Source: Candidatus Latescibacterota bacterium (GTDB lineage Bacteria > Latescibacterota > UBA2968 > GCA-2709665). From it: 64,000 nt of DNA. The position numbers and the translations under genes were made by a program. The number at the start of each line of letters is the position of its first letter. Within the stretch, counting starts at the first letter, position 1. Location: contig OZ242180.1 in the NCBI GenBank assembly GCA_965205485.1, positions 352,001 through 416,000 of the forward strand, read 5' to 3'. Shown here piece after piece: positions 1-64,000 of this stretch. A model generated the notes under the pieces. That model saw only the letters and a program-made list of their open reading frames with translations, made no database searches and was not told the origin of the DNA.

Positions 1-23
1 GAGACGCGGATACGCCCTTCTAT

Positions 24-209
24 GAAGCTGCTTTAAAATTACCGGTGAGTTCCCGAGCGCGAGCGAAAAAGCGGCGGTCAAGGCGGGAAAATCCACCTAT
101 GAGAGGCGAGCAAGCGCAGCCTCGATCTCGTAGGACGGGCGGGTTTGACCAACGCCGACCGGCGCTTTTGCAGCCGCGCGAAGACCGCTGGGAATTTTAA
201 GGCAGCTTC
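24..209. mobile_element. MITE-like element, family A, copy 1
   Basis: Terminal inverted repeats GAAGCTGCTTTAAAATT / AATTTTAAGGCAGCTTC, non-coding; near-identical ends recur at 23812-24025 and 17261-17333. Confidence 0.75.
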
Positions 210-224
210 TTACATGGAATCCGC

Positions 225-253
225 TTGACAGAAACATCCCCCGCCGGTAACTT
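225..253 (+). promoter_or_regulatory. sigma70-type promoter of pyrC-carA
   Basis: TTGACA-17 bp-TAACTT ending 36 bp before the pyrC ATG. Confidence 0.6.
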
Positions 254-289
254 TTCATTCAAAATCCCTCGCCGCACCACCATCTTCTA

Positions 290-1609
290 ATGAGCCCGGC
301 CACGCCAATTCTCCTCAAGAACGGACGAATCATCGATCCAGCCAATGCGGTCGACGCGTCCTCGGACCTTATGATCCGCGATGGGCTCATCGACCGCATC
401 GCCCCCGGAATCGAACCCCCAGCCGACGCACATATCATCGACGTCACCGGAAAGCTGGTCGTCCCCGGACTCATCGACATGCACGTCCACCTTCGGGACC
501 CCGGGTTTCCCGAAAAGGAAACGGTGGAATCCGGGTGCCGGGCCGCGGCTTCCGGTGGATTTACCGCGGTCGCCTGCCTGCCCAACACCGACCCGCCGAT
601 CGATACTCCCGCAACCGTCGAATACATCGTGAAGAAGGCCCGGAAGGCGGATGCGCGCGTCTATCCGATCGCCTGTGCGACAAAAGGGATGAAGGGTGAG
701 GAACTCACCGACGTCGATGCCCTTCTTGATGCCGGCGCCGTGGGGTTTTCCGACGACGGGCTGCCGATTGAATCCGATGCCGTCATGCGCGATCTCCTGC
801 GCCTGTCGGACCGACGTAGATTTCCGGTCTGCCCGCACACCGAGGAATTCGCGCTCACAAGGGACGGGCACATGCACGAAGGCGCCGTCTCTCGCGAACT
901 GGCCATCAAAGGCATGCCAGGCGAAGGCGAGGCGGCCATGGTCGAGCGGGACATCAACCTGCTGCGCTCGGTTGGCGGACGGCTGCATATCCTCCACATA
1001 AGCGTTCGGCGCGCCGTGGACCTGGTGCGACGCGCAAAATCCGAGGGCCTGCAGGTTACCTGCGAAGCCACGCCGCACCACGTCGCACTCACGGACGAAG
1101 ACGTACGCGTTTACGGTACGCAGGGCAAGATGAGCCCTCCCCTGCGTTCGGCCGACGATCGCTATGCCCTGCTCGAGGGACTCGCCGACGGCACAATTGA
1201 CGCACTCGCCACGGACCACGCGCCCCACACGGTTACGGAAAAAATCCGGCACTTTCCCGAAGCGCCAAACGGAATCCTGGGGCTGGAAACCGCCGTGGGG
1301 ACTTTCTTCACCCATCTTGTTGAACCCGGCATCCTTTCAGCACCGGACGTTATCCGGATGCTTAGCGCTACACCCGCGCGGATCCTGGGTATACCCGGGG
1401 GCACGCTGACTCCCGGAGCGCCGGGGGACGTGTCGGTCATCGATCCATCGCTTGTCTGGGTCGTCGACGCCAATACATTCCGCTCCAGGTCCAGGAACAC
1501 ACCGTTTCACGGGCACACGCTGACCGGCAGTGCCATTTTGACGATCCTCGGCGGACGCGTGACCCACGACGCGGGTGACGACGGAGACCTGGCAGCCCCA
1601 ACCGCGTGA
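290..1609 (+). CDS. pyrC: dihydroorotase (multifunctional-complex type)
   Basis: PGLIDMHVHLRDPG, EATPHH and ATDHAPH motifs; adjacent to carA. Confidence 0.95.
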   Translation: MSPATPILLKNGRIIDPANAVDASSDLMIRDGLIDRIAPGIEPPADAHIIDVTGKLVVPGLIDMHVHLRDPGFPEKETVESGCRAAASGGFTAVACLPNTDPPIDTPATVEYIVKKARKADARVYPIACATKGMKGEELTDVDALLDAGAVGFSDDGLPIESDAVMRDLLRLSDRRRFPVCPHTEEFALTRDGHMHEGAVSRELAIKGMPGEGEAAMVERDINLLRSVGGRLHILHISVRRAVDLVRRAKSEGLQVTCEATPHHVALTDEDVRVYGTQGKMSPPLRSADDRYALLEGLADGTIDALATDHAPHTVTEKIRHFPEAPNGILGLETAVGTFFTHLVEPGILSAPDVIRMLSATPARILGIPGGTLTPGAPGDVSVIDPSLVWVVDANTFRSRSRNTPFHGHTLTGSAILTILGGRVTHDAGDDGDLAAPTA

Positions 1610-1690
1610 CGCGGGATCAATGCGTTACACCGAGCCGGAAGCCATCAGGCAAGCCTGTGTTCCGGCACCTCTGAGGAGCAACTCGCATCC

Positions 1691-2812
1691 ATGAAAGCCA
1701 TCCTTGCCCTGGAAGACGGCACCTGCTACGATGGAGAGTCATTCGGCGCGCCCGGTGAATGTGTGGGCGAGGTCGTATTCAACACAAGCATCACCGGGTA
1801 TCAGGAAATCCTCACCGATCCCTCATACAAGGGTCAGATCGTGACGATGACCTATCCCCTCATCGGGAACTACGGCGTCAATCCGAACGACGTTGAGTCT
1901 GCGCGGCCCCAGGTGGAAGGTTTCGTGGTCAGGGAATACTGCGAACTGCCAAGCAACTGGCGTTCGTGTGAATCTCTCGGCGACTACCTGAAACGCAATG
2001 GCATCCTGGGCATTCAGGGGATCGACACGCGGGCGCTGACGCGGCGGATTCGCAACGAAGGCGCCATGAAGAGCGCCCTGTCCACGCTGGATCCGGACCC
2101 ATGCAGCCTGGTCGACAAGGCCAGGAAGTCGCCGGGTATGGCGGGGCGGGACCTTGCGCGAGCGGCCGGCTGCAACGAGCCGTACCGCTGGACCGAAGGC
2201 CTGTTCAACTATGAGCAAGGACGGACGGAAACGCTCCCGGGAAGCCCTCGTTTCCGGGTCGCCGTCTACGACTTCGGCGTCAAGCGAAACATCCTTCGGT
2301 ACCTCGTCAGCCGCGGCTGCGACGTCACCGTGTTTCCGGCCGACGCGCCTGCGGATCAGCTGCTGGAAATCGACCCCCACGGAATCTTCCTGTCAAACGG
2401 TCCGGGCGACCCTGAGCCCCTTACCGGTGCGGTGGAGAACATCCGGCAGCTCATGCGCGTCAGACCGACCTTTGGCATCTGCCTCGGCCATCAGCTGCTG
2501 GGTCTGGCCCTCGGCGGGCGGACGTACAAACTGAAGTTCGGTCATCGGGGCGCCAACCAGCCCGTCAAGGAACTGGATACGGGCAAGGTGGAAATTACCT
2601 CACAGAATCACGGGTTTGCCGTCGACGCGGACTCGCTGGACCTCGGCGAGGTTGAAGTCACCCACGTCAACCTGAATGACAACACACTGGAAGGGTTGAG
2701 ACACAAGCACCTGCCCATCTTCTGCGTACAATACCACCCTGAAGCGTCCGCGGGACCGCACGACGCCGAATATCTCTTCGATCGGTTTGTGGAACTGATG
2801 AAAGAGGCGTAG
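1691..2812 (+). CDS. carA: carbamoyl-phosphate synthase small subunit
   Basis: [42 protein letters not shown] motifs. Confidence 0.97.
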
Positions 2813-3021
2813 ACACCCGGCAGCGGAAGAACGGCCAAGTGTCCGCGAACATGTCGGGGCGATCGGGACAAATGGCGGAACGCGAGACGGGATGAATGGG
2901 TGGATGAATGGCGACATATTTCCGGGACGGGAAACCATGCCTTGCCTGCAGAGCGTCTATATAAACGGACTGTTATATGGAACGCATTTCGTCCATCAGA
3001 CGTCCAACAGGTGGAATCGTG

Positions 3022-3067
3022 ATTGACGTCAATAGCCCTTGACAAGCCATTTTTATTGTCGTATTCT
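3022..3067 (+). promoter_or_regulatory. sigma70-type promoter with upstream 12-bp perfect palindrome
   Basis: ATTGACGTCAAT (3022-3033), TTGACA (3039-3044)-17 bp-TATTCT (3062-3067). Confidence 0.6.
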
Positions 3068-3122
3068 TTGTCACGTTCATTGAATGTGGCGTTACAGGCC
3101 GGGAATGCAGGAGGAAGACCAG

Positions 3123-3605
3123 ATGAAAGTGCTTATGATTTTGCTGGCCATTTCGTTGCTTGCGGTTGCTTCGGTTTCGGCTGAACCGTTGCTCCAACCT
3201 CAGCCGGCGAAACTCCCCTCCCTGAAAACCATCGATTTTTCGCCCAAACCCGTCGGATTGGGTGAAAAGTTCAAGGGCCTGTTCGACTCAGGCAGGCTTT
3301 CGTTCCGGAACACGGTCGGGTTCAACTTCCGTTCCGGGGCCTTCGGCGGCGCAAGCCAGTACTATCTCAATACCATCTCGTACCGCGCAAATACGGAGAA
3401 GCCCCTGCTGATCGAGGCGCAGGTCGGCCTCGAACACGTTCTCCAGGGCAACTCCACCTTCGGATCCGCGCTGGGTAACAGTAACAGCACGAGGCTCGTC
3501 ATTCCCTACGTGGGCATGTTCTACCAGCCCAGGGAAAACATCCAGATTGAAATCCAGTTGAGCAATTCGCCCTATTATCGATCCGGCAGCCGATTTCGGT
3601 ATTGA
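3123..3605 (+). CDS. exported hypothetical protein
   Basis: AGGAGG RBS; Sec-type signal peptide MKVLMILLAISLLAVASVSA; start moved from the ORF-track 3084 to ATG 3123. Confidence 0.8.
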   Translation: MKVLMILLAISLLAVASVSAEPLLQPQPAKLPSLKTIDFSPKPVGLGEKFKGLFDSGRLSFRNTVGFNFRSGAFGGASQYYLNTISYRANTEKPLLIEAQVGLEHVLQGNSTFGSALGNSNSTRLVIPYVGMFYQPRENIQIEIQLSNSPYYRSGSRFRY

Positions 3606-3631
3606 AAGTCGTCTCCAGGTCACTTTTACAT

Positions 3632-3678
3632 ACGGGACATACGCCCGGTCGTACCGGGCAGTGTCCCGTTCCGTTTTT
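3632..3678 (+). terminator. intrinsic terminator-like hairpin
   Basis: ACGGGACA..GCCCGGT-CGT-ACCGGGC..TGTCCCGT followed by a T-tract. Confidence 0.55.
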
Positions 3679-3687
3679 CGGGCACAG

Positions 3688-3847
3688 CAGCCCGTTGAAA
3701 AAGTCCATCCGGGCTGCGTCCGGCCCTTGCGGTCGTAATACTGCGTTGCGCTCCCTCGCCGAATCGCAGGATGGGACTCGGTCGCGCGCCTTGTCTTCGG
3801 CCACAATGGCTCGGCCTCGCCTGCAGAGCGACTTTATCAACGGACTG
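3688..3847. mobile_element. MITE-like element, family B
   Basis: 18-bp TIRs CAGCCCGTTGAAAAAGTC / GACTTTATCAACGGACTG (16/18 match), 160 bp, intergenic. Confidence 0.65.
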
Positions 3848-3854
3848 ATAGCAG

Positions 3855-4364
3855 ATGTCACGGAAGATCATCCTGCTTGCTGTGGGGGCGTTGACATTCG
3901 CAGGGATTGCCGTCTTCGACATCCAGCGGCGGTTGCCGTCAGAACCCCCTTCAGCCGTAACGGAGCCTGAACCCGTCGCCGCGCCGAAGCCGGAATCATT
4001 CGCCGTTTCGCAACCGGAATCTCTCGCGAAATCAAATCCGGATACGATGAAGGCGATCCGCATCGAAGTACTCAACGGCTGCGGCGTCGCCGGGGTCGCG
4101 GAAAAGGTGGGGCGTTACCTTCGGGAAGCGGGTTTCGACGTGATGACGTGGAAAAACGCCGACAGCTTCAACTATCCCGAAACCATCGTCATCGATCGGA
4201 CCGGCAATCTCGAAAGCGCCCGCATCGTGGCCGGCGCCATGGGACTTCGGACGCACATACAACAGATCGTACACGACCCATATCGCATCGAACAGGTCGC
4301 GGTCATCATAGGCCGGGATTACGATCGCCTGGATATGTTTACACGCGACCGGCCGCGACAGTAG
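3855..4364 (+). CDS. LytR C-terminal (LytR_C) domain membrane-anchored protein
   Basis: N-terminal TM helix; IEVLNGCGVAGVA...L...GF and VIIGRDY motifs; upstream of rsfS. Confidence 0.85.
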   Translation: MSRKIILLAVGALTFAGIAVFDIQRRLPSEPPSAVTEPEPVAAPKPESFAVSQPESLAKSNPDTMKAIRIEVLNGCGVAGVAEKVGRYLREAGFDVMTWKNADSFNYPETIVIDRTGNLESARIVAGAMGLRTHIQQIVHDPYRIEQVAVIIGRDYDRLDMFTRDRPRQ

Positions 4365-4422
4365 CCCCCAACGCGCCACCCCCGGCGATATCGAGTCGTT
4401 CAGTCAAGGAAACGTAACCGCA

Positions 4423-4824
4423 TTGTCCAATCAGATACGTGAAATACTGGACCTTTGTATCGAGTGCCTTCAGTCCCGAAAGGGTGAAGACCTGCTCTTG
4501 ATCGATCTGCGCACGGTCTCCGACGTCGCGGACTACTTTCTCATCTGTACCGGCAATTCGGACGTGCACGTCAGGGCCCTCGCGGACGCGTTGCAGGAAG
4601 GCACGAAAGCGGCCGGCTACCGGCCGTGGCATATCGAGGGACAGGAATCGCGCACCTGGGTTCTGTTCGACTATATCGACGTCGTTGTACACATCTTCCA
4701 ACCGAAGGCGCGGGCGTTCTACCGCCTCGAGCGCCTCTGGGGCGACGCCCCGTCCGAGCGAATCGAAGAAGATCCGTCACTCGCCGAAGCATCCTCCGTT
4801 GAACGTCCCGCGGAACTTTCCTGA
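4423..4824 (+). CDS. rsfS: ribosome silencing factor RsfS (Iojap)
   Basis: KGED..IDL, DYFLICTG, WVLFDYIDVVVHIF, FYRLERLW. Confidence 0.93.
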   Translation: MSNQIREILDLCIECLQSRKGEDLLLIDLRTVSDVADYFLICTGNSDVHVRALADALQEGTKAAGYRPWHIEGQESRTWVLFDYIDVVVHIFQPKARAFYRLERLWGDAPSERIEEDPSLAEASSVERPAELS

Positions 4825-4864
4825 CGACCTTGCGTCGCGGGAACAGAGCTACTCACTACGACCG

Positions 4865-5905
<1,041 letters not shown>

Positions 5906-5944
5906 CACGTCGACGAATACACACGGGGAATCCGATTCCAGGCG

Positions 5945-7312
5945 CTATTGCCACATATTCACGCCGTCGCAGCCGTATGCCGGCAGCAACACGAAATGGT
6001 CGCCGGTCTCGATCAACCGATCCCTGAGAAGCCTGTGGTGCCGCGCGATTTCGTCCCTGTAGTCGGGGTGATCGATCAGGTTCCGCCGTTCGTACGGATC
6101 GGCTTCCAGATCGAAGAACTGCCATGCGCCCGCGCCCATTTTGTCTCCCCGGACGGTATATTTGTACCGCCGGCTGCGAAACCCCCGCCACACCCACCTG
6201 TTGAACGCCATTCCCTTGCGGAGTTCCGCCACGAATTCCAGCAGAACGCCCTCCCGATCCAGCGATTCGATCTCACCGCGCATCAGCGGGGACAGGTCCG
6301 TGCCCGGCAGGTGTTCGCCGGGGGTCATCCCCGCCAGACCCAGTAACGTGGGAAACAAGTCCTCCGTGCAGATCGGATCCTCGACGGCGGCGCCCGCATT
6401 ACCGGGGAAACGAGGGTCGCAGACAATCGCGGGAATGCCCACGGATTCCTCGTATGGCCACTGCTTACCCTTCAGTCCGTGGCTGCCGCCGAGTTCACCG
6501 TGGTCCGAGACAAACAACACAACGGTATTTTCCGCCAGACCCTGCGCCTCCAGAAATTCCGTCATCCGCCTGACGTTGTCATCCAGGTTCTCCACCATCG
6601 CGTAATACCGCTTGCGATCCAGCACGAATGCCTCGGACCGCGCCGCGTCGGGCGCCTCGAAATTGGGCGGCAGTTCAATCTCCCTGGCTTCCCAGGCCGC
6701 CTGAACGTCGGGCGGCGCTTCGAACGGGTCGTGCGGCGGCTCGACCGAAATGACCATACAGAACGGCCTGGAGCGATCCCGTTCCTCCGCCAGGTAGTTC
6801 ATTCCGATATCGTACAAGCCGTCGGTCTGATAGCCTTCGACGGGCCGGGGCGTCGGGTCGTCGTCCTCGAAATAGTACGTGTCGAAGGGCGCGTTTCTGA
6901 GTTCGAATCCGAACCACTTCTCCCAACGGCCCTGGTACGCCCGGGGCACGGGCGTACGCCCGCACTCGAGCGCGGAACCCATTCTTCCGTGACCGCCGTC
7001 CAGGTGCCACTTCCCCACGTAGACCGTTTCGTACCCCGCCTCGTTGAACGCATCGGCCAACGTATATTCCGTGGGCGACATCCGGTACTCGATACCGGGG
7101 ACCTTTCGGCTGTGGGCGTACTCTCCCGTCATGAATGTAAAACGGAACGGCACGCAGATCGGATAGGTCGAACACGCGTTTGAGAATCTGACGCCCCGCG
7201 TCGCGAGCGCGTCGATATGCGGCGTTTGCAGGTTCGCGTCGCCGTGGATCGACAGCGCGTCCCGCCGCAGCTGGTCGCACATCAGAACCAGGATATTGGG
7301 TCTTTCGGACAT
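5945..7312 (-). CDS. formylglycine-dependent sulfatase
   Basis: RPNILVLMCDQ, CVPFR (CxPxR), GKWHL, SDHG motifs. Confidence 0.92.
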   Translation of the reverse strand: MSERPNILVLMCDQLRRDALSIHGDANLQTPHIDALATRGVRFSNACSTYPICVPFRFTFMTGEYAHSRKVPGIEYRMSPTEYTLADAFNEAGYETVYVGKWHLDGGHGRMGSALECGRTPVPRAYQGRWEKWFGFELRNAPFDTYYFEDDDPTPRPVEGYQTDGLYDIGMNYLAEERDRSRPFCMVISVEPPHDPFEAPPDVQAAWEAREIELPPNFEAPDAARSEAFVLDRKRYYAMVENLDDNVRRMTEFLEAQGLAENTVVLFVSDHGELGGSHGLKGKQWPYEESVGIPAIVCDPRFPGNAGAAVEDPICTEDLFPTLLGLAGMTPGEHLPGTDLSPLMRGEIESLDREGVLLEFVAELRKGMAFNRWVWRGFRSRRYKYTVRGDKMGAGAWQFFDLEADPYERRNLIDHPDYRDEIARHHRLLRDRLIETGDHFVLLPAYGCDGVNMWQ

Positions 7313-7316
7313 TACG

Positions 7317-8291
7317 TTACCCGTCCTCCCGCCGGTATTCCGGATTCACCAGGTTCTCCGGTTCTTTTCCCTGCAGCACCCTGCGGGTCTCCATAGCGGC
7401 GCGTTCCCGAAGTTCGATCAGGGATTCCGCCGAATAAAACGCCGCATGTGGCGTATGGATCACCTGGGGCATCGCAATGAGCCGGTCGCCCTCGCCCGGC
7501 GGCTCGACGACGCGGACATCCAGGGCGGCCCCCGCGATCTCGCCGGCGTCCAGCGCATCTGCCAGCGCGGACTCGTCCACAATATCGCCTCGTGAGGTAT
7601 TGATCAGGCAGGCCGTGGGTTTCATCTTGCTCAACGCGTCCGCATCGATGAGCGCCCGCGTCGCATCCGTGGAAGGACAATGGAGCGAAACGTAATCCGA
7701 CGTGTCCAGCAACACATCCAACGTCACGGCCTCGACGCCGCCGGCCGCGACGGTCCCGGGCGCCAGCGACGGCGCCGTCGCGACTACGCGAAGCCCGAAC
7801 GGCGCCGCACGGGCCGCGACTTCACGGGCGATGCGGCCGAAACCGACAAGCCCCAGCGTCCGCCCGGTCAGGCGATTCAGGGGCAGGCATGCCTGTATAT
7901 CCCATACATCCCCCCGAACCGAACGGTCAAAACCCGCCACTTTGCGAGACAGCGCCAATAGCAGCGCCATCGCGTGTTCCGCCACGTCCGCCATGCAATA
8001 GTCCGGCACGTACGCCACGGGAATCTTCCGGGCGGTTGCGAAGGCCACGTCGATATTGTCCAACCCCACGCCGTATCGCGTGACCACCTTCAGACCCGGC
8101 AGCGCGGCCTCGATGACCCGCCTCGTGGTCTGGGCCCAGCAGGTCATGATGCCGCTGGCGCCGACGGCCAGCCGCGCCAGCGTTGCTTCGCTGCCATCCG
8201 GCGCGGCTACAAGTTCGACCCCGATGTCCTCAAGGACGACCTGTTCCACGCTGAGGTCGGCCCACGCATAGTCCGTAACCATGACCCGCAT
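7317..8291 (-). CDS. D-2-hydroxyacid dehydrogenase family protein
   Basis: RYGVGLDNID, GLVGFGRI, INTSRG, TPHAAFYS; start at ATG 8291 after GGAGGG. Confidence 0.9.
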   Translation of the reverse strand: MRVMVTDYAWADLSVEQVVLEDIGVELVAAPDGSEATLARLAVGASGIMTCWAQTTRRVIEAALPGLKVVTRYGVGLDNIDVAFATARKIPVAYVPDYCMADVAEHAMALLLALSRKVAGFDRSVRGDVWDIQACLPLNRLTGRTLGLVGFGRIAREVAARAAPFGLRVVATAPSLAPGTVAAGGVEAVTLDVLLDTSDYVSLHCPSTDATRALIDADALSKMKPTACLINTSRGDIVDESALADALDAGEIAGAALDVRVVEPPGEGDRLIAMPQVIHTPHAAFYSAESLIELRERAAMETRRVLQGKEPENLVNPEYRREDG

Positions 8292-8313
8292 CAGAATCCC
8301 TCCGGTCGATCTC

Positions 8314-9678
8314 CTACACGTCATTCCTCGACGGGTTCTGCCCGCAAAAGCGACAAACGATATCGAAGAGCACGCGGGTAGCGAAAACCAGGTTCTCCAC
8401 GGAGGTTCGTTCGTCGTGTCCGTGAATCAGCCGCCATTCCTCGTCTCCAGGGGCTCCCCTGTAGGGCATGAACCCGTACACCTGCGTCGACGGCCTCCGC
8501 GGACAGATGTGTTTGGCATCCGTGCCCCCCGTGGATTGCGACGGCACGACGCGCGCGCCCGGATCGTGATCCGCCATCACCTCCACGATTGTCCGGTACA
8601 GCGGCGAGTCGATCCCGGCCTCCAGAGGGGGGCTGTACTGGTCCACGTCGATCCGGATGTCGTCTCCGATGAGCGGACGGATCTCCTGAAAGAAACTCGC
8701 ATCCGTCTGTCCGGGCGCCAGCCTGCCGTCCACCCACGCGGAGGCCTCGGCGGGAATCACGTTAATCTTCTGTCCGGCTTCCAGCATCGTCACGGAAGCT
8801 GTATTTCGCAGCGACGCGCGCAGATTCGACACGATATCGGACGCCAGCGGAAGCGATTCGAGCGCCTCCTCGCTGTGTTTGGGCTCCAGGACACGACGCA
8901 GCCGGTTCGCGGTGCCGGCATCCTGCGTTCCGGCGATGTTTTCGAGAAACGCCCGGACCGTTCCTGAAGGATGCATCGGCAACTCGGCCCGTCCCAGCGC
9001 GGCGACCGCTTCCGACAGCCTCACCACGGCGTTTTCCCGGTGCGGCCTGGAACCGTGTCCGGGCCGCCCGCCGGCCGTCATCCGGAATCTGCAGATCCCC
9101 TTCTGCCCCGTCTGGCAGGTATAGAACCGGGCATCGCCCACCCTGAATTCCGCGCCGCCGCCCTCCGTCAGCACAAACGGCGCCTCCACCTGCTCCGGAT
9201 GGTTGTCCAGCAGCCAGCCGACGCCGTGGTCTCCCTTGCCCGCCTCTTCATCCGCCGTGGCCGCGAATATCACGTCACGCTTCAGACGGATCCGTTGTCG
9301 CTTCATCAACAGAAACACCATCAACTCCGCCGCGACCATGTTCTTCATATCCAGCGCGCCGCGGCCCCAGACGTACCCGTCGTGCACCTGCCCGCCGAAC
9401 GGCGGATGCCGCCACCGGTCGGGTTCGACCGCGACCACGTCGGTATGTCCCAGCAATAACAGCGGTTCGCCGCCTCCGGACAGCCGCGCTGTCACGTTTC
9501 CCCGCCCCGTCTCCGACTCGGTAACCAGCGGATCGACACCCTCGCTTTGCAACACGCCGGCGAGGTACTTTGCGGCGAGTATCTCGTTCCCCGGAGGATT
9601 GGTCGTGTCCAGGCGGATCAGGTCCAGAAGATATCCCGTCACCTCCTCACGGACTGCATTCCAGTCGATCTGTTCCAA
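8314..9678 (-). CDS. M20 family metallo-amidohydrolase (ArgE/DapE-like)
   Basis: GHTDVV, WGRGALDMK, ADEEAG, GHGS, GGTD, HGHDER. Confidence 0.92.
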   Translation of the reverse strand: MEQIDWNAVREEVTGYLLDLIRLDTTNPPGNEILAAKYLAGVLQSEGVDPLVTESETGRGNVTARLSGGGEPLLLLGHTDVVAVEPDRWRHPPFGGQVHDGYVWGRGALDMKNMVAAELMVFLLMKRQRIRLKRDVIFAATADEEAGKGDHGVGWLLDNHPEQVEAPFVLTEGGGAEFRVGDARFYTCQTGQKGICRFRMTAGGRPGHGSRPHRENAVVRLSEAVAALGRAELPMHPSGTVRAFLENIAGTQDAGTANRLRRVLEPKHSEEALESLPLASDIVSNLRASLRNTASVTMLEAGQKINVIPAEASAWVDGRLAPGQTDASFFQEIRPLIGDDIRIDVDQYSPPLEAGIDSPLYRTIVEVMADHDPGARVVPSQSTGGTDAKHICPRRPSTQVYGFMPYRGAPGDEEWRLIHGHDERTSVENLVFATRVLFDIVCRFCGQNPSRNDV

Positions 9679-9781
9679 TCCTGCCTCCCGGAGAAACTGC
9701 CTTCATTGCAGCCAGGGTTCCTGAGCAGCCTCCATCCGGCGCGGCCCCGGAAACGCACGCAACGCGGTCGGCAGACGATTC

Positions 9782-11233
9782 TCAAAGATCCAGCGACGAC
9801 GCCGACCAGTCTTCCAGTGGGGTGAACCGCGTGGTGTCCAGATCGAACCCGTAACCGAATGGCCCATCGACGACGCTGCCGATATCCAGCCGGCCGCCAT
9901 GCACGTCCAGCGTTGGAAATCCGGCTTCGTGTCGCCGGTAGAGCGTTCCGTGATGCCGGAGAACCTGCGCCTGCACGTCCCGGGGATACATGCTCAACCC
10001 CGTGAAATAGTGATGACCGTTGCGCTCCGTATGCCCCACGCCGAGGTTTGCTGCCACCGCCAGGTCCTGCAGCAGCGCGACCGGGCCGACGTTCCCAAGA
10101 TCTTCGCTGCTCAGCACGTATTTCCGGCCGGGTTCCTTCTCTCGTCTGTCCGCGATGAGACAGGCATTGGCAACGCCTTTGAAGATCCCCTTGCAATTCT
10201 TGTGACTGGTTCCAGCGTAACCCAGTTCCAGGGCCTCCGCCGCACTGGCCAGCGTCCCGTCGGACTCGTCGATAATCATCGGCGGACTGTCCGGCCAGTC
10301 GCGCAGCGCGCGGCCCACGGCCGCGCCCAGGGCGACGTCCCTCCTCAGCGGCTGCTCCACAAACAACAGCCTTCCCATGAACCCGTCGAGCGACGGATCC
10401 GCCGTAATGGATTCCCATAGGGCGCGGAACGGATCGATTTCGGTGTACTGCTCGTTCCCGTCCAGCGTAAACGCATAGCCGGAACCGGAATGTCGATCCA
10501 TCAATGCCGCAATGTCCTTCAGCCGTTCCGCGTCCTGATCCGAATCGCCGCACAGCTTGATTTTCAGATGCGATAGACCGTACGTCTTTATACTGGCTTC
10601 GAGAGATTGCGGAAGGCCGTCGTCCACGCGTTCGTCCGCCTGGATGTCCGCATCTGTCAGGGGATCGGTCAACCCCACGGTATGGCGCGCCACAATCGAC
10701 CTGCTCGCGCGTTCGGGCAGCAACGCCCGGGGTTCGACTCCCTCCAGGTCCGGCTGAATCTCTCCCATCCGAAAGCCGAAACCATTCTCTCGCAGCGCGA
10801 TTTCGAACGCGGCGCCGGTTGCCCGGCAGAACGCGTCCATAAGAGCCCGCTCAACAAGGCTCACGCCGAAACCCCACAGCAGCGGCGGGTACGGCGTGGA
10901 TGCAGCCCATTCATCCTGACCGTTGTAGATTTCCCGCCAGAAACCATAGACGGATTCCGCCGGGTCCGCCGCCAGAGCAAGCCGGCAGGCCTGACGGATG
11001 ACGGCCAGCATTTCCTCGAGGTCGTCTTCGAACGACGCCTCGGGGTTCTTGGTAAACCACTTGGGCGGCAGCCCGTCCGCCGCAAGTCCCACTTCCCGGC
11101 GTCCGTCCATCTCCGCGGTCACACGGACGAACAGATGGGGGACGGCGACGAGAGATGCGATCCCGTACCGGAAGGGCATCCGCGCTCTCATGTTCAGGAC
11201 GTTGAGGTCAATTTCCTTAATCGCGATTGACAT
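9782..11233 (-). CDS. enolase-superfamily-like protein of unknown specificity
   Basis: KIKL, LDGNEQY, VEQP and IIDES motifs match enolase-superfamily metal ligands. Confidence 0.65.
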   Translation of the reverse strand: MSIAIKEIDLNVLNMRARMPFRYGIASLVAVPHLFVRVTAEMDGRREVGLAADGLPPKWFTKNPEASFEDDLEEMLAVIRQACRLALAADPAESVYGFWREIYNGQDEWAASTPYPPLLWGFGVSLVERALMDAFCRATGAAFEIALRENGFGFRMGEIQPDLEGVEPRALLPERASRSIVARHTVGLTDPLTDADIQADERVDDGLPQSLEASIKTYGLSHLKIKLCGDSDQDAERLKDIAALMDRHSGSGYAFTLDGNEQYTEIDPFRALWESITADPSLDGFMGRLLFVEQPLRRDVALGAAVGRALRDWPDSPPMIIDESDGTLASAAEALELGYAGTSHKNCKGIFKGVANACLIADRREKEPGRKYVLSSEDLGNVGPVALLQDLAVAANLGVGHTERNGHHYFTGLSMYPRDVQAQVLRHHGTLYRRHEAGFPTLDVHGGRLDIGSVVDGPFGYGFDLDTTRFTPLEDWSASSLDL

Positions 11234-11240
11234 TGATCGA

Positions 11241-12077
11241 TCAATTCCCGTCCAATCCTAACACGCGCACCGCATTGCGATGCAGGATGTCCTCCAACGC
11301 CTCGGGATCGTCCACCATCCGTTTCAGGAAAGGCAGACTCTTCGCCGCAAAACATCCCGGGGGATAGTCGGTTCCCCGTCCATCCACACAAGGGCAATCC
11401 GTGGCGAACAGCAGCTTCCTCCGGTGGCGCGTCAGAAAGTCCCTTCCGAATGCCTCGTCCCGCGTAATGGCCCCCAGTCCCGACCCGGCGGACAGGTCCG
11501 CATACACGTTCTCGTAGTCGCACAGCAGCCGGTCCGCCAGTCCGCCCGGAACCACTGGACCCGTAGGGTATAGCGTCTCCTCCGGCGGAGGCACTTCAGC
11601 GCTGATATTGGCCCACCATGACTGCGCGTGTCCGATGAACCTGATGTCAGGAAACTTGCGCACGAGCGTCTCCAGATGCACGATTCCCTGGTTGTAACCT
11701 CGTCTCCCCTCCTGGAAATGCCACGTAACGGGCCAGCGCATCTCGTTGCAGAAGGCCAACACGCGCTCCAGACCGGGATGATTCAAAGGCAGGTGCTGTT
11801 TCTGCTCCCCGTATCCTCTGAACACTCCCGTTGCCGCGCGTCGTTCGAGCTCCGCAACCGCGTCGTCCCGCGTCACGTCCACGTGGCAGAAGGGAATGAC
11901 TCTGTCCGGGTACTGCTCATGCGCCTGAGCCACCGTTTCGGTGAGCCACTCGTACTCCCTGTCGGCCGTCTCGATCGGCAGGAATACGGCTTTCTCCGCC
12001 CCGATACCGTCGATATGCCCGATCGTATTCTCGATACTCCTGCCCAGATGTCCGATATGCAGATGGGCATCGATCAT
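11241..12077 (-). CDS. amidohydrolase 2 family protein
   Basis: IDAHLH N-terminus, YADLS, LFATD. Confidence 0.85.
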   Translation of the reverse strand: MIDAHLHIGHLGRSIENTIGHIDGIGAEKAVFLPIETADREYEWLTETVAQAHEQYPDRVIPFCHVDVTRDDAVAELERRAATGVFRGYGEQKQHLPLNHPGLERVLAFCNEMRWPVTWHFQEGRRGYNQGIVHLETLVRKFPDIRFIGHAQSWWANISAEVPPPEETLYPTGPVVPGGLADRLLCDYENVYADLSAGSGLGAITRDEAFGRDFLTRHRRKLLFATDCPCVDGRGTDYPPGCFAAKSLPFLKRMVDDPEALEDILHRNAVRVLGLDGN

Positions 12078-13171
12078 CGGCTAAGCTCCTCCTTCAATCG
12101 ACGGCCGACGATCTCCTCATCGCCGGGCGTCAGCGTCATCGGATCCACCACGATTCCACTCCCGCTTGAACGGACCACGACCGGCGGCTCCCCTTCCCGC
12201 ATAGCCCGTATCACCCGGAGGGTTTCACTTTTATCCAGATCAACGTACGCCCTGGGTGCGAAATCGGGAGAAGCCTGCTGGCCCTCGCCCAATACATACG
12301 TTGTGGCGCCGGGTACCTCCGCCGCGAGTTCAACCACCCGCTTCGCCTGGCGACGCCAGGTTGTCCGGTCCTCCTCGTCGCTCCCGTCCAGAAACAGGTC
12401 CACCGCCGCCAACAGCCCGAGGATTTCTTCCTTGCCCACCTTCATGCCGCGGCCCACGGCGCTGAACGGACTGGCATTCAATCGGACCGCGTCCACGTAA
12501 TCGCTCTTTCCCAGGACCAGACCCGTACACTGGGGGCCCCGAAGACCCTTGCCGCCGCTGAATACAACCAGGCTCGCGCCGACGCCTGCAACCTCCGTGA
12601 GATTTGTCCTGGGCGGAAGCTGCGCCGCGGCGTCTACCACCACCGGGACTCCTATCCGGCCGGCCCCGGCAACCACCTCTTCGAGCTGCGCCTTACTCTG
12701 CGTACCCAGGAAGTGGACCACGGCCGCCGTCCGCTCCGTGATCCCGCCCAGAATGTCCCCGGCCGTCACTTCCGTCGTGCTGCCCACCCGCACCAGTCTG
12801 CCGCCGCAGACCTCGATCCCCTGATGAATATAGGTATGGGAGTCCACGAGACTGACCACGAACTCATTCCGCCAGCCTTCGGTATGCGGCAATGCCCGGG
12901 CCCTCTTCTCGTCCGTACCCGTCAGGCAGGCTGCCGCGCTCAGCTGCATGCCGCTTGCCGCGCCGCACGACACGAACGCCGCCTCGACGCCGATCTTTTC
13001 CGCCAGGTAAAGGCCCGCCCGTTCGTTCAGTTCAGGAAGATCGACGAACGCTCCCGCCGCCGCCTGCATGGCATCCAGCACTTCGGCCGGCATCAGACTT
13101 CCGCCGAGGGTCGTAATCGTCCCACTTGCGTTGATGAACGGTCTTACCCCCAGGTCCTTGTAGTTTACCAT
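12074..13171 (-). CDS. SelA-like PLP-dependent enzyme (DgaE / D-glucosaminate-6-P ammonia-lyase-like)
   Basis: INASGTITTLGGS, VDAAAQ, FSGGKGLRGPQ (PLP lysine), GRGMKVGKEE. Confidence 0.8.
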   Translation of the reverse strand: MVNYKDLGVRPFINASGTITTLGGSLMPAEVLDAMQAAAGAFVDLPELNERAGLYLAEKIGVEAAFVSCGAASGMQLSAAACLTGTDEKRARALPHTEGWRNEFVVSLVDSHTYIHQGIEVCGGRLVRVGSTTEVTAGDILGGITERTAAVVHFLGTQSKAQLEEVVAGAGRIGVPVVVDAAAQLPPRTNLTEVAGVGASLVVFSGGKGLRGPQCTGLVLGKSDYVDAVRLNASPFSAVGRGMKVGKEEILGLLAAVDLFLDGSDEEDRTTWRRQAKRVVELAAEVPGATTYVLGEGQQASPDFAPRAYVDLDKSETLRVIRAMREGEPPVVVRSSGSGIVVDPMTLTPGDEEIVGRRLKEELSR

Positions 13172-13436
13172 GATATCCTCTGGTGTTGACGTTGCGAAAA
13201 GCCGTGTCTTTTAATCTTGATTCGAAATTATCCTGGGACCTGAATGTCGAAAATCCACAGAAGAACAAGGGCGAATTGAAGTCAAAGTTCCCGGATACTT
13301 GGGGTCACTGGACGTGAGCGGTAGATCATCCATTTGTACGACCTTGATGCCCCGCTTTTGCGCTGTTACCTTTTGTGCTTTTTGTGGTAGATTTCGCCTA
13401 TGCCGATTTCGCCTATGCCTTTCTTTGGGATTGAGG

Positions 13437-14219
13437 TTACGCATAGGGGAAATTCCGATTCCTGTCGGCCCTGGACAGTTCGACCAGAAACCTGCCAGTG
13501 CCTTCGATGCTCGAATCGATGACGATCCTGCCCTTTTCCCGGGATGCACGGGTTGCGTCCCCGCCGGCGGACGCCGGCATGTAAAGGTGCCAGGGCCTGA
13601 CGAAATCCACCTGGAACTCCGTCAGCACCTCCAGCGCCGGCTGCATCCGCGGATTATCGCCGATCTTCGCCTCATGGACGAGGTCGGGCCGCAGATAGAG
13701 CATCTGAGAGGTCTCCTCCTCGCCCGCGTGGTCGCTCGGCTTTTCGCAGGCCTGCCGCGCCTCCCGTGACGCGCAGGAAGACGCCTGTATCATGCAGACG
13801 AATGCGCCGTCTTCGGCGGCCAGGTCGCGCATTGCCGCCCGGATCACGTCCGGATTGCCTCCATGGGCGTTGACGAATACGACCTTGTCGATACCATCCG
13901 CCTCACACATTTTTACGAGGTCCTTCAGCAGGGCCATGAACGTGGACACACGCATGCGACAGGCGAAAGGAAAGGCGCGAAAGTTGTTGTTCAGGCTGAT
14001 ACGGACGGTGGGCAGGCAAACCACACTCCCGCCCTGTCTGTTCGCCGCCCGGGTGGCGCCGTAGGCGATTGCCTCGGCGCGATAACTGTCCGTACCGTAT
14101 GGCAGCGCGGGCCCGTGCGGTTCCGTCGACCCAACCGGTATTACGGCAACGATCGGCTTCAGCCTCCTGACCTGGTCGATCGTCATTTCTTCCAGAATTC
14201 CGGAAAAACTCTCGGCCAT
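13437..14219 (-). CDS. creatininase family amidohydrolase
   Basis: PVGSTEPHGPALPYGTD, NAHGGN, DHAGEEETS; start ATG 14219 after GGGGAGG. Confidence 0.9.
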   Translation of the reverse strand: MAESFSGILEEMTIDQVRRLKPIVAVIPVGSTEPHGPALPYGTDSYRAEAIAYGATRAANRQGGSVVCLPTVRISLNNNFRAFPFACRMRVSTFMALLKDLVKMCEADGIDKVVFVNAHGGNPDVIRAAMRDLAAEDGAFVCMIQASSCASREARQACEKPSDHAGEEETSQMLYLRPDLVHEAKIGDNPRMQPALEVLTEFQVDFVRPWHLYMPASAGGDATRASREKGRIVIDSSIEGTGRFLVELSRADRNRNFPYA

Positions 14220-14249
14220 AACCTCCCCCTGACTGGAATTGGCGAGCAC

Positions 14250-14378
14250 AAGATAGGCCCGCGCCCCGACCCTGTCAAGGTGTCGCGGATCAGGGCTTGC
14301 GCCGCGTCTGTCCGTGCGCCAAAAAGCGCTCTCACACACAGACTTTTGCTTGACCCCGATTTGCGGATTCGGTAAATT
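14250..14378. promoter_or_regulatory. divergent sigma70-type promoters (creatininase / aroC)
   Basis: minus strand TTGACA(14278-14273)-17-TATCTT; plus strand TTGACC(14350)-17-TAAATT. Confidence 0.55.
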
Positions 14379-14456
14379 GAGGCCGTTTCCGGCGGGGCGG
14401 GACAACGGCTTCGCGAGCCGGAAATCCAGGGAAATTCAGGCAGGAGCGAACGTCGC

Positions 14457-15548
14457 ATGGGCAACACATTCGGCCGCCTCTTCCGCATCACCACGTGGGG
14501 CGAGTCTCACGGCGGCGGAGTGGGCGTTGTAATTGACGGCTGCCCGCCGGATCTCGAAGTAACGTCGTCGGAGATCCAGACCGAACTGGACCGGCGCAGA
14601 CCCGGCCAGAGCAGGATTACCACCCAGCGCAGGGAAGAAGACCGCGTCGAAATCCTTTCCGGTGTCTTCGAAGGCAGGACCCTTGGTACGCCCATCTCGC
14701 TGATTGTCAGGAACAGAGACGCCCGATCCAGAGACTACGAGGAAATGCGGGTCAAGTACCGCCCGTCCCATGCCGACTTCACCTATCAGGCGAAATACGG
14801 AATTCGGGACTGGCAGGGCGGCGGGCGGGCCAGCGCGAGGGAGACCATAGGTCGCGTGGCAGCCGGCGCGATCGCGCGTAAAATCCTGCATCAGGCGCTG
14901 GGGGTCGAGATCGTGGCCTTTGTCAGACGAGTGCGCAACCTGACGGCCGAGGTCGACCCCGATGTGGTTACGCGGGACCGGATCGAATCCAACATCGTTC
15001 GCTGCCCCGATTCCGACATCGCCGGTCAGATGATCGAACAGATCGAGCAGGCCCGCAAGGACGGCGACTCCCTCGGCGGCGTCGTGGAGGCCGTGGCCCG
15101 GAACGTGCCGCCCGGTCTGGGTGAACCCGTATTCGACAAACTGGAAGCCGACCTGGGCAAAGCCATCCTCTCTCTGCCGGCATGCAAGGGATTCGAAGTC
15201 GGATCCGGTTTTGCAGGCACGAAACTCACCGGTTCCAGCCACAACGATCCGTTCTACAACGACGGAGAGAGGATACGCACGCGCACCAACCGTTCCGGTG
15301 GTATTCAGGGCGGCATCTCCAACGGCGAGAACATCGTGGTCCGCGCCGCATTCAAACCGACCGCAACCATCCTCAAGACTCAGGAAACCGTGGATATTCA
15401 CGGCAACCCCGCCACGTTATCGGGCCGGGGCCGCCACGATCCCTGCGTCCTGCCTCGCGCGGTGCCGATGGTCGAATCCATGATCGCGCTCGTCCTGGCC
15501 GACCACTATCTTCTCCACAGGGGGCGATGCGGAACCGGAGGGACCTGA
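14457..15548 (+). CDS. aroC: chorismate synthase
   Basis: [41 protein letters not shown]. Confidence 0.97.
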
Positions 15549-15578
15549 TCAGGCTTACCGGCGCCTCATCCGGTTCCG

Positions 15579-17258
15579 ATGGCTGACGGTTCAATCAGCA
15601 TGGATTCCCGGATCTTCACATGCATCAAGAACGGCCGCCCTCACGTCTATCGCTTTCCGTGGAAGAACTTCACGCACCTTCTTCGGCACAGGGCATCGCA
15701 CGGCAAGGATCACGCGGCAATCGTCTTCCGCGACCTGGACCGGGAAGAACGGTCGATTGTCACGTACGGAGATCTCAACCGGCGGACGTCCGCGCTGGCA
15801 TGCCGGCTTCACGATGACTATGGCATCGGCCCCGGCGACCGTGTATCCCTGGCCATGCCCAATTGTCCCCAGCTACTTTTGATCACCCAGGCCCTCTTCC
15901 GTCTTGGCGCGACCGCCGTCCCGCTGGATCTCAGGCGCGACGCGCCGGAACGGAAACGATACAAGCTCGAGGACTCCCGAGTCAAATTGCTGTGCGTCCT
16001 TCCTGACCACCTGGACTCCGAACGGAAAGTCGCGCCGGAAGTCCCGATCGCGGCCACGGACAGCCTTTTACGTGGCGACAACGATCGGCACGCCGACCTC
16101 GAACCGGAGTGGAGCGGCGACCCCCTTGAAGAACAGGCGACGGGGATCATCCTCTATACGTCCGGAACAACCGGCAAGCCCAAGGGCGTCCTGCTCACGC
16201 GGCAGAGCATCGTGAGTAATGCGGACGGCATCGGCCGGTGGCTGCATTTCGACGAAAACGAACGTCTGAGCCTGGTTCTGCCGCTGCATCACGTAAATTC
16301 CACCGTGTTTTCGATCGCGCTGTTCATGGCAGGTGGAACGCTCATTCTCAACTCCCGCTACAGCGCCTCGAAGTTCTGGCCTGTGATCGCAGACGAGAGA
16401 GCCACTTCCTGCAGCATTGTTCCAACGATCATGCGGGACCTTCTTGCCAACGCCGGTACGTTCGAAGCGGCCGGACACGACATTTCCGCCCTGAAGAAGA
16501 TCATGATCGGCAGCGCGCCCGTTCCCGCTGGCCCCGCGGTCCGGTTCCACGATCGTTTCGGAGTACGCCTGATCCAGGGCTACGGCACCACCGAAGTCAG
16601 CCTTCGGGTGACCGGCGTTCCGCCCAGCCTGCCCGATGACGAATACAGGGAGGCACTGGAACAGAACGCCGCCGGGGTGGAACTGGAAAACAACAATATC
16701 TGCCTCGAGGGCGATCCGCCGCCTGGCGAACCCGGTGAGATTCTGGTTCGCGGACCCGTCGTATCCGGAGGGTACCTCAACCGGCCCGCGGCAACGGAGG
16801 AGGTCTTTCAGAACGGCTGGTTTCACACCGGCGACATCGGCTACCGGCGCACGATCGGCGGGCGGGACTACTACGTTGTCCACAGCCGAAAAAAGGAAAT
16901 CGTTATCAAGGGCGGCGTAAACATCTCGCCGATAGCCGTCGAAAACGCCCTTGTGGAAGCCTTTCCCGATCTCGCCGCGGTCTACGTTACCGGCCTCGAG
17001 GACGAACGGTGGGGACAGGACGTGTGTGCCGCGCTCGTCTTCCGCAATGGCATGGCTCCCGAAATGCAGGAGGAAGCAGCCAGGCGTATACTCGACGCGG
17101 GACGAGCAGGAACCGTTGCTAACCTCAATCCCTTCGAAGCACCCTTCAAGACCATACCGTTCGACCCGGACCGCCTGCCGATGACTTCCACGGGAAAGGT
17201 CCAGCGCAGCGTCCTGCGTGAAATCTTACAGGATATGGTTGACAGAGACGAAGCATAA
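15579..17258 (+). CDS. class I adenylate-forming enzyme (acyl-CoA ligase)
   Basis: YTSGTTGKPKG, QGYGTTE, WFHTGDIG, TSTGKVQR; start may be 15600. Confidence 0.9.
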   Translation: MADGSISMDSRIFTCIKNGRPHVYRFPWKNFTHLLRHRASHGKDHAAIVFRDLDREERSIVTYGDLNRRTSALACRLHDDYGIGPGDRVSLAMPNCPQLLLITQALFRLGATAVPLDLRRDAPERKRYKLEDSRVKLLCVLPDHLDSERKVAPEVPIAATDSLLRGDNDRHADLEPEWSGDPLEEQATGIILYTSGTTGKPKGVLLTRQSIVSNADGIGRWLHFDENERLSLVLPLHHVNSTVFSIALFMAGGTLILNSRYSASKFWPVIADERATSCSIVPTIMRDLLANAGTFEAAGHDISALKKIMIGSAPVPAGPAVRFHDRFGVRLIQGYGTTEVSLRVTGVPPSLPDDEYREALEQNAAGVELENNNICLEGDPPPGEPGEILVRGPVVSGGYLNRPAATEEVFQNGWFHTGDIGYRRTIGGRDYYVVHSRKKEIVIKGGVNISPIAVENALVEAFPDLAAVYVTGLEDERWGQDVCAALVFRNGMAPEMQEEAARRILDAGRAGTVANLNPFEAPFKTIPFDPDRLPMTSTGKVQRSVLREILQDMVDRDEA

Positions 17259-17260
17259 TC

Positions 17261-17333
17261 GGGCGGGTTTGACCAACGCCGACCGGCGCTATTGCAGCCG
17301 TGCGAAGACCGCTTGGAATTTTAAGGCAGCTTC
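17261..17333. mobile_element. MITE-like family A, truncated right end
   Basis: Near-identical to the right end of copy 1 (137-209), including the right TIR; left half absent. Confidence 0.7.
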
Positions 17334-17353
17334 TTAATTAACAGAGGAATCGC

Positions 17354-18346
17354 ATGTCACGAAGAATCCTGTTGTCCGCCAATATGCGGAATCCCGAATT
17401 CGACTCGGACAGCCGCCGTAAAGGGATGGAGAAACTGCGTGAGTTTGCCAGTGTGGACTACTATACAGGCGAGCTGACGGAAGACGAAGGAACTGGAGTG
17501 GTTGGGGTAATTGCGAGCTCATCGCATATACACGATGGCTTCTACGAAGCCGCGACGGACCTGCGAATCATCTCAAGATGGGGCGTCGGCTACGAGAAAG
17601 TCAACCTGGAGGCGGCCGCGCGGCACGGTGTGATCGTCACCATTGCCCCGGAACACATGGTCACGGTGGCCGAATACACCATTGCCCAGTGGATGGCGAC
17701 GTTGAAGAGGCTTTACACCCTCAACCGTCTCTCTCACGGCGGCGACTTCTCTCTCATCAGAACCTACGAAGCCGCGGAAACCACGCTTGGCCTTTACGGA
17801 TTCGGCCGGATCGGCCAGGCCGTCGCCGAACGCGCCAGGCCTCTCCTGGGCGAAAGGGGGCGCCTGCTCGTCTACGACGTCCGCCCGGACATCGCCGAAC
17901 TCGCGGCACGATTCGGGGCGGAAACAGTCGGGGATCCGATCGACCTGTTCAGGGAGTGCGACACCGTCTCCCTGCATGTATCCGGAGCCGACACCCTCGT
18001 CACATACGATCTCCTTTGCGCCATGCAGCCCCATGCCACCCTCATCAACCCCTCGAGGGGCACTCTGGTGGATGACGTCGCCGTCAACCGCGCCATTGTC
18101 GAAGAGCGACTCTGGTACTACGTGGTAGACGACCCGGTGGACGGCCCGCGCGCTATCCACAAGGGGCATCCACGGATCATTTGTACCAACCACAACGCCG
18201 GAATGACCGACGCTTCGGCGGTACGCCTGGACCACAGGACCTTCGGCCAGGTCGCCGACGCCCTGGAGGGCCGGGAACCCGCGCACATCATCAATCCGGA
18301 CGTGCTGGACCACCCCAGGGTCAGGTCCTTCCTGGGCAGGAGTTAG
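17354..18346 (+). CDS. D-2-hydroxyacid dehydrogenase family protein
   Basis: RWGVGYEKV, GLYGFGRIG, INPSRG. Confidence 0.85.
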   Translation: MSRRILLSANMRNPEFDSDSRRKGMEKLREFASVDYYTGELTEDEGTGVVGVIASSSHIHDGFYEAATDLRIISRWGVGYEKVNLEAAARHGVIVTIAPEHMVTVAEYTIAQWMATLKRLYTLNRLSHGGDFSLIRTYEAAETTLGLYGFGRIGQAVAERARPLLGERGRLLVYDVRPDIAELAARFGAETVGDPIDLFRECDTVSLHVSGADTLVTYDLLCAMQPHATLINPSRGTLVDDVAVNRAIVEERLWYYVVDDPVDGPRAIHKGHPRIICTNHNAGMTDASAVRLDHRTFGQVADALEGREPAHIINPDVLDHPRVRSFLGRS

Positions 18347-18398
18347 CAACCCGAACGACGACGGGTTCGCGTCCATCTGACCCCGACCGCTACTGCCA

Positions 18399-18725
18399 TG
18401 CGCGCTACTGCGCGGCCTCATCTCCATTCTCTTTCGCCTGCCCCAATACATCAGACTCTCCTGGCGTCTGATGAAAGATCCGCGCGTGCCATGGTACAGC
18501 AAGCTTCTTGTCTACGTCATCATTCTCTACGGGATTTCTCCCGTGGACCTGCTGCCGGAAGCATTGTTCCCCCACCTGGGCTATGGAGAAGATATCCTGT
18601 TGTTCCTGCTGGCGCTGCAGCAGCTGATCAGAAGCAGCCCGACGGACGTCGTCACCGGGCACGCCAGTGATATTGCCGAAGAGAAACGTCGCCGGAAAGA
18701 AGACCGTCCCGGCGCGGCGACGTGA
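18399..18725 (+). CDS. YkvA/DUF1232 family membrane protein (start uncertain)
   Basis: RLPQYIRLSWRLMKDPRVPWYSK..YGISPVDLLPE...LGYGED; homologous-looking reading frame extends upstream of ATG 18471. Confidence 0.75.
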   Translation, partial: CALLRGLISILFRLPQYIRLSWRLMKDPRVPWYSKLLVYVIILYGISPVDLLPEALFPHLGYGEDILLFLLALQQLIRSSPTDVVTGHASDIAEEKRRRKEDRPGAAT

Positions 18726-18743
18726 GGTTCACGACCCGAAGAC

Positions 18744-19817
18744 ATGGCGATCAAACCATCCAAACGCGCGGCGATTAAACGTGGCCTGCTCGCCTGGTAT
18801 CGACGGGAAAAGCGGGATCTTCCGTGGCGCGGTACGACCGATCCATACCACGTCCTGCTCTCCGAGTTCATGCTCCAGCAGACGCAGGTCGAGACCGTAA
18901 TTCCTTACTACCGGCGTTTCCTGAGGGAGTTTCCTACCGTGCAGGATCTCGCCGGTACGCCGCGCGACCGTGTTCTCAAGGCCTGGGAGGGCCTCGGGTA
19001 CTACACCCGCGCACGAAATCTGCACCGGACGGCCCGTTACATCGTTGACAGATTCGACGGCGCCGTGCCCGATGTCTACGACGAACTCGCCTCTCTGCCC
19101 GGTTTCGGACCGTATACCACGGCCGCGGTCCTGAGCATTGCCTATGACCGCGACTACGCCGTACTCGACGGCAACGTGATCCGGGTGCTGTGCCGCCTCT
19201 TCGGTATTCAGGACGACGTGGGGCAAACCCGCACCAGAGCGATTCTTCAGAAACTGGCGGACAACCTGCTGCACCGCGGCGACGCCGGCGAACACAACCA
19301 GGCGATGATGGAACTTGGCGCAACCGTCTGCCGTCCTCGCGCGCCGCGTTGCGGTTCGTGCCCCGTAAACAGACACTGTGCCGCGTTTCACGCCGGCATC
19401 GTGGATTCGCTCCCGGTCAAAGCACGAAAGAAACCGCGTCCTCATTACATCCTGGGCGTTGGAATCGTATCCCGGAAAGACTGCGTCCTGATCGCCCGGC
19501 GGCCGGAAAACGGACTTCTCGGCGGGCTCTGGGAATTCCCCTCGGCCCGTCAGGCGAACGAAGAGTCGTTGAGTGACACCTGTATTCGCGCCGTACGCGA
19601 GGCAGCCGGCGTCGACGCGGCCGTACGAAACCGGTTCAGAACCGTCAAACACGCATTTACCCATTTCAGCGTGACCATGCACGCCTTTCAATGCGACTAT
19701 ACGGGCGGAGTGGCGCGCGCGCGCAACGGTTCTGACGTGAGATGGGTCGAGCCCGACAATCTCGGAGATTTTGCTTTCTCCAGGGCGAACCGGAAACTCA
19801 TCGAATACCTGGACTGA
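18744..19817 (+). CDS. mutY: A/G-specific adenine glycosylase MutY
   Basis: RDLPWR, SEFMLQQTQV, WEGLGYY, LDGNVIRV, Fe-S CxxxxxxCxxCxxxxxC, NUDIX-like C-terminus. Confidence 0.96.
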   Translation: MAIKPSKRAAIKRGLLAWYRREKRDLPWRGTTDPYHVLLSEFMLQQTQVETVIPYYRRFLREFPTVQDLAGTPRDRVLKAWEGLGYYTRARNLHRTARYIVDRFDGAVPDVYDELASLPGFGPYTTAAVLSIAYDRDYAVLDGNVIRVLCRLFGIQDDVGQTRTRAILQKLADNLLHRGDAGEHNQAMMELGATVCRPRAPRCGSCPVNRHCAAFHAGIVDSLPVKARKKPRPHYILGVGIVSRKDCVLIARRPENGLLGGLWEFPSARQANEESLSDTCIRAVREAAGVDAAVRNRFRTVKHAFTHFSVTMHAFQCDYTGGVARARNGSDVRWVEPDNLGDFAFSRANRKLIEYLD

Positions 19818-19833
19818 ACTGACCCTATGTGGT

Positions 19834-19959
19834 GTGAGAAGGGAGAGGGGAGACGGGAGAGACTTCCTGCCCCTCGTGGTCTCATTTGTTGTCGTTGACA
19901 TAAACGAAGAACCGGTCGGGCAAGGACGCCTTCTCACGGCTCACGGCTCCCGTCTTCCC
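19834..19959. repeat. heptamer-periodic inverted-repeat element 1
   Basis: GTGAGAA GGGAGAG GGGAGAC GGGAGAG ... TTCTCAC GGCTCAC GGCTCCC GTCTTCC. Confidence 0.65.
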
Positions 19960-20028
19960 GATTCAAAGCTCTCCCTCTTCCGGCTCGCCTCTTTACGAAG
20001 TTAGACGTAACCGATTGAGAGAACGACC

Positions 20029-20766
20029 ATGACAAAGTCGTTTATGGACCTCACCGGCCGCGTTGCGCTCGTGACCGGCGCCGCCCGTGGCATCGGATCC
20101 GCGATCGCGGAACGCCTGTCGAGCGCGGGCGCGACCGTCGCCATCGCGGACCTCGACCCGGCGACCGCCCCGTCTTCCACCATCAGCCTGGCCGTGAAGG
20201 CGGATGTATCCTGTAGCGAAGACGTGACCCGGATGGTGAAAACCGTTCTCGACAGCCTGGGCCAGATCGACATCCTGGTCAATAACGCCGGCGTTGTGGG
20301 CCCGGAGGCGCCGGTGCGGGACCTGAGCGAAGCCGACTGGGACCGCGTGATGAACACCAACGTCAAGGGCGTCTTCCTCTGCTCGCGCGCGGTCATCCCA
20401 CACATGGCGGAACGTAAGAAGGGCGCGATCGTATCCATCGCCTCGATCTCGGGTAAGGAGGGAAACGCCAACATGGCGGCCTACTCGGTCTCCAAGGCCG
20501 GTGTCATCTGTTTTACGAAGGCTCTGGCAAGAGAGGTGCTCGACGACAACATACGCGTCAATTGCGTCGCGCCGGCGCTCATCGAAACCGAAATGACCCT
20601 GAGCCTGGATCCGGAACGGGCCGCCGTTCTCACGTCCAAAATACCGATGGGCCGCCTCGGCAAACCCGGCGAGGTCGCCGCATTGGTACACTTTCTGGCC
20701 TCCGACGAAGCCACCTTTACAACGGGTCAGTGCTACGACGTCAGCGGCGGACGCGCCACGTACTGA
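20029..20766 (+). CDS. short-chain dehydrogenase/reductase (FabG-like)
   Basis: TGAARGIG, NNAG, YSVSK, NCVAPA. Confidence 0.93.
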   Translation: MTKSFMDLTGRVALVTGAARGIGSAIAERLSSAGATVAIADLDPATAPSSTISLAVKADVSCSEDVTRMVKTVLDSLGQIDILVNNAGVVGPEAPVRDLSEADWDRVMNTNVKGVFLCSRAVIPHMAERKKGAIVSIASISGKEGNANMAAYSVSKAGVICFTKALAREVLDDNIRVNCVAPALIETEMTLSLDPERAAVLTSKIPMGRLGKPGEVAALVHFLASDEATFTTGQCYDVSGGRATY

Positions 20767-20792
20767 ACGGCGTACCCGCCCTGGAGGAAAGC

Positions 20793-20822
20793 AAAAGGCC
20801 CGGACTGCTGTCCGGGCCTTTT
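20793..20822. terminator. bidirectional intrinsic terminator
   Basis: AAAA-GGCCCGGAC-TGCT-GTCCGGGCC-TTTT between convergent genes. Confidence 0.85.
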
Positions 20823-20846
20823 CGCGTTTGTCTTCAACGAGCCGTA

Positions 20847-21011
20847 CTACCCCAGCGGCTGGGCGGTCCAGACCTCGCGCAGATAGACGATGAGGGCGGC
20901 GAACAGCGTGACCACAATCGCAACGGCAACGGCCAGCAGCACCAGGAACACCCTCGAAGGAGGACGCCTGGGGTCGCCCGGCGGATACGATTTGAAAGGA
21001 TCGGGGTCCAT
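20847..21011 (-). CDS. small single-pass membrane protein
   Basis: 54 aa with a long hydrophobic stretch, directly downstream of the lolC/E-like genes. Confidence 0.55.
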   Translation of the reverse strand: MDPDPFKSYPPGDPRRPPSRVFLVLLAVAVAIVVTLFAALIVYLREVWTAQPLG

Positions 21012-21033
21012 TTTGGCTTTCCGGGACAGGAAA

Positions 21034-22284
21034 TTACGACCTGATTGCTTCAACGGGGTCCAGCGCGGCGGCGTCTCTGGCAGGGAACAGCGTGAACAGG
21101 TAACAGATCAGGGCGGCGGAAACCGAAATCGCCAGGAAATCAGACGCCTGCATCTCCACGGGCAATGCATGGGTGATCAGGACGTCTCCCGGAATCTTCA
21201 ACAGTTCGTACCGCTGCTGCACCCAGCACAGGGCGAGCCCCAGCAGATTTCCCAGCATCACGCCGGACAGCCCGACAGCCAGGCCCTGCCAGGTAAATAT
21301 CCGTCCGATCCTGTGCGGCGGCACCCCAAGGGCCTTTAGAATGCCAATCTCCCGGCGCCTTTCCGCTACGTTCATGGTCAGTACGCTGACGATGTTGAAG
21401 CCGGCGACGACAACGATCAGCCCGATACCCAGAAAACTCGCCCACTTCTCCAGGTGAATCGAAAAATACAGATTGCCGTGGTCCCGCATCCAGGGACGCA
21501 CGATAAGCGCCGGGTCCAGCCGCCGGACCGATTCCTCAACGACCGCACTGATTTCCTGTGCCCCAAACGCATCGTCGAACCGGAGGCGGGCGCCTGTTAT
21601 CTGGCGCTCCCAACCCAGGTCCCTTCGGGCCGCGTCGAGCGAGACATACGCCAGACCGCTATCGATCTCCGGATTGCCCGAGCTGAAGATGCCGGTGACC
21701 ACGTAACGCCGGAACCGGGTCTGCGCGGCGAAGATATCCTGCGGCAGGATCCAGAGATGTACTTCCGATCCCACCCGAACGCCCAGTTGATCGGCGAGAT
21801 AGCGCCCGATCACGATCCCGAATACGCGCCCGCGGCCTTCCGTTTCCCGGGCGCCGAGATCCAGCGCGCCTCCCCATATATAGTCCGCCAGATCGCTTAC
21901 CGCCTTCAGTCCGTCCGGCGTTACGCCCCTCACCATCACACCCGCGCTATAGACGTCGTCGTCGAAGGAACGGTGCAACAGGGCGCCTTCCGAAGCCACA
22001 AATGGAGAAACGGCAGTCACCTGCGGATGGGCGGACAGCGCGTTCAGGAGTTTCCGCGGGGACTCGATCCGCTGCCCCGCCTCGTTCCTGACCGTCGCAT
22101 GCGCGTTCACGCCAAGCAACCGGTCCCATACCAGCGTTGAGAATCCGTTCGACACGGACAACACGATCACCAGCGCCGCCACGCCAAGACCTACGCCGGC
22201 AGCCGCCACCACCACCGTAAACGAGACCCGCTTCCGACGCCGCATCGAGCGAAGATACCGTCCTGCAATCAGGAACTCATACAT
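21034..22284 (-). CDS. LolC/LolE-like ABC transporter permease (MacB/FtsX fold)
   Basis: EFLIAGRYL, GVGLGVAALVIVLSVSNGF, VAGFNIVSVL, ERRREIGILKALG, LDPVEAIR. Confidence 0.88.
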   Translation of the reverse strand: MYEFLIAGRYLRSMRRRKRVSFTVVVAAAGVGLGVAALVIVLSVSNGFSTLVWDRLLGVNAHATVRNEAGQRIESPRKLLNALSAHPQVTAVSPFVASEGALLHRSFDDDVYSAGVMVRGVTPDGLKAVSDLADYIWGGALDLGARETEGRGRVFGIVIGRYLADQLGVRVGSEVHLWILPQDIFAAQTRFRRYVVTGIFSSGNPEIDSGLAYVSLDAARRDLGWERQITGARLRFDDAFGAQEISAVVEESVRRLDPALIVRPWMRDHGNLYFSIHLEKWASFLGIGLIVVVAGFNIVSVLTMNVAERRREIGILKALGVPPHRIGRIFTWQGLAVGLSGVMLGNLLGLALCWVQQRYELLKIPGDVLITHALPVEMQASDFLAISVSAALICYLFTLFPARDAAALDPVEAIRS

Positions 22285-22367
22285 CACGCATCCTTCGTCC
22301 GGGTTCGGAGACATCGCCGGGGACGACGCGGCTGCCCCGCGTGTACGGCGCCGCCGCGCGCCGCCGA

Positions 22368-23627
22368 TCACTCATAACGGATTGCATCCACCGGATCCAG
22401 GGCCGCCGCGTCCCTGGACGGAAAAAGGCTGAACAGGTAACAGATCAGTAAGGCGCACAGGGATACGAGCCCGAAATCCTCGGGGCGCATCTCCACCGGC
22501 AGCGAACTGACGTAATAGACCTCACCCGGCACCCGAATCACCTCGAATTGCTTCTGAACCCAGCAGAGCGAGAACCCAAGCAGATTCCCGATTGCGATTC
22601 CCGCAACGCCAACGACCACACCCTCCAGGGTAAAAATACGGCCGATTCGTCCCGGGATCATTCCCATTGCCTTCAGGATTCCAATTTCCCGGCGACGGTC
22701 CGTGACATTCATCGTGAGAATGCTGATGATGTTGAATCCCGCCACAACGACGATCAGGCTCAGAATGAGGAAAAACGTCCACTTCTGCAACTGGACCAAT
22801 ACGTAGAAATTCCCGAAGTTTCGAATCCACGAAGACGCGAAGAGACCGGGATGGGTCTCACGGAGGAGCTGCCTGAACGTCGCGTCCAGCCGTTCGGCCG
22901 CCATCGGATCCCGCAATCGCAATCGAATCCCGGTGACAGCGTCCCGCCAGCCCAGATCCCGCCTCGCGGCTTCAAGTGAGATATATGCGAGCCTGGAATC
23001 GAACTCGAAATAACCCGTGCTGAAGACCCCGGTCACCCGGTAACGCTGCCAACGGCGCCCGCGTTCGCCGAAAACCTCTTTGGGTACCAGGCCCAGGTAC
23101 AGGTCGTCCCCCGGGCCCGCATCCAGCCTCTGCGCAAGAACCTGGCCCACCAGGATGCCGTGAACCGCCCGTGAGCCCCTTTTCTCACGTGGACCGAGAT
23201 CAATCGTTCCGTCCCGGATGTACGTGCCGATGTCGCTGGTGCGCACGAAGGCCGACGGGTCCACACCTCGCACCAGAACGCCAGATTTCACCACAGCCCC
23301 TTTGCCCGGTTTCCGGAAGACAAAACCCTCCGCGTGAATAAACGGAGACGCCGCAAGCACTTCGGGCTGGTCTTCCAGGGTGCGGATCACTGGCTTATAG
23401 TCCGCAATGGGCTTGCGATAGGACCTGCGCACCGTCACGTGCGCGTTCACGCCCAGCAGACGCTCACGGATCATATTGGCATAACCGTTCATGACGGACA
23501 TCACGATCACCAGCGACCCCACACCCAGCGCCACGCCTACAGCCGCGATACAGATCGTAAAGGAGATTCGCCTCCTGGCGCGCAAGGACCGGAAATGCCG
23601 GCGCGCGATCATGAACTCAGGGTTCAT
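22368..23627 (-). CDS. LolC/LolE-like ABC transporter permease
   Basis: GVALGVGSLVIVMSVMNGY, VAGFNIISIL, REIGILKAMG, LDPVDAIRYE; start ATG 23627. Confidence 0.88.
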   Translation of the reverse strand: MNPEFMIARRHFRSLRARRRISFTICIAAVGVALGVGSLVIVMSVMNGYANMIRERLLGVNAHVTVRRSYRKPIADYKPVIRTLEDQPEVLAASPFIHAEGFVFRKPGKGAVVKSGVLVRGVDPSAFVRTSDIGTYIRDGTIDLGPREKRGSRAVHGILVGQVLAQRLDAGPGDDLYLGLVPKEVFGERGRRWQRYRVTGVFSTGYFEFDSRLAYISLEAARRDLGWRDAVTGIRLRLRDPMAAERLDATFRQLLRETHPGLFASSWIRNFGNFYVLVQLQKWTFFLILSLIVVVAGFNIISILTMNVTDRRREIGILKAMGMIPGRIGRIFTLEGVVVGVAGIAIGNLLGFSLCWVQKQFEVIRVPGEVYYVSSLPVEMRPEDFGLVSLCALLICYLFSLFPSRDAAALDPVDAIRYE

Positions 23628-23695
23628 CCACAGCTCCCTCCGAGTCGGCAGACCCATCGGTTGTGAAGGGCGGGAACGGCAACGCTTCCACAAAC

Positions 23696-23737
23696 AAAAA
23701 ATCCGGATCTGAAGACGAACTGCTGTTCAGATTCGGA
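23696..23737 (-). terminator. terminator-like hairpin upstream of the lolC/E-like genes
   Basis: minus strand TCCGAATCTGAA...TTCAGATCCGGA followed by TTTTTT. Confidence 0.6.
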
Positions 23738-23811
23738 ATTTGCGGTTTTATCGTCCACCCGGCGCTGGGGCACCGCCTGGACATCCTGTTCACTTGTTAA
23801 AAACGAATTCA

Positions 23812-24025
23812 GAAGTTGTATTTAAAATTACCGGTGAGTTCCCGAGCGCGAGCGAAAAAGCGGCGGTTATGAGGCGCGAGGGGCGCGCAGCGCCGACGGG
23901 AGAATCCGCCCATATACTAATGTATCGTGGCTGCGCGCCCCTCGCCACTCTTGGGTGGATTTGACCAACGCCGACCGGCGCTTTTGCAGCCGTGCGAAGA
24001 CCGCTGGGAATTTTAAAACAGCTTC
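23812..24025. mobile_element. MITE-like element, family A, copy 2
   Basis: Same ends as 24-209 with a different internal hairpin (GCGAGGGGCGCGCAGC...GCTGCGCGCCCCTCGC). Confidence 0.75.
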
Positions 24026-24775
24026 TTAGTTCAGTCCGCGAAGCCGGTTTCTCAAGATCGCGGCCTGTTCGTAACGCTCCCGTGCGACCGCCGTCTGGAT
24101 TTGTGCCAGAAGGTCTTCCCTGGCGGGAACGGGATATTGCCGCCGAATCTCCTCCTCCCAGTCCTCCAGCGTACGAAGCTCATCGCTGGATTCGAGCGAG
24201 TCGGGTTCCCCTGACCCGATCAGGAAGCTCCGAATCTCCTCGATACCCTCCCGGACCACCTCCAGTGCACCCTTGGAATCTCCATTCTGCAGACAGATTT
24301 CCCCCTTCGACCTGGTATGCACCATGAGCACACATGTTCTTGAACGCTCGAATTCACACTTTATCTCTTCATCGCCTGCGAATGTCCTCACCAGATCCAG
24401 CAGTGCCAGATTGTGCGTTGTGTCTCGCAGAACCCCTTCGTAATCGCCCAGGTGCATCAGACAGACGTACCGCTGATAGAATTGCACGCCCTCCGTCCAC
24501 AACACATTGCATGCCTGTTCATCCAGACGGAACCCTTCGTCTGAACCGTGTTGCCCCCGGTGGGCTTCCAGGCGATCCAGGTACGCATCGAGGGCCGACC
24601 CATATCCTTTGGGTGACTTGCCGTCAGGGCGACCGGTCATTTCCATCTGAAGGAGGCCCAGTTCGAAACGGACCTGGAGCTTTTCCCTTCCGTCGATTCC
24701 CACGATCTTTCTGGCGCAGGTCTTTTGAGGATCGAAGATCCAGCGTTTGAAAATCGGTGACAGATCCTGTTCCAC
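24026..24775 (-). CDS. UvrB/UvrC (UVR) motif-containing hypothetical protein
   Basis: C-terminal AVARERYEQAAILRNRL UVR motif; DGREKLQVRFELGLLQMEMTGRPDG N-terminal block. Confidence 0.75.
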   Translation of the reverse strand: MEQDLSPIFKRWIFDPQKTCARKIVGIDGREKLQVRFELGLLQMEMTGRPDGKSPKGYGSALDAYLDRLEAHRGQHGSDEGFRLDEQACNVLWTEGVQFYQRYVCLMHLGDYEGVLRDTTHNLALLDLVRTFAGDEEIKCEFERSRTCVLMVHTRSKGEICLQNGDSKGALEVVREGIEEIRSFLIGSGEPDSLESSDELRTLEDWEEEIRRQYPVPAREDLLAQIQTAVARERYEQAAILRNRLRGLN

Positions 24776-24855
24776 AATAAAATCTCAATTCGAAAAAAAG
24801 ATAAGCGCCAAATTGGCCACAAAAAGCCTGTATGCGGGTAGAGAGAAGAAAAAAT

Positions 24856-24978
24856 GCGGGGAGACGGGAGACGTAAGAGACGACCTGCCTCGTTGGGTTT
24901 CAAATTATGCCGGAGGCATAGAGGAGGAACAGATCGGCAAGGATTTCTTCTCCCGGCTTCCGTCTCACCTCTTCCCGC
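24856..24978. repeat. heptamer-periodic inverted-repeat element 2
   Basis: GGGAGAC GGGAGAC GTAAGAG ... TTCTCCC GGCTTCC GTCTCAC CTCTTCC; inner CTGCC...GGCAAGGA shared with element 1. Confidence 0.65.
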
Positions 24979-24985
24979 CTCTGGA

Positions 24986-25103
24986 AGAATATACAAATGG
25001 CTGTTTAAAGTCAACCCGTTTCGCCGGGCTTCCCGCGGTCGCAATCCGGAATATGCGTAGTGAAGTCGTTTTTCTTGACAAGGACTTTCCGGCTAAGTAT
25101 TTT
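24986..25103. promoter_or_regulatory. divergent sigma70-type promoters (UVR protein / rsgA)
   Basis: minus TTGACT(25014-25009)-17-TATTCT; plus TTGACA(25075)-17-TATTTT. Confidence 0.55.
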
Positions 25104-25231
25104 CCGTGCCCGGCGACCCACGACTCGATGACTCACATCAACCATAAACCGTCTTTTTTCAGCACGTTGGAAAGTCCAGGATTCCCGGCGCAACAGGCGA
25201 ATCGGAACACCATCAACTGTCCGGAACCGCT

Positions 25232-26191
25232 ATGGAGCACATCGAAGGCATCGTCATCAGGGAACACCGGAGGCACTACTATGTCGCCGCCGAAAACCGG
25301 GTGCTGGACTGTGCCGTCTCGAGCAAATTGAGAAAACAGCTTCACTATCCCGAAGCGGCGCCCGGTTCACGGAGAAAGCGGGTACAGGCCGTCCGACGCA
25401 CGCGAGTCGTGGATCCCGTCGCCATCGGCGACCGGGTACGCATTGATACAGGAGAAGGAAATACCGGTCTGATCCGTGAGATTCTGCCGAGGCGGAACAA
25501 GATATCCAGACGGGCATCCGGCAGTTCACGGAAAGAGCAGATCCTGGCCGCCAACATCGACCAGCTCATCCCGGTCTTTTCCGTGGCGGAACCGCCTCCG
25601 GACTGGCGTATGCTCGACCGTATGCTGGCCGTCGCGGAATGGTGTGAGATCCCGGCCGCCGTCTGTCTCAACAAACTGGATCTGCCCTGCCCCGCCGCGT
25701 TCGAGACGACGGCTTCGATTTACGAAGAAATCGGCTACCCGGTTGTTTATACGAGCGTCATTTCCAACAGAGGCGAGGAAGCGTTCCTGGACCTTCTCAG
25801 GAATCGGATTTCGCTCTTCATGGGACCTTCGGGAGTGGGTAAATCCAGCCTGCTCAACTGGCTGCAGCCCGGACTCGAGCTGCGGACGAGCGAAGTCAGC
25901 GAGACCACCGGAGAAGGCCGTCACACGACCACCCACACGGAACTCGTCGAACTGGAAGCCGGCGGCATGGTCGGCGATCTGCCGGGCATGAGGGAATTCC
26001 ACCTTTGGGAAGTCGATACGGAAGAAATCCCCGGGCTCTTTCCGGAATTTCGGAACCTCTCCGGACACTGCCGATTCCGAGACTGCACCCACGTCGGCGA
26101 GCCGGGCTGCATCGTCAGGGATGCAGTGGACCGCGAGGAAGTTTCCCGCCAGCGATACGAATCGTACCTCCAGCTCCGCAAGAATCCCTGA
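25232..26191 (+). CDS. rsgA: ribosome small subunit-dependent GTPase A
   Basis: AANIDQ, NKLD, GPSGVGKSS, GRHTTT, DLPG, CRFRDCTHVGEPGC zinc finger. Confidence 0.95.
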   Translation: MEHIEGIVIREHRRHYYVAAENRVLDCAVSSKLRKQLHYPEAAPGSRRKRVQAVRRTRVVDPVAIGDRVRIDTGEGNTGLIREILPRRNKISRRASGSSRKEQILAANIDQLIPVFSVAEPPPDWRMLDRMLAVAEWCEIPAAVCLNKLDLPCPAAFETTASIYEEIGYPVVYTSVISNRGEEAFLDLLRNRISLFMGPSGVGKSSLLNWLQPGLELRTSEVSETTGEGRHTTTHTELVELEAGGMVGDLPGMREFHLWEVDTEEIPGLFPEFRNLSGHCRFRDCTHVGEPGCIVRDAVDREEVSRQRYESYLQLRKNP

Positions 26192-26217
26192 AGCAACCGG
26201 GAAACCGCGGTTCGAAC

Positions 26218-27279
26218 CTACCCGTATTTCTCCCTAAGCTGTCGCGCGGCCCCTGCCTCGTTGCGCAGTTTGGCGAAAGCCTCTTCAACGGGGATCTCCG
26301 CCGCATTGCCCGGGGCAAAGCCGCAGTCGGGATTCAGGAGTATCTGTTCCGGACGCAGGAATTCCAGAGCCATTTCCACCCGATGCGCAATCTCGGCAAC
26401 CGGATCGATGCTGGGAGACCTGCAGTCCACACAACCCAATCCCACCTGCCTGTCTTGCGGGATCTGTTCCAATACGTCCACATCGCCCGCGGCGGGGACG
26501 GTAAATTCCATTACGTATTGATCCACGTTCAATCGCAGCAGGGCGGACAGAATCGGTCCGTATCCGCCCTCGCCGACCCAGCCGGCCCGGCCCTTGTTTC
26601 TCCGGCACAGATGCACGGCCAGGGCCAAACCGTCAACGCCGTCCACAATCTGATTCAGGAGATCCACGCAAAGGTCCACCTCCCGGTCCGGGTTCTCGTA
26701 CTTTCCGCGAACATCGGGATCCACAAACAGACAGAGATGCGGATCGTCGAACTGGACCACGTCGGCGCCCGCGTCCCGCAGCAGCAGCAGTTCGCCCCTC
26801 AGAATCGGCACCAGCGCGCGCATAAACGCCTCGCGCGTGGGATACGCGTCAATCGAACGTTGCGGATGCCACATCCGCTGGCCCAGCAGATAGGGAGAAG
26901 GCAGACACACCTTGATGGCTTTACCGGTCCGCGCCTTCAGATATTTCGCCTCTGCCGCGGCAAGACCCGTCCGTTTCGCTTCGACGGGTTCCACGACCGT
27001 GTGCCACCAGAGTCCTTCCTTCCGTTCGCGCACGAACCCGTCCGCGACGTCGGCTATAATGCCGATATAGGAACGGCGGCGGTACTCCCCGTCGGAAACG
27101 ATGTCCAGCCCGGCGGCCTCCTGCAACGCCAGAACGTAGTCAACGGCGGCATCCATCCGGACGGAAAACTCGTCGGGATCATGAGGCGCTTTACCGGGGT
27201 CCAGCAAATCGCGCACAAACTGCGACCGGGGCATGCTCCCGACGACGCCCGCGGGGAATAGAACCGGGTTGCTTCCCAA
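26218..27279 (-). CDS. cobalamin-independent methionine synthase catalytic-domain (MetE-II/core) family protein
   Basis: VGSMPR, SDGEYRR, QFDDP, HLC and PDCG zinc ligands; single barrel. Confidence 0.85.
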   Translation of the reverse strand: MGSNPVLFPAGVVGSMPRSQFVRDLLDPGKAPHDPDEFSVRMDAAVDYVLALQEAAGLDIVSDGEYRRRSYIGIIADVADGFVRERKEGLWWHTVVEPVEAKRTGLAAAEAKYLKARTGKAIKVCLPSPYLLGQRMWHPQRSIDAYPTREAFMRALVPILRGELLLLRDAGADVVQFDDPHLCLFVDPDVRGKYENPDREVDLCVDLLNQIVDGVDGLALAVHLCRRNKGRAGWVGEGGYGPILSALLRLNVDQYVMEFTVPAAGDVDVLEQIPQDRQVGLGCVDCRSPSIDPVAEIAHRVEMALEFLRPEQILLNPDCGFAPGNAAEIPVEEAFAKLRNEAGAARQLREKYG

Positions 27280-27280
27280 A

Positions 27281-28045
27281 CTACCACTCCTCCCGTGCGA
27301 TTCGAAAATCCTGATTCGTATCGATCTCCATGTACCCTCCGTCCGTCTCCATCAGATGGATCGGGATTTCCGCGTCCAGCATCTCCTGGTACAGGTCGAT
27401 CAGGAACGCCTTCTGAAAGGTGGCGGCCGATTGAAAGGGCCGGCCGTTGTACAACGCCTTTGCCCGGTGATACGCATCCCGCAACTGCACGGTTCCGTCC
27501 GGTCCGAAACGGGCGATACCCGTGTACTCGCCGTGGGCGATTTCGCCAGGCACGTTCCTCCCGATCGCCACCACCCGGTTGCCTACGCTGGCCATCTTCT
27601 CCGCATCGGTCTCCGGATGCTCGCTCCGCTTCTGATATCGGGTACGCCACGCCGTGTCGCAGACCAGCGTGATCTCGTGCAAACTGCGCATCAGGTTCGA
27701 GACAATCTCCGGTCTGTAGAGAATATCCGAATAGACGCAGACGAAGCCATCGTCCATATGAAACTCCGCGTGCATCAGCGAAATCAGGATATTGTTGTTG
27801 GGCCAGTCCGCATTGTGACAAAACGTAAGGCCGGGATACCCGGTCTGCACCTGTTCGATGCGGTAGCCGCCGACGAACACGATCTCGCGCAGACCGGCCG
27901 AACGTAGGGCGTCGAGGCCCCAATCCAGAATGCGCCGGCCCTTCACTTCGGCGAGGCATTTCGGCGCGTTCTTCGTGTGCGGCATCAGGCGCATTCCTCG
28001 TCCCGCACCGATGATGATCGCTTTCAACGTCTGAAACCCTTTCAC
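27281..28045 (-). CDS. phosphocholine cytidylyltransferase (LicC)-like nucleotidyltransferase
   Basis: AIIIGAGRGMRLMPHT..PKCL, YSDILY, EIDT..D. Confidence 0.8.
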   Translation of the reverse strand: MKGFQTLKAIIIGAGRGMRLMPHTKNAPKCLAEVKGRRILDWGLDALRSAGLREIVFVGGYRIEQVQTGYPGLTFCHNADWPNNNILISLMHAEFHMDDGFVCVYSDILYRPEIVSNLMRSLHEITLVCDTAWRTRYQKRSEHPETDAEKMASVGNRVVAIGRNVPGEIAHGEYTGIARFGPDGTVQLRDAYHRAKALYNGRPFQSAATFQKAFLIDLYQEMLDAEIPIHLMETDGGYMEIDTNQDFRIAREEW

Positions 28046-29004
28046 TAAACCGCTTCAGGAAAAACCCGGGACAAAAATAAAGCCAGAAAGCGACTGGCGT
28101 CTACATCCAACGCGCATCTGACCGGCAACCCCTTACGGTCCCCGTCCACCGTGAACGACCGCCGGTCGGCCACGACCTGTCCCGCGGTGAGATCACCCTC
28201 TGTCTCCACGTCCGCGAATACCGTCTCGAATCGGAAAATGGACGGATCCGTCGCCAGCGCAACGGCCAATGGATCGTGAAGAAAAAACCGGCGCCCCGCC
28301 TGTAGCCGCATGGCAAGATCCATGGCCGGCCGCACCGCTTCCTTCACAAATCGGCCCTCCGGCGTTGCAGGCATCTCCGCAAGGTGCGTTGCCGCCAGCG
28401 CCACCCGATGCGTCACGTCCAGCGGCGCCAATTTAATACTTGCACCGGAACGAACGACCTGCCTCGCGGCATCGGGGTCCGCGAAGAAATTGAATTCGGC
28501 CACGGCCGTAACGTTACCGGGCTCGTCAACGGCGCCGCCCATCACGCACACCTCCCGGGCTTTTCTCAACACTCCGGGCGCCCGCGCTTCCGCCAGGGCC
28601 AGGTTGGTCAACGGCCCGACGGCGATCAACGTCACCTCCCCCGGCCGTGTCGAAAGGGTTTCAATCATAAACGAGACCGCGTCACCCGATGGCGAGCGGT
28701 CCGGCAACGGCAGTGCGGAATCCCCAAGTCCTCCGGGACCGTGTACCTCGGTCGCGTAAACGGCTTCCTTCCGGAGAGGACCTTCAGCGCCGCTGTATAC
28801 CGGAATCCCGCCGCGACCGAGCAAATCCAGCACCTTCAGCGCGTTCCCGGTTCCAATGTCGAGCGGCACGTTGCCGCTCACGGTGCAGATTCCAAGCACG
28901 TCCAGTTCGGGGGAGCCCAGCGCCAGCATGATGGCCAAGGCGTCGTCGACACCCGGATCCGCATCCAAAATCACCGGCCGGCTGTCGGATGACTCAAACC
29001 CCAT
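28045..29004 (-). CDS. inosine/uridine-preferring nucleoside hydrolase
   Basis: DADPGVDD, GPLTNLA, MGG, AEFNFFADP, HDP. Confidence 0.93.
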   Translation of the reverse strand: MGFESSDSRPVILDADPGVDDALAIMLALGSPELDVLGICTVSGNVPLDIGTGNALKVLDLLGRGGIPVYSGAEGPLRKEAVYATEVHGPGGLGDSALPLPDRSPSGDAVSFMIETLSTRPGEVTLIAVGPLTNLALAEARAPGVLRKAREVCVMGGAVDEPGNVTAVAEFNFFADPDAARQVVRSGASIKLAPLDVTHRVALAATHLAEMPATPEGRFVKEAVRPAMDLAMRLQAGRRFFLHDPLAVALATDPSIFRFETVFADVETEGDLTAGQVVADRRSFTVDGDRKGLPVRCALDVDASRFLALFLSRVFPEAV

Positions 29005-30505
29005 ACAGCGGTCCGAACTTTGCCTTCAGGTGCGTCATCAATGCCCGGTGACCCAGGGGTTCCCCTGAAACCTCCTCCACCAGTTCCGTTGCCCGGTAGT
29101 GCATCCCGTGCCGGTGGATCCTTTCCCTCAGCCAACTCAGCAGCGGGTTGAACTCGCCGTCTGCAAACTGCCCTTTGAGATCGCCCAGGTCCCTGCGGGC
29201 CGCTTCGAAAAACTGAGCGGCATACAGATTTCCCAACGCATAGGTCGGGAAATAACCGATCAGTCCGGCGCTCCAGTGCACGTCCTGAAGACATCCGTGC
29301 GCATCGTCCGGCGGTCTCAATCCGAAATCCCGCTCGAACCGCTCGTTCCACGCGCCGGGAACGTCCGCTACCGCCAGATCGCCCTCCACGAGCGCCTCCT
29401 CCAGCGCGAATCGCAGCATAATGTGCAAATTGTACGTGGCCTCGTCCGCTTCCACCCGGATAAACGACGGCCGCACGTCGTTGACCGCGAAATAAAACGC
29501 ATCCGGTGAGACATCCGCCAGAGCCGCGGGAAACACGTCCCGCGCTTTCGGGAAGAAATGCGTCCAGAACGCCCTGCAGCGCCCCACGAAATTCTCCCAC
29601 ATGCGGGACTGGGACTCGTGAATTCCCAGAGACACTGCATCTCCCATCGGCGTTCCCGAATGCGCGTCATCCAGTCCCTGGTCATACAGGCCGTGACCCG
29701 CCTCGTGCAGCGTTCCGAAGAAAGCCTGCGCAAACCGGTTGCGATTGTACCTGGTGGTTATTCTCGTATCTCCGGGGCCGATCCCGGTACAGAATGGATG
29801 TACGGTCTCGTCCAGTCGCCCTCGCTCGAAGTCGAACCCGATGGCCGCAGCCGCCGCGATTCCGAATGCGGTCTGATCCGCAATGGGATAGTCGCGTGTC
29901 AGAATCGACGCGTCCGGCGCCCTTCCGGAATCCACAATGGCCGCGACCAGCGGGGCCAGTTCGTCACGGAACGCGCCGAAAACCCTCTTGAGATTCTGCG
30001 AGGTCTCTCCGGGTTCAAACCGGTCCAGGAGCGCGTCGTATGCCGAGCCTCCGGTCTTTAGCGCCTCCGCCGCCTCCCTGGTGAGCCGCAACACCTCCTC
30101 CAGGTGCGGCCGGAACGTCTCGAACGCCGATTTCTCACGCGCCTCCTGCCAGGCCTGCTCCGCCAGCGTGGTCGCCTTCGCCAGCGCCACCACCAGAGAC
30201 CGCGGCAACTTCGTCCGCCTGTCGTATTCACGCCGGATTTCCCTGACGTTAACGGCGGGCGCCGAATCCGGCGTGAATTGCTCGTCGCCTTCCTCGATGC
30301 GCGACAGCAATTCGCCAATCTCGGGCGCCGTCGCACGCTCGTGCGCAAGGCCGGCAAGCAACGCGTGCTGCTCGGCGCGGTGCGCGGCGGCGCCGCGGGG
30401 CATGTAGGTGCGTTCGTCCCACCCCAGCACGGCCGCGCAGGACTGGATCAACTGGAGTTCCTTCCAACGGCCGACGAGGTCCTCGTAAGCCCGCTGCATG
30501 GACAT
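28994..30505 (-). CDS. carboxypeptidase M32 (Taq-like)
   Basis: WDERTYMP, HPF, HEAGH, HESQS, IRVEADE, GYFPTYALG. Confidence 0.96.
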   Translation of the reverse strand: MSMQRAYEDLVGRWKELQLIQSCAAVLGWDERTYMPRGAAAHRAEQHALLAGLAHERATAPEIGELLSRIEEGDEQFTPDSAPAVNVREIRREYDRRTKLPRSLVVALAKATTLAEQAWQEAREKSAFETFRPHLEEVLRLTREAAEALKTGGSAYDALLDRFEPGETSQNLKRVFGAFRDELAPLVAAIVDSGRAPDASILTRDYPIADQTAFGIAAAAAIGFDFERGRLDETVHPFCTGIGPGDTRITTRYNRNRFAQAFFGTLHEAGHGLYDQGLDDAHSGTPMGDAVSLGIHESQSRMWENFVGRCRAFWTHFFPKARDVFPAALADVSPDAFYFAVNDVRPSFIRVEADEATYNLHIMLRFALEEALVEGDLAVADVPGAWNERFERDFGLRPPDDAHGCLQDVHWSAGLIGYFPTYALGNLYAAQFFEAARRDLGDLKGQFADGEFNPLLSWLRERIHRHGMHYRATELVEEVSGEPLGHRALMTHLKAKFGPLYGV

Positions 30506-30547
30506 TATACTTCTCCCTTTACCGACGACCCTTTCGAATGCCGCCGC

Positions 30548-30643
30548 AATCTAACCTACGCCACGTCTACGGTCAAGCGGATTCACCATATACACCGATA
30601 CCACGGGCCTGACATTGACAATCATGGCTGTACGGGATATATT
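30548..30643. promoter_or_regulatory. divergent sigma70-type promoters (M32 operon / selenoprotein)
   Basis: minus TTGACC(30576-30571)-17-TAGATT; plus TTGACA(30615)-17-TATATT. Confidence 0.6.
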
Positions 30644-30648
30644 AGAAA

Positions 30649-30787
30649 GCGAGGAGTGGAGAGCCAAGAGAGAGAAAAGAGGAGTGAGGAAATGCAGATC
30701 GGGAGCCGCGGTAGGGTAGAGAAGCGAGAGGCCCTCGACCCTCTCTTTTCTCACTACTCTCCGCTCTCTCCTCGACTTTCTTCTCTT
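30649..30787. repeat. heptamer-periodic purine/pyrimidine inverted-repeat element 3
   Basis: GCGAGGA GTGGAGA GCCAAGA GAGAGAA AAGAGGA GTGAGGA ... complementary CT-rich arm. Confidence 0.6.
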
Positions 30788-30815
30788 TCATCCGCACACG
30801 TCAAGGAGGCGCTGC

Positions 30816-31052
30816 ATGCCCAGAATCGACATCGAATACTGCGCGGCTTGAGGCTACGAAGATCAGACCGTCAGTTTGACGGACAGGCTGCTGAGAGAAT
30901 TCAAGCAGGACATCGATAGCTTCACGCTGATTCCCGCCGGCGGCGGACGTTTTGAAGTCACCATCGACGGGGAACTCGCTTTCTCCAAGCTCAAGGAGGG
31001 CCGATTTCCCGATTACGACGAGATCCAGCCCGAAGTCTCGAAACGCATATAA
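30816..31052 (+). CDS. SelT/SelW/SelH (Rdx) family selenoprotein, Sec at UGA 30849-30851
   Basis: AAGGAGG RBS; MPRIDIEYCAA(U)GYEDQ...LIPAGGGRFEVTIDGELAFSKLKEGRFPDYDEI; CxxU motif; hairpin CCGTCA-GTT-TGACGG at 30868-30882. Confidence 0.9.
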
Positions 31053-31180
31053 TACATGATGTTGTAAACCAAGGGTCGAGACTGTTGATGACCGTCTCAT
31101 CACTTTTTCGCGTTGGATCCTATAATCGTCGCCGAACGCCGATTCTGCGGAACTCGTCATTACAACCGGACCGGAGCCCG

Positions 31181-32233
31181 ATGAACAGTAAGTGTCTGTG
31201 TAATCTCATACTCCTGTCGGCCCTTGTCGGCTCGGGATGGATTGCAGGTTGCGCCGGCAGGAACGTCTCCATTCTCGTAACCCGTCCGGCTGAGATCAAC
31301 CTGAGCCAATATGACAGGATCACGATTGGAGAGATAACAGGTTCGGGGAGCGGAATCGTCTCCAGACTCAGCGATCTGGGCAAGTTCCTTCAGGGCGTGG
31401 AATCCAGGGACACGTGGGTCCGACGACTCTCCGCCGAGATGTCGCAAGCCCTTTCAGCTTCCGGGCGATTCGAGCTTCTTGACTATGGAAACCTGCAAAC
31501 CGGACGCGGGCGGGACGATGAAAACGGGAACATCGTCCTGATTACGGGTGGCATCCTGGCGTACGACTACGACGAAGAGGAAATCAACGAAGACGTCACG
31601 AAGAAGAACAGAAAGACAGAAGAGGGAACCACCGGGCGGGAATACAAACGCAAGGGTACCGCGCGGGTTGAAGTCCAGCTTCGACTCGTGGACTTGCGCA
31701 CATCCAGGATTCTGGCCAGCAGAAATTTCATCCGGCGTGAGACAATAAGAACGTCCGGGAAGACTCCGGAGAAAGCAGGCATCGACAACGCCGATCGCAG
31801 GCGCCTGTTCGCGGCATGCCGCGCAGATATCGTACGGGCTATTGGGCGGATGATTGTGCCGTATACCGAGCGCGTATTCGTTTCGTTTGAAACCGACAAG
31901 AAAATGCCGGAACTGGAAAACGGGTTCAGAACGGTTCAAGCCGGTAACTGGGATTCCGCGGTCGAGATCTTTCACGCGGCTACAGAGACCTATTCCAATT
32001 CAACCGACGTCCACAAGGCCTATTACAATCTTGGCCTGAGCTACATGTATACGGACCGGTTCGATCTGGCTCGAACCGCTCTGCGGGAAGCCAGTGCCGG
32101 GAAATCCAGCGGAAAATACCGGAACGCCATCCTGGAACTGGAAAGACGCAAAGAAGAGAAACGACGGCTCGAAGAGCAGACGAGGATTGATCGAGGAAAC
32201 GGGGAAAACTCGGAACCGGTGAAGGAGGATTGA
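31181..32233 (+). CDS. lipoprotein with CsgG-like N-terminal and TPR C-terminal regions
   Basis: Lipobox IAG-C; RPAEINL; VQLRLVDLRTSRIL; AYYNLGLSY TPR-like helices. Confidence 0.7.
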   Translation: MNSKCLCNLILLSALVGSGWIAGCAGRNVSILVTRPAEINLSQYDRITIGEITGSGSGIVSRLSDLGKFLQGVESRDTWVRRLSAEMSQALSASGRFELLDYGNLQTGRGRDDENGNIVLITGGILAYDYDEEEINEDVTKKNRKTEEGTTGREYKRKGTARVEVQLRLVDLRTSRILASRNFIRRETIRTSGKTPEKAGIDNADRRRLFAACRADIVRAIGRMIVPYTERVFVSFETDKKMPELENGFRTVQAGNWDSAVEIFHAATETYSNSTDVHKAYYNLGLSYMYTDRFDLARTALREASAGKSSGKYRNAILELERRKEEKRRLEEQTRIDRGNGENSEPVKED

Positions 32234-32237
32234 ATAG

Positions 32238-33605
32238 ATGCCAGTCACCAGAAGACAGTTTCTGAAGTCGGCGGCCGCGGTCAGCATTGGATTCCAGGGT
32301 CTGCAGAGCTACGTGGTCTGGGGGGAAACTCTTGGGGAGGGGATCGCCGTGGGCTACGGCCCTATGCTGCCGGACCCGGGCGGGATCATCGATCTGCCCA
32401 AGGGCTTCACCTACCGTGTGATCTCCCGCACCGGCGACGAGATGGACGATGGTCTGCGGGTGCCGGGCCTGCCCGACGCAATGGCCGCCTTTCCCGGCGC
32501 GGAGGGACGGACCCTGCTGGTCTGCAACCACGAACTCAGTGCGGGGGCCCACAAGGTCGGCGCCTTTGGCGATGAGAACGAGCGTCTCCGCAAAGTGCCG
32601 CGGGAGCGGTTCTACGACTGGGGCCACGGCGACCCGCCCCAGGGAGGGACGACGACCTTCGTACTCGGCCCCGACGGTGAGTTGGAGAAACATTACCTCA
32701 GCCTGGCAGGCACCGTGCGCAACTGCGCCGGCGGCCTCACCCCATGGGGGAGCTGGATCACCTGCGAGGAAACGACCCAGCGCGCCGACGACGACCACGA
32801 ACAGGACCATGGGTACAACTTCGAGGTCCCGGCAGGACCGGATACGGGGCCCGCGGAACCGGTTGCCCTGAAGGCAATGGGCCGCTTCAACCACGAGGCC
32901 GTGGCCGTCCATCCGGCGACGGGCATCGTCTATCAGACCGAAGACGCCGGCGACGGTCTCATCTACCGCTACCTGCCCGACGAGCCCGGACGTCTCGCGG
33001 CCGGTGGCCGGCTGCAGGCCCTCATGGCCAGCGACCGGCCGAGCCTGGAAACGGACAACCATAAGTCGCAAACCGTCGCTCCCGGGGACCGACTGGCCGC
33101 GGCCTGGGTCGACATCGAGGACGTCGAGTCCCCGGACAATGACCTGCGCGACCAGGGATTCGACAAGGGCGCCGCCCGCTTCGCCCGCGGCGAGGGCATG
33201 TGGTACGGCCGGGAGGCCGTCTACTACGCATGCACCAGCGGCGGCAAGAAGAAGAAGGGGCAGGTGTGGCGCTACGAGCCGAGCCCCCACGAGGGGACGC
33301 CCCGCGAGACGGCCACTCCCGGGACCCTGGAGCTGTTCATCGAGCCCAACGACGGCAACCTGGTTGAGAACTGCGACAACCTGACGGTGGCGCCCTGGGG
33401 CGACCTCGTGCTTTGCGAGGACGGCGGGGGGGACAACCACCTGGTAGGGGTCACTCCGGAGGGGCAGCTCTACAAGCTCGGCCGCAACGCCTTCAACGAG
33501 TCCGAGTTCGCCGGCGCCACGTTCTCGCCCGACGGCCGCACGCTCTACGCCAACATTCAATCGCCCGGGATCACCCTGGCCATCAGCGGGCCCTGGACGG
33601 GCTGA
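32238..33605 (+). CDS. phoX: PhoX-family alkaline phosphatase (DUF839), Tat-exported
   Basis: TRRQFLK twin-arginine signal; NHE, NCAGG.TPWG.WITCEE, GRFNHEA, DNL, EFAG. Confidence 0.88.
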   Translation: MPVTRRQFLKSAAAVSIGFQGLQSYVVWGETLGEGIAVGYGPMLPDPGGIIDLPKGFTYRVISRTGDEMDDGLRVPGLPDAMAAFPGAEGRTLLVCNHELSAGAHKVGAFGDENERLRKVPRERFYDWGHGDPPQGGTTTFVLGPDGELEKHYLSLAGTVRNCAGGLTPWGSWITCEETTQRADDDHEQDHGYNFEVPAGPDTGPAEPVALKAMGRFNHEAVAVHPATGIVYQTEDAGDGLIYRYLPDEPGRLAAGGRLQALMASDRPSLETDNHKSQTVAPGDRLAAAWVDIEDVESPDNDLRDQGFDKGAARFARGEGMWYGREAVYYACTSGGKKKKGQVWRYEPSPHEGTPRETATPGTLELFIEPNDGNLVENCDNLTVAPWGDLVLCEDGGGDNHLVGVTPEGQLYKLGRNAFNESEFAGATFSPDGRTLYANIQSPGITLAISGPWTG

Positions 33606-33689
33606 GCCGGGGCCTCAGTCAAGTCCCGGTCGCCGCGACGACCGGAAGAAAGACAAACGGCGGTGTGGCGTGGAGGGTATACGTTCACC

Positions 33690-34490
33690 ATGTCAATGCT
33701 AACTACACGCAAGGCGCCCGACCCCAAAGCCTGCGCCGTCGCCCGCGCGGTAGGCGAGGAAGTTCGCCCCGACCGGGTCATTCTGTTCGGCTCCCGCGCC
33801 CGAGGCGACTACAGCCCGCATTCGGATATCGACCTGCTCATCATCACCGACTCCGACTCCGCGGATCGGCAGGGGTATCAAGACACGAGCGTGGCAGCCC
33901 ACCGCAAGGCGGAGGAACTGTATGGCGACTTAATCGGCGTCGATCTGGTCCACCTGGGCGAAAAAGCCTTCCACGACGGTCGACGGGCGCGAAACCACGT
34001 GGCGGGCCAGGCCGTCCGCGACGGTTTTGACGGGAATGGCGACAAGGTAGACTACGACAACCCGGAACCGTCCAACTGGCCCGATATACGACAACGTGTC
34101 GCCAATGCCCGGCGGAGTCTCGGAGATCTGGTAGTCCTTGTGGAAGACTCCCGGTCTTCTCAGGAACTGATCGGGTTTACCGCACAGCAGGCGATGGAAA
34201 ACGCGCTGAAAGGGTGGATTTCGGCGCTCGACGCCGACTATCGTAACACGCATGATCTTGCGAAGCTTGCCGCAATCGTGCGACAGCATCCCAATGAAAT
34301 CCACACGCCGGCCGGTGAGAAGCTGGCGTGGCTGACCCGGTACGCTGTGCGGTACCGCTATGCAGACGCGCATGTGGTCATCGAAGACCGCGATGCGCTG
34401 CTATCGGCAGTAAAGGAGACCGTCGAAGCCATTATCGCCCGCATCCGTGCGCTGAACGCAACCGCAGCAGAGGAGCCTGGAACCGAGTAG
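33690..34490 (+). CDS. MNT (minimal nucleotidyltransferase)-HEPN fusion, copy 1 (intact)
   Basis: VILFGSRARGDYSPHSDIDLL (GSx10DxD); HEPN-like AQQAMENALKG..RNTHDL..YAVRYRY. Confidence 0.88.
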   Translation: MSMLTTRKAPDPKACAVARAVGEEVRPDRVILFGSRARGDYSPHSDIDLLIITDSDSADRQGYQDTSVAAHRKAEELYGDLIGVDLVHLGEKAFHDGRRARNHVAGQAVRDGFDGNGDKVDYDNPEPSNWPDIRQRVANARRSLGDLVVLVEDSRSSQELIGFTAQQAMENALKGWISALDADYRNTHDLAKLAAIVRQHPNEIHTPAGEKLAWLTRYAVRYRYADAHVVIEDRDALLSAVKETVEAIIARIRALNATAAEEPGTE

Positions 34491-34543
34491 GGTCGACGGT
34501 AGGTCAAGCATCCAACGCTTTATTGCGTTCGTGCATCAAGAAT

Positions 34544-34580
34544 GAGGGTCGGAGCCGCTCGAGCTCCGACCCTCGTTTTT
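34544..34580 (+). terminator. array-specific hairpin/terminator, copy 1
   Basis: GAGGGTCGGAGC-N7-GCTCCGACCCTC + T-tract; related copies at 38862, 41751 (half), 43501, 47576, 52486, 53569. Confidence 0.7.
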
Positions 34581-35133
34581 CTTGAGAATTCCTACCGCTG
34601 CTGCCGTCCCGGTTCTTGTTCCCTTCCTCACGTCGCTTTCGCCTGCCGCAAAGCCACATGCCATGACACCCGATGCCGCCAATCGGCTGGCATCGCGCTT
34701 CCTCGTCAATGACCCCTGCGAATAACCGGATTGAACCGGGCGCGTCCTGCGACTGACAAGAACATCTTAAACGTCGACTCGGGCGCGCTCACTTCCTCTA
34801 CTGGCTGAACTGCGGGATCCGTCTGGACCGATTTCCGCGCGTGGTCATTCTTCAAGACCCCATGCATAAATGGGTTCAAGTGGCGAAACGACTGTGCCGA
34901 GTATGTCCATGGTGGAAATTTCAGCAATAAATCAACAAAAACGTCCAAGAATTCAGCGCAAGTTCATCAAAAAAGTGTTAATTTTACATGCGGCGGGATT
35001 TTGCCCAACACCGAATCGTTGGCAGATTCCTGCCTGAAACGGATTTCGCCGGGCTCAAGAGGCAACATTGTCAAATGGTCTGTTAAATGCAACACAACGC
35101 GCCCGTATGATATCGGTAAGAGGAGGATTAGTC

Positions 35134-37842
35134 ATGTCATTGACACGAGGATTGCTGTTGACGATAGCCGCCCTCGCGCTGCTGGCGCTGCTGTGCCACG
35201 CCGCTATGGGTTCCGGTGCAAGCAATGGCGACGCGATGGCCCATGCGATCGGCGACGATGCCGCGTCTATTCCGGATTTCGACGGCGACGGTACCATCGG
35301 CTTTGGCGATTTCGTGAAGTTTGCTGCGAAGTTCGGCCTGGGGCAGGGTGACGACGGATATGACGCGCAGTATGATCTGAACGGCGACGGCGAAATCGGG
35401 TTTTCCGACTTTGTGCTCTTGGCGCAGAACTTTGGGAAGGACGTGCCTTCTCCAGTCGTCTCGATCCCCGATGCCAACCTGCGGACCGCGATTGAGTCTG
35501 CCCTGGGCAAGAATAGCGGCGCACCCATCACCCAGGCTGAAATGGCAACGTTGACCCACCTGTGGTCCAATGGTTCGGGAATCATCGATCTGACCGGACT
35601 GGATTTCGCCACCAACCTGACGTCGCTCAATCTTTCGCACAACAACATCGTGGATGTAAGGCCTCTGCAAAACTTAAGCAACCTGACGTTTCTGAACCTT
35701 TACGTCAACGACATTACCGATCTATCGCCACTGGCCGGCTTGAGCAACCTGACATATCTGAACCTTGCCTTCAATACCAACATAACGAATTTGTCGCCAC
35801 TGGCGCGCTTCCCTAACCTGGTATTCCTGTCACTTATCAGAACTAATGTTTCGGATTTATCGCCTCTGGTCGGCTTGAAGAACCTGGAAGAATTGCGTCT
35901 TGACGCCACCTACGTCACGGATCTTTCGCCACTGGCCAGCTTTACCAACCTGACCGAGCTGTGGCTTGGTTCCACTGAATTCGTGGACATCTCTCCCCTG
36001 GCTGGATTGACGAACCTGATGGTACTGCGACTTGACTTCGCCAAAATCACGGACGTTTCGCCGCTGGCGAACTTTGCCAACCTGACGGAACTAGACCTTG
36101 CGAACACCGATATCACGGATTTAACGCCGCTGGCCGGCTTGACCAACCTGAGGGTACTACGTCTTGAATTCACCAGAATCGCGGACATATCTCCACTTGC
36201 CGGTTTGAATCAACTCACGGAACTGGACCTTTCGGGAACCGGAATCGCTGATTTACACCCGCTGGCAAACTTCACGAACCTGACGAGACTGGGCCTTGCT
36301 GGCACCGACATAACCGATATAATGCCTCTGGCGAACTTGACAAATCTAACGCAACTGAACCTTGGGAACACCGACATCACGGATATAACGCCGCTGGCAA
36401 GCATGACTAACCTGGCGGAACTGCACCTTCACTCCAACAACATCGCGGATATATCGCCACTGTCGAACTTTACACACCTGACTAGACTTAACCTTGCCAA
36501 CAACAACATTACGGATATGTCGCCGCTGGCGAACTTTACCAATCTGACATACCTATCCGTCGCCTATAACAATTTTACGGTCACTGACATGGCGGCACTG
36601 GCAGGTTTGATCCACCTGGTTGAATTGGATCTCCGGTTCAACGGCATCACGGAAATCTCGGCGCTCTCCGGTTTGACCAATTTGGAACGGCTGAATCTTC
36701 GAGGAAATCCTCTTAGCGAACTCTCCATCTCCGAGCATGTTACTACCCTCGATAACATAGGGGTTGAGGTAGTCTTTGACTCGTTTCGCAAGGGCGACTT
36801 CGACATTGAACTTATCTTTACGGGGTCATTTGAAAAAAAGCATATGAATATGCTACAATACGTATCACGGCGCTGGATGGCGGTCATTATAGAGGAACTG
36901 CCGGACTATGAACTCATCGAGGGTTGGTCGAACAGGTGCGGCGATCACTCATTTGAGATTCCGGCAGGTGAGCGGATTGACGACCTTCGGATCTTTATAA
37001 CGACGTTCGACGTCGACGACTACCCAAACGCAGTCGGTTGGGGCGGTCCCTCCCTGGTTCGGGAGGAGACCGGTCTGCCCGTCGTGGGATGCATGGGATT
37101 CGATCTGGGACGGGCGGATCTGGAGATCACGGGGCTCCACGAACTAGGGCACGTTCTTGGGTTCGGTACGAATATATGGCACGATCGCGGCTTCCTTAGG
37201 GAATTCTCCAAGGACGACCCGAACGCGGACACACACTTCAATGGCGCTCTCGCGATCACCGCTTTCGACGACGCGGGTGGACGGGACTACTCGGGAAAAA
37301 AGGTCCCAGTACAGCAGATGGATGGGACCCACTGGAGGATACCCGCTATCAATTTCGAACTCATGACTCCGTATGGAGGCGGGTACCTGAGCGCGATCAC
37401 GGTTCAGTCCCTGGCCGATCTGGGCTATGGCGTGGACGTCACGCAAGCGGACCACTATGCCCTTCGCGCCTTGTCCGGCGCCGGCGTTGGCACGACTGCA
37501 GCAAAAATCACCCCAGACCAGACCTCGGCCACCTATCCCATTTTCGATATCAACGTGCCGTTTCCTGGCGTCAACCAAGGCGTCGATACGTACGGGCAAG
37601 AGAGAATCGGGAGGCGCTTCCATTCGACTGCCGGGAACGTCGGCCGCACCGGTCGCATGGAGAGCGCTTTGCGGATGTGGGGCGCCGACGTCACGTTCGA
37701 TCTCACGGGACACCGCCAGATGTGGGACGCGGGATCGACTGCCCACACGGCGCCTGAGCTAACCTGCGGCGCCGGGCTGATGAATGAGCCCATTTACGTA
37801 GCTGACACGCAAGGTCGTATCGTCCGTACTATCAACCGTTGA
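35134..37842 (+). CDS. secreted EF-hand/dockerin-like + ~18 LRR + leishmanolysin (M8)-like metalloprotease (A1)
   Basis: GAGGAGG RBS; signal peptide; DFDGDGTIGFGDF/DLNGDGEIGFSDF; 22-aa LRRs; HELGH...HW...ELMT...LSAITVQSLADLGY. Confidence 0.85.
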   Translation: MSLTRGLLLTIAALALLALLCHAAMGSGASNGDAMAHAIGDDAASIPDFDGDGTIGFGDFVKFAAKFGLGQGDDGYDAQYDLNGDGEIGFSDFVLLAQNFGKDVPSPVVSIPDANLRTAIESALGKNSGAPITQAEMATLTHLWSNGSGIIDLTGLDFATNLTSLNLSHNNIVDVRPLQNLSNLTFLNLYVNDITDLSPLAGLSNLTYLNLAFNTNITNLSPLARFPNLVFLSLIRTNVSDLSPLVGLKNLEELRLDATYVTDLSPLASFTNLTELWLGSTEFVDISPLAGLTNLMVLRLDFAKITDVSPLANFANLTELDLANTDITDLTPLAGLTNLRVLRLEFTRIADISPLAGLNQLTELDLSGTGIADLHPLANFTNLTRLGLAGTDITDIMPLANLTNLTQLNLGNTDITDITPLASMTNLAELHLHSNNIADISPLSNFTHLTRLNLANNNITDMSPLANFTNLTYLSVAYNNFTVTDMAALAGLIHLVELDLRFNGITEISALSGLTNLERLNLRGNPLSELSISEHVTTLDNIGVEVVFDSFRKGDFDIELIFTGSFEKKHMNMLQYVSRRWMAVIIEELPDYELIEGWSNRCGDHSFEIPAGERIDDLRIFITTFDVDDYPNAVGWGGPSLVREETGLPVVGCMGFDLGRADLEITGLHELGHVLGFGTNIWHDRGFLREFSKDDPNADTHFNGALAITAFDDAGGRDYSGKKVPVQQMDGTHWRIPAINFELMTPYGGGYLSAITVQSLADLGYGVDVTQADHYALRALSGAGVGTTAAKITPDQTSATYPIFDINVPFPGVNQGVDTYGQERIGRRFHSTAGNVGRTGRMESALRMWGADVTFDLTGHRQMWDAGSTAHTAPELTCGAGLMNEPIYVADTQGRIVRTINR

Positions 37843-38011
37843 TACTTGACATCCTACAGTCGCTCCATCCCGTGTCCTCGAATTCTCGCGGTTCATCGAA
37901 ACGTCGTAATTCGGCTTGTCGAGACGATTTTTCAATTTGACCGTTCTCCTGCCGCCAAGACGACCGCGTGAATGGAAAACGGCCGTGCGGCCCGGAAGGT
38001 CTACGTTTACC

Positions 38012-38854
38012 ATGGCAAGGCTCCCGACATGCAACGTACCCGACCCGAAAGCCTGCGCCGTCGCCAGGGCCGTTGGCGAAGCAGTCCGCCCGGACCGGGT
38101 CATTCTGTTCGGCTCGCGCGCCCGCGGCGACTACAACCCGCATTCGGACATCGACCTGCTCATCATCACCGACTCCGATTTCACGGATCAGCAGATGTAT
38201 CAGGACACGAGCGTGGCGGCCCACCGCAAGGTCGACGAACTGTATGGCGACCTGATCGGCGTCGATCTGGTCCACCTGGGCGAGAAAGCCTTCCACGACG
38301 GTCGCCGGGCGCGAAACCATGTGGCCGGCCAGGCTGTCCGCGACGGTTTTGACGGGAATGGCGACAAGGTAGACTACGACAACCCGGAACCGTCCAACTG
38401 GCCTGACATTCGGCAGCGCATCGCCAATGCCAGGCGGAGTCTCAGAGATCTGGAAGTCCTTGTGGAAGACTCCCGGTCTTCTCAGGAGGCCATCGGGTTT
38501 CACGCCCAACAGGCAATGGAAAACGCGCTGAAGGGGTGGATTTCGGCGCTGGACTCCGACTATCGTAACACGCACGATCTGGCGAAGCTTGCCGCTATCG
38601 TTCGGCAGCATCCCGATGAAATCCACACGCCGGCCGGTGAGAAGCTGGCGTGGCTGACCCGGTACGCTGTGCGGTACCGCTATTCAGACGCGCAGGTGGT
38701 CATCGATGACCGCGATGCGCTCCTATCGGCGGTACCGGAAACCGTCGAGGCCATTATCGCCCGCATCCGTGCGCTGAATGCAGCACCGGCAAGAGGAGCC
38801 CGGGACCGAATAGGGACGACCGTAGATCCAGGCTTAACACACGGTTGCATTTGA
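38012..38854 (+). CDS. MNT-HEPN fusion, copy 2 (C-terminal +1 frameshift extends the tail)
   Basis: Highly similar to copy 1; extra A at 38791-38792 bypasses the homologous TAG at 38811-38813. Confidence 0.85.
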   Translation: MARLPTCNVPDPKACAVARAVGEAVRPDRVILFGSRARGDYNPHSDIDLLIITDSDFTDQQMYQDTSVAAHRKVDELYGDLIGVDLVHLGEKAFHDGRRARNHVAGQAVRDGFDGNGDKVDYDNPEPSNWPDIRQRIANARRSLRDLEVLVEDSRSSQEAIGFHAQQAMENALKGWISALDSDYRNTHDLAKLAAIVRQHPDEIHTPAGEKLAWLTRYAVRYRYSDAQVVIDDRDALLSAVPETVEAIIARIRALNAAPARGARDRIGTTVDPGLTHGCI

Positions 38855-38861
38855 ACAACAG

Positions 38862-38903
38862 AAACGAGGGTCGAAGTCGCTCACGCTTCGACCCTCGTTT
38901 TTC
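38862..38903 (+). terminator. array-specific hairpin/terminator
   Basis: AAACGAGGGTCGAAG...CTTCGACCCTCGTTT TT. Confidence 0.7.
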
Positions 38904-39447
38904 TGATGTATTCCTTCCGTATCTGCCCGCCTGATTCCTGTTCCTTCCCTAACGATCGGCTGACGCTGCCGCAAAGCCCCACTCCCTGACGCCCGACGCC
39001 GCCTTTCAGTCTACGCCTGCCTTCCTCGCAAATTTCCCTCGCGAATACCCGGATCGCACCGAGTGCGACAGGCGACGGATGTGAAGACCTCGAACGTTGG
39101 ATCGATCTCGTCCATTTCCTTCCCCGGCTGAATTCGCGGTTCCATGTGAACGAATCTCCACGTCCAGTCATTCTGCAACGTCCGATGAATTAGCGGGGTC
39201 GATCGGCCTGAATTTCGAGCACCCACCGGTAATTTCAGCAAATTATCATCAAGAATGCGCGACATTTTAGAGCAAGTTCGCCAAGAAAGCGTTATATTCG
39301 TGTTTCTTGGGACTCTGCCCAACACTTGTTCGGTGGCGGACTCCGGATTGAAACGAAATCCGGTGGGCTCATCTGGCAATATTGCCGGAAGGTCGGCAGG
39401 ATTCAAGACGTGGCGCATGGACGATAGCTGTGAGAGGAGGATTGGTC

Positions 39448-41658
39448 ATGTCACTAACACGAGGTTTACTGTTGTCGATAGCCGCCCTCACGCTGCTGGC
39501 AATCGTGTGTCACGCCGCAATCGACGCCAGTTCAGACGATCGGGGCGCGACAGCATCTGCCGCCACCGTCGACGCCGGCGGCGACGAAACTGCGTCAATT
39601 CCCGACTTCGATGGCGACGGCACGATCGGCTTTAACGACTTCGTGAAATTTGCAGCCAAGTTCGGCCTGGGTCAGGGCGATGACGGATATGACGCGCGGT
39701 ACGATCTTAACGGCGACGGCGAGATCGGGTTTTCGGACTTTGTCATCTTCGCGCAGAACTTCGGCAAAGAGGTGGCTTCACTGGTCTCGATCCCGGATGC
39801 AAACCTGCGGGCCGCGATTGAGGCGGCTCTGGGCAAGGCCAGCGGCGCACCGATAACAAGGGCTGAAATGAAGTCTTTGGACGCTCTAACCGCGCCAGGC
39901 TGGGAGTGGCCCGGCATCGCCGATCTGACAGGGCTGGAGTCGGCGATCAACCTGACGTTCCTGCATCTCAGCCATCAAGAGCTGACGGACGTGTCGTCAC
40001 TAGCCAGCTTGACGAAACTGACAGAGCTGCATCTCGGATTCAACAGGATCAGGGATTTATCGGCACTGAGGAACCTGGCTGACCTGAAAACGCTCTACCT
40101 GAGAAGTAACAGGCGCGTGGATCTGTCGACTCTTGCCGGTTCCGGCTTGGCCAAACTGGAAACCCTCTGGCTTGGGATCAACAACCTCACGGACGTATCG
40201 GCGCTGGGAAACTTGGCCAGCCTGACAGAATTGGAACTTGATCATAACAACCTCGCGGATGTAACCGTACTTTCCGGCTTGACCAACCTGAGAATCCTAC
40301 GGCTTGACGACAACGATCTTACGGACGTGTCGGCTCTCGGACGCTTGAACAAACTGGAAACCTTGAGGATTGGTTTCAACAGGATCACGGACGTATCGGC
40401 ACTGGGAGACCTGGCTAACCTGACAGAGCTGGACCTTAGAGCTAACAGCCTCCTGGACGTGTCCGCGCTGGGAGTCCTGACCCGCTTGACAGATCTGAAT
40501 CTTGCATTCAACAACATCACGGACGTTGTGACACTGAGCGGTTTGACGCGGCTGACTGAGCTGGATCTTCGGGGAAACCCTCTGAACGTATCCTCCATCA
40601 GCCGACAAATCCCCTCGCACAAGCGCAACGGAGCGACGGTACACTTCGACTCATTCCAAAAAGGCGACTTCGACATCGAACTCGTTTTTCTCGATGAATT
40701 CACTGCAGGTCAGAAAAATGTGATCCGATATGCGACTCGGCGCTGGATGTCGATCATTACAGAGGACCTGCCGGATTATGAGTTTACCGAAGGTTGGTCG
40801 GACGGATGTGGCGATCAGTCGTTCGATATCGCATCCGGGGAGCGGATAGACGACCTGCGAATCTATGCGGTCAGCCACGAAGAGGGTCCACTCGGGTGGG
40901 CTGGTTCATCGGTGTTGCGAGAGACCCATCTGTCCGTCGTCGGATGCATGTCCTTCAACATGCAATCCACTGATCTGCTGAACGTAGCGCTCCATGAAAT
41001 AGCGCACGTCCTTGGGTTCGGTCCGATCTGGGACGATCTCGGCTTCTATCAGAATCCGCCAGACGGAGACGAGTACTTCAACGGTCCACTTGCAATCGCG
41101 GCCTTCGATGAAGCCGGGGGACGAAACTACCCTGGTGCGAAGGTGCCGTTGGCTGATCCTGGGCACTGGAGTTACTCGGTGCTTGCGGGCGAAATTATGG
41201 CGCCTTCTGCGATTGGGGGGGCGCTGAGCGCGATTACGGTTCAGTCCCTAGCCGATCTCGGCTACGGCGTGGACGTCTCCCAGGCGGACCCCTATACCCT
41301 GCCCGGCGCCAACACAGGAGCGAAGATCGCCGTCGCACCGCCAGGCGATACAGGCTTTGGCGTAAAGAGCTTCCGCCCGCACGTCTTCACGCAATCGGGC
41401 GCGATTCAGGATGGTCAAGAATCAATCGAAGGGAGACTGCACTCAGGTTCGACAGACGCCCGGACCAGTCGCCTGGAGAGCGTTAAAAGGCTGTCGGACC
41501 GCGGCATCACGTTCGATCTCGCGAGGAATCACCAGATGGGGGACGCGGGATCGACTGCTCATGCAGCGCCTGAGCCAACCTGCGGCGCCGGGCTGATGGA
41601 TGAACCCATCTACGTCGTTGATCAGCAGGGGCGTATCGTACGGACTATCGTACGCTAA
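39448..41658 (+). CDS. secreted EF-hand/dockerin-like + ~11 LRR + M8-like metalloprotease (A2)
   Basis: GAGGAGG RBS; same architecture as A1; HEIAH...HW...EIMA. Confidence 0.85.
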   Translation: MSLTRGLLLSIAALTLLAIVCHAAIDASSDDRGATASAATVDAGGDETASIPDFDGDGTIGFNDFVKFAAKFGLGQGDDGYDARYDLNGDGEIGFSDFVIFAQNFGKEVASLVSIPDANLRAAIEAALGKASGAPITRAEMKSLDALTAPGWEWPGIADLTGLESAINLTFLHLSHQELTDVSSLASLTKLTELHLGFNRIRDLSALRNLADLKTLYLRSNRRVDLSTLAGSGLAKLETLWLGINNLTDVSALGNLASLTELELDHNNLADVTVLSGLTNLRILRLDDNDLTDVSALGRLNKLETLRIGFNRITDVSALGDLANLTELDLRANSLLDVSALGVLTRLTDLNLAFNNITDVVTLSGLTRLTELDLRGNPLNVSSISRQIPSHKRNGATVHFDSFQKGDFDIELVFLDEFTAGQKNVIRYATRRWMSIITEDLPDYEFTEGWSDGCGDQSFDIASGERIDDLRIYAVSHEEGPLGWAGSSVLRETHLSVVGCMSFNMQSTDLLNVALHEIAHVLGFGPIWDDLGFYQNPPDGDEYFNGPLAIAAFDEAGGRNYPGAKVPLADPGHWSYSVLAGEIMAPSAIGGALSAITVQSLADLGYGVDVSQADPYTLPGANTGAKIAVAPPGDTGFGVKSFRPHVFTQSGAIQDGQESIEGRLHSGSTDARTSRLESVKRLSDRGITFDLARNHQMGDAGSTAHAAPEPTCGAGLMDEPIYVVDQQGRIVRTIVR

Positions 41659-41951
41659 TCGATCGCGTTTCCGCACCGACGGTTTCTCGATCCTGACACG
41701 ACGACAGTAGATACAAGGTCTAACGCGTAATCGCAGTCATGAGACAGAATCGAGGGTCGAAGCAAGTCAGTGCAGGCTTGTAAACTGCCCCTACAGATGG
41801 GGCATCCCAACGCCCCGGCGACGCGTCGCCCTTTGTATCATCACTAACCCGGGTCCGCCGTTATTGCCGTGCGGTGGGGTTTCCGGCGACCAAACGAATA
41901 ATACTATTGAAGATGGTACCACGACAATGCACCGTTAGGAGAGTTCGGATA

Positions 41952-43370
41952 ATGTCTACATCAAGAGGCATGGTGTTCATCGCCACCCTCACGTTGCTGT
42001 CAAGTGTGTGTCACCGCGCAATGGATTCCAATGCAAGCGACGGCGACGCGCCAGCACATGCGTTGAGCGTCAAGGTCTCCGTCGACAATACCGCGTCTAT
42101 TCCCGACTTCGACGGCGACGGGACGATCGGCTTCGGCGATTTCGTGAAGTTCGCGGCAAATTTCGGCCTGGTACAGGGCGATGACGGATATGACGCGCAG
42201 TACGACCTGAACGGCGACGACGAGATCGGGTTTGGTGACTTTGTGATCTTTGCACAGAACTTCGGCAGAGAGGTCCGTTCTCTCGACCTTACTATGCCAC
42301 AAATTTACAATGATAATGTATTCGTCCTGCCCGTTGAGGAAAATCTCGCCGCCCTCTGGACAGAGTCCGGTAATCTTCCACCACTGGAAGATTATGCTTC
42401 GCGTTTCTATGAGTTTTTCAATGATGAGTTCGATTTTCTGATTATATACCCAAATGTGGATTATGCCGACCTGGAACCCGAAGCTATTTCGGGAGCATAC
42501 TACGAAAGTGTAAGAAACGGCGTGCAGGGTATCGGCTTGGATATTTTCGCCAATAATCGTAGTTGGTCGTCTGCAGGAAGACTTCAGGGTGTAGTTTTCC
42601 ATAATTTCGACGATGAATCTACCTTTAGAGGGCTTCTGCTGCACGAACTTATGCATCGGTGGGGCAACTTTGTTGTGCCGATCACGAGTTTTCCTTATGG
42701 CGCGCATTGGGGGTTAAGCACTTCTGGGGGATATCTGGACTGCTATGATATTTCCAACTGGACCGATCACGGCGATCGGGAGTATTCGGCTCCGGATCCG
42801 ATCTACATTACGTCGTCAGAACAGTACAGCCCTATAGAGTTGTACCTGGCGGGCTTCATACCCCCGCACGAAGTCCCCGAATTTCAAGTTGCAGAGAACG
42901 GTGAGATTCTGAGGTGGGTCCCACAGGAGGACAGACACAATACTATGGTGTTTACCGCCAGCGGGTTCAAGACGCACACAATTGAGGGCATAATCGCCGA
43001 ACATGGGCCGCGTGTTCCCGACTACCTGCAAGCGCAGAAGGAATTTCGTGCGGCGGTTATTTTTCTGATTAGCGATAAATATCCTGCGACCCGAGAGAGA
43101 CTTGAACGGCTGAGCAACGACGTAACATGGTTCAGCAAGAAGGGAACGGACGAATCCGACCCTCCTGTCACCAACTTCTACGAAGCAACCGGCGGAAGGG
43201 GGACGATCACCATGGACGGGCTTTCACAGTTAAAACGCAGAGCCGGCGCAAAAATAACAGTACCGAATTCGTTCGGTACGCCCCCTTTGCCCGTAGTGGA
43301 TCAATGGAATTTCGGAAGCGATCCCAAAGATGACGCCGCGAACTTCCAGGCGGAACCGGAACGACCGTAA
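41952..43370 (+). CDS. secreted EF-hand/dockerin-like + unclassified HEXXH zinc metallopeptidase, no LRR (B1)
   Basis: Same N-terminal module as A1; HELMHRWG...HWG; YSPIELYLAGFIPP. Confidence 0.75.
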   Translation: MSTSRGMVFIATLTLLSSVCHRAMDSNASDGDAPAHALSVKVSVDNTASIPDFDGDGTIGFGDFVKFAANFGLVQGDDGYDAQYDLNGDDEIGFGDFVIFAQNFGREVRSLDLTMPQIYNDNVFVLPVEENLAALWTESGNLPPLEDYASRFYEFFNDEFDFLIIYPNVDYADLEPEAISGAYYESVRNGVQGIGLDIFANNRSWSSAGRLQGVVFHNFDDESTFRGLLLHELMHRWGNFVVPITSFPYGAHWGLSTSGGYLDCYDISNWTDHGDREYSAPDPIYITSSEQYSPIELYLAGFIPPHEVPEFQVAENGEILRWVPQEDRHNTMVFTASGFKTHTIEGIIAEHGPRVPDYLQAQKEFRAAVIFLISDKYPATRERLERLSNDVTWFSKKGTDESDPPVTNFYEATGGRGTITMDGLSQLKRRAGAKITVPNSFGTPPLPVVDQWNFGSDPKDDAANFQAEPERP

Positions 43371-43500
43371 CGGGGTATGAATCGTGGCTGGCGCATGAAT
43401 CTGCGGCCGATCGTTCGCGTTTCCACACCGTGCATCCGATCAGTCCTCTCGTGACGATGGGAGATCCGGGCCCCCGCCCGAAATAGCAATTATCCAAAAA

Positions 43501-43540
43501 ACGAGGGTCGAAGCCTCTCATGTTTCGACCCCGCTTGTTT
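43501..43540 (+). terminator. array-specific hairpin/terminator
   Basis: GGGTCGAAGC..GTTTCGACCC followed by T-rich sequence. Confidence 0.6.
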
Positions 43541-43688
43541 GTCTAAACGCCGTTTCCAGCTACCGCAGTCGGGTCTACGGTATGTTCCCACGCAGCCGAA
43601 ACTGTATGAAGCCAAGGTGCGCTGCAGAACCATCCGCGAAATGGCCCCCTCACGTCTGCGCCCACACTTTCAGGAAGATTGTGGGAAG

Positions 43689-43713
43689 GTGGGGCGGACA
43701 TTCCTGTCTGCCC
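43689..43713 (+). repeat. REP-like palindrome GTGGGGCGGACATTCCTGTCTGCCC
   Basis: GTGG tetranucleotide + imperfect hairpin; further copies at 47762-47786, 53642-53666 and inverted at 60871-60895. Confidence 0.75.
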
Positions 43714-44020
43714 GCATCGACGTCGTTCTGCCGGCCTTTCGGCATTACCCGTATCAAAGATCTGAATTGTGTTGCTCGGAACAAACTCAGCACAATTCGA
43801 CAAACAGCCGATGTTGAACGCCGATTCCGCGATTTGTTCCATTACAGAACCTAAGGAACTCTACAGGAACCAGATTTTCCGACCAGCCAGAATGTTGAGT
43901 CGCGTCGCACCATTCCTGCGGCATCGATGACTCTGGCCGCGCAGAAATCTTGGAATCGCGAACAGGAGGGTTCGCATAATGACTTACTCAATGGTCGCGA
44001 TATGCACTGCCGCCCTCGCG
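43711..44020 (+). repeat. duplicated leader/promoter/start block (second copy ~50590-50899)
   Basis: Colinear, roughly 85% identical by eye through the RBS and first codons of A3 and B2. Confidence 0.85.
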
Positions 44021-46405
44021 GTGTTGGCATTCGTATGCGTCCTCGATATTGGCGCGAGTTCAGCAGATGATTCGGCGGTGTCCAATGTGGTTTCCGTCGA
44101 TGCCGTTGGCGACGATACCGCGTCTATTCCCGATTTCGACGGTGACGGGACGATCGGCTTTGGCGATTTCGTGAAGTTTGCGGCAAAGTTCGGCCTGGCG
44201 CAGGTCGATGATGGATATGACGCGCTGTACGACCTGAATGGAGATGGCGAGATCGGGTTTTCGGACTTCGTGCTCTTCGCGCAGAATTTCGGCAAAGAGG
44301 TGCCCTCCGAGCCAGTGACTATCCCGGATGCAAACCTGCGGGCGACAATCGAGGATGCTCTGGGTAAGGACGGCGATGCTCCCATCACCGAGGCCGAGAT
44401 GGCAACACTGGATAGTCTTGAGGCAAACGACGCCAACATCAGCGATTTGACAGGGCTGGAGTTTGCCACCAAACTGTCATACCTGAACCTTGCCAGTTGG
44501 TCAAGTGACGACCTTCCTGACAACAACATCACGGACATCTCGGCACTGGCAGGGTTGACAAGCCTGGAAACACTGCGGCTTGGAGATAACAACGTCACGG
44601 ACATCTCGGCACTGGCAAACCTAACCAACCTGAGACGCCTGGATCTACAATTCAACAGAATTTCGAACATCTCGGCGCTTTCAGGCTTGACAGAGTTGAC
44701 ATTCCTGAAGCTCGGCTACAACAATCTTACACTTTTTGAAGAGGACCTCCGTCCGACGCCTGAAAACAGCGGCATCGCGGATATTTCGCCGCTTTCAGGC
44801 TTGACCAACCTGACTGTGCTTGAGCTTCAGTACAACAACATTGCGGACATCTCTGCGCTATCGGGTTTGACCAAACTGGGGCATCTCATCCTTCAGGTCA
44901 ACCCCATCGAGGACATCTCGGCGTTGTCAGGCCTGGCCAACCTGTATAACCTGATCTTTGGGGCCAACGACATTACGGATATCTCGGCGCTTTCGGGCCT
45001 GACCAACTTGCGATGGCTGATACTTGAAGCCAACAGCATTGCGGATCTATCGCCATTGGCAGGCTTAAGGAGAATCGAATCCCTGGACCTTAACCGCAAC
45101 GACATCACGAATATTTCACCATTATCCGGCTTGACCGGTCTGACGAGGCTGAATTTATCCTACAACAAGATTTCGGACATCTCGGCACTAACGGGTCTGA
45201 CCAACCTTACGCGGCTGGAACTCTGGTTAAACAAAGTCAAGGAGATATCGCCACTTCGTGGCTTGACCAACTTGACTGAGTTGGAAGTTCGTTGGAACCC
45301 CCTGAATGACCGTTCCCTCAACGAACACATTCCCGCCCTCGAAAACCGTGGTGTTTCGGTATTCTATACCAGGCTTGGTAAGGGCGATTTCGACATTGAG
45401 CTCGTCTTTACCGATGACTTCAGTGAAGATGAGAAGGATGTACTACGGCTCGTTGCCCGGCGCTGGATGTCTGTGATTTCGACGGACCTCCCGGACTATA
45501 CATTCGCCGAGGGCTGGTCCGGTCAATGCGGTGACCAGTCGTTTACGATCCCCGCCGGCGAGCGGATAGACGACCTCCGCATCTATATGACCACGTTCGA
45601 CGTCGACGACAGCCCTAATGCTGTAGGGTGGGGTTCCCCCCGTCTGGTGCGCGAGCAGAACCATCTGCCCGTTTTAGGATGTATGGGGTTTGACCTGGAA
45701 CGGGCAAATCTGCTGATTACAGGGCTTCACGAAATTGGGCACGTCCTCGGGTTTGGTACGACCTGGAACGATCTCGGCTTCTATCAGAACCCGCCGGAGG
45801 GAAATGAGCACTTCAACGGTCCGCTGGCGATCTCGGCCTTCGACGACGCGGGCGGGCGAAATTACCAGGGTGCGAAGGTTCCGTTGGCTGATCCGGCGCA
45901 CTGGAGCGGCGACGTGTTCGGGCATGGCGAACTCATGTTGCCCTGGGGCGGAGGCGCGTTAAGCGCGATCACGATCCAATCTCTGGCCGATCTGGGCTAC
46001 GGCGTGGATGTCACGCAGGCCGACCCATATATGCTGCACCAGCACGGTGCCGCCGGTAAGGCAGTCGCGACGATCGCCGTCGCAACGCCCGCCATTCCAA
46101 GCCTTGGCGAAAACGATTACCGGCTGGACATCCTCATGCAATCTAGCGCCGAGCGGTACGTCCAAGGATCGATTGAGGGGAGAAAACCCTTGGGTCTCGC
46201 AGATGGCAGAACCAGTCGGCTGGTGATCGCTGAATGGATGTGGGGCCACGGCAACACGTTCGATCTCGCGGGAAACGTCCAGGCGTGGGAGGCGGGATCC
46301 ACTGCCCTGGCGGCACCTGAGCTAACATGCGGCGCCGGGCTGATGGATGATCCCATTTACGTAGTCAATCCACAGGGACGTATCGTCCGCACGATAAACC
46401 GGTGA
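43979..46405 (+). CDS. secreted EF-hand/dockerin-like + ~13 LRR + M8-like metalloprotease (A3)
   Basis: AGGAGG RBS; HEIGH...HW...ELML; two LRRs carry loop insertions. Confidence 0.85.
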   Translation: MTYSMVAICTAALAVLAFVCVLDIGASSADDSAVSNVVSVDAVGDDTASIPDFDGDGTIGFGDFVKFAAKFGLAQVDDGYDALYDLNGDGEIGFSDFVLFAQNFGKEVPSEPVTIPDANLRATIEDALGKDGDAPITEAEMATLDSLEANDANISDLTGLEFATKLSYLNLASWSSDDLPDNNITDISALAGLTSLETLRLGDNNVTDISALANLTNLRRLDLQFNRISNISALSGLTELTFLKLGYNNLTLFEEDLRPTPENSGIADISPLSGLTNLTVLELQYNNIADISALSGLTKLGHLILQVNPIEDISALSGLANLYNLIFGANDITDISALSGLTNLRWLILEANSIADLSPLAGLRRIESLDLNRNDITNISPLSGLTGLTRLNLSYNKISDISALTGLTNLTRLELWLNKVKEISPLRGLTNLTELEVRWNPLNDRSLNEHIPALENRGVSVFYTRLGKGDFDIELVFTDDFSEDEKDVLRLVARRWMSVISTDLPDYTFAEGWSGQCGDQSFTIPAGERIDDLRIYMTTFDVDDSPNAVGWGSPRLVREQNHLPVLGCMGFDLERANLLITGLHEIGHVLGFGTTWNDLGFYQNPPEGNEHFNGPLAISAFDDAGGRNYQGAKVPLADPAHWSGDVFGHGELMLPWGGGALSAITIQSLADLGYGVDVTQADPYMLHQHGAAGKAVATIAVATPAIPSLGENDYRLDILMQSSAERYVQGSIEGRKPLGLADGRTSRLVIAEWMWGHGNTFDLAGNVQAWEAGSTALAAPELTCGAGLMDDPIYVVNPQGRIVRTINR

Positions 46406-46722
46406 TATTTCAATTTCCATAGCTCGCTGAAATTGAAATCCATGCGGGCCGACCGCTGGACCCCCCGTACAATTGCAGGCCCCGTCTTCTGATCGGCGGT
46501 GAGCCAACGTCCGCCGGGCGTGTCCGTATGTTTCGCGGCTCGGTGGTGCTTTCCATCTGTGTTTGCGTTTTTGAGCGACCTTTCATTGCGTAATTTCGGC
46601 CGTCATATTGCCCCGTGTGTCCAATTTCCGTATTTTGATTTGACTTACGACGAATACAGATGGGTTGCATTCCCACGATAGAAAGGAAGACGGCTGTGCT
46701 GCGCGGAGGGTCTACGTACACG

Positions 46723-47521
46723 ATGACAAAGTTCCGGACACGCAACGCACCGGACCCGAAAGCCTGCGCCGTCGCCCGTGCTGTCGGCGAAGCGGTCCGC
46801 CCGGACCGGGTCATTCTGTTCGGCTCTCGAGCCCGGGGCGATTACCGCACGAATTCGGACATCGACCTGCTCATCATCACCGACTCCGATTCCACGGATC
46901 GGCGAGAGTATCAGGATACGAGCGTGGAAGCCCACCGCAAGGTCGAGGAAGTGTACGGCGTTTCAATCGGCGTCGACCTGGTACGTCTGAGCGAGCGGGC
47001 CTTCCACGAGGGTCGCCGGGCGCGAAACCACGTGGCAGGCCAGGCCGTCCGCGACGGTTTTGACGGGAACGGTGACAAAGTAGACTACGATAACCCGGAG
47101 CCGTCCAACTGGCCCGACATACGGCAGCGCATTGCCAATGCTGAGCGGGAACTCGGCGTTCTAAAGGTCCTCGTAAAGGCCAAATCCGCTCAGGAAGCCA
47201 TCGGGTTTCACGCACAGCAGGCAATCGAAAACGCGCTGAAAGGGTGGATTTCGGCGCTCGACGCCGACTATCGTAAACACGCATGATCTTGCGAAGCTTG
47301 CCGCAATCGTGCGGCAGCATCCCGATGAAATCCACACGCCGGCCGGTGAGAAGCTGGCGTGGCTGACCCGGTACGCTGTGCGGTACCGCTATTCGGACGC
47401 AGAGGTGGTGATCGAATACCGCGATGCGCTGCTATCGGCAGTAAAGGAGACCGTCGAAGCCATTATCGCCCGCATCCGTGCGCTGAACGCAACCGCAGCA
47501 GAGGAGCCTGGAACCGAATAG
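46723..47521 (+). pseudogene. MNT-HEPN fusion, copy 3, frameshifted in HEPN
   Basis: CGTAAACAC (47272-47280) versus CGTAACAC in copies 1 and 2; MNT part intact; C-terminal part continues as ORF 47309-47521. Confidence 0.85.
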
Positions 47522-47575
47522 GGACGACAGGTCTTCTGCAGGCTTCCAAATACATCCGATGTAGGTGGCAGATTC

Positions 47576-47620
47576 AAGGGTCGAAGCCGCACAAGCGCGC
47601 TTCGACCCTTCTTGTTTTTC
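47576..47620 (+). terminator. array-specific hairpin/terminator
   Basis: AAGGGTCGAAGC...GCTTCGACCCTT + T-tract. Confidence 0.7.
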
Positions 47621-47761
47621 TGAACGCCGTTTCCAGCGACTGCGAAATCGCGGCTTCGCTACATTTGGCCGCAGCTGTTTACTTCCACGATGCGTCGCAG
47701 AATCATCCGCGAAGTGGTCCCCTCAGATCTGCGCAGACTCTCTCAGGAAGCCGGTCCGAGG

Positions 47762-47786
47762 GTGGGGCAGACTTTCCTGTCTGCCC
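47762..47786 (+). repeat. REP-like palindrome
   Basis: GTGGGGCAGACTTTCCTGTCTGCCC. Confidence 0.7.
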
Positions 47787-48257
47787 GCCTCCAGGTCGTT
47801 CTGCCGGCCATTCTCCATCACCCGTACCCACGCCTTCCCATCTCAATTGGGTCTTTTTTCCGATGTATGCGTCGGCAGCCCGCCATGCGGCGCCGGACCC
47901 ATCCGGAGCCGATCAAAAATGCTGCATTGGATAGATGGCACGTATTTATCATAAAAAATATCTATATATCACTATATTATCATGTATCTGGTTACTATAT
48001 TATGGCTTATTCGTAAACAGGTCGCACGGAGTCCCGGATGTCCAGGGCATCCTGAAGGACCCCGTAACTACCGATGCATGGATTCGCAAGATTCCCGTGC
48101 GCAATAACGGCTACAATCAAACAATGACCAAACGAATAAACCTTACAGTAACAACATGCCTGACCCGGCAGAGTAGAGCGCCGCGTCTCTCCATTCAGGC
48201 AGCATCGTAGACTTTGGCCGTATCGAAATCTCCGACTCACGAGAGGGGGATGGAATC

Positions 48258-50579
48258 ATGACTGTCTGGAAATGCGTAATGGGTATTGCCACGCTCGTGC
48301 TGCTGGCAGTCGTGTGCTACGCCGCAATCGGCGCTGATTCAGTCGGTGGTGCGGTAACAGCACACTCGATCTCCGTCGACGAAAGCGGCGAGGATACCGC
48401 GACTATTCCCGACTTCGACGGCGACGGGACGATCGGGTTTGGCGACTTTCTGATCTTCGCGGGCGTGTTCGGAGCGAGCCAGGGGGACGAGAAGTACGAC
48501 GCCACGTACGATTTGAACGGCGATGGGGAGATCGGGTTTTCCGACTTTGTGATCTTCGCACAGAACTTCGGAAAGGACGCACCCTCCCCGGCCGTCGTCA
48601 TCCCCGACGTCAACCTCCGCGCGGCGATTGAGGCGGCCTTGAACAAGGCGAGAGGCACGACGATCACCCTGGCCGAAATGAAGACTCTATACCACCTGCA
48701 GGCAAGAGACGCGGATATTAGCGATTTGGCTGGCCTGGAGTCTGCCACTAACCTGACGAGCCTTGATCTCTCGAGCAACAACATCACGGACCTCACGGCG
48801 CTTGCGGGCTTGACCAACCTGAGATCATTGAACCTTTTCCGAACGAACATCTCTGACCTCTCTGCACTTGCGGGCTTGACCAGTCTGACACGGCTGTATC
48901 TTTGGTACAACAATATCACCGACCTCCTGGCACTTGAGGGCCTGGCCAACCTGAGACAATTGGCCCTTAACGACAACAATATTTCGGACCTCACGGCACT
49001 CTCCGGCTTGACCAACCTGACGTGGCTGGACCTTTCCGGAACCAACGCTTCGGACCTCACGGCGCTTGGGGGTTTGACCAACCTGAAGTGGCTGGACCTT
49101 TCTGTAACCAACGTCACGGACCTCACGGCGCTTTCCGGCTTGACCAACCTGACAGAGCTGGACCTTTACCAAACCAACATCACGGACCTCTCGGCGCTTG
49201 GGAGTTTGACCAACCTGACGTGGTTTGACCTTTCCGCAACCAACATCACGGACCTCTCGGCGCTCTCCGGCTTGACCAAACTGACATGGTTAGATCTTTC
49301 CATAACCAACATTACGGAACTCTCGGCGCTTTCCGGCTTGACCAAACTGACAGAGTTGGACCTTTTCCTGACCAACATCACGGACCTCTCGGCGCTTTCT
49401 GCCTTGACCGACTTGAAAAGGCTGTATCTCTCGGGAACCAACACATCGGACCTCTCGGCGCTTTCCTCCTTGCCCAACCTGAAGGAGCTGACCCTTTGGG
49501 AAAACCCCCTGAGCTTCACCTCCATCAACGATCATATTCCCGCCCTTCGGGCTCGAGGCGTTACAGTACTCTTCGACCCGACCCCGTTGCGAGAGAGAGA
49601 GTTCAACATCGAGCTCGTGTTCCTCACCAACCAGTTCGATGAGACCCGGAAGAATGTGCTCCGATTCGCGGCACGGCGGTGGATGTCGGTGATAACAGAG
49701 GATCTGCCGGACTATACATTTACACAGGGCTTGTCGGGTCAGTGCGGCGATCATTCCTACGCGATCCCTTCCGGGGAGCGGATAGACGACCTGCGTATTT
49801 ACATAACCAGCATTCCTCGCGAGCAATACTTCGGTGCGTGGGGTCGGCCACATCTCTTGCGCGAGGAGACCCATCTGCCTGTCGTGGGCTGCATGGCGTT
49901 CGGCTTGCGCTTCGCCATTTCGCTGATTTCAGGGCTTCACGAGATCGGGCACGTTGTGGGGTTCGGCGGGCCGGTCTGGGCCCAGACCGGCTTCCGTCAG
50001 AACCTGTCCTGGGACGACCCGAATGCCGACACGCACTTCAACGGCCGGCTGGCAGTTGCGGCCTTCGACGACGCGGGCGGGCGGGCTTACACGGGTGCGA
50101 AGGTGCCTGTGGCGAAGATGGATGGGTCGCACTGGAGGGGTTCTGTGTTCGGGTCTTTTGGGCCGGAATCCCAACTTGAACTCATGACGCCTGGCGGGGG
50201 AAGGGCGCTCAGCGCGATCACGGTGCAGTCCATGGCCGATCTCGGCTACAGCGTGGATGTCTCCCAGGCTTACCCATTTACCCTGCCGTTGGTGCCTTCA
50301 GGCGCGAAGACCGCCGTCGCAACGCACGCCGTTCCGGACGTCCAGGGTTCAATCCAGGCGAGACCGCTCTTGGATCCCGCAGACGACCGGACCAGTCTGC
50401 TGGAAGGCGCTGAACGGGTGTGGGGCATTGGCATCGAGTTCAGCGATGGCTACGCGACGGGGCATCCCGGCGTGCCAGCCGTGGCAGAGCATGAGCTTAA
50501 ATGCGGCGCCGGGCTGATGGATGAACCCATCTACGTAGTAGATCAGCAGGGGCGCATCGTACGGACGATCAGCCGGTGA
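48258..50579 (+). CDS. secreted EF-hand/dockerin-like + ~13 LRR + M8-like metalloprotease (A4)
   Basis: HEIGH...HW...ELMT; LRRs visible as near-identical 66-bp DNA repeats at ~48980-49460. Confidence 0.85.
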   Translation: MTVWKCVMGIATLVLLAVVCYAAIGADSVGGAVTAHSISVDESGEDTATIPDFDGDGTIGFGDFLIFAGVFGASQGDEKYDATYDLNGDGEIGFSDFVIFAQNFGKDAPSPAVVIPDVNLRAAIEAALNKARGTTITLAEMKTLYHLQARDADISDLAGLESATNLTSLDLSSNNITDLTALAGLTNLRSLNLFRTNISDLSALAGLTSLTRLYLWYNNITDLLALEGLANLRQLALNDNNISDLTALSGLTNLTWLDLSGTNASDLTALGGLTNLKWLDLSVTNVTDLTALSGLTNLTELDLYQTNITDLSALGSLTNLTWFDLSATNITDLSALSGLTKLTWLDLSITNITELSALSGLTKLTELDLFLTNITDLSALSALTDLKRLYLSGTNTSDLSALSSLPNLKELTLWENPLSFTSINDHIPALRARGVTVLFDPTPLREREFNIELVFLTNQFDETRKNVLRFAARRWMSVITEDLPDYTFTQGLSGQCGDHSYAIPSGERIDDLRIYITSIPREQYFGAWGRPHLLREETHLPVVGCMAFGLRFAISLISGLHEIGHVVGFGGPVWAQTGFRQNLSWDDPNADTHFNGRLAVAAFDDAGGRAYTGAKVPVAKMDGSHWRGSVFGSFGPESQLELMTPGGGRALSAITVQSMADLGYSVDVSQAYPFTLPLVPSGAKTAVATHAVPDVQGSIQARPLLDPADDRTSLLEGAERVWGIGIEFSDGYATGHPGVPAVAEHELKCGAGLMDEPIYVVDQQGRIVRTISR

Positions 50580-50857
50580 ATGTTCGCGCCCCGCATCGAC
50601 GTCGTTCTGCCGAGCTTTCGACATTACCCGTATCGCACATCTGAACTGTGTCGCCCGAAACAAACTCTGCACGATTCGACAAACAGCCGATTTAGAACGC
50701 CGATTCCGCATTTCGTTCCATTACAGAACCAAAGAAACTCTACGGGACCCAGAATCTCCGACCAGCCGGAATGTTGAGTCGCGTCGCACCGTTCCCGCGG
50801 CATCGATGACTCTAGCCGTGTAGAAATCCTGGAATCGCGAACAGGAGGGTTCGCACA

Positions 50858-52330
50858 ATGACTTACTTAAAGGTCGCGATATGTACTGCCGCCCTCGCGC
50901 TATTGGCATCCATATTCGTCGCCGCTATCGGCGTCAGTTCAGACTATGGTGGCGCGACAGCATCTGCGATCTCCGTCAACGGCATCGGCAACGATACAGC
51001 ATCCATTCCCGACTTCGACGGCGACGGGACCATCGGATTCGGCGATTTTCTCATCTTCTCGGGCGCGTTTGGCTCGCGCCAGGGCGACGAAAAGTACGAC
51101 GCCACGTACGATTTGAACGGTGATGGGGAAATCGGGTTTTCCGACTTTGTGATCTTCGCACAGAACTTCGGAAAGGACGCGCCCTCCCCGGTCGTCGCCT
51201 TTGCTGATCCGGAGATCTATAATGACAACGTATTTGTCTTACCTGTAAAAGAGGACCTTGCCGCAGGTGGTCTTCCACTGCGCGAGTATGGTGCGCGATT
51301 CTTCAGGTATTTCAACGATGAGTTTGATTTTCTGGTGTTCATCCCCAGCTTGCGTATAGATCAGCTTGATTCCGGAGCTTTCGTAGGAGCCTTTTACAGT
51401 CATGTAAGAAACGATGTGCAAGGGATCGGCCTGGAGTCTTTTTCCAATGGAGATTGGGGATCTTCCAGGAAACTGCAGGGTGTGGTATTTCTCTCCCACG
51501 GTGTAGTCACGGAGTTCAGCCGGGGCCTTTGGGATTCCGAGCGTCTGTATTCCAATTTGATTGAGGGGCCGCTTCTGCACGAATTAACTCACCGCTGGGC
51601 AAACTTCCTTGACATTGTACCTCGACCATATACCGTGCATTGGGGCTTCAGCAGCGCCAACGGCGTTCTTGGGGGTTTTGACATTGCCAGCTTGGTCGAC
51701 CATGGGAACGGGCGGTACCGCAGCTCTAGTGAGTTCAATCCCGTAGGGGTCTACAACAAACTCCTTAGTCCTATCGAATTGTACCTGGCGGGATTCATAC
51801 CACCGGTTGAAGTTCCTGACCTCTGGGTTGCGGAGGACGCCAAGCCGGTTGCTGAGGACTGGGGGCCGCTTTCCGACATAAACGAAAACTGGGTTTCCTG
51901 GGATTTCAGGTCTTTCTCGGCAAGTCAAGTAAGGACGTATACAATCAAGGACATCATCACCAAGAAAGGCCCGCGTGTTCCCGACTATTCGCAGGCACAG
52001 AAGGATTTCCGAGCAGCCGTTATTCTTCTGATCACTGAAGAGTACCCGGCGACCCGATGGGTGCTGGAGAATCTGAGCGGGGACGCATCCTTGTTCAGCT
52101 ACGCGGGTGAAGACGAGTTTGACTTGTGGTACAATTTCTATGAAGCAACCGGCGGCAGGGCCACGATCAGCATGGACGGTCTGTCACAATTCCGACGAAG
52201 TGCTGGTGCAAGCAAGCCCGCGTCCAGTTCATTCGGTACGCCACGACCGCCTGTCGTGGATCATTGGGATGATCGCGAAGATCCCGGCGGCACGTCGAAA
52301 CACTATTCGGCGGAAGTGGAACAACCGTGA
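50858..52330 (+). CDS. secreted EF-hand/dockerin-like + unclassified HEXXH metallopeptidase (B2)
   Basis: Paralog of B1: HELTHRW...HWG, SPIELYLAGFIPP, NFYEATGGR. Confidence 0.75.
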   Translation: MTYLKVAICTAALALLASIFVAAIGVSSDYGGATASAISVNGIGNDTASIPDFDGDGTIGFGDFLIFSGAFGSRQGDEKYDATYDLNGDGEIGFSDFVIFAQNFGKDAPSPVVAFADPEIYNDNVFVLPVKEDLAAGGLPLREYGARFFRYFNDEFDFLVFIPSLRIDQLDSGAFVGAFYSHVRNDVQGIGLESFSNGDWGSSRKLQGVVFLSHGVVTEFSRGLWDSERLYSNLIEGPLLHELTHRWANFLDIVPRPYTVHWGFSSANGVLGGFDIASLVDHGNGRYRSSSEFNPVGVYNKLLSPIELYLAGFIPPVEVPDLWVAEDAKPVAEDWGPLSDINENWVSWDFRSFSASQVRTYTIKDIITKKGPRVPDYSQAQKDFRAAVILLITEEYPATRWVLENLSGDASLFSYAGEDEFDLWYNFYEATGGRATISMDGLSQFRRSAGASKPASSSFGTPRPPVVDHWDDREDPGGTSKHYSAEVEQP

Positions 52331-52716
52331 CACGCGGTCGAATTCAAGATGTAGGCACGTTGTTCGTACGAAAAGCCGGTGATCGATTGCGATTCCGCAC
52401 CTGTGGACCCAGCTTCCGCTCATCAATTTTTGGAGGTCCAGCACCAGGCGACTGATGACGGCACATAGACCGCACATCAAGCTATAAGGATTGAGGCTTT
52501 GTCTAGAAGCCTCGACCCTTTACTACAAAGGGGAAAATTGGCGCAAACCGCAAATTGCCGGGTGATCTCGGGGGCTTGACGTACATAAGCACAATTAAAT
52601 ACATTTGTGCATTGAATTCCCGAACCAGGTGACTCGGCAATTCGATCGTGTTCGTGTCGCCAAGACGACAGAGTGAATGGAAAACGGCCGTGCGGAACAG
52701 AAGGTCTACGTCGTTT

Positions 52717-53514
52717 ATGGCAAAACTCCCAACACACAAAGCACCCGACCCGAAAGCCTGCGCCGTCGCCCGGGCGGTTGGCGAAGCGGTCCACCCGGAC
52801 CGGGTCATCCTGTTCGGCTCGCGCGCCCGCGGCGACTAGAACCCGCATTCGGATATCGACCTGCTCATCATCACCGACTCCGATTCCACGGACAAGCAGG
52901 AGTATCAGGACACGAGCGTGGCAGCCCACCGCAAGGCGGAGGAATTGTACGGCGACTTGATTGGCGTTGATTTGCTCACCCTGAGCGAGAAAGCCTTCCA
53001 CGACGGTCGCCGGGCGCGAAACCACGTGGCTGGCCAGGCCGTACGGGACGGTTTTGACGGGAACGGTGACAAATTAAACTACGAAAACCCGGAACCGTCC
53101 AACTGGCCGGACATACGGCCGCGCATCGCCAACGCCGAGCGGGAACTCGGCGTTCTAAGAATTCTCTTAGATGCCAAATCCGCTCAGAAAGCCATTGGGT
53201 TTCACGCGCAGCAGGCACTTGAGAACGCGCTGAAGGGCTGGATCTCCGCGCTCGACACAGACTACGGAAATACCCACGATCTGGCGACGCTTGCCGCTAT
53301 CGTGCGACAGCATCCCAATGAAGACCCTACCCCGGCCGGTGAGAAGCTGGCGTGGCTGAGCCAGTACGCTGTGCGGTACCGCTATGCAGACGCGCAGGTG
53401 GTCATCGATGATCGCGATGCGCTGCTTTCGGCGGCGACCGAAACCGTTGACGCAATTATCGCCCGCATACGTGCGCTGAATGCAGCACCGGCAGAGGAGC
53501 CTGGAACCGAATAG
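52717..53514 (+). pseudogene. MNT-HEPN fusion, copy 4, nonsense mutation in MNT
   Basis: Tyr TAC -> TAG at 52837-52839 within GSRARGD(Y); downstream frame intact to 53514. Confidence 0.85.
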
Positions 53515-53568
53515 GGACAACAGGTCTTCTCCGCGTTTTCGGATGAGTATGATGTACCTAGCAGATTC

Positions 53569-53612
53569 AAGGGTCGAAGCCGCTTACGCGCTTCGACTCT
53601 TTTCGTTTTTCT
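53569..53612 (+). terminator. array-specific hairpin/terminator
   Basis: AAGGGTCGAAGC...GCTTCGACTCTT + T-tract. Confidence 0.7.
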
Positions 53613-53641
53613 ATACATTGATTGCAGTCTATAGCCCGAAG

Positions 53642-53666
53642 GTGGGGCGGACATTCCCGTCTGCCC
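53642..53666 (+). repeat. REP-like palindrome
   Basis: GTGGGGCGGACATTCCCGTCTGCCC. Confidence 0.7.
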
Positions 53667-53767
53667 GCGTCGATGGCGTTCTGACAGTGTGGACATAGAA
53701 AAAGGATCTCGCCGACGACGCGAAACGGACAGTATCCCATGTCGCACTTTTCTCGTGGACAAAGAAA

Positions 53768-53796
53768 GTAGGGGCAGGTTTAAAACCTGCCCCTAC
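53768..53796. repeat. GTAG-type REP-like palindrome
   Basis: GTAGGGGCAGGTTTAAAACCTGCCCCTAC; degenerate relative at ~41772-41794. Confidence 0.75.
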
Positions 53797-53841
53797 AGTT
53801 TGGACATTGGGACGCGCCAGCGATGGGTTGCCCGCCTGCTC

Positions 53842-56337
53842 TCACTCTCCCGAGCCCGCCGTAACGGCCGGACGGCGGCGGTTGCCGGCGCGGACGGACG
53901 GCCTGCTCCCTGCGGTCCCCGAGCGGCGCTTGGCCGGCGCCCTTCTCGTTTTGACCAGCGCCGTGTCCAGCACCTTGTCCATCTGGTTCGCGAACACCAG
54001 CTTCACGTCCTTGCGAACGGCATCCGGCACTTCTTCCAGATCCTTCCGGTTCCTTTCTGGAAGAATCACCGTCCGGATGCCGGCCCGGTGGGCCGCCAGC
54101 ACCTTGTCGCGAATGCCGCCGACGGGCAACACCTTGCCTCGCAACGTGATCTCCCCGGTCATCGCCACGTCCTTTCGGACCGGCCGGCCCGTGAAGACCG
54201 ACGCCAGAACGGCCGCCATCGTGATCCCCGCCGACGGACCGTCCTTGGGCACCGCTCCCGCCGGCGCATGGACGTGCACGTCCTTTTCCTCGTTGAACTT
54301 TTCGGGCAACCCAAGGCTCTCCCACCGGGAGCGCACGTACGTCATCGCGGCCTGGACCGACTCCTGCATCACGTCGCCAACCTGTCCGGTCAGCTTCAGG
54401 TTTCCGCCGCCGGGCATCAGGGTGGCCTCCACGAACATCACGTCGCCTCCCGCGGACGTCACCGCCAGGCCCGCCGCCACGCCCACTTCATCGTTATCCT
54501 CGGCGATTTCGTGCTGGAACTGCCGGGGCCCAAGGTATTCCTGCAAATGCCCTGTCTTCACCCTCACCTTGCGCTTCCGGCCCTGGGCGAACCGGCGCGC
54601 CACCTTGCGACAGAGCGTACCCACGGCCCGCTCCAGGTTACGCAGCCCCGCCTCGCTGGTAAAGTACCGGATCAGGGCCGTTATCGCTTCGGTGTCGATC
54701 TCCAGCCGCCCGGCTGTCAAACCGTGCTCTTCGATCTGCCTTGGCACCAGATAGCTGCGCGCGATCTCCAGCTTTTCCTGCTCGGTATAGCCCGGCAGTT
54801 CAAGGACTTCCATCCGGTCCAGCAGTGCGGGCGGAATCGTGTGCAGCGTGTTCGCCGTGGCGATGAACATCACCTGTGAAAGATCGAACGGCACGTCCAG
54901 ATAGTGGTCTTCGAATCGGCAATTCTGTTCGGGATCCAGCACCTCCAGCAGAGCCGCCGACGGGTCGCCCCGGAAATCGGCGCCCAGCTTGTCGATCTCG
55001 TCCAGCATGAACACCGGGTTGTTCGTTCCCGCGCGACGCAATCCCTGAATGATCCGGCCTGGAAGCGCGCCGACGTAGGTCCGCCTGTGGCCCCTCACTT
55101 CCGATTCGTCCCGCACCCCGCCCAGCGATATCCGCACGAAGGTACGGTCCAGCGCACGCGCCACGGATCGACCCAGCGATGTCTTTCCCGTGCCCGGAGG
55201 ACCCACCAGGCACAGAATGGGCCCGCGCATGTCGTTTTTCAGCCCGCGCACCGCCAGATACTCCAGGATCCGGTCCTTCGGCTTCTCGATCCCGAAGTGG
55301 TCGTCGTCCAGTATCTTCTGCGCCCGGTCCACGTCGATACGGTCTTCGCTCGCCTTGCTCCACGGCAGTTCCACCAGCCAGTCGAGATACGTTCGAGACA
55401 CGGTATATTCCGCGGATTCGCCCGGCATCTTCTCCATTCTCGAGAGTTCTCGATCGGCGGCCTTTCTTGCCTCGTCCGGCATTCCCGCGGCTTCGATCTT
55501 GTCGGCTAACTCCTCGATCTCTTCGACTTCGTCTTCGCCGTCCCCAAGTTCCTCACGGATGGCCTTGAGTTGCTGACGGAGGAAATACTCGCGCTGCGCC
55601 TCATCCATGGACCCGGCCGCATTGCTTTCGATCTTTTGCCGCAGCTCCAGGATTTCCACTTCCCTTGTCAGGAACTTGTGAATCAACTCGAACCGCAGAC
55701 GCAGGTTGAGTTCAGACAGGACTTCCTGGCGTTCCTCGAACCTGAGGTTGAACTGTGAAGCGATAAAATCCGCCTTCTGTTCCTGTTCACTCAGAGAATC
55801 CAGCGCCGCCATCAGCTCTTTGGGCACGTTGGGCACCAGATCCATCGCCCTCTTGAACAGACCAAGCACGTTCTGGGAGAGCGCTTCCAACTCGTTGGTC
55901 TTTTCCGCCCAACTCTCCAGCACCCTGATCCGCGCCAGAGGATACGGCGTGGTTTGAACCAGCGCCTCCAGGCCCACGCGCGCAATTCCGTTGACCAGGA
56001 CCTGCAGCTTGTTGTCCGGAGTTCGCTGCATCCGGACCACCTGCACGGCCGTTCCCACCTGGAAGAGATCTTCGGCCTGAACCTCCTCGCCGGCGCCGTT
56101 CTCAGTTTCCGTGTTCCCCTGTTCCGGGCCCGGTTTCTGCCCGAACAACGCAACGACCCGATGTCCCCCGTTCACCGCGGTGTCCACCGCACGGATCGCC
56201 TGCTCGCTTTCGATAAACAACGGCGACAGCATATGGGGAAAGATCACCACTTCCCTGCTTCTCAACACGGGTACTTCGACCGGGACGTGGGTCCGGTCGA
56301 TGACTTCGATGCTTTCTGACGTTTTCTCGCCCGACAT
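53842..56337 (-). CDS. lon: ATP-dependent protease La (Lon)
   Basis: LON N-domain, GPPGTGKTS Walker A, LDEIDK, PKDGPSAG catalytic Ser, VGGIRDK. Confidence 0.97.
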   Translation of the reverse strand: MSGEKTSESIEVIDRTHVPVEVPVLRSREVVIFPHMLSPLFIESEQAIRAVDTAVNGGHRVVALFGQKPGPEQGNTETENGAGEEVQAEDLFQVGTAVQVVRMQRTPDNKLQVLVNGIARVGLEALVQTTPYPLARIRVLESWAEKTNELEALSQNVLGLFKRAMDLVPNVPKELMAALDSLSEQEQKADFIASQFNLRFEERQEVLSELNLRLRFELIHKFLTREVEILELRQKIESNAAGSMDEAQREYFLRQQLKAIREELGDGEDEVEEIEELADKIEAAGMPDEARKAADRELSRMEKMPGESAEYTVSRTYLDWLVELPWSKASEDRIDVDRAQKILDDDHFGIEKPKDRILEYLAVRGLKNDMRGPILCLVGPPGTGKTSLGRSVARALDRTFVRISLGGVRDESEVRGHRRTYVGALPGRIIQGLRRAGTNNPVFMLDEIDKLGADFRGDPSAALLEVLDPEQNCRFEDHYLDVPFDLSQVMFIATANTLHTIPPALLDRMEVLELPGYTEQEKLEIARSYLVPRQIEEHGLTAGRLEIDTEAITALIRYFTSEAGLRNLERAVGTLCRKVARRFAQGRKRKVRVKTGHLQEYLGPRQFQHEIAEDNDEVGVAAGLAVTSAGGDVMFVEATLMPGGGNLKLTGQVGDVMQESVQAAMTYVRSRWESLGLPEKFNEEKDVHVHAPAGAVPKDGPSAGITMAAVLASVFTGRPVRKDVAMTGEITLRGKVLPVGGIRDKVLAAHRAGIRTVILPERNRKDLEEVPDAVRKDVKLVFANQMDKVLDTALVKTRRAPAKRRSGTAGSRPSVRAGNRRRPAVTAGSGE

Positions 56338-56488
56338 CCGTTACACTCCTTCTTCGTGTCAACCATCTCGATGCGCTCAAATCGCCCTGATTTCGCTACT
56401 CGTGAGTGAGAATCTCCCCCACTCCTTGAATTCCCCGATTCCCTTGCCCTTTTTCTTGCTGCGCCCCAAGAAAAAGGGCGAAAAAGAA

Positions 56489-56660
56489 TGGCGCCGCTCA
56501 AACGCCGCGGGGCTGCTTTTCCGCGAACCACCTCGGCGGCAAGAATGTGAGCCGCTGCCCTGCGACCTGTGCAGGCACCCCTGGGCGATGGTGCTGGACG
56601 GACCAGCGCGGAAAAGCCCCATCCGCACCGCCGGGCGCGCGGTTGGTCCGCGTGAGCCTC
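56489..56660. ncRNA. candidate structured non-coding RNA upstream of lon
   Basis: Nested stems GCTCA/TGAGC and GGGGC..TTTTCCGCG/CGCGGAAAAGCCCC enclosing several short hairpins; no family recognised. Confidence 0.35.
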
Positions 56661-56721
56661 AATTCGATTTGTAATGTTGACGATAAAGAGCGTAATCCAT
56701 GTCCACCGGCGTCTTGTATTT

Positions 56722-56799
56722 GTAGGGGCGACCCTCGTGGTCGCCCGCCTTGTTGGTTTTCCTCCCCCTTTCCTTTAGGAGAGGGGGTTGGGGGGATAG
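56722..56799. repeat. REP-like palindromes
   Basis: GTAGGGGCGACCCTCGTGGTCGCCC and CCTCCCCCTTTCCTTTAGGAGAGGGGG. Confidence 0.6.
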
Positions 56800-57176
56800 C
56801 TCGCCGTAGGGATGATCGTGAATCTGTTATAGGCCCATAGAGCATGCAACATCTGTACCTGAAAGAGTGTATCGTAATTATCATATTGGAAATTATCATG
56901 TTACGATATATCAAGCCGGTCGACAAAACGGTTTCGATTTCAAGTGGACCACGCGAATACCAGGGAACTGCCATTTTGGCAGATCGAACTGCGTCAGCCA
57001 GCCTCGATTTCCTGTTGAAGCGAAGACGCCGAATCCATATATTGGCGATCAAACGCCGAACCGTATCGAAGCAGACGCCAGTGACTTCGTGTTGCCGATG
57101 CATTGGTGGTTCGCTTTCTCACAATCCGATCGTCCGGCCCCGCCGCGTCGACTCCCTTCAATCCAGGTTGGTCCGA

Positions 57177-58295
57177 ATGAAGATTACCGGCATCGAGACA
57201 ATCGGCCTGAGGGGCGCAACGCCTAAATCCGGTTGGACGGCCGAAACGCCGCCGTCGGAAAACCTGCACACGCTTGTCGAAGTGCAGACCGACACGGGCC
57301 TGACCGGCCTTGGAAGCGTCGCGACCAGCCAGGCGCTGGTCGATGCCGCCCTGGACCTTCTGAAACCCCATTTCATCGGAGAGTCGGCCATCGAACCGGA
57401 GCGCGTTTCCGAAAAGCTCCATCAGTCGACCTTCTGGCAGGGCAGGGGCGGATCGGTCACGCATGCGATTTCCGGCATCGACATCGCGCTGTGGGACCTC
57501 CTGGGCAAGGCAAGCGGACAACCCGTGGGGCGCCTCCTGGGCGGATACTACAGGCAGAAGATCAAGCCCTATGGCTCTCTCCTGTTCGAGGCGGACCTCG
57601 CTGCATTCAAGCAGACGCTCGAGTCTGCTGTTTCACGAGGATTTCGCGCGCTTAAGCTCGGGTGGGGACCCTTCGGCCGCGTGGACAAGCATGCCGACGA
57701 GCGGCTCGTCAAACTCGCTCGTGATACCGTGGGACCGGACGTCGAACTGATGGTCGATGCCGGCGGGAGCGATCAGTTCTGGCCTCACGGGTACAAGTGG
57801 GCGCTCGAAACCGCGCGGATGCTGGCTGACTACGACGTGGTCTGGTTCGAGGAGGCCCTGCCCCCCGACGATCTGGAAGGATTCATCGCCCTCCGCCAAA
57901 ACGCCCCGGTCCCCATCGCCGGAGGTGAAGTCCTGACCAGGCGGCAGAGCTTCATTTCCTGGATAGCGCGCGGCGCCTTCGATATCGTTCAGCCGGACGC
58001 CACCAAAGTCGGCGGCCTTTCGGAGACCCGCCGCATCCTCTGGCACGCCTGCAATCACAACGTGCTGCTGGTCACCCACGGATGGAACACCGCCGTTGGC
58101 CTGGCTGCCGACCTCCATCTTGCCGCCGCCCATCCCACGGCCCGCTGGGTGGAATACATCACCCCGTCGCCCTACATAGAAGACATCCTCACCGAACCTT
58201 TCCAGCTCGACGATGCCGGCCTGCTTTCCATACCCACCACTCCGGGACTGGGGATCGAGTTGGACCGGGAAAGGGTGAGACGTTATTCCGGGTAG
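57177..58295 (+). CDS. mandelate racemase/muconate-lactonizing enzyme family dehydratase
   Basis: AISGIDIALWDLLGK, KLGW, LMVDAG, WFEE, GGE, PGLGI; probable start ATG 57177 rather than 56844. Confidence 0.9.
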   Translation: MKITGIETIGLRGATPKSGWTAETPPSENLHTLVEVQTDTGLTGLGSVATSQALVDAALDLLKPHFIGESAIEPERVSEKLHQSTFWQGRGGSVTHAISGIDIALWDLLGKASGQPVGRLLGGYYRQKIKPYGSLLFEADLAAFKQTLESAVSRGFRALKLGWGPFGRVDKHADERLVKLARDTVGPDVELMVDAGGSDQFWPHGYKWALETARMLADYDVVWFEEALPPDDLEGFIALRQNAPVPIAGGEVLTRRQSFISWIARGAFDIVQPDATKVGGLSETRRILWHACNHNVLLVTHGWNTAVGLAADLHLAAAHPTARWVEYITPSPYIEDILTEPFQLDDAGLLSIPTTPGLGIELDRERVRRYSG

Positions 58296-58305
58296 GAGTC
58301 AGAAA

Positions 58306-59307
58306 ATGAAAATTGGTGCTATGGGCGTCCACTACGGACACATCGGCAGCATGTTCCGGTCCGCCGTCAATGCCCCCAACGCGGAACTGGTCGGCATCGT
58401 GGAACCCGACGACGCCCTTTACGAACAGTACACGCGCGACGTCGACGTCCCCCGCTATCCCACGCTGACGGACATGCTGGACGCGACCAGGGCCGACGTG
58501 GTGATGGAAGGCGTGGGCCACCACGAGAAGGTGGAGATGATCGAGACCTGCGCCGCGGCGGGCGCCCATGTGTTCCTGGACAAACCGCTTTGCCGGTCAC
58601 TGGACGACTGGAATCGCATCCATACCGCTGTCCGGGAGCACAATATCCGCCTGACCATGTTCTACACCTCACGCAGTTATCCGCCCTTCATCGCACTGAG
58701 GGAAGCCATTCTGGCAGGAGAACTCGGCGAGATCGTCAGCCTCATCTCCACCCATCCCCACAAACTCGGCCCCTGGGCACCTGACTGGTATTTCGATCCG
58801 CAGATCTATACGGGCACCTTCAGCGACGTCGCGTGCCACGGCGTGGACCAGGTCCGCTGGCTCACGGGCGCCGAATGCGTGGGCGTGCATGCGCTCGGCA
58901 CGTGCAAGAGGCATACGCACGGCCCGCAAAAGCTTGAGATGGACCACATTCAGGCATCGTTTCAATTGAGTACCGGAGCCTGCGCGCTGCTCACCGCGGA
59001 CTGGCTGACTCCCGAAGACTCTCCGTCATTCGGCGACACGCGCTTCATCATCATGGGTACGAAGGGATCGGCCCACCTCCGGGCGTATGCGTCAGACAGC
59101 CTCCTCATCGTTGCCGACGGCAAGGGCGCGTACGAGCCCGAATTCCCACCTGAGCGCAACAGCAGCTTTGTGGAAACGATGGTCAACGCGTTCTCCGGCG
59201 GCGAGGAGAACTTCATCTCCACCTCCGACGTGCTGGCCGTTGCCAGAGCATGCATCATGGCGGAAGAATCCGCGCGCCGGGGCGGCGAGTTTCTGAGTAT
59301 CGAGTAA
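58306..59307 (+). CDS. Gfo/Idh/MocA family oxidoreductase
   Basis: HVFLDKPL, GELGEI, DVACHGVD. Confidence 0.88.
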   Translation: MKIGAMGVHYGHIGSMFRSAVNAPNAELVGIVEPDDALYEQYTRDVDVPRYPTLTDMLDATRADVVMEGVGHHEKVEMIETCAAAGAHVFLDKPLCRSLDDWNRIHTAVREHNIRLTMFYTSRSYPPFIALREAILAGELGEIVSLISTHPHKLGPWAPDWYFDPQIYTGTFSDVACHGVDQVRWLTGAECVGVHALGTCKRHTHGPQKLEMDHIQASFQLSTGACALLTADWLTPEDSPSFGDTRFIIMGTKGSAHLRAYASDSLLIVADGKGAYEPEFPPERNSSFVETMVNAFSGGEENFISTSDVLAVARACIMAEESARRGGEFLSIE

Positions 59308-59331
59308 ACCTGCCACAACAGGAGAACTCAA

Positions 59332-60681
59332 ATGGGCGCTTTACAGGCAGGCGCCGCCACGGCCAACATCACGCCCTGGCTGGGCGTGACCATTCCCGGA
59401 GGGCATCGGCCGGGATACGCGGAAGACGTCCACGACGAACTCCTGGCCAAGGCCCTCGTCCTGGACAACGGCCATACCCGCGTCGCCTTCATCACCTGCG
59501 ATCTCATCGCCATGCCGCGGAATATCGCGGACCGCGCGAGGCAGCGCGTGGCGCAGCGGTGCGGCATCCCGATCGAAAACACGATGATCAATGCGACCCA
59601 CACACACAGTGGGGGCGGCATCGCCGACTTGCTGGGTACGGACGGCGATTCTGACTATATCGAATGGCTCCACCTCAAGATCGCGGACGCGGCAGAACTC
59701 GCGTGCCGTCGCATGTACCCCGCCCGAATCGGCTTCGCAAGCGTGGAGGAAGACCGCATCGCATTCAATCGCCGCTGGCGGATGAAGGACGGGACCGTGC
59801 GGATGAACCCGGGGGTGGCCGACCCGAACCTGATCGAACCCTCGGGCCCCACTGACCCGGAACTCGCAATGTTCTACGTGGAGGACCTGAACGGCAATCC
59901 GCTGTCGGCCGTTGCCAGTTACTCCCTGCACTACATCGGCGCCGGAGGTGGCATCTCGGCGGATTACTTCGGGCACTTCTTCAGGCTGATGCGCCGTTAT
60001 CTGGGCGGCGAATGCGTCCCCCTGCTGTGGAACGCCGCGTCCGGCCAGATCAACAATATCGACTTCAGCGGGCGCCGAAGGTGGAAGGACCGGGGCCACG
60101 CACACGCGAAGAAAATGGCCAACGTCCTGGCCGGTCACATGCTCACCGAAATCCAGCTGATGGATATGCAGGATAGTCTGGATCTCGCGGCCGCTACCGG
60201 TTCGTTCCATTTCTCGCCCAGAACGATCACGCCCGAAGACCTGGAAATGGCCGAAAGGATCCTTGCCTCGCCTGGCGAAATGCCGGAATACGACGAAGGC
60301 CCCTTCAGCTGGGTTGTGGGCCAACCCATCCCGCGGTCCATCGTGGATATATACGCCATGGAATGCCAACGCCTGGCGAAGCTCCCGTCCAGAATGAGCG
60401 CCCAGGTGCAGGCATTCAGACTCGACGACGCCGCCATCGTTGCGCTTCCGGGCGAGGTTTTCGTTGAATCGGGCCTGGGTATCAAGTCGCGGACGTCCGC
60501 CAGTCCTGTCTTTATCACCAGCCTTGCCAACGGCTACATCGGCTATATCTGTACCGACAGAGCCCTTACCGAGGAGGGCGGATACGAAACCTGGGCGGCC
60601 AACTCCTCTCTGGGCGGCGTGGGCACGGCCCCGGCCATGGAGACCCTCGCAGACGACCTGCTGGCGCAACTGTTCGGATAA
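59332..60681 (+). CDS. neutral/alkaline ceramidase N-terminal-like hydrolase
   Basis: ITP, VHDELLAKALVL, NATHTHSG, FNRR, LPGEVF, ANGYIGY. Confidence 0.75.
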   Translation: MGALQAGAATANITPWLGVTIPGGHRPGYAEDVHDELLAKALVLDNGHTRVAFITCDLIAMPRNIADRARQRVAQRCGIPIENTMINATHTHSGGGIADLLGTDGDSDYIEWLHLKIADAAELACRRMYPARIGFASVEEDRIAFNRRWRMKDGTVRMNPGVADPNLIEPSGPTDPELAMFYVEDLNGNPLSAVASYSLHYIGAGGGISADYFGHFFRLMRRYLGGECVPLLWNAASGQINNIDFSGRRRWKDRGHAHAKKMANVLAGHMLTEIQLMDMQDSLDLAAATGSFHFSPRTITPEDLEMAERILASPGEMPEYDEGPFSWVVGQPIPRSIVDIYAMECQRLAKLPSRMSAQVQAFRLDDAAIVALPGEVFVESGLGIKSRTSASPVFITSLANGYIGYICTDRALTEEGGYETWAANSSLGGVGTAPAMETLADDLLAQLFG

Positions 60682-60870
60682 AAAAGCCGCCGCGTCGAGG
60701 TGTCAGCGAAGAGGTGGGCTCAGCGTTTTGACAATGGCTATCGCAATACATGTCACTCTGAGCGAGATCGAAAATTCCTTATCAAAACGTGGTCATTGAG
60801 CTTGTCGAAATGCCCGTATTGCGGCGTCCCCTGGACATCTCTCGCGAGCATCGGGGTCCAACCGAAGACC

Positions 60871-60895
60871 GGGCAGACAGGAATGTCCGCCCCAC
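60871..60895 (-). repeat. REP-like palindrome (inverted copy)
   Basis: Reverse complement of GTGGGGCGGACATTCCTGTCTGCCC. Confidence 0.75.
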
Positions 60896-60906
60896 CTTCA
60901 CACACT

Positions 60907-60945
60907 AAAACCCCGTCGCATTCTCTGCCTGCGACGGGGTTTTTT
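60907..60945. terminator. bidirectional intrinsic terminator
   Basis: AAAA-CCCCGTCGCA-N9-TGCGACGGGG-TTTTTT between convergent genes. Confidence 0.8.
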
Positions 60946-61010
60946 CGAAGGTTATTGACGGGTACGATTTCCGGCGAACCTGTTCTTATGAGCGCGGTCG
61001 AGGCGTCCCC

Positions 61011-62120
61011 TTATTCAATCACCTCCCGCATCGCTGTCACCGCATCCAGACGTTCCTGCACCGGATCGAACCCCACGCCGGGCGTTTCGTCCAGTACGAC
61101 ATTGCAGCTTTCGTCCTGTTCGACCCATCGATCCGTAATGTCCTCAGCGTAGAATTTGGAAGAGGGAAACACGTCCGCCGGATAGGTGAATCCCGGCAGC
61201 GTTCCCAGCGCAGCGCAGATACCCGCACCCACCCCGCTTTCCAGCATCCCGCCAACCCACGCCGGCATCCCAGCGTCTCGCGCCATATTGTGAATCCGCA
61301 CCGCGTTGTACAACCCGCCAACGCGTCCCGGCTTTACGTTGATCACGCGGCAGGCGTCGATTTTCAGCGCCAGCTCGAAGTCGCGGGGGCGCGTGACCGA
61401 TTCATCCAGACACACCGGCGTCTCGATCCGACGCTGCAACTCGGCGTGGTCGATGAGATCCGTATGGTCCAGGGGCTGTTCGATCATCGCCAGGTTGAAC
61501 CGGTCGAAAGCCGCCAGCGTATCAAAATCCGCCTCCAGGTCGTATCCGGAGTTGCAGTCCACGTGAATCACGGGACCGGGAAAGGCCGACCTCACGGCTT
61601 CCAGCATCTCAATATCCCATCCGTGCTTCACCTTCAGCTTGATCCGCGGAAAGCCCGCGTCCACGGCGCCCTGGATCAGCGCGAGAAGCTCGTCTATCGT
61701 ATCCTGGACCCCGAAATCGGCTCCGCACCGCACCACCGGCTCATCCGCCCCCAGCGCGCGCCACAGCGGGACGCCTTTCAACTTGCTGTCGAGCGCCCAC
61801 CAGGCCGTTTCCACCGCGGCTTTGGAGAACGGATTCCCCTTGAAGATCGACAGCCGATTCAGTACCTCTTCGGCGGAATCCAGAGTATGGCCCACGATCC
61901 GCGGCAGAAAGAACTCCCGGGCCGTCACATATAAGGACCGCGCGGATTCGGGCGAATAGGTGGGGGCGTAGAACGGCGCCGCCTCGCCCCAGGCCTCTGC
62001 CCCGTCGCCGCACAGTCTGACCATCACGGAATGTATCGACGCGTCCTCGCCGTATGCGGTCCGCCACGGCGATATCAGCGGCAGTTCGACGTATCTGATC
62101 TCGGCAGAATCGATCTTCAC
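61011..62120 (-). CDS. o-succinylbenzoate synthase / N-acylamino acid racemase (NAAAR/OSBS subfamily)
   Basis: RIKLK, VDCN, MIEQP, CLDES, NVKPGRVGG, GGMLESGVG. Confidence 0.85.
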   Translation of the reverse strand: MKIDSAEIRYVELPLISPWRTAYGEDASIHSVMVRLCGDGAEAWGEAAPFYAPTYSPESARSLYVTAREFFLPRIVGHTLDSAEEVLNRLSIFKGNPFSKAAVETAWWALDSKLKGVPLWRALGADEPVVRCGADFGVQDTIDELLALIQGAVDAGFPRIKLKVKHGWDIEMLEAVRSAFPGPVIHVDCNSGYDLEADFDTLAAFDRFNLAMIEQPLDHTDLIDHAELQRRIETPVCLDESVTRPRDFELALKIDACRVINVKPGRVGGLYNAVRIHNMARDAGMPAWVGGMLESGVGAGICAALGTLPGFTYPADVFPSSKFYAEDITDRWVEQDESCNVVLDETPGVGFDPVQERLDAVTAMREVIE

Positions 62121-62284
62121 GGAGCGAACCTTTCCAAATGCCGGGTTTCATTGGCTGATGACATTCGTATTCGAGCGCGCAGGTTGCCCGAGGTTCTGGT
62201 TTTGGGTATATTGGGCGACAGTCGAATGTTGCAAAGTCTCAAGGTTGTGAACAAATCGTGGAGACCCCGATGGACGATACGAAC

Positions 62285-62566
62285 ATGGACGTAAGAGAAG
62301 CCGCACAAGTGGCGAAAGAATATCTGATAGACCTCTTCGACGGCGAGGGGATCACCAACGTCGGTCTCGAGGAAGTAGAGTTTGACGAGAATTCCTTTGA
62401 TTGGAGAATAACCGTCGGCTTTTCACGACCGTGGGACCAAAAGAATCCTCTAACCGCAGCGCTCGGTGAAGGACGCCCGGCGCGGTCCTATAAAGTCCTT
62501 CGAATCAACGACGAGGACGGCCGTGTCATATCGGTGAAGGAACGCGTCTTTGCGGCTTCGGAATAA
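62285..62566 (+). CDS. small acidic hypothetical protein, putative partner of the PIN protein
   Basis: MDVREAAQVAKEYLIDLF..GLEEVEFDE..WRITVGF; 4 bp before the PIN gene; start may be 62270. Confidence 0.75.
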   Translation: MDVREAAQVAKEYLIDLFDGEGITNVGLEEVEFDENSFDWRITVGFSRPWDQKNPLTAALGEGRPARSYKVLRINDEDGRVISVKERVFAASE

Positions 62567-62570
62567 GCCG

Positions 62571-63032
62571 ATGCCACGTACCGGGTTATTCATTGACGCG
62601 AATCTTCTTGTTCTGTTCGTCGTGGGTAGTGTCGACCATGAACTGATCCGCAAGCACCGTCGCCTTCGAGGATTCACCGCGGAAGATTACGAACGTTTGG
62701 TTAACATCATAGACCAGGTGGCGAGGGTATATGTAACGCCGAATACACTCACCGAGACATCCAATCTGCTCGCCCAACATGGAGAACCGGAGCGATCCCG
62801 CTTCTTCGACCGGCTCCGATTCGTCATAGACGAAAGCGAAGAAATCGTCGTTGCAAGCACCACCGCCGCGCACCGCACTGAGTTCAGACGACTTGGCCTC
62901 ACGGACGCCACATTGCTGGAAGTCGTTAGCGGGGAAACGCCGCTACTTACCGTCGATCTGGACCTTTATCTCGCCGCCATCGAAAAAGATCCGTCGTCCG
63001 CCTTTAACTTCACACATCTTCAGGATCTCTAA
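62571..63032 (+). CDS. PIN-domain (VapC-like) protein
   Basis: FIDANLL, TPNTLTE, GLTDA, LLTVD acidic residues of the PIN fold. Confidence 0.8.
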   Translation: MPRTGLFIDANLLVLFVVGSVDHELIRKHRRLRGFTAEDYERLVNIIDQVARVYVTPNTLTETSNLLAQHGEPERSRFFDRLRFVIDESEEIVVASTTAAHRTEFRRLGLTDATLLEVVSGETPLLTVDLDLYLAAIEKDPSSAFNFTHLQDL

Positions 63033-63108
63033 GACCAGATCGGCGGTGCGTTTCCTGCGGTCTTGCCCAGCATAACTCCAGCCAACGCCAGCTAACCCGT
63101 CCCCTCTC

Positions 63109-64000
63109 TCACAGCCAGTGCGCGAAGGGCCACAGGGTTGCCGAACGGGTGAAGCGCGCGTCCAGCAGCTTTTCGGGCGCTTCAACGGGGTCGTGGCCGT
63201 AACGGCGCACGAACTCCGCCTCGATTTTTCTCTCGAGTTCGGTGGGTTCACCCAGGGGCAGGTCGACCCAGGTACTTCCCCTACGCGCGCTTTCCCGCAC
63301 GGCAAGGCAGATTTCCCAGTCTTTCAGTGCGTTCTCGTGCCCGTACTGCGGCCGGCCGCCATTGGTAATCGCATTGTGAAAGCTGACGAGAATGCTCGCC
63401 TTGGCGACGTCGTCAGCCGAGCCGATTCGCCACTTTCTGTAAGGATTCTCCCATGAGACCGGCGGATCCGCTTCCACGTGCGCGACATCCAGAACGTCGC
63501 ATCCGTCGACTTCCACGTAGCGCTCCCGCAGAGCGTACGCCTGCGAAGATTTCTCGCCGTACAACACGAGTTGACTCTGGTCCAGGTATCCACGGGTCCC
63601 TTCCACGTGCCAGCCGGTGGGGAAACCCTGTGCCGGGGAAGGGAAGGCGCGCGGCGGCTTTTCGAAGAGGCAGGCGATACCGCCTTCGAACTCGACCACC
63701 GCGTGGTCCCACATCACCGTGGTCTCCGCCTCCCCGCCGTAGGCCTCGTACGGCAGCGCCGGCGCCTCTCCACAATAGCCCAACACCCGCTTCGCCTCTC
63801 TGTCTAACAACGTACGGACGCCGTTGAACCCGTGATATTGACCGGTCAGGTACCACAAGCGCGAATGCGTCAACTCACCCAGCAGGCCGGCCTCGATGAT
63901 TTTTCTCTTCAATCGCTCCCGCGGCCACAGCCACACCTGCTCCGCCACCTCCCAAAGCACGCCGTGTTCTTCGCACGTCCGCGCAACCGCCCTCGCGTAG
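63109..64000 (-). CDS. Gfo/Idh/MocA-like oxidoreductase, 5' end outside the window
   Basis: WEVAEQ, IIEAGLLGE, VEFEGG, HVEGTRG; frame open to the window edge. Confidence 0.65.
   Translation of the reverse strand, partial: YARAVARTCEEHGVLWEVAEQVWLWPRERLKRKIIEAGLLGELTHSRLWYLTGQYHGFNGVRTLLDREAKRVLGYCGEAPALPYEAYGGEAETTVMWDHAVVEFEGGIACLFEKPPRAFPSPAQGFPTGWHVEGTRGYLDQSQLVLYGEKSSQAYALRERYVEVDGCDVLDVAHVEADPPVSWENPYRKWRIGSADDVAKASILVSFHNAITNGGRPQYGHENALKDWEICLAVRESARRGSTWVDLPLGEPTELERKIEAEFVRRYGHDPVEAPEKLLDARFTRSATLWPFAHWL

Follow-up and report, generated by a model that had tools for sequence, protein, structure and literature searches.

A recombining exoprotease island between phoX and lon in a Candidatus Latescibacterota genome, with a candidate repertoire of fused MNT-HEPN paralogues of distinct dimer or cleft specificity

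Organization of the phoX-lon interval

The window, a stretch of 64 000 nt, comes from an uncultured lineage, some named members of which are sponge symbionts (PMC12993501), and a sponge may also be the habitat of the source genome. Within it, an array of fused MNT-HEPN genes (MH) and secreted protease genes lies between phoX (32238..33605, + strand) on the left and lon (53842..56337, − strand) on the right, both of which are conserved, with lon convergent to the array. The gene order given by the original prediction, MH1-A1-MH2-A2-B1-A3-MH3(psi)-A4-B2-MH4(psi), with every gene on the + strand, was borne out by our analysis, and all array features below are on that strand.

MH1 (33690..34490) is an intact gene of 266 aa with an S-type segment and an intact GSx10DxD motif. 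It contains a conversion-resistant segment at 34107..34184 (codons 140-165, the end of HEPN helix 1, the loop and the start of helix 2), which is a predicted dimer interface, and a 100-nt block at 34387..34486 that is identical to 47418-47517 and is the crossover site of a 13,031-bp gain or loss. MH2 (38012..38854) is also S-type (segment 38429-38506), and its +1 shift near 38791 changes only the last residues of the C-terminal tail. The two remaining copies are apparent A-type pseudogenes, MH3 (46723..47521, segment 47140-47214) with a +1 frameshift near 47275 and MH4 (52717..53514, segment 53134-53208) with a TAG at 52837-52839 within MNT. No contig among the matches listed contradicts the breaks in MH3 and MH4, and one listed contig stops one base before the MH4 TAG.

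Of the proteases, A1 (35134..37842) encodes a signal region, a dockerin-like tag (DOC), an internalin-type LRR and an M8-like zincin domain (HELGH). A2 (39448..41658, HEIAH), A3 (43979..46405, HEIGH) and A4 (48258..50579, HEIGH) are likewise DOC-LRR-M8-like proteases, and B1 (41952..43370) and B2 (50858..52330) join DOC to an unnamed HExxH...H domain with no LRR. We inferred the start codons of A1, A2 and B1.

A terminator-like hairpin, overlooked in the original prediction, stands behind every MH copy (34538..34580, 38862..38900, 47576..47610 and 53569..53601, the last facing the convergent lon), with an orphan copy ahead of A3 (43505..43531). The DNA around this orphan (43504-43753) is 74 % identical to that behind MH3 and, judged by this likeness, is probably the trace of a lost fifth MH. 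As originally predicted, no integrase, transposase or reverse transcriptase was found by Pfam scan among 11 + 55 ORFs, and the genome's two tyrosine recombinases lie away from the array at 1.88 and 2.86 Mb. An Rfam scan of the window gave zero matches, promoter and terminator scans gave counts not above those of shuffled sequence, and no run with the array was found among the RNA matches listed.

The MNT-HEPN genes

The MH copies had been described as near-identical, but their pairwise CDS identity is 83.2-89.4 %, with patches from 64 % to 100 %. They had also been likened to HepT/MntA, an assignment that does not hold, as their HEPN is of the PF05168/class II kind without the conserved Rx4HxY. 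Both PF01909 and PF05168 scored above the Pfam cut-off, no other HEPN family (PF01934/PF08780) was matched, and the Atlas clusters of MH carry PF01909+PF05168 at 0.94-0.95. The best 80 of 511 relatives were sampled. GSx10DxD is present in MH1-3 and almost invariant across 25 aligned copies. At most ~8/64 representatives have a His at position +5 or +6 relative to the R of YRY, and the R-x4-H of MH1 is not conserved among aligned relatives. H187, the alternative His between helices 2 and 3, is invariant in the 25 copies and kept in 78/86 family representatives, and Y223, near the C-terminal motif, is found in 63/66 ungapped sequences; no conserved HEPN Cys was seen in the MH alignment. Foldseek matched the HEPN part to 1wol, 1ufb, 2hsb and 3o10 with probability 0.99-1.0 and TM(target) 0.56-0.67, with no match at E<=0.001. 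A PDB sequence search with MH returned MNT-motif matches only, and comparison with the PADLOC anti-phage systems gave only short matches across the NTase motif (PDC-S09 and others).

On these sequence criteria MH is a fused class II (HEPN-T, PF05168) MNT-HEPN, and not HepT/MntA or FhepTA. Going by the parts of PMC3710099 (HEPN-T) and PMC7641770 (class II) available to us, MH shares with class II HEPN/MNT (PF05168/PF01909) the domain pair, GSx10DxD, the lack of Rx4HxY, the conserved Tyr and the alternative His between helices 2 and 3, but differs in being a single fused gene whose paralogues form tandem arrays and which has a typed segment resistant to conversion. Within those same parts, PMC3710099 records fusions to MNT for HEPN-T, and PMC7641770 (2020; 9,583 sequences) describes class II as without biochemical study at that time. 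FhepTA of Shewanella (PMC13000451) also has the MNT-HEPN order in one chain, of 276 aa compared to 266 in MH; there, MNT blocks HEPN dimerisation, the protein AMPylates itself, and proteolysis releases it, with Lon named. We offer this as a working model for MH by analogy. However, FhepTA carries R-phi-xxx-H-x-Y and two redox cysteines and resides on mobile elements, whereas both motifs are absent from MH, which has no mobile element next to it, and the main text of PMC13000451 makes no mention of 'tandem'.

The dockerin-tagged proteases

Divergence among the proteases had been placed mostly in their LRR and catalytic parts. This stands for the LRRs (50-53 % identity) but not for the catalytic part (58-68 % in A, 56 % in B), which the regional identities make the second most conserved, after DOC (73-94 %) and ahead of the signal region (31-62 %). 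Shuffling among the proteases, also part of the original prediction, was supported by a tree of the DOC tags from 13 island protease genes, a subset caught by pattern, in which the 3 B genes do not form one clade (AU p 4e-7); the DOC of B2 is 94 % identical to that of A4. A patch in A2 (20 listed substitutions in run X4, of which 14/20 sites equal A3) was set aside, as it could be either conversion or a misplaced paralogue contig.

Peptidase_M8 (PF01457) was matched by A2 (23.7 bits against a cut-off of 21) and below cut-off by A1, and was not listed for A3 and A4; HExxH, a later His and an ELM, which we take to be a Met-turn, are conserved in all four A genes. These features are shared with leishmanolysin-like M8 metallopeptidases, with internalin LRRs in addition, yet the A genes are bacterial, dockerin-tagged and have a shorter catalytic domain. 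The LRRs matched internalin models below cut-off, and the A-type catalytic domain has 833 homologues, of which nearly all among the matches listed are LRR-linked. A PDB sequence search gave no match for either the A or the B catalytic domain. In the B domain, H130, E131, H134 and H150 are invariant in 42 sequences; in a wide fold search its best match (Z 4.5) was to unrelated folds, with metzincin-type chains at Z 2.9-3.7 over 128-165 aligned residues and no match above background, and the Atlas gave unnamed clusters only. As regards a cellulosome-type dockerin/cohesin display, Dockerin_1 was above cut-off in B2 only, and the genome has 85 DOC ORFs and 2 cohesin matches over cut-off. The proteases would act on host or environmental proteins, and the LRRs may choose their substrates.

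Variation of the island and crossover within MH

The original prediction had proposed comparing the phoX-lon interval among relatives, and across 15 genomes of the genus its structure was found to vary. Its length ranges from about 2 to 30 kb, and A/B proteases are present in 8 genomes, absent in 6 and, in 1, the interval is interrupted by a contig end. In the relative G014 a lone MH equals MH1 at 99-100 % from nt ~300 and then, after the identical block, continues into the DNA downstream of MH3. The same form, lacking 13,031 bp, was found in contigs of two other studies (runs X5 and X10, one contig each), where 34386 is joined to 47418 with 100 letters fitting either side; this junction is the single 100-nt block where MH1 equals MH3. 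The event may have been either a gain or a loss. G014 is 97-98 % identical to our genome at 48-52 kb (98 % in the 48-50 kb bin, A4), compared to 82-95 % in the flanks. The MH copies themselves are mosaic, with 42 informative sites falling into 11 runs compared to 26.5 after shuffling (0/20000 shuffles). The interval is thus variable in structure, with a crossover inside MH and swapping of DOC tags. MH very probably serves as a crossover site, and the picture originally predicted, a variable repertoire driven by recombination in which MH supplies the homology for crossover, is supported by the mosaic copies, the 13,031-bp junction and the variable interval.

We envisage a hypervariable phoX-lon island that gathers secreted dockerin-tagged proteins of A-type and B-type. 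Homologous recombination would add, remove and swap its units, even across species boundaries, acting at two kinds of internal repeat, MH together with the hairpin behind it and the DOC tag, ~190 bp long, that each cargo gene carries. With no recombinase nearby, a RecA-type mechanism is presumed. A known class comprises flexible genomic islands of the replacement type and tandem gene arrays driven by homology. These share with the present array the variable cargo, the conserved flanks, the lack of an integrase and homologous exchange between species, but the internal homology here is supplied by a TA-like gene and by a tag for secretion or anchoring. The island is a case, mapped to the exact base, in which secreted protease genes are gained or lost without a recombinase and pass between species.

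MH had also been seen as a driver of the array, but it is in all probability dispensable for protease arrays. Long runs of DOC genes in G011, G013 and G004 have no full MH between genes, and the source genome holds further tandem DOC clusters without any MH; a protease array would by itself be ordinary for this genome. Nor is a dedicated MH-protease system supported, as an A-type protease (E<=1e-50) lies beside MH in only 7/31 MH-bearing genomes and protease-free MH arrays of 3-5 copies each exist elsewhere. Our literature search, which took in few subscription papers, found no description of the island or of typed MNT-HEPN paralogues; the supplements of PMC7641770 and PMC13000451 may list such fusions.

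A conversion-resistant segment

MH paralogues within a genome are alike except for a patch of ~25 codons (~140-164; HEPN helix 1, loop and helix 2). Within-genome distance at codons 141-160 is 0.36-0.39; windows lying wholly outside the segment give 0.04-0.15 in family-2 arrays and 0.08-0.22 in family 1. The segment occurs as types S, A, D, G and P, which are common to several species. The nearest neighbour of a copy lies in the same genome for 17/35 copies by the rest of the gene and for 4/35 by the segment, and co-resident copies share a type in 4/36 pairs, compared to 10.5 when permuted (p 0.001). The five copies of G022 form one clade by the rest of the gene (support 99), which is rejected in the segment (p 3e-9).

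The divergence peak recurs in 4/6 held-out tandem pairs of distant homologues, with differing codons falling inside the segment at 18/21 (L114), 14/26 (L095), 17/62 (G080) and 19/91 (L086); it is absent from G058 (4/27, p 0.42) and the second G056 pair (12/105, p 0.43). G053, G058 and G080 are kin and not independent. L068 was excluded from these pairs, having been part of the initial divergence analysis; a gapped comparison of its copies 2 and 3 gave 33/56 nt. Two further treatments of the types were dropped. Common ancestry across families was set aside since an AU test does not reject family monophyly in the segment (p 0.36), and type sharing across families therefore rests on motif likeness, while a count of type changes on the segment tree was circular.

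The part of PMC3924837 available to us takes divergence peaks amid gene conversion as an accepted mark of selection. In its example, primate red/green opsin exon 5, paralogues are likewise homogenised save for a short, functionally selected stretch; MH differs in being bacterial, in having 4-5 types and in recurring at a homologous site in a second phylum. We consider it somewhat the likelier reading that the patch is kept by selection, although pN/pS in the segment is only about 0.5. The copy directly 3' of phoX in family 1, where typed, is always S, so S and A may simply be two old paralogues. Nor is more than one type required in every case, since neither A-type copy of this genome is intact and a lone MH is found in many relatives.

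The main alternative, which we regard as unlikely although it accounts for several of these observations, is that MH is a neutral passenger duplicated with its neighbours, the patch being an old heterology that conversion has not crossed, in a weakly constrained loop. Interspersed copies decay, a 3-nt indel separates S from the rest of the types, conservation of the segment among family representatives is weak, and 2/6 held-out pairs have no peak. However, A, D and G are of equal length and remain distinct, and copying of the whole segment does happen, copies 2 and 4 of G022 differing there by 1.4 %. Three family-2 arrays have 12/12 copies full length, with differing type orders and one type repeated, and equally variable stretches elsewhere in the L095 and L114 proteins show no comparable peak.

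Predicted dimer interface and possible role

A HEPN homodimer model scored 0.59 compared to 0.00 for the best control, with runs agreeing in at least 70 % of contacts and pLDDT of at least 67; the mark used is reached by 20/30 solved dimers and 1/23 monomers, and passing it may reflect memory of solved HEPN dimers. The confident predicted interface, MH1 codons 142-164, coincides with the divergence peak, although covariation of type blocks in the 24-row alignment could itself draw interface residues together.

MH multiplies in tandem, independently of the proteases, with gene conversion homogenising all but the patch. Selection would keep the types because this stretch would make up the interface of the HEPN dimer and thereby decide partner choice or the form of a composite cleft, giving non-interchangeable paralogues that are most likely self-inhibited, RNA-directed stress or defence effectors. 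That dimer-partner specificity is the reason types persist is a tentative proposal. It is similarly possible, but short of probable, that fused class II MNT-HEPN proteins are self-inhibited effectors with the patch as an exchangeable specificity key at the dimer interface, and that at least two phyla keep keyed tandem sets against conversion, so that dimers, orthogonal or combinatorial, would differ in their partners, targets or triggers, the same gene acting here as recombination anchor of an interspecies exoprotease island. On balance we favour the broader reading of a recombining exoprotease island together with a putative MH paralogue repertoire of distinct dimer or cleft specificity. Natural paralogue pairs, up to 96 % identical and differing mostly in the predicted interface patch, are ready-made controls with which the role of the patch, and of the class II HEPN/MNT family, can be asked.

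Alternative explanations

MH could instead be a domesticated nucleotidyltransferase (KNTase/ANT-like) that modifies small molecules or proteins, its HEPN serving to bind the substrate, with types for different substrates and arrays that widen detoxification. The intact GSx10DxD would suit such an enzyme, ANT/AadA enzymes top a weak Foldseek list (E>=2e-3), and the portion of PMC3710099 available to us has MNT-fused HEPN as usually without RNase residues and probably inactive. We think this quite improbable, as the HEPN part matches PF05168 and the HEPN-T structures 1wol, 1ufb and 2hsb, the alternative HEPN-T histidine is retained, and ANT models fall far under cut-off.

TA cassettes are known to stabilise superintegrons against deletion, and the original prediction allowed that MH might shield protease units in this manner, as an addiction module. 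Several genomes do have MH or its hairpin where units meet, different types might conceivably fail to neutralise one another, and MH adjoins DOC-LRR genes in 7/14 fetched family-2 second loci with at most one MH copy. Yet most of the interspersed copies are broken (MH3, MH4, three remnants in G008 and remnants in G003, G001 and G013), the form without 13 kb occurs naturally, long cargo runs have no MH, loss of the single chain removes toxin and antitoxin at once, and Rx4HxY is absent, all of which makes protection from deletion very unlikely.

More doubtful still is a site-specific cassette system of the integron kind that would recombine at the hairpin. The hairpin is specific to the locus, is found 5 times within the array and, in G008, G011 and G003, persists between cargo units from which MH has gone. 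Its structure, however, is a simple stem with a T-run behind it, no attC boxes were seen by eye against the general attC motif, and it is not matched in family-2 loci. The mapped crossover lies inside the MH coding block and not at the hairpin, and of integron hallmarks there was no recombinase in the window, no PF00589 gene near the array and no Rfam match in the window.

That the repeats are an assembly artefact, as the original prediction had cautioned, is barely credible: no single contig among those listed spans the whole array and the best-covered sample may itself be the source of the assembly, but MH copies only 83-89 % identical are not collapsed or duplicated reads, similar arrays occur in relatives, 30/30 coverage bins are present in runs of two samples (one study), and exact or 1-mismatch contigs, present in two samples, cross the MH1-A1, A1-MH2, A3-MH3 and B2-MH4 junctions.

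Typed segment of the MNT-HEPN genes

An alignment set of 43 proteins and 51 DNA copies of the fused MNT-HEPN gene (MH) revealed that paralogues within a genome are homogenized except at codons ~140–164, where the within-genome distance (0.36–0.39) exceeds the between-genome distance; in nearly all other windows the within-genome distance is the smaller. Segment sequences sort into types S, A, D, G and P. In family 1, which includes the array genus, one S and one A were seen in each of the eight genomes that have two typed copies on the same contig, and arrays of a second family of the order (family 2) read G-A-S-A-D, P-D-G-S and A-G-S. The window reads S-S-A-A, its two A copies being broken. 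Of 36 within-genome pairs, 4 were of the same type compared to 10.5 under permutation, a count that includes related, non-independent genomes, and type sharing across families had no statistical support (p 0.36). The copies of G022, a family-2 genome, formed one clade by the rest of the gene and were rejected as a clade by the segment. Both pS (0.51–0.57, compared to 0.10–0.33 elsewhere) and pN (0.24–0.29, compared to 0.015–0.08) rise in the segment, which marks it as an old divergence shielded from conversion and not as a product of fast positive selection. Divergence peaks under gene conversion are described as a selection signature in PMC3924837. The loose family-wide conservation of the segment and the unsupported type sharing across families count against maintenance of the types by selection.

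Six tandem pairs of distant fusions, three of them 29–35 % identical to the first window copy (MH1), were tested with the segment fixed beforehand. Differing codons peaked inside it at L114 (18 of 21), L095 (14 of 26), G080 (17 of 62) and L086 (19 of 91), and no peak was seen in the G058 pair (4 of 27) or the second G056 pair (12 of 105). Locus L095 displayed a His/Ser toggle at the residue before a conserved Ala-Gln, where MH genes of the array lineage have His/Thr. The two tandem copies at this locus (L095:6963–8774, genome G054) share one 604-aa open frame, which is either two types joined in a double fusion or the product of an indel error. G056, from the Dehalococcoidia, had 11 matches to fused MNT-HEPN, including one triple and one pair.

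MH comprises the Pfam domains NTP_transf_2 and HEPN PF05168. PMC7641770 classifies pairs of PF05168 and PF01909 as class II; these lack Rx4HxY, have a conserved Tyr and, as of 2020, had no biochemical study. PMC3710099 assigns PF05168 to HEPN-T, describes a His located between helices 2 and 3 as the alternative, and regards HEPNs fused to MNT as inactive for the most part. This His is kept in 78 of 86 representatives of the MH family, the Tyr is kept too, and no conserved Rx4-6H was found among these representatives. The original prediction's comparison with the toxin–antitoxin pair HepT/MntA was thus not upheld, and identity with FhepTA, the fused MNT-HEPN of Shewanella, was rejected because of the same residues (FhepTA as described in PMC13000451). 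According to that source, FhepTA RNase activity needs HEPN dimerization, which MNT blocks; MH may work in the same way. The closest named holders of MH (best 80 of 511 relatives) carried the label Ca. Latescibacterota (Gemmatimonadota in two cases, Bryobacterales in one), then Dehalococcoidia, and Atlas look-alike clusters were commonest in Chloroflexota and Poribacteria.

A monomer model places the segment in HEPN, where it takes in the last part of helix 1, the loop and the first part of helix 2. When two copies of the HEPN domain were modelled together, the score was 0.59 (best of three controls, 0.00), with ≥70 % of contacts agreeing between runs and pLDDT ≥67; the mark applied was attained by 20 of 30 dimers with solved structures and by 1 of 23 monomers. 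All confidently placed interface residues lie in MH1 codons 142–164, and the model supports a HEPN dimer through the segment, with the caveats that HEPN dimers have already been solved and that linked variation in the alignment may bias contacts. The simplest mechanism would be that the segment type determines which partner is chosen or how the cleft is shaped, in which case tandem copies would be functionally distinct rather than an extra dose. We consider it possible, if somewhat doubtful, that fused class II MNT-HEPNs are self-inhibited effectors whose helix-1/loop patch is a dimer-interface specificity key, that keyed tandem paralogues are kept against conversion in at least two phyla to give orthogonal or combinatorial dimers that differ in partners, targets or triggers, and that in the array genus MH doubles as a recombination anchor of the island. 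No description of a typed, conversion-resistant interface patch in such paralogues was found in the literature searched; the patch makes the function of the family directly testable.

Recombination at the phoX–lon interval

An ORF and Pfam scan recovered the ten array genes as originally described, MH1-A1-MH2-A2-B1-A3-MH3(psi)-A4-B2-MH4(psi) (A and B being secreted protease genes), all on the + strand and flanked by phoX and a convergent lon. A +1 frameshift interrupts MH3, MH4 contains an in-frame TAG and MH2 a late +1 shift; a terminator-like hairpin lies 3' of every MH, with a fifth, orphan copy 5' of A3. As had been noted, no mobility gene was found among the 66 ORFs scanned, and the genome's two tyrosine recombinases lie >1.4 Mb from the array. 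The source genome is a single contig (5.13 Mb, 97 % complete), and contigs from two samples covered all 30 bins and crossed four gene junctions with 0–1 mismatch, which argues against an assembly artefact. Dispersed REP-like repeats were observed at 43670–43730, 47734–47807, 53638–53683 and 53768–53796 (18–32 matches elsewhere in the genome), one being a palindrome with 14-bp arms.

The MH copies, previously called near-identical, are only 83.2–89.4 % identical pairwise. The recombination scan found them to be mosaic, with 42 informative sites in 11 runs compared to 26.5 in shuffles. The G014 locus reads phoX-MH-A4-B2-lon, and its MH is 99–100 % identical to MH1 from nt ~300, runs through a 100-nt block in which MH1 equals MH3 (34387–34486 and 47418–47517) and continues as the DNA 3' of MH3. 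One contig each in X5 and X10, runs of two other studies, has the same 13,031-bp joint, although the X5 contig may come from the material of G014 itself and coverage in X10 is low (depth 2.9). Given this joint and the mosaic copies, MH is crossover homology for a 13,031-bp gain or loss.

The locus was retrieved for each of the other 14 genomes in the genus. The phoX–lon interval is hypervariable, ranging from ~2 kb (G002, G012) to ~30 kb (G004). Of the 15 genomes, eight have A- or B-type proteases there, six gave none and one is cut by a contig end. G014 and the window are 97–98 % identical over A4-B2 compared to 82–95 % in the flanks, suggesting that A4-B2 was recently exchanged between species. 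The tag preceding the protease domains, a dockerin-like domain (DOC), is 73–94 % identical among the six proteases; those of A4 and B2 are 94 % identical even though the catalytic domains behind them are unrelated, and a clade of the tags of three B genes was rejected (p 4e-7; 13 genes caught), so DOC itself recombines. With the variable structure and the G014 joint, this bears out the predicted recombining protease repertoire, and the island is a variation on a familiar type.

The TPR/CsgG-like gene and phoX (window 31085–33605; L028, L030–L034) swap order, as MH-TPR-phoX-MH or MH-phoX-MH-TPR, the TPR gene being less conserved among relatives (64–80 %) than phoX (89–96 %). The island is closed by lon (53842–56337), and no lon was seen in the fetched DNA of family-2 MH loci. 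Lon is named in PMC13000451 as a possible FhepTA activator; its position here may be chance.

Relation of MH to the protease units

MH had been proposed to supply homology for shuffling and/or to protect units from deletion. The first part holds in that MH is one source of homology, but it is not needed, as G011, G013 and G004 have long runs of DOC genes with no full MH between them. Protection was not borne out on present evidence: in G008 MH survives only as 5' remnants, at least two directly followed by the hairpin, and the 13,031-bp-shorter form exists. In the source genome the MH fusion is confined to the array, compared to 85 DOC ORFs and several tandem DOC clusters. Within the order, MH was found in 31 of 53 genomes and A-type matches (25) in 11 of 53, 17 of them within or next to the MH locus and eight at other sites. 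An A-type match adjoins MH in only 7 of the 31, and family-2 arrays of five (G022), four (G034) and three (G026) full-length copies were protease-free. The Dehalococcoidia locus L068 has three MH copies. One point favouring a link is that, of 14 fetched family-2 loci with ≤1 MH copy, 7 have DOC-LRR genes next to MH, although most of these represent one orthologous site. On present evidence, MH is neither necessary nor protective for protease arrays.

A 3-kb contig labelled Bryobacterales (L067:1–3176) combines an LRR, an A-type catalytic domain and a 71 % identical MH in the same arrangement, through transfer or mis-binning. A rhodanese-like ORF, named by eye, lies within the five-copy array of G022 (L037:7580–8097).

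Predicted secreted proteases

The A genes encode a signal region (by eye), DOC, internalin-type LRR and an M8-like HExxH domain, and nearly all of the 120 listed among 833 homologues are LRR-linked. Identity is 58–68 % (A) and 56 % (B) in the catalytic domains and 50–53 % in the LRR. The B domain matched no Pfam family; H-E-x-x-H and a later His were invariant in 42 sequences, and its model was confident (pTM 0.80), with no clear match in a fold search. Its 529 homologues include fusions to what we take, from Pfam accessions, to be LRR, CARDB, cadherin, fn3 and Ig-like domains. Proteolysis by the A and B proteins, and their substrates, are presumed. Eukaryote-like proteins, LRR proteins among them, have been reported from Latescibacterota of sponges (PMC12993501), and the source organism may be a sponge symbiont.

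Outside the window, tandem DOC clusters lie in the source contig at 3240567–3254152, 1928272–1941610, 1203607–1233555 and 122542–134214; one example has six ~720-aa paralogues in a row, rich in WD-like motifs. Two cohesin matches exceeded the cut-off (447236–447598 and 1917823–1918188 of the contig), in ORFs that also have a DOC match and are candidate partners of the DOC tags. Run X4 differed from the assembly at 41133–41286, in the A2 catalytic region, by at least 20 clustered substitutions (14 of 20 listed match A3), and X1 and X4 differed at ≤9 clustered sites at 45110–45235, in the A3 LRR region, with three amino-acid changes.
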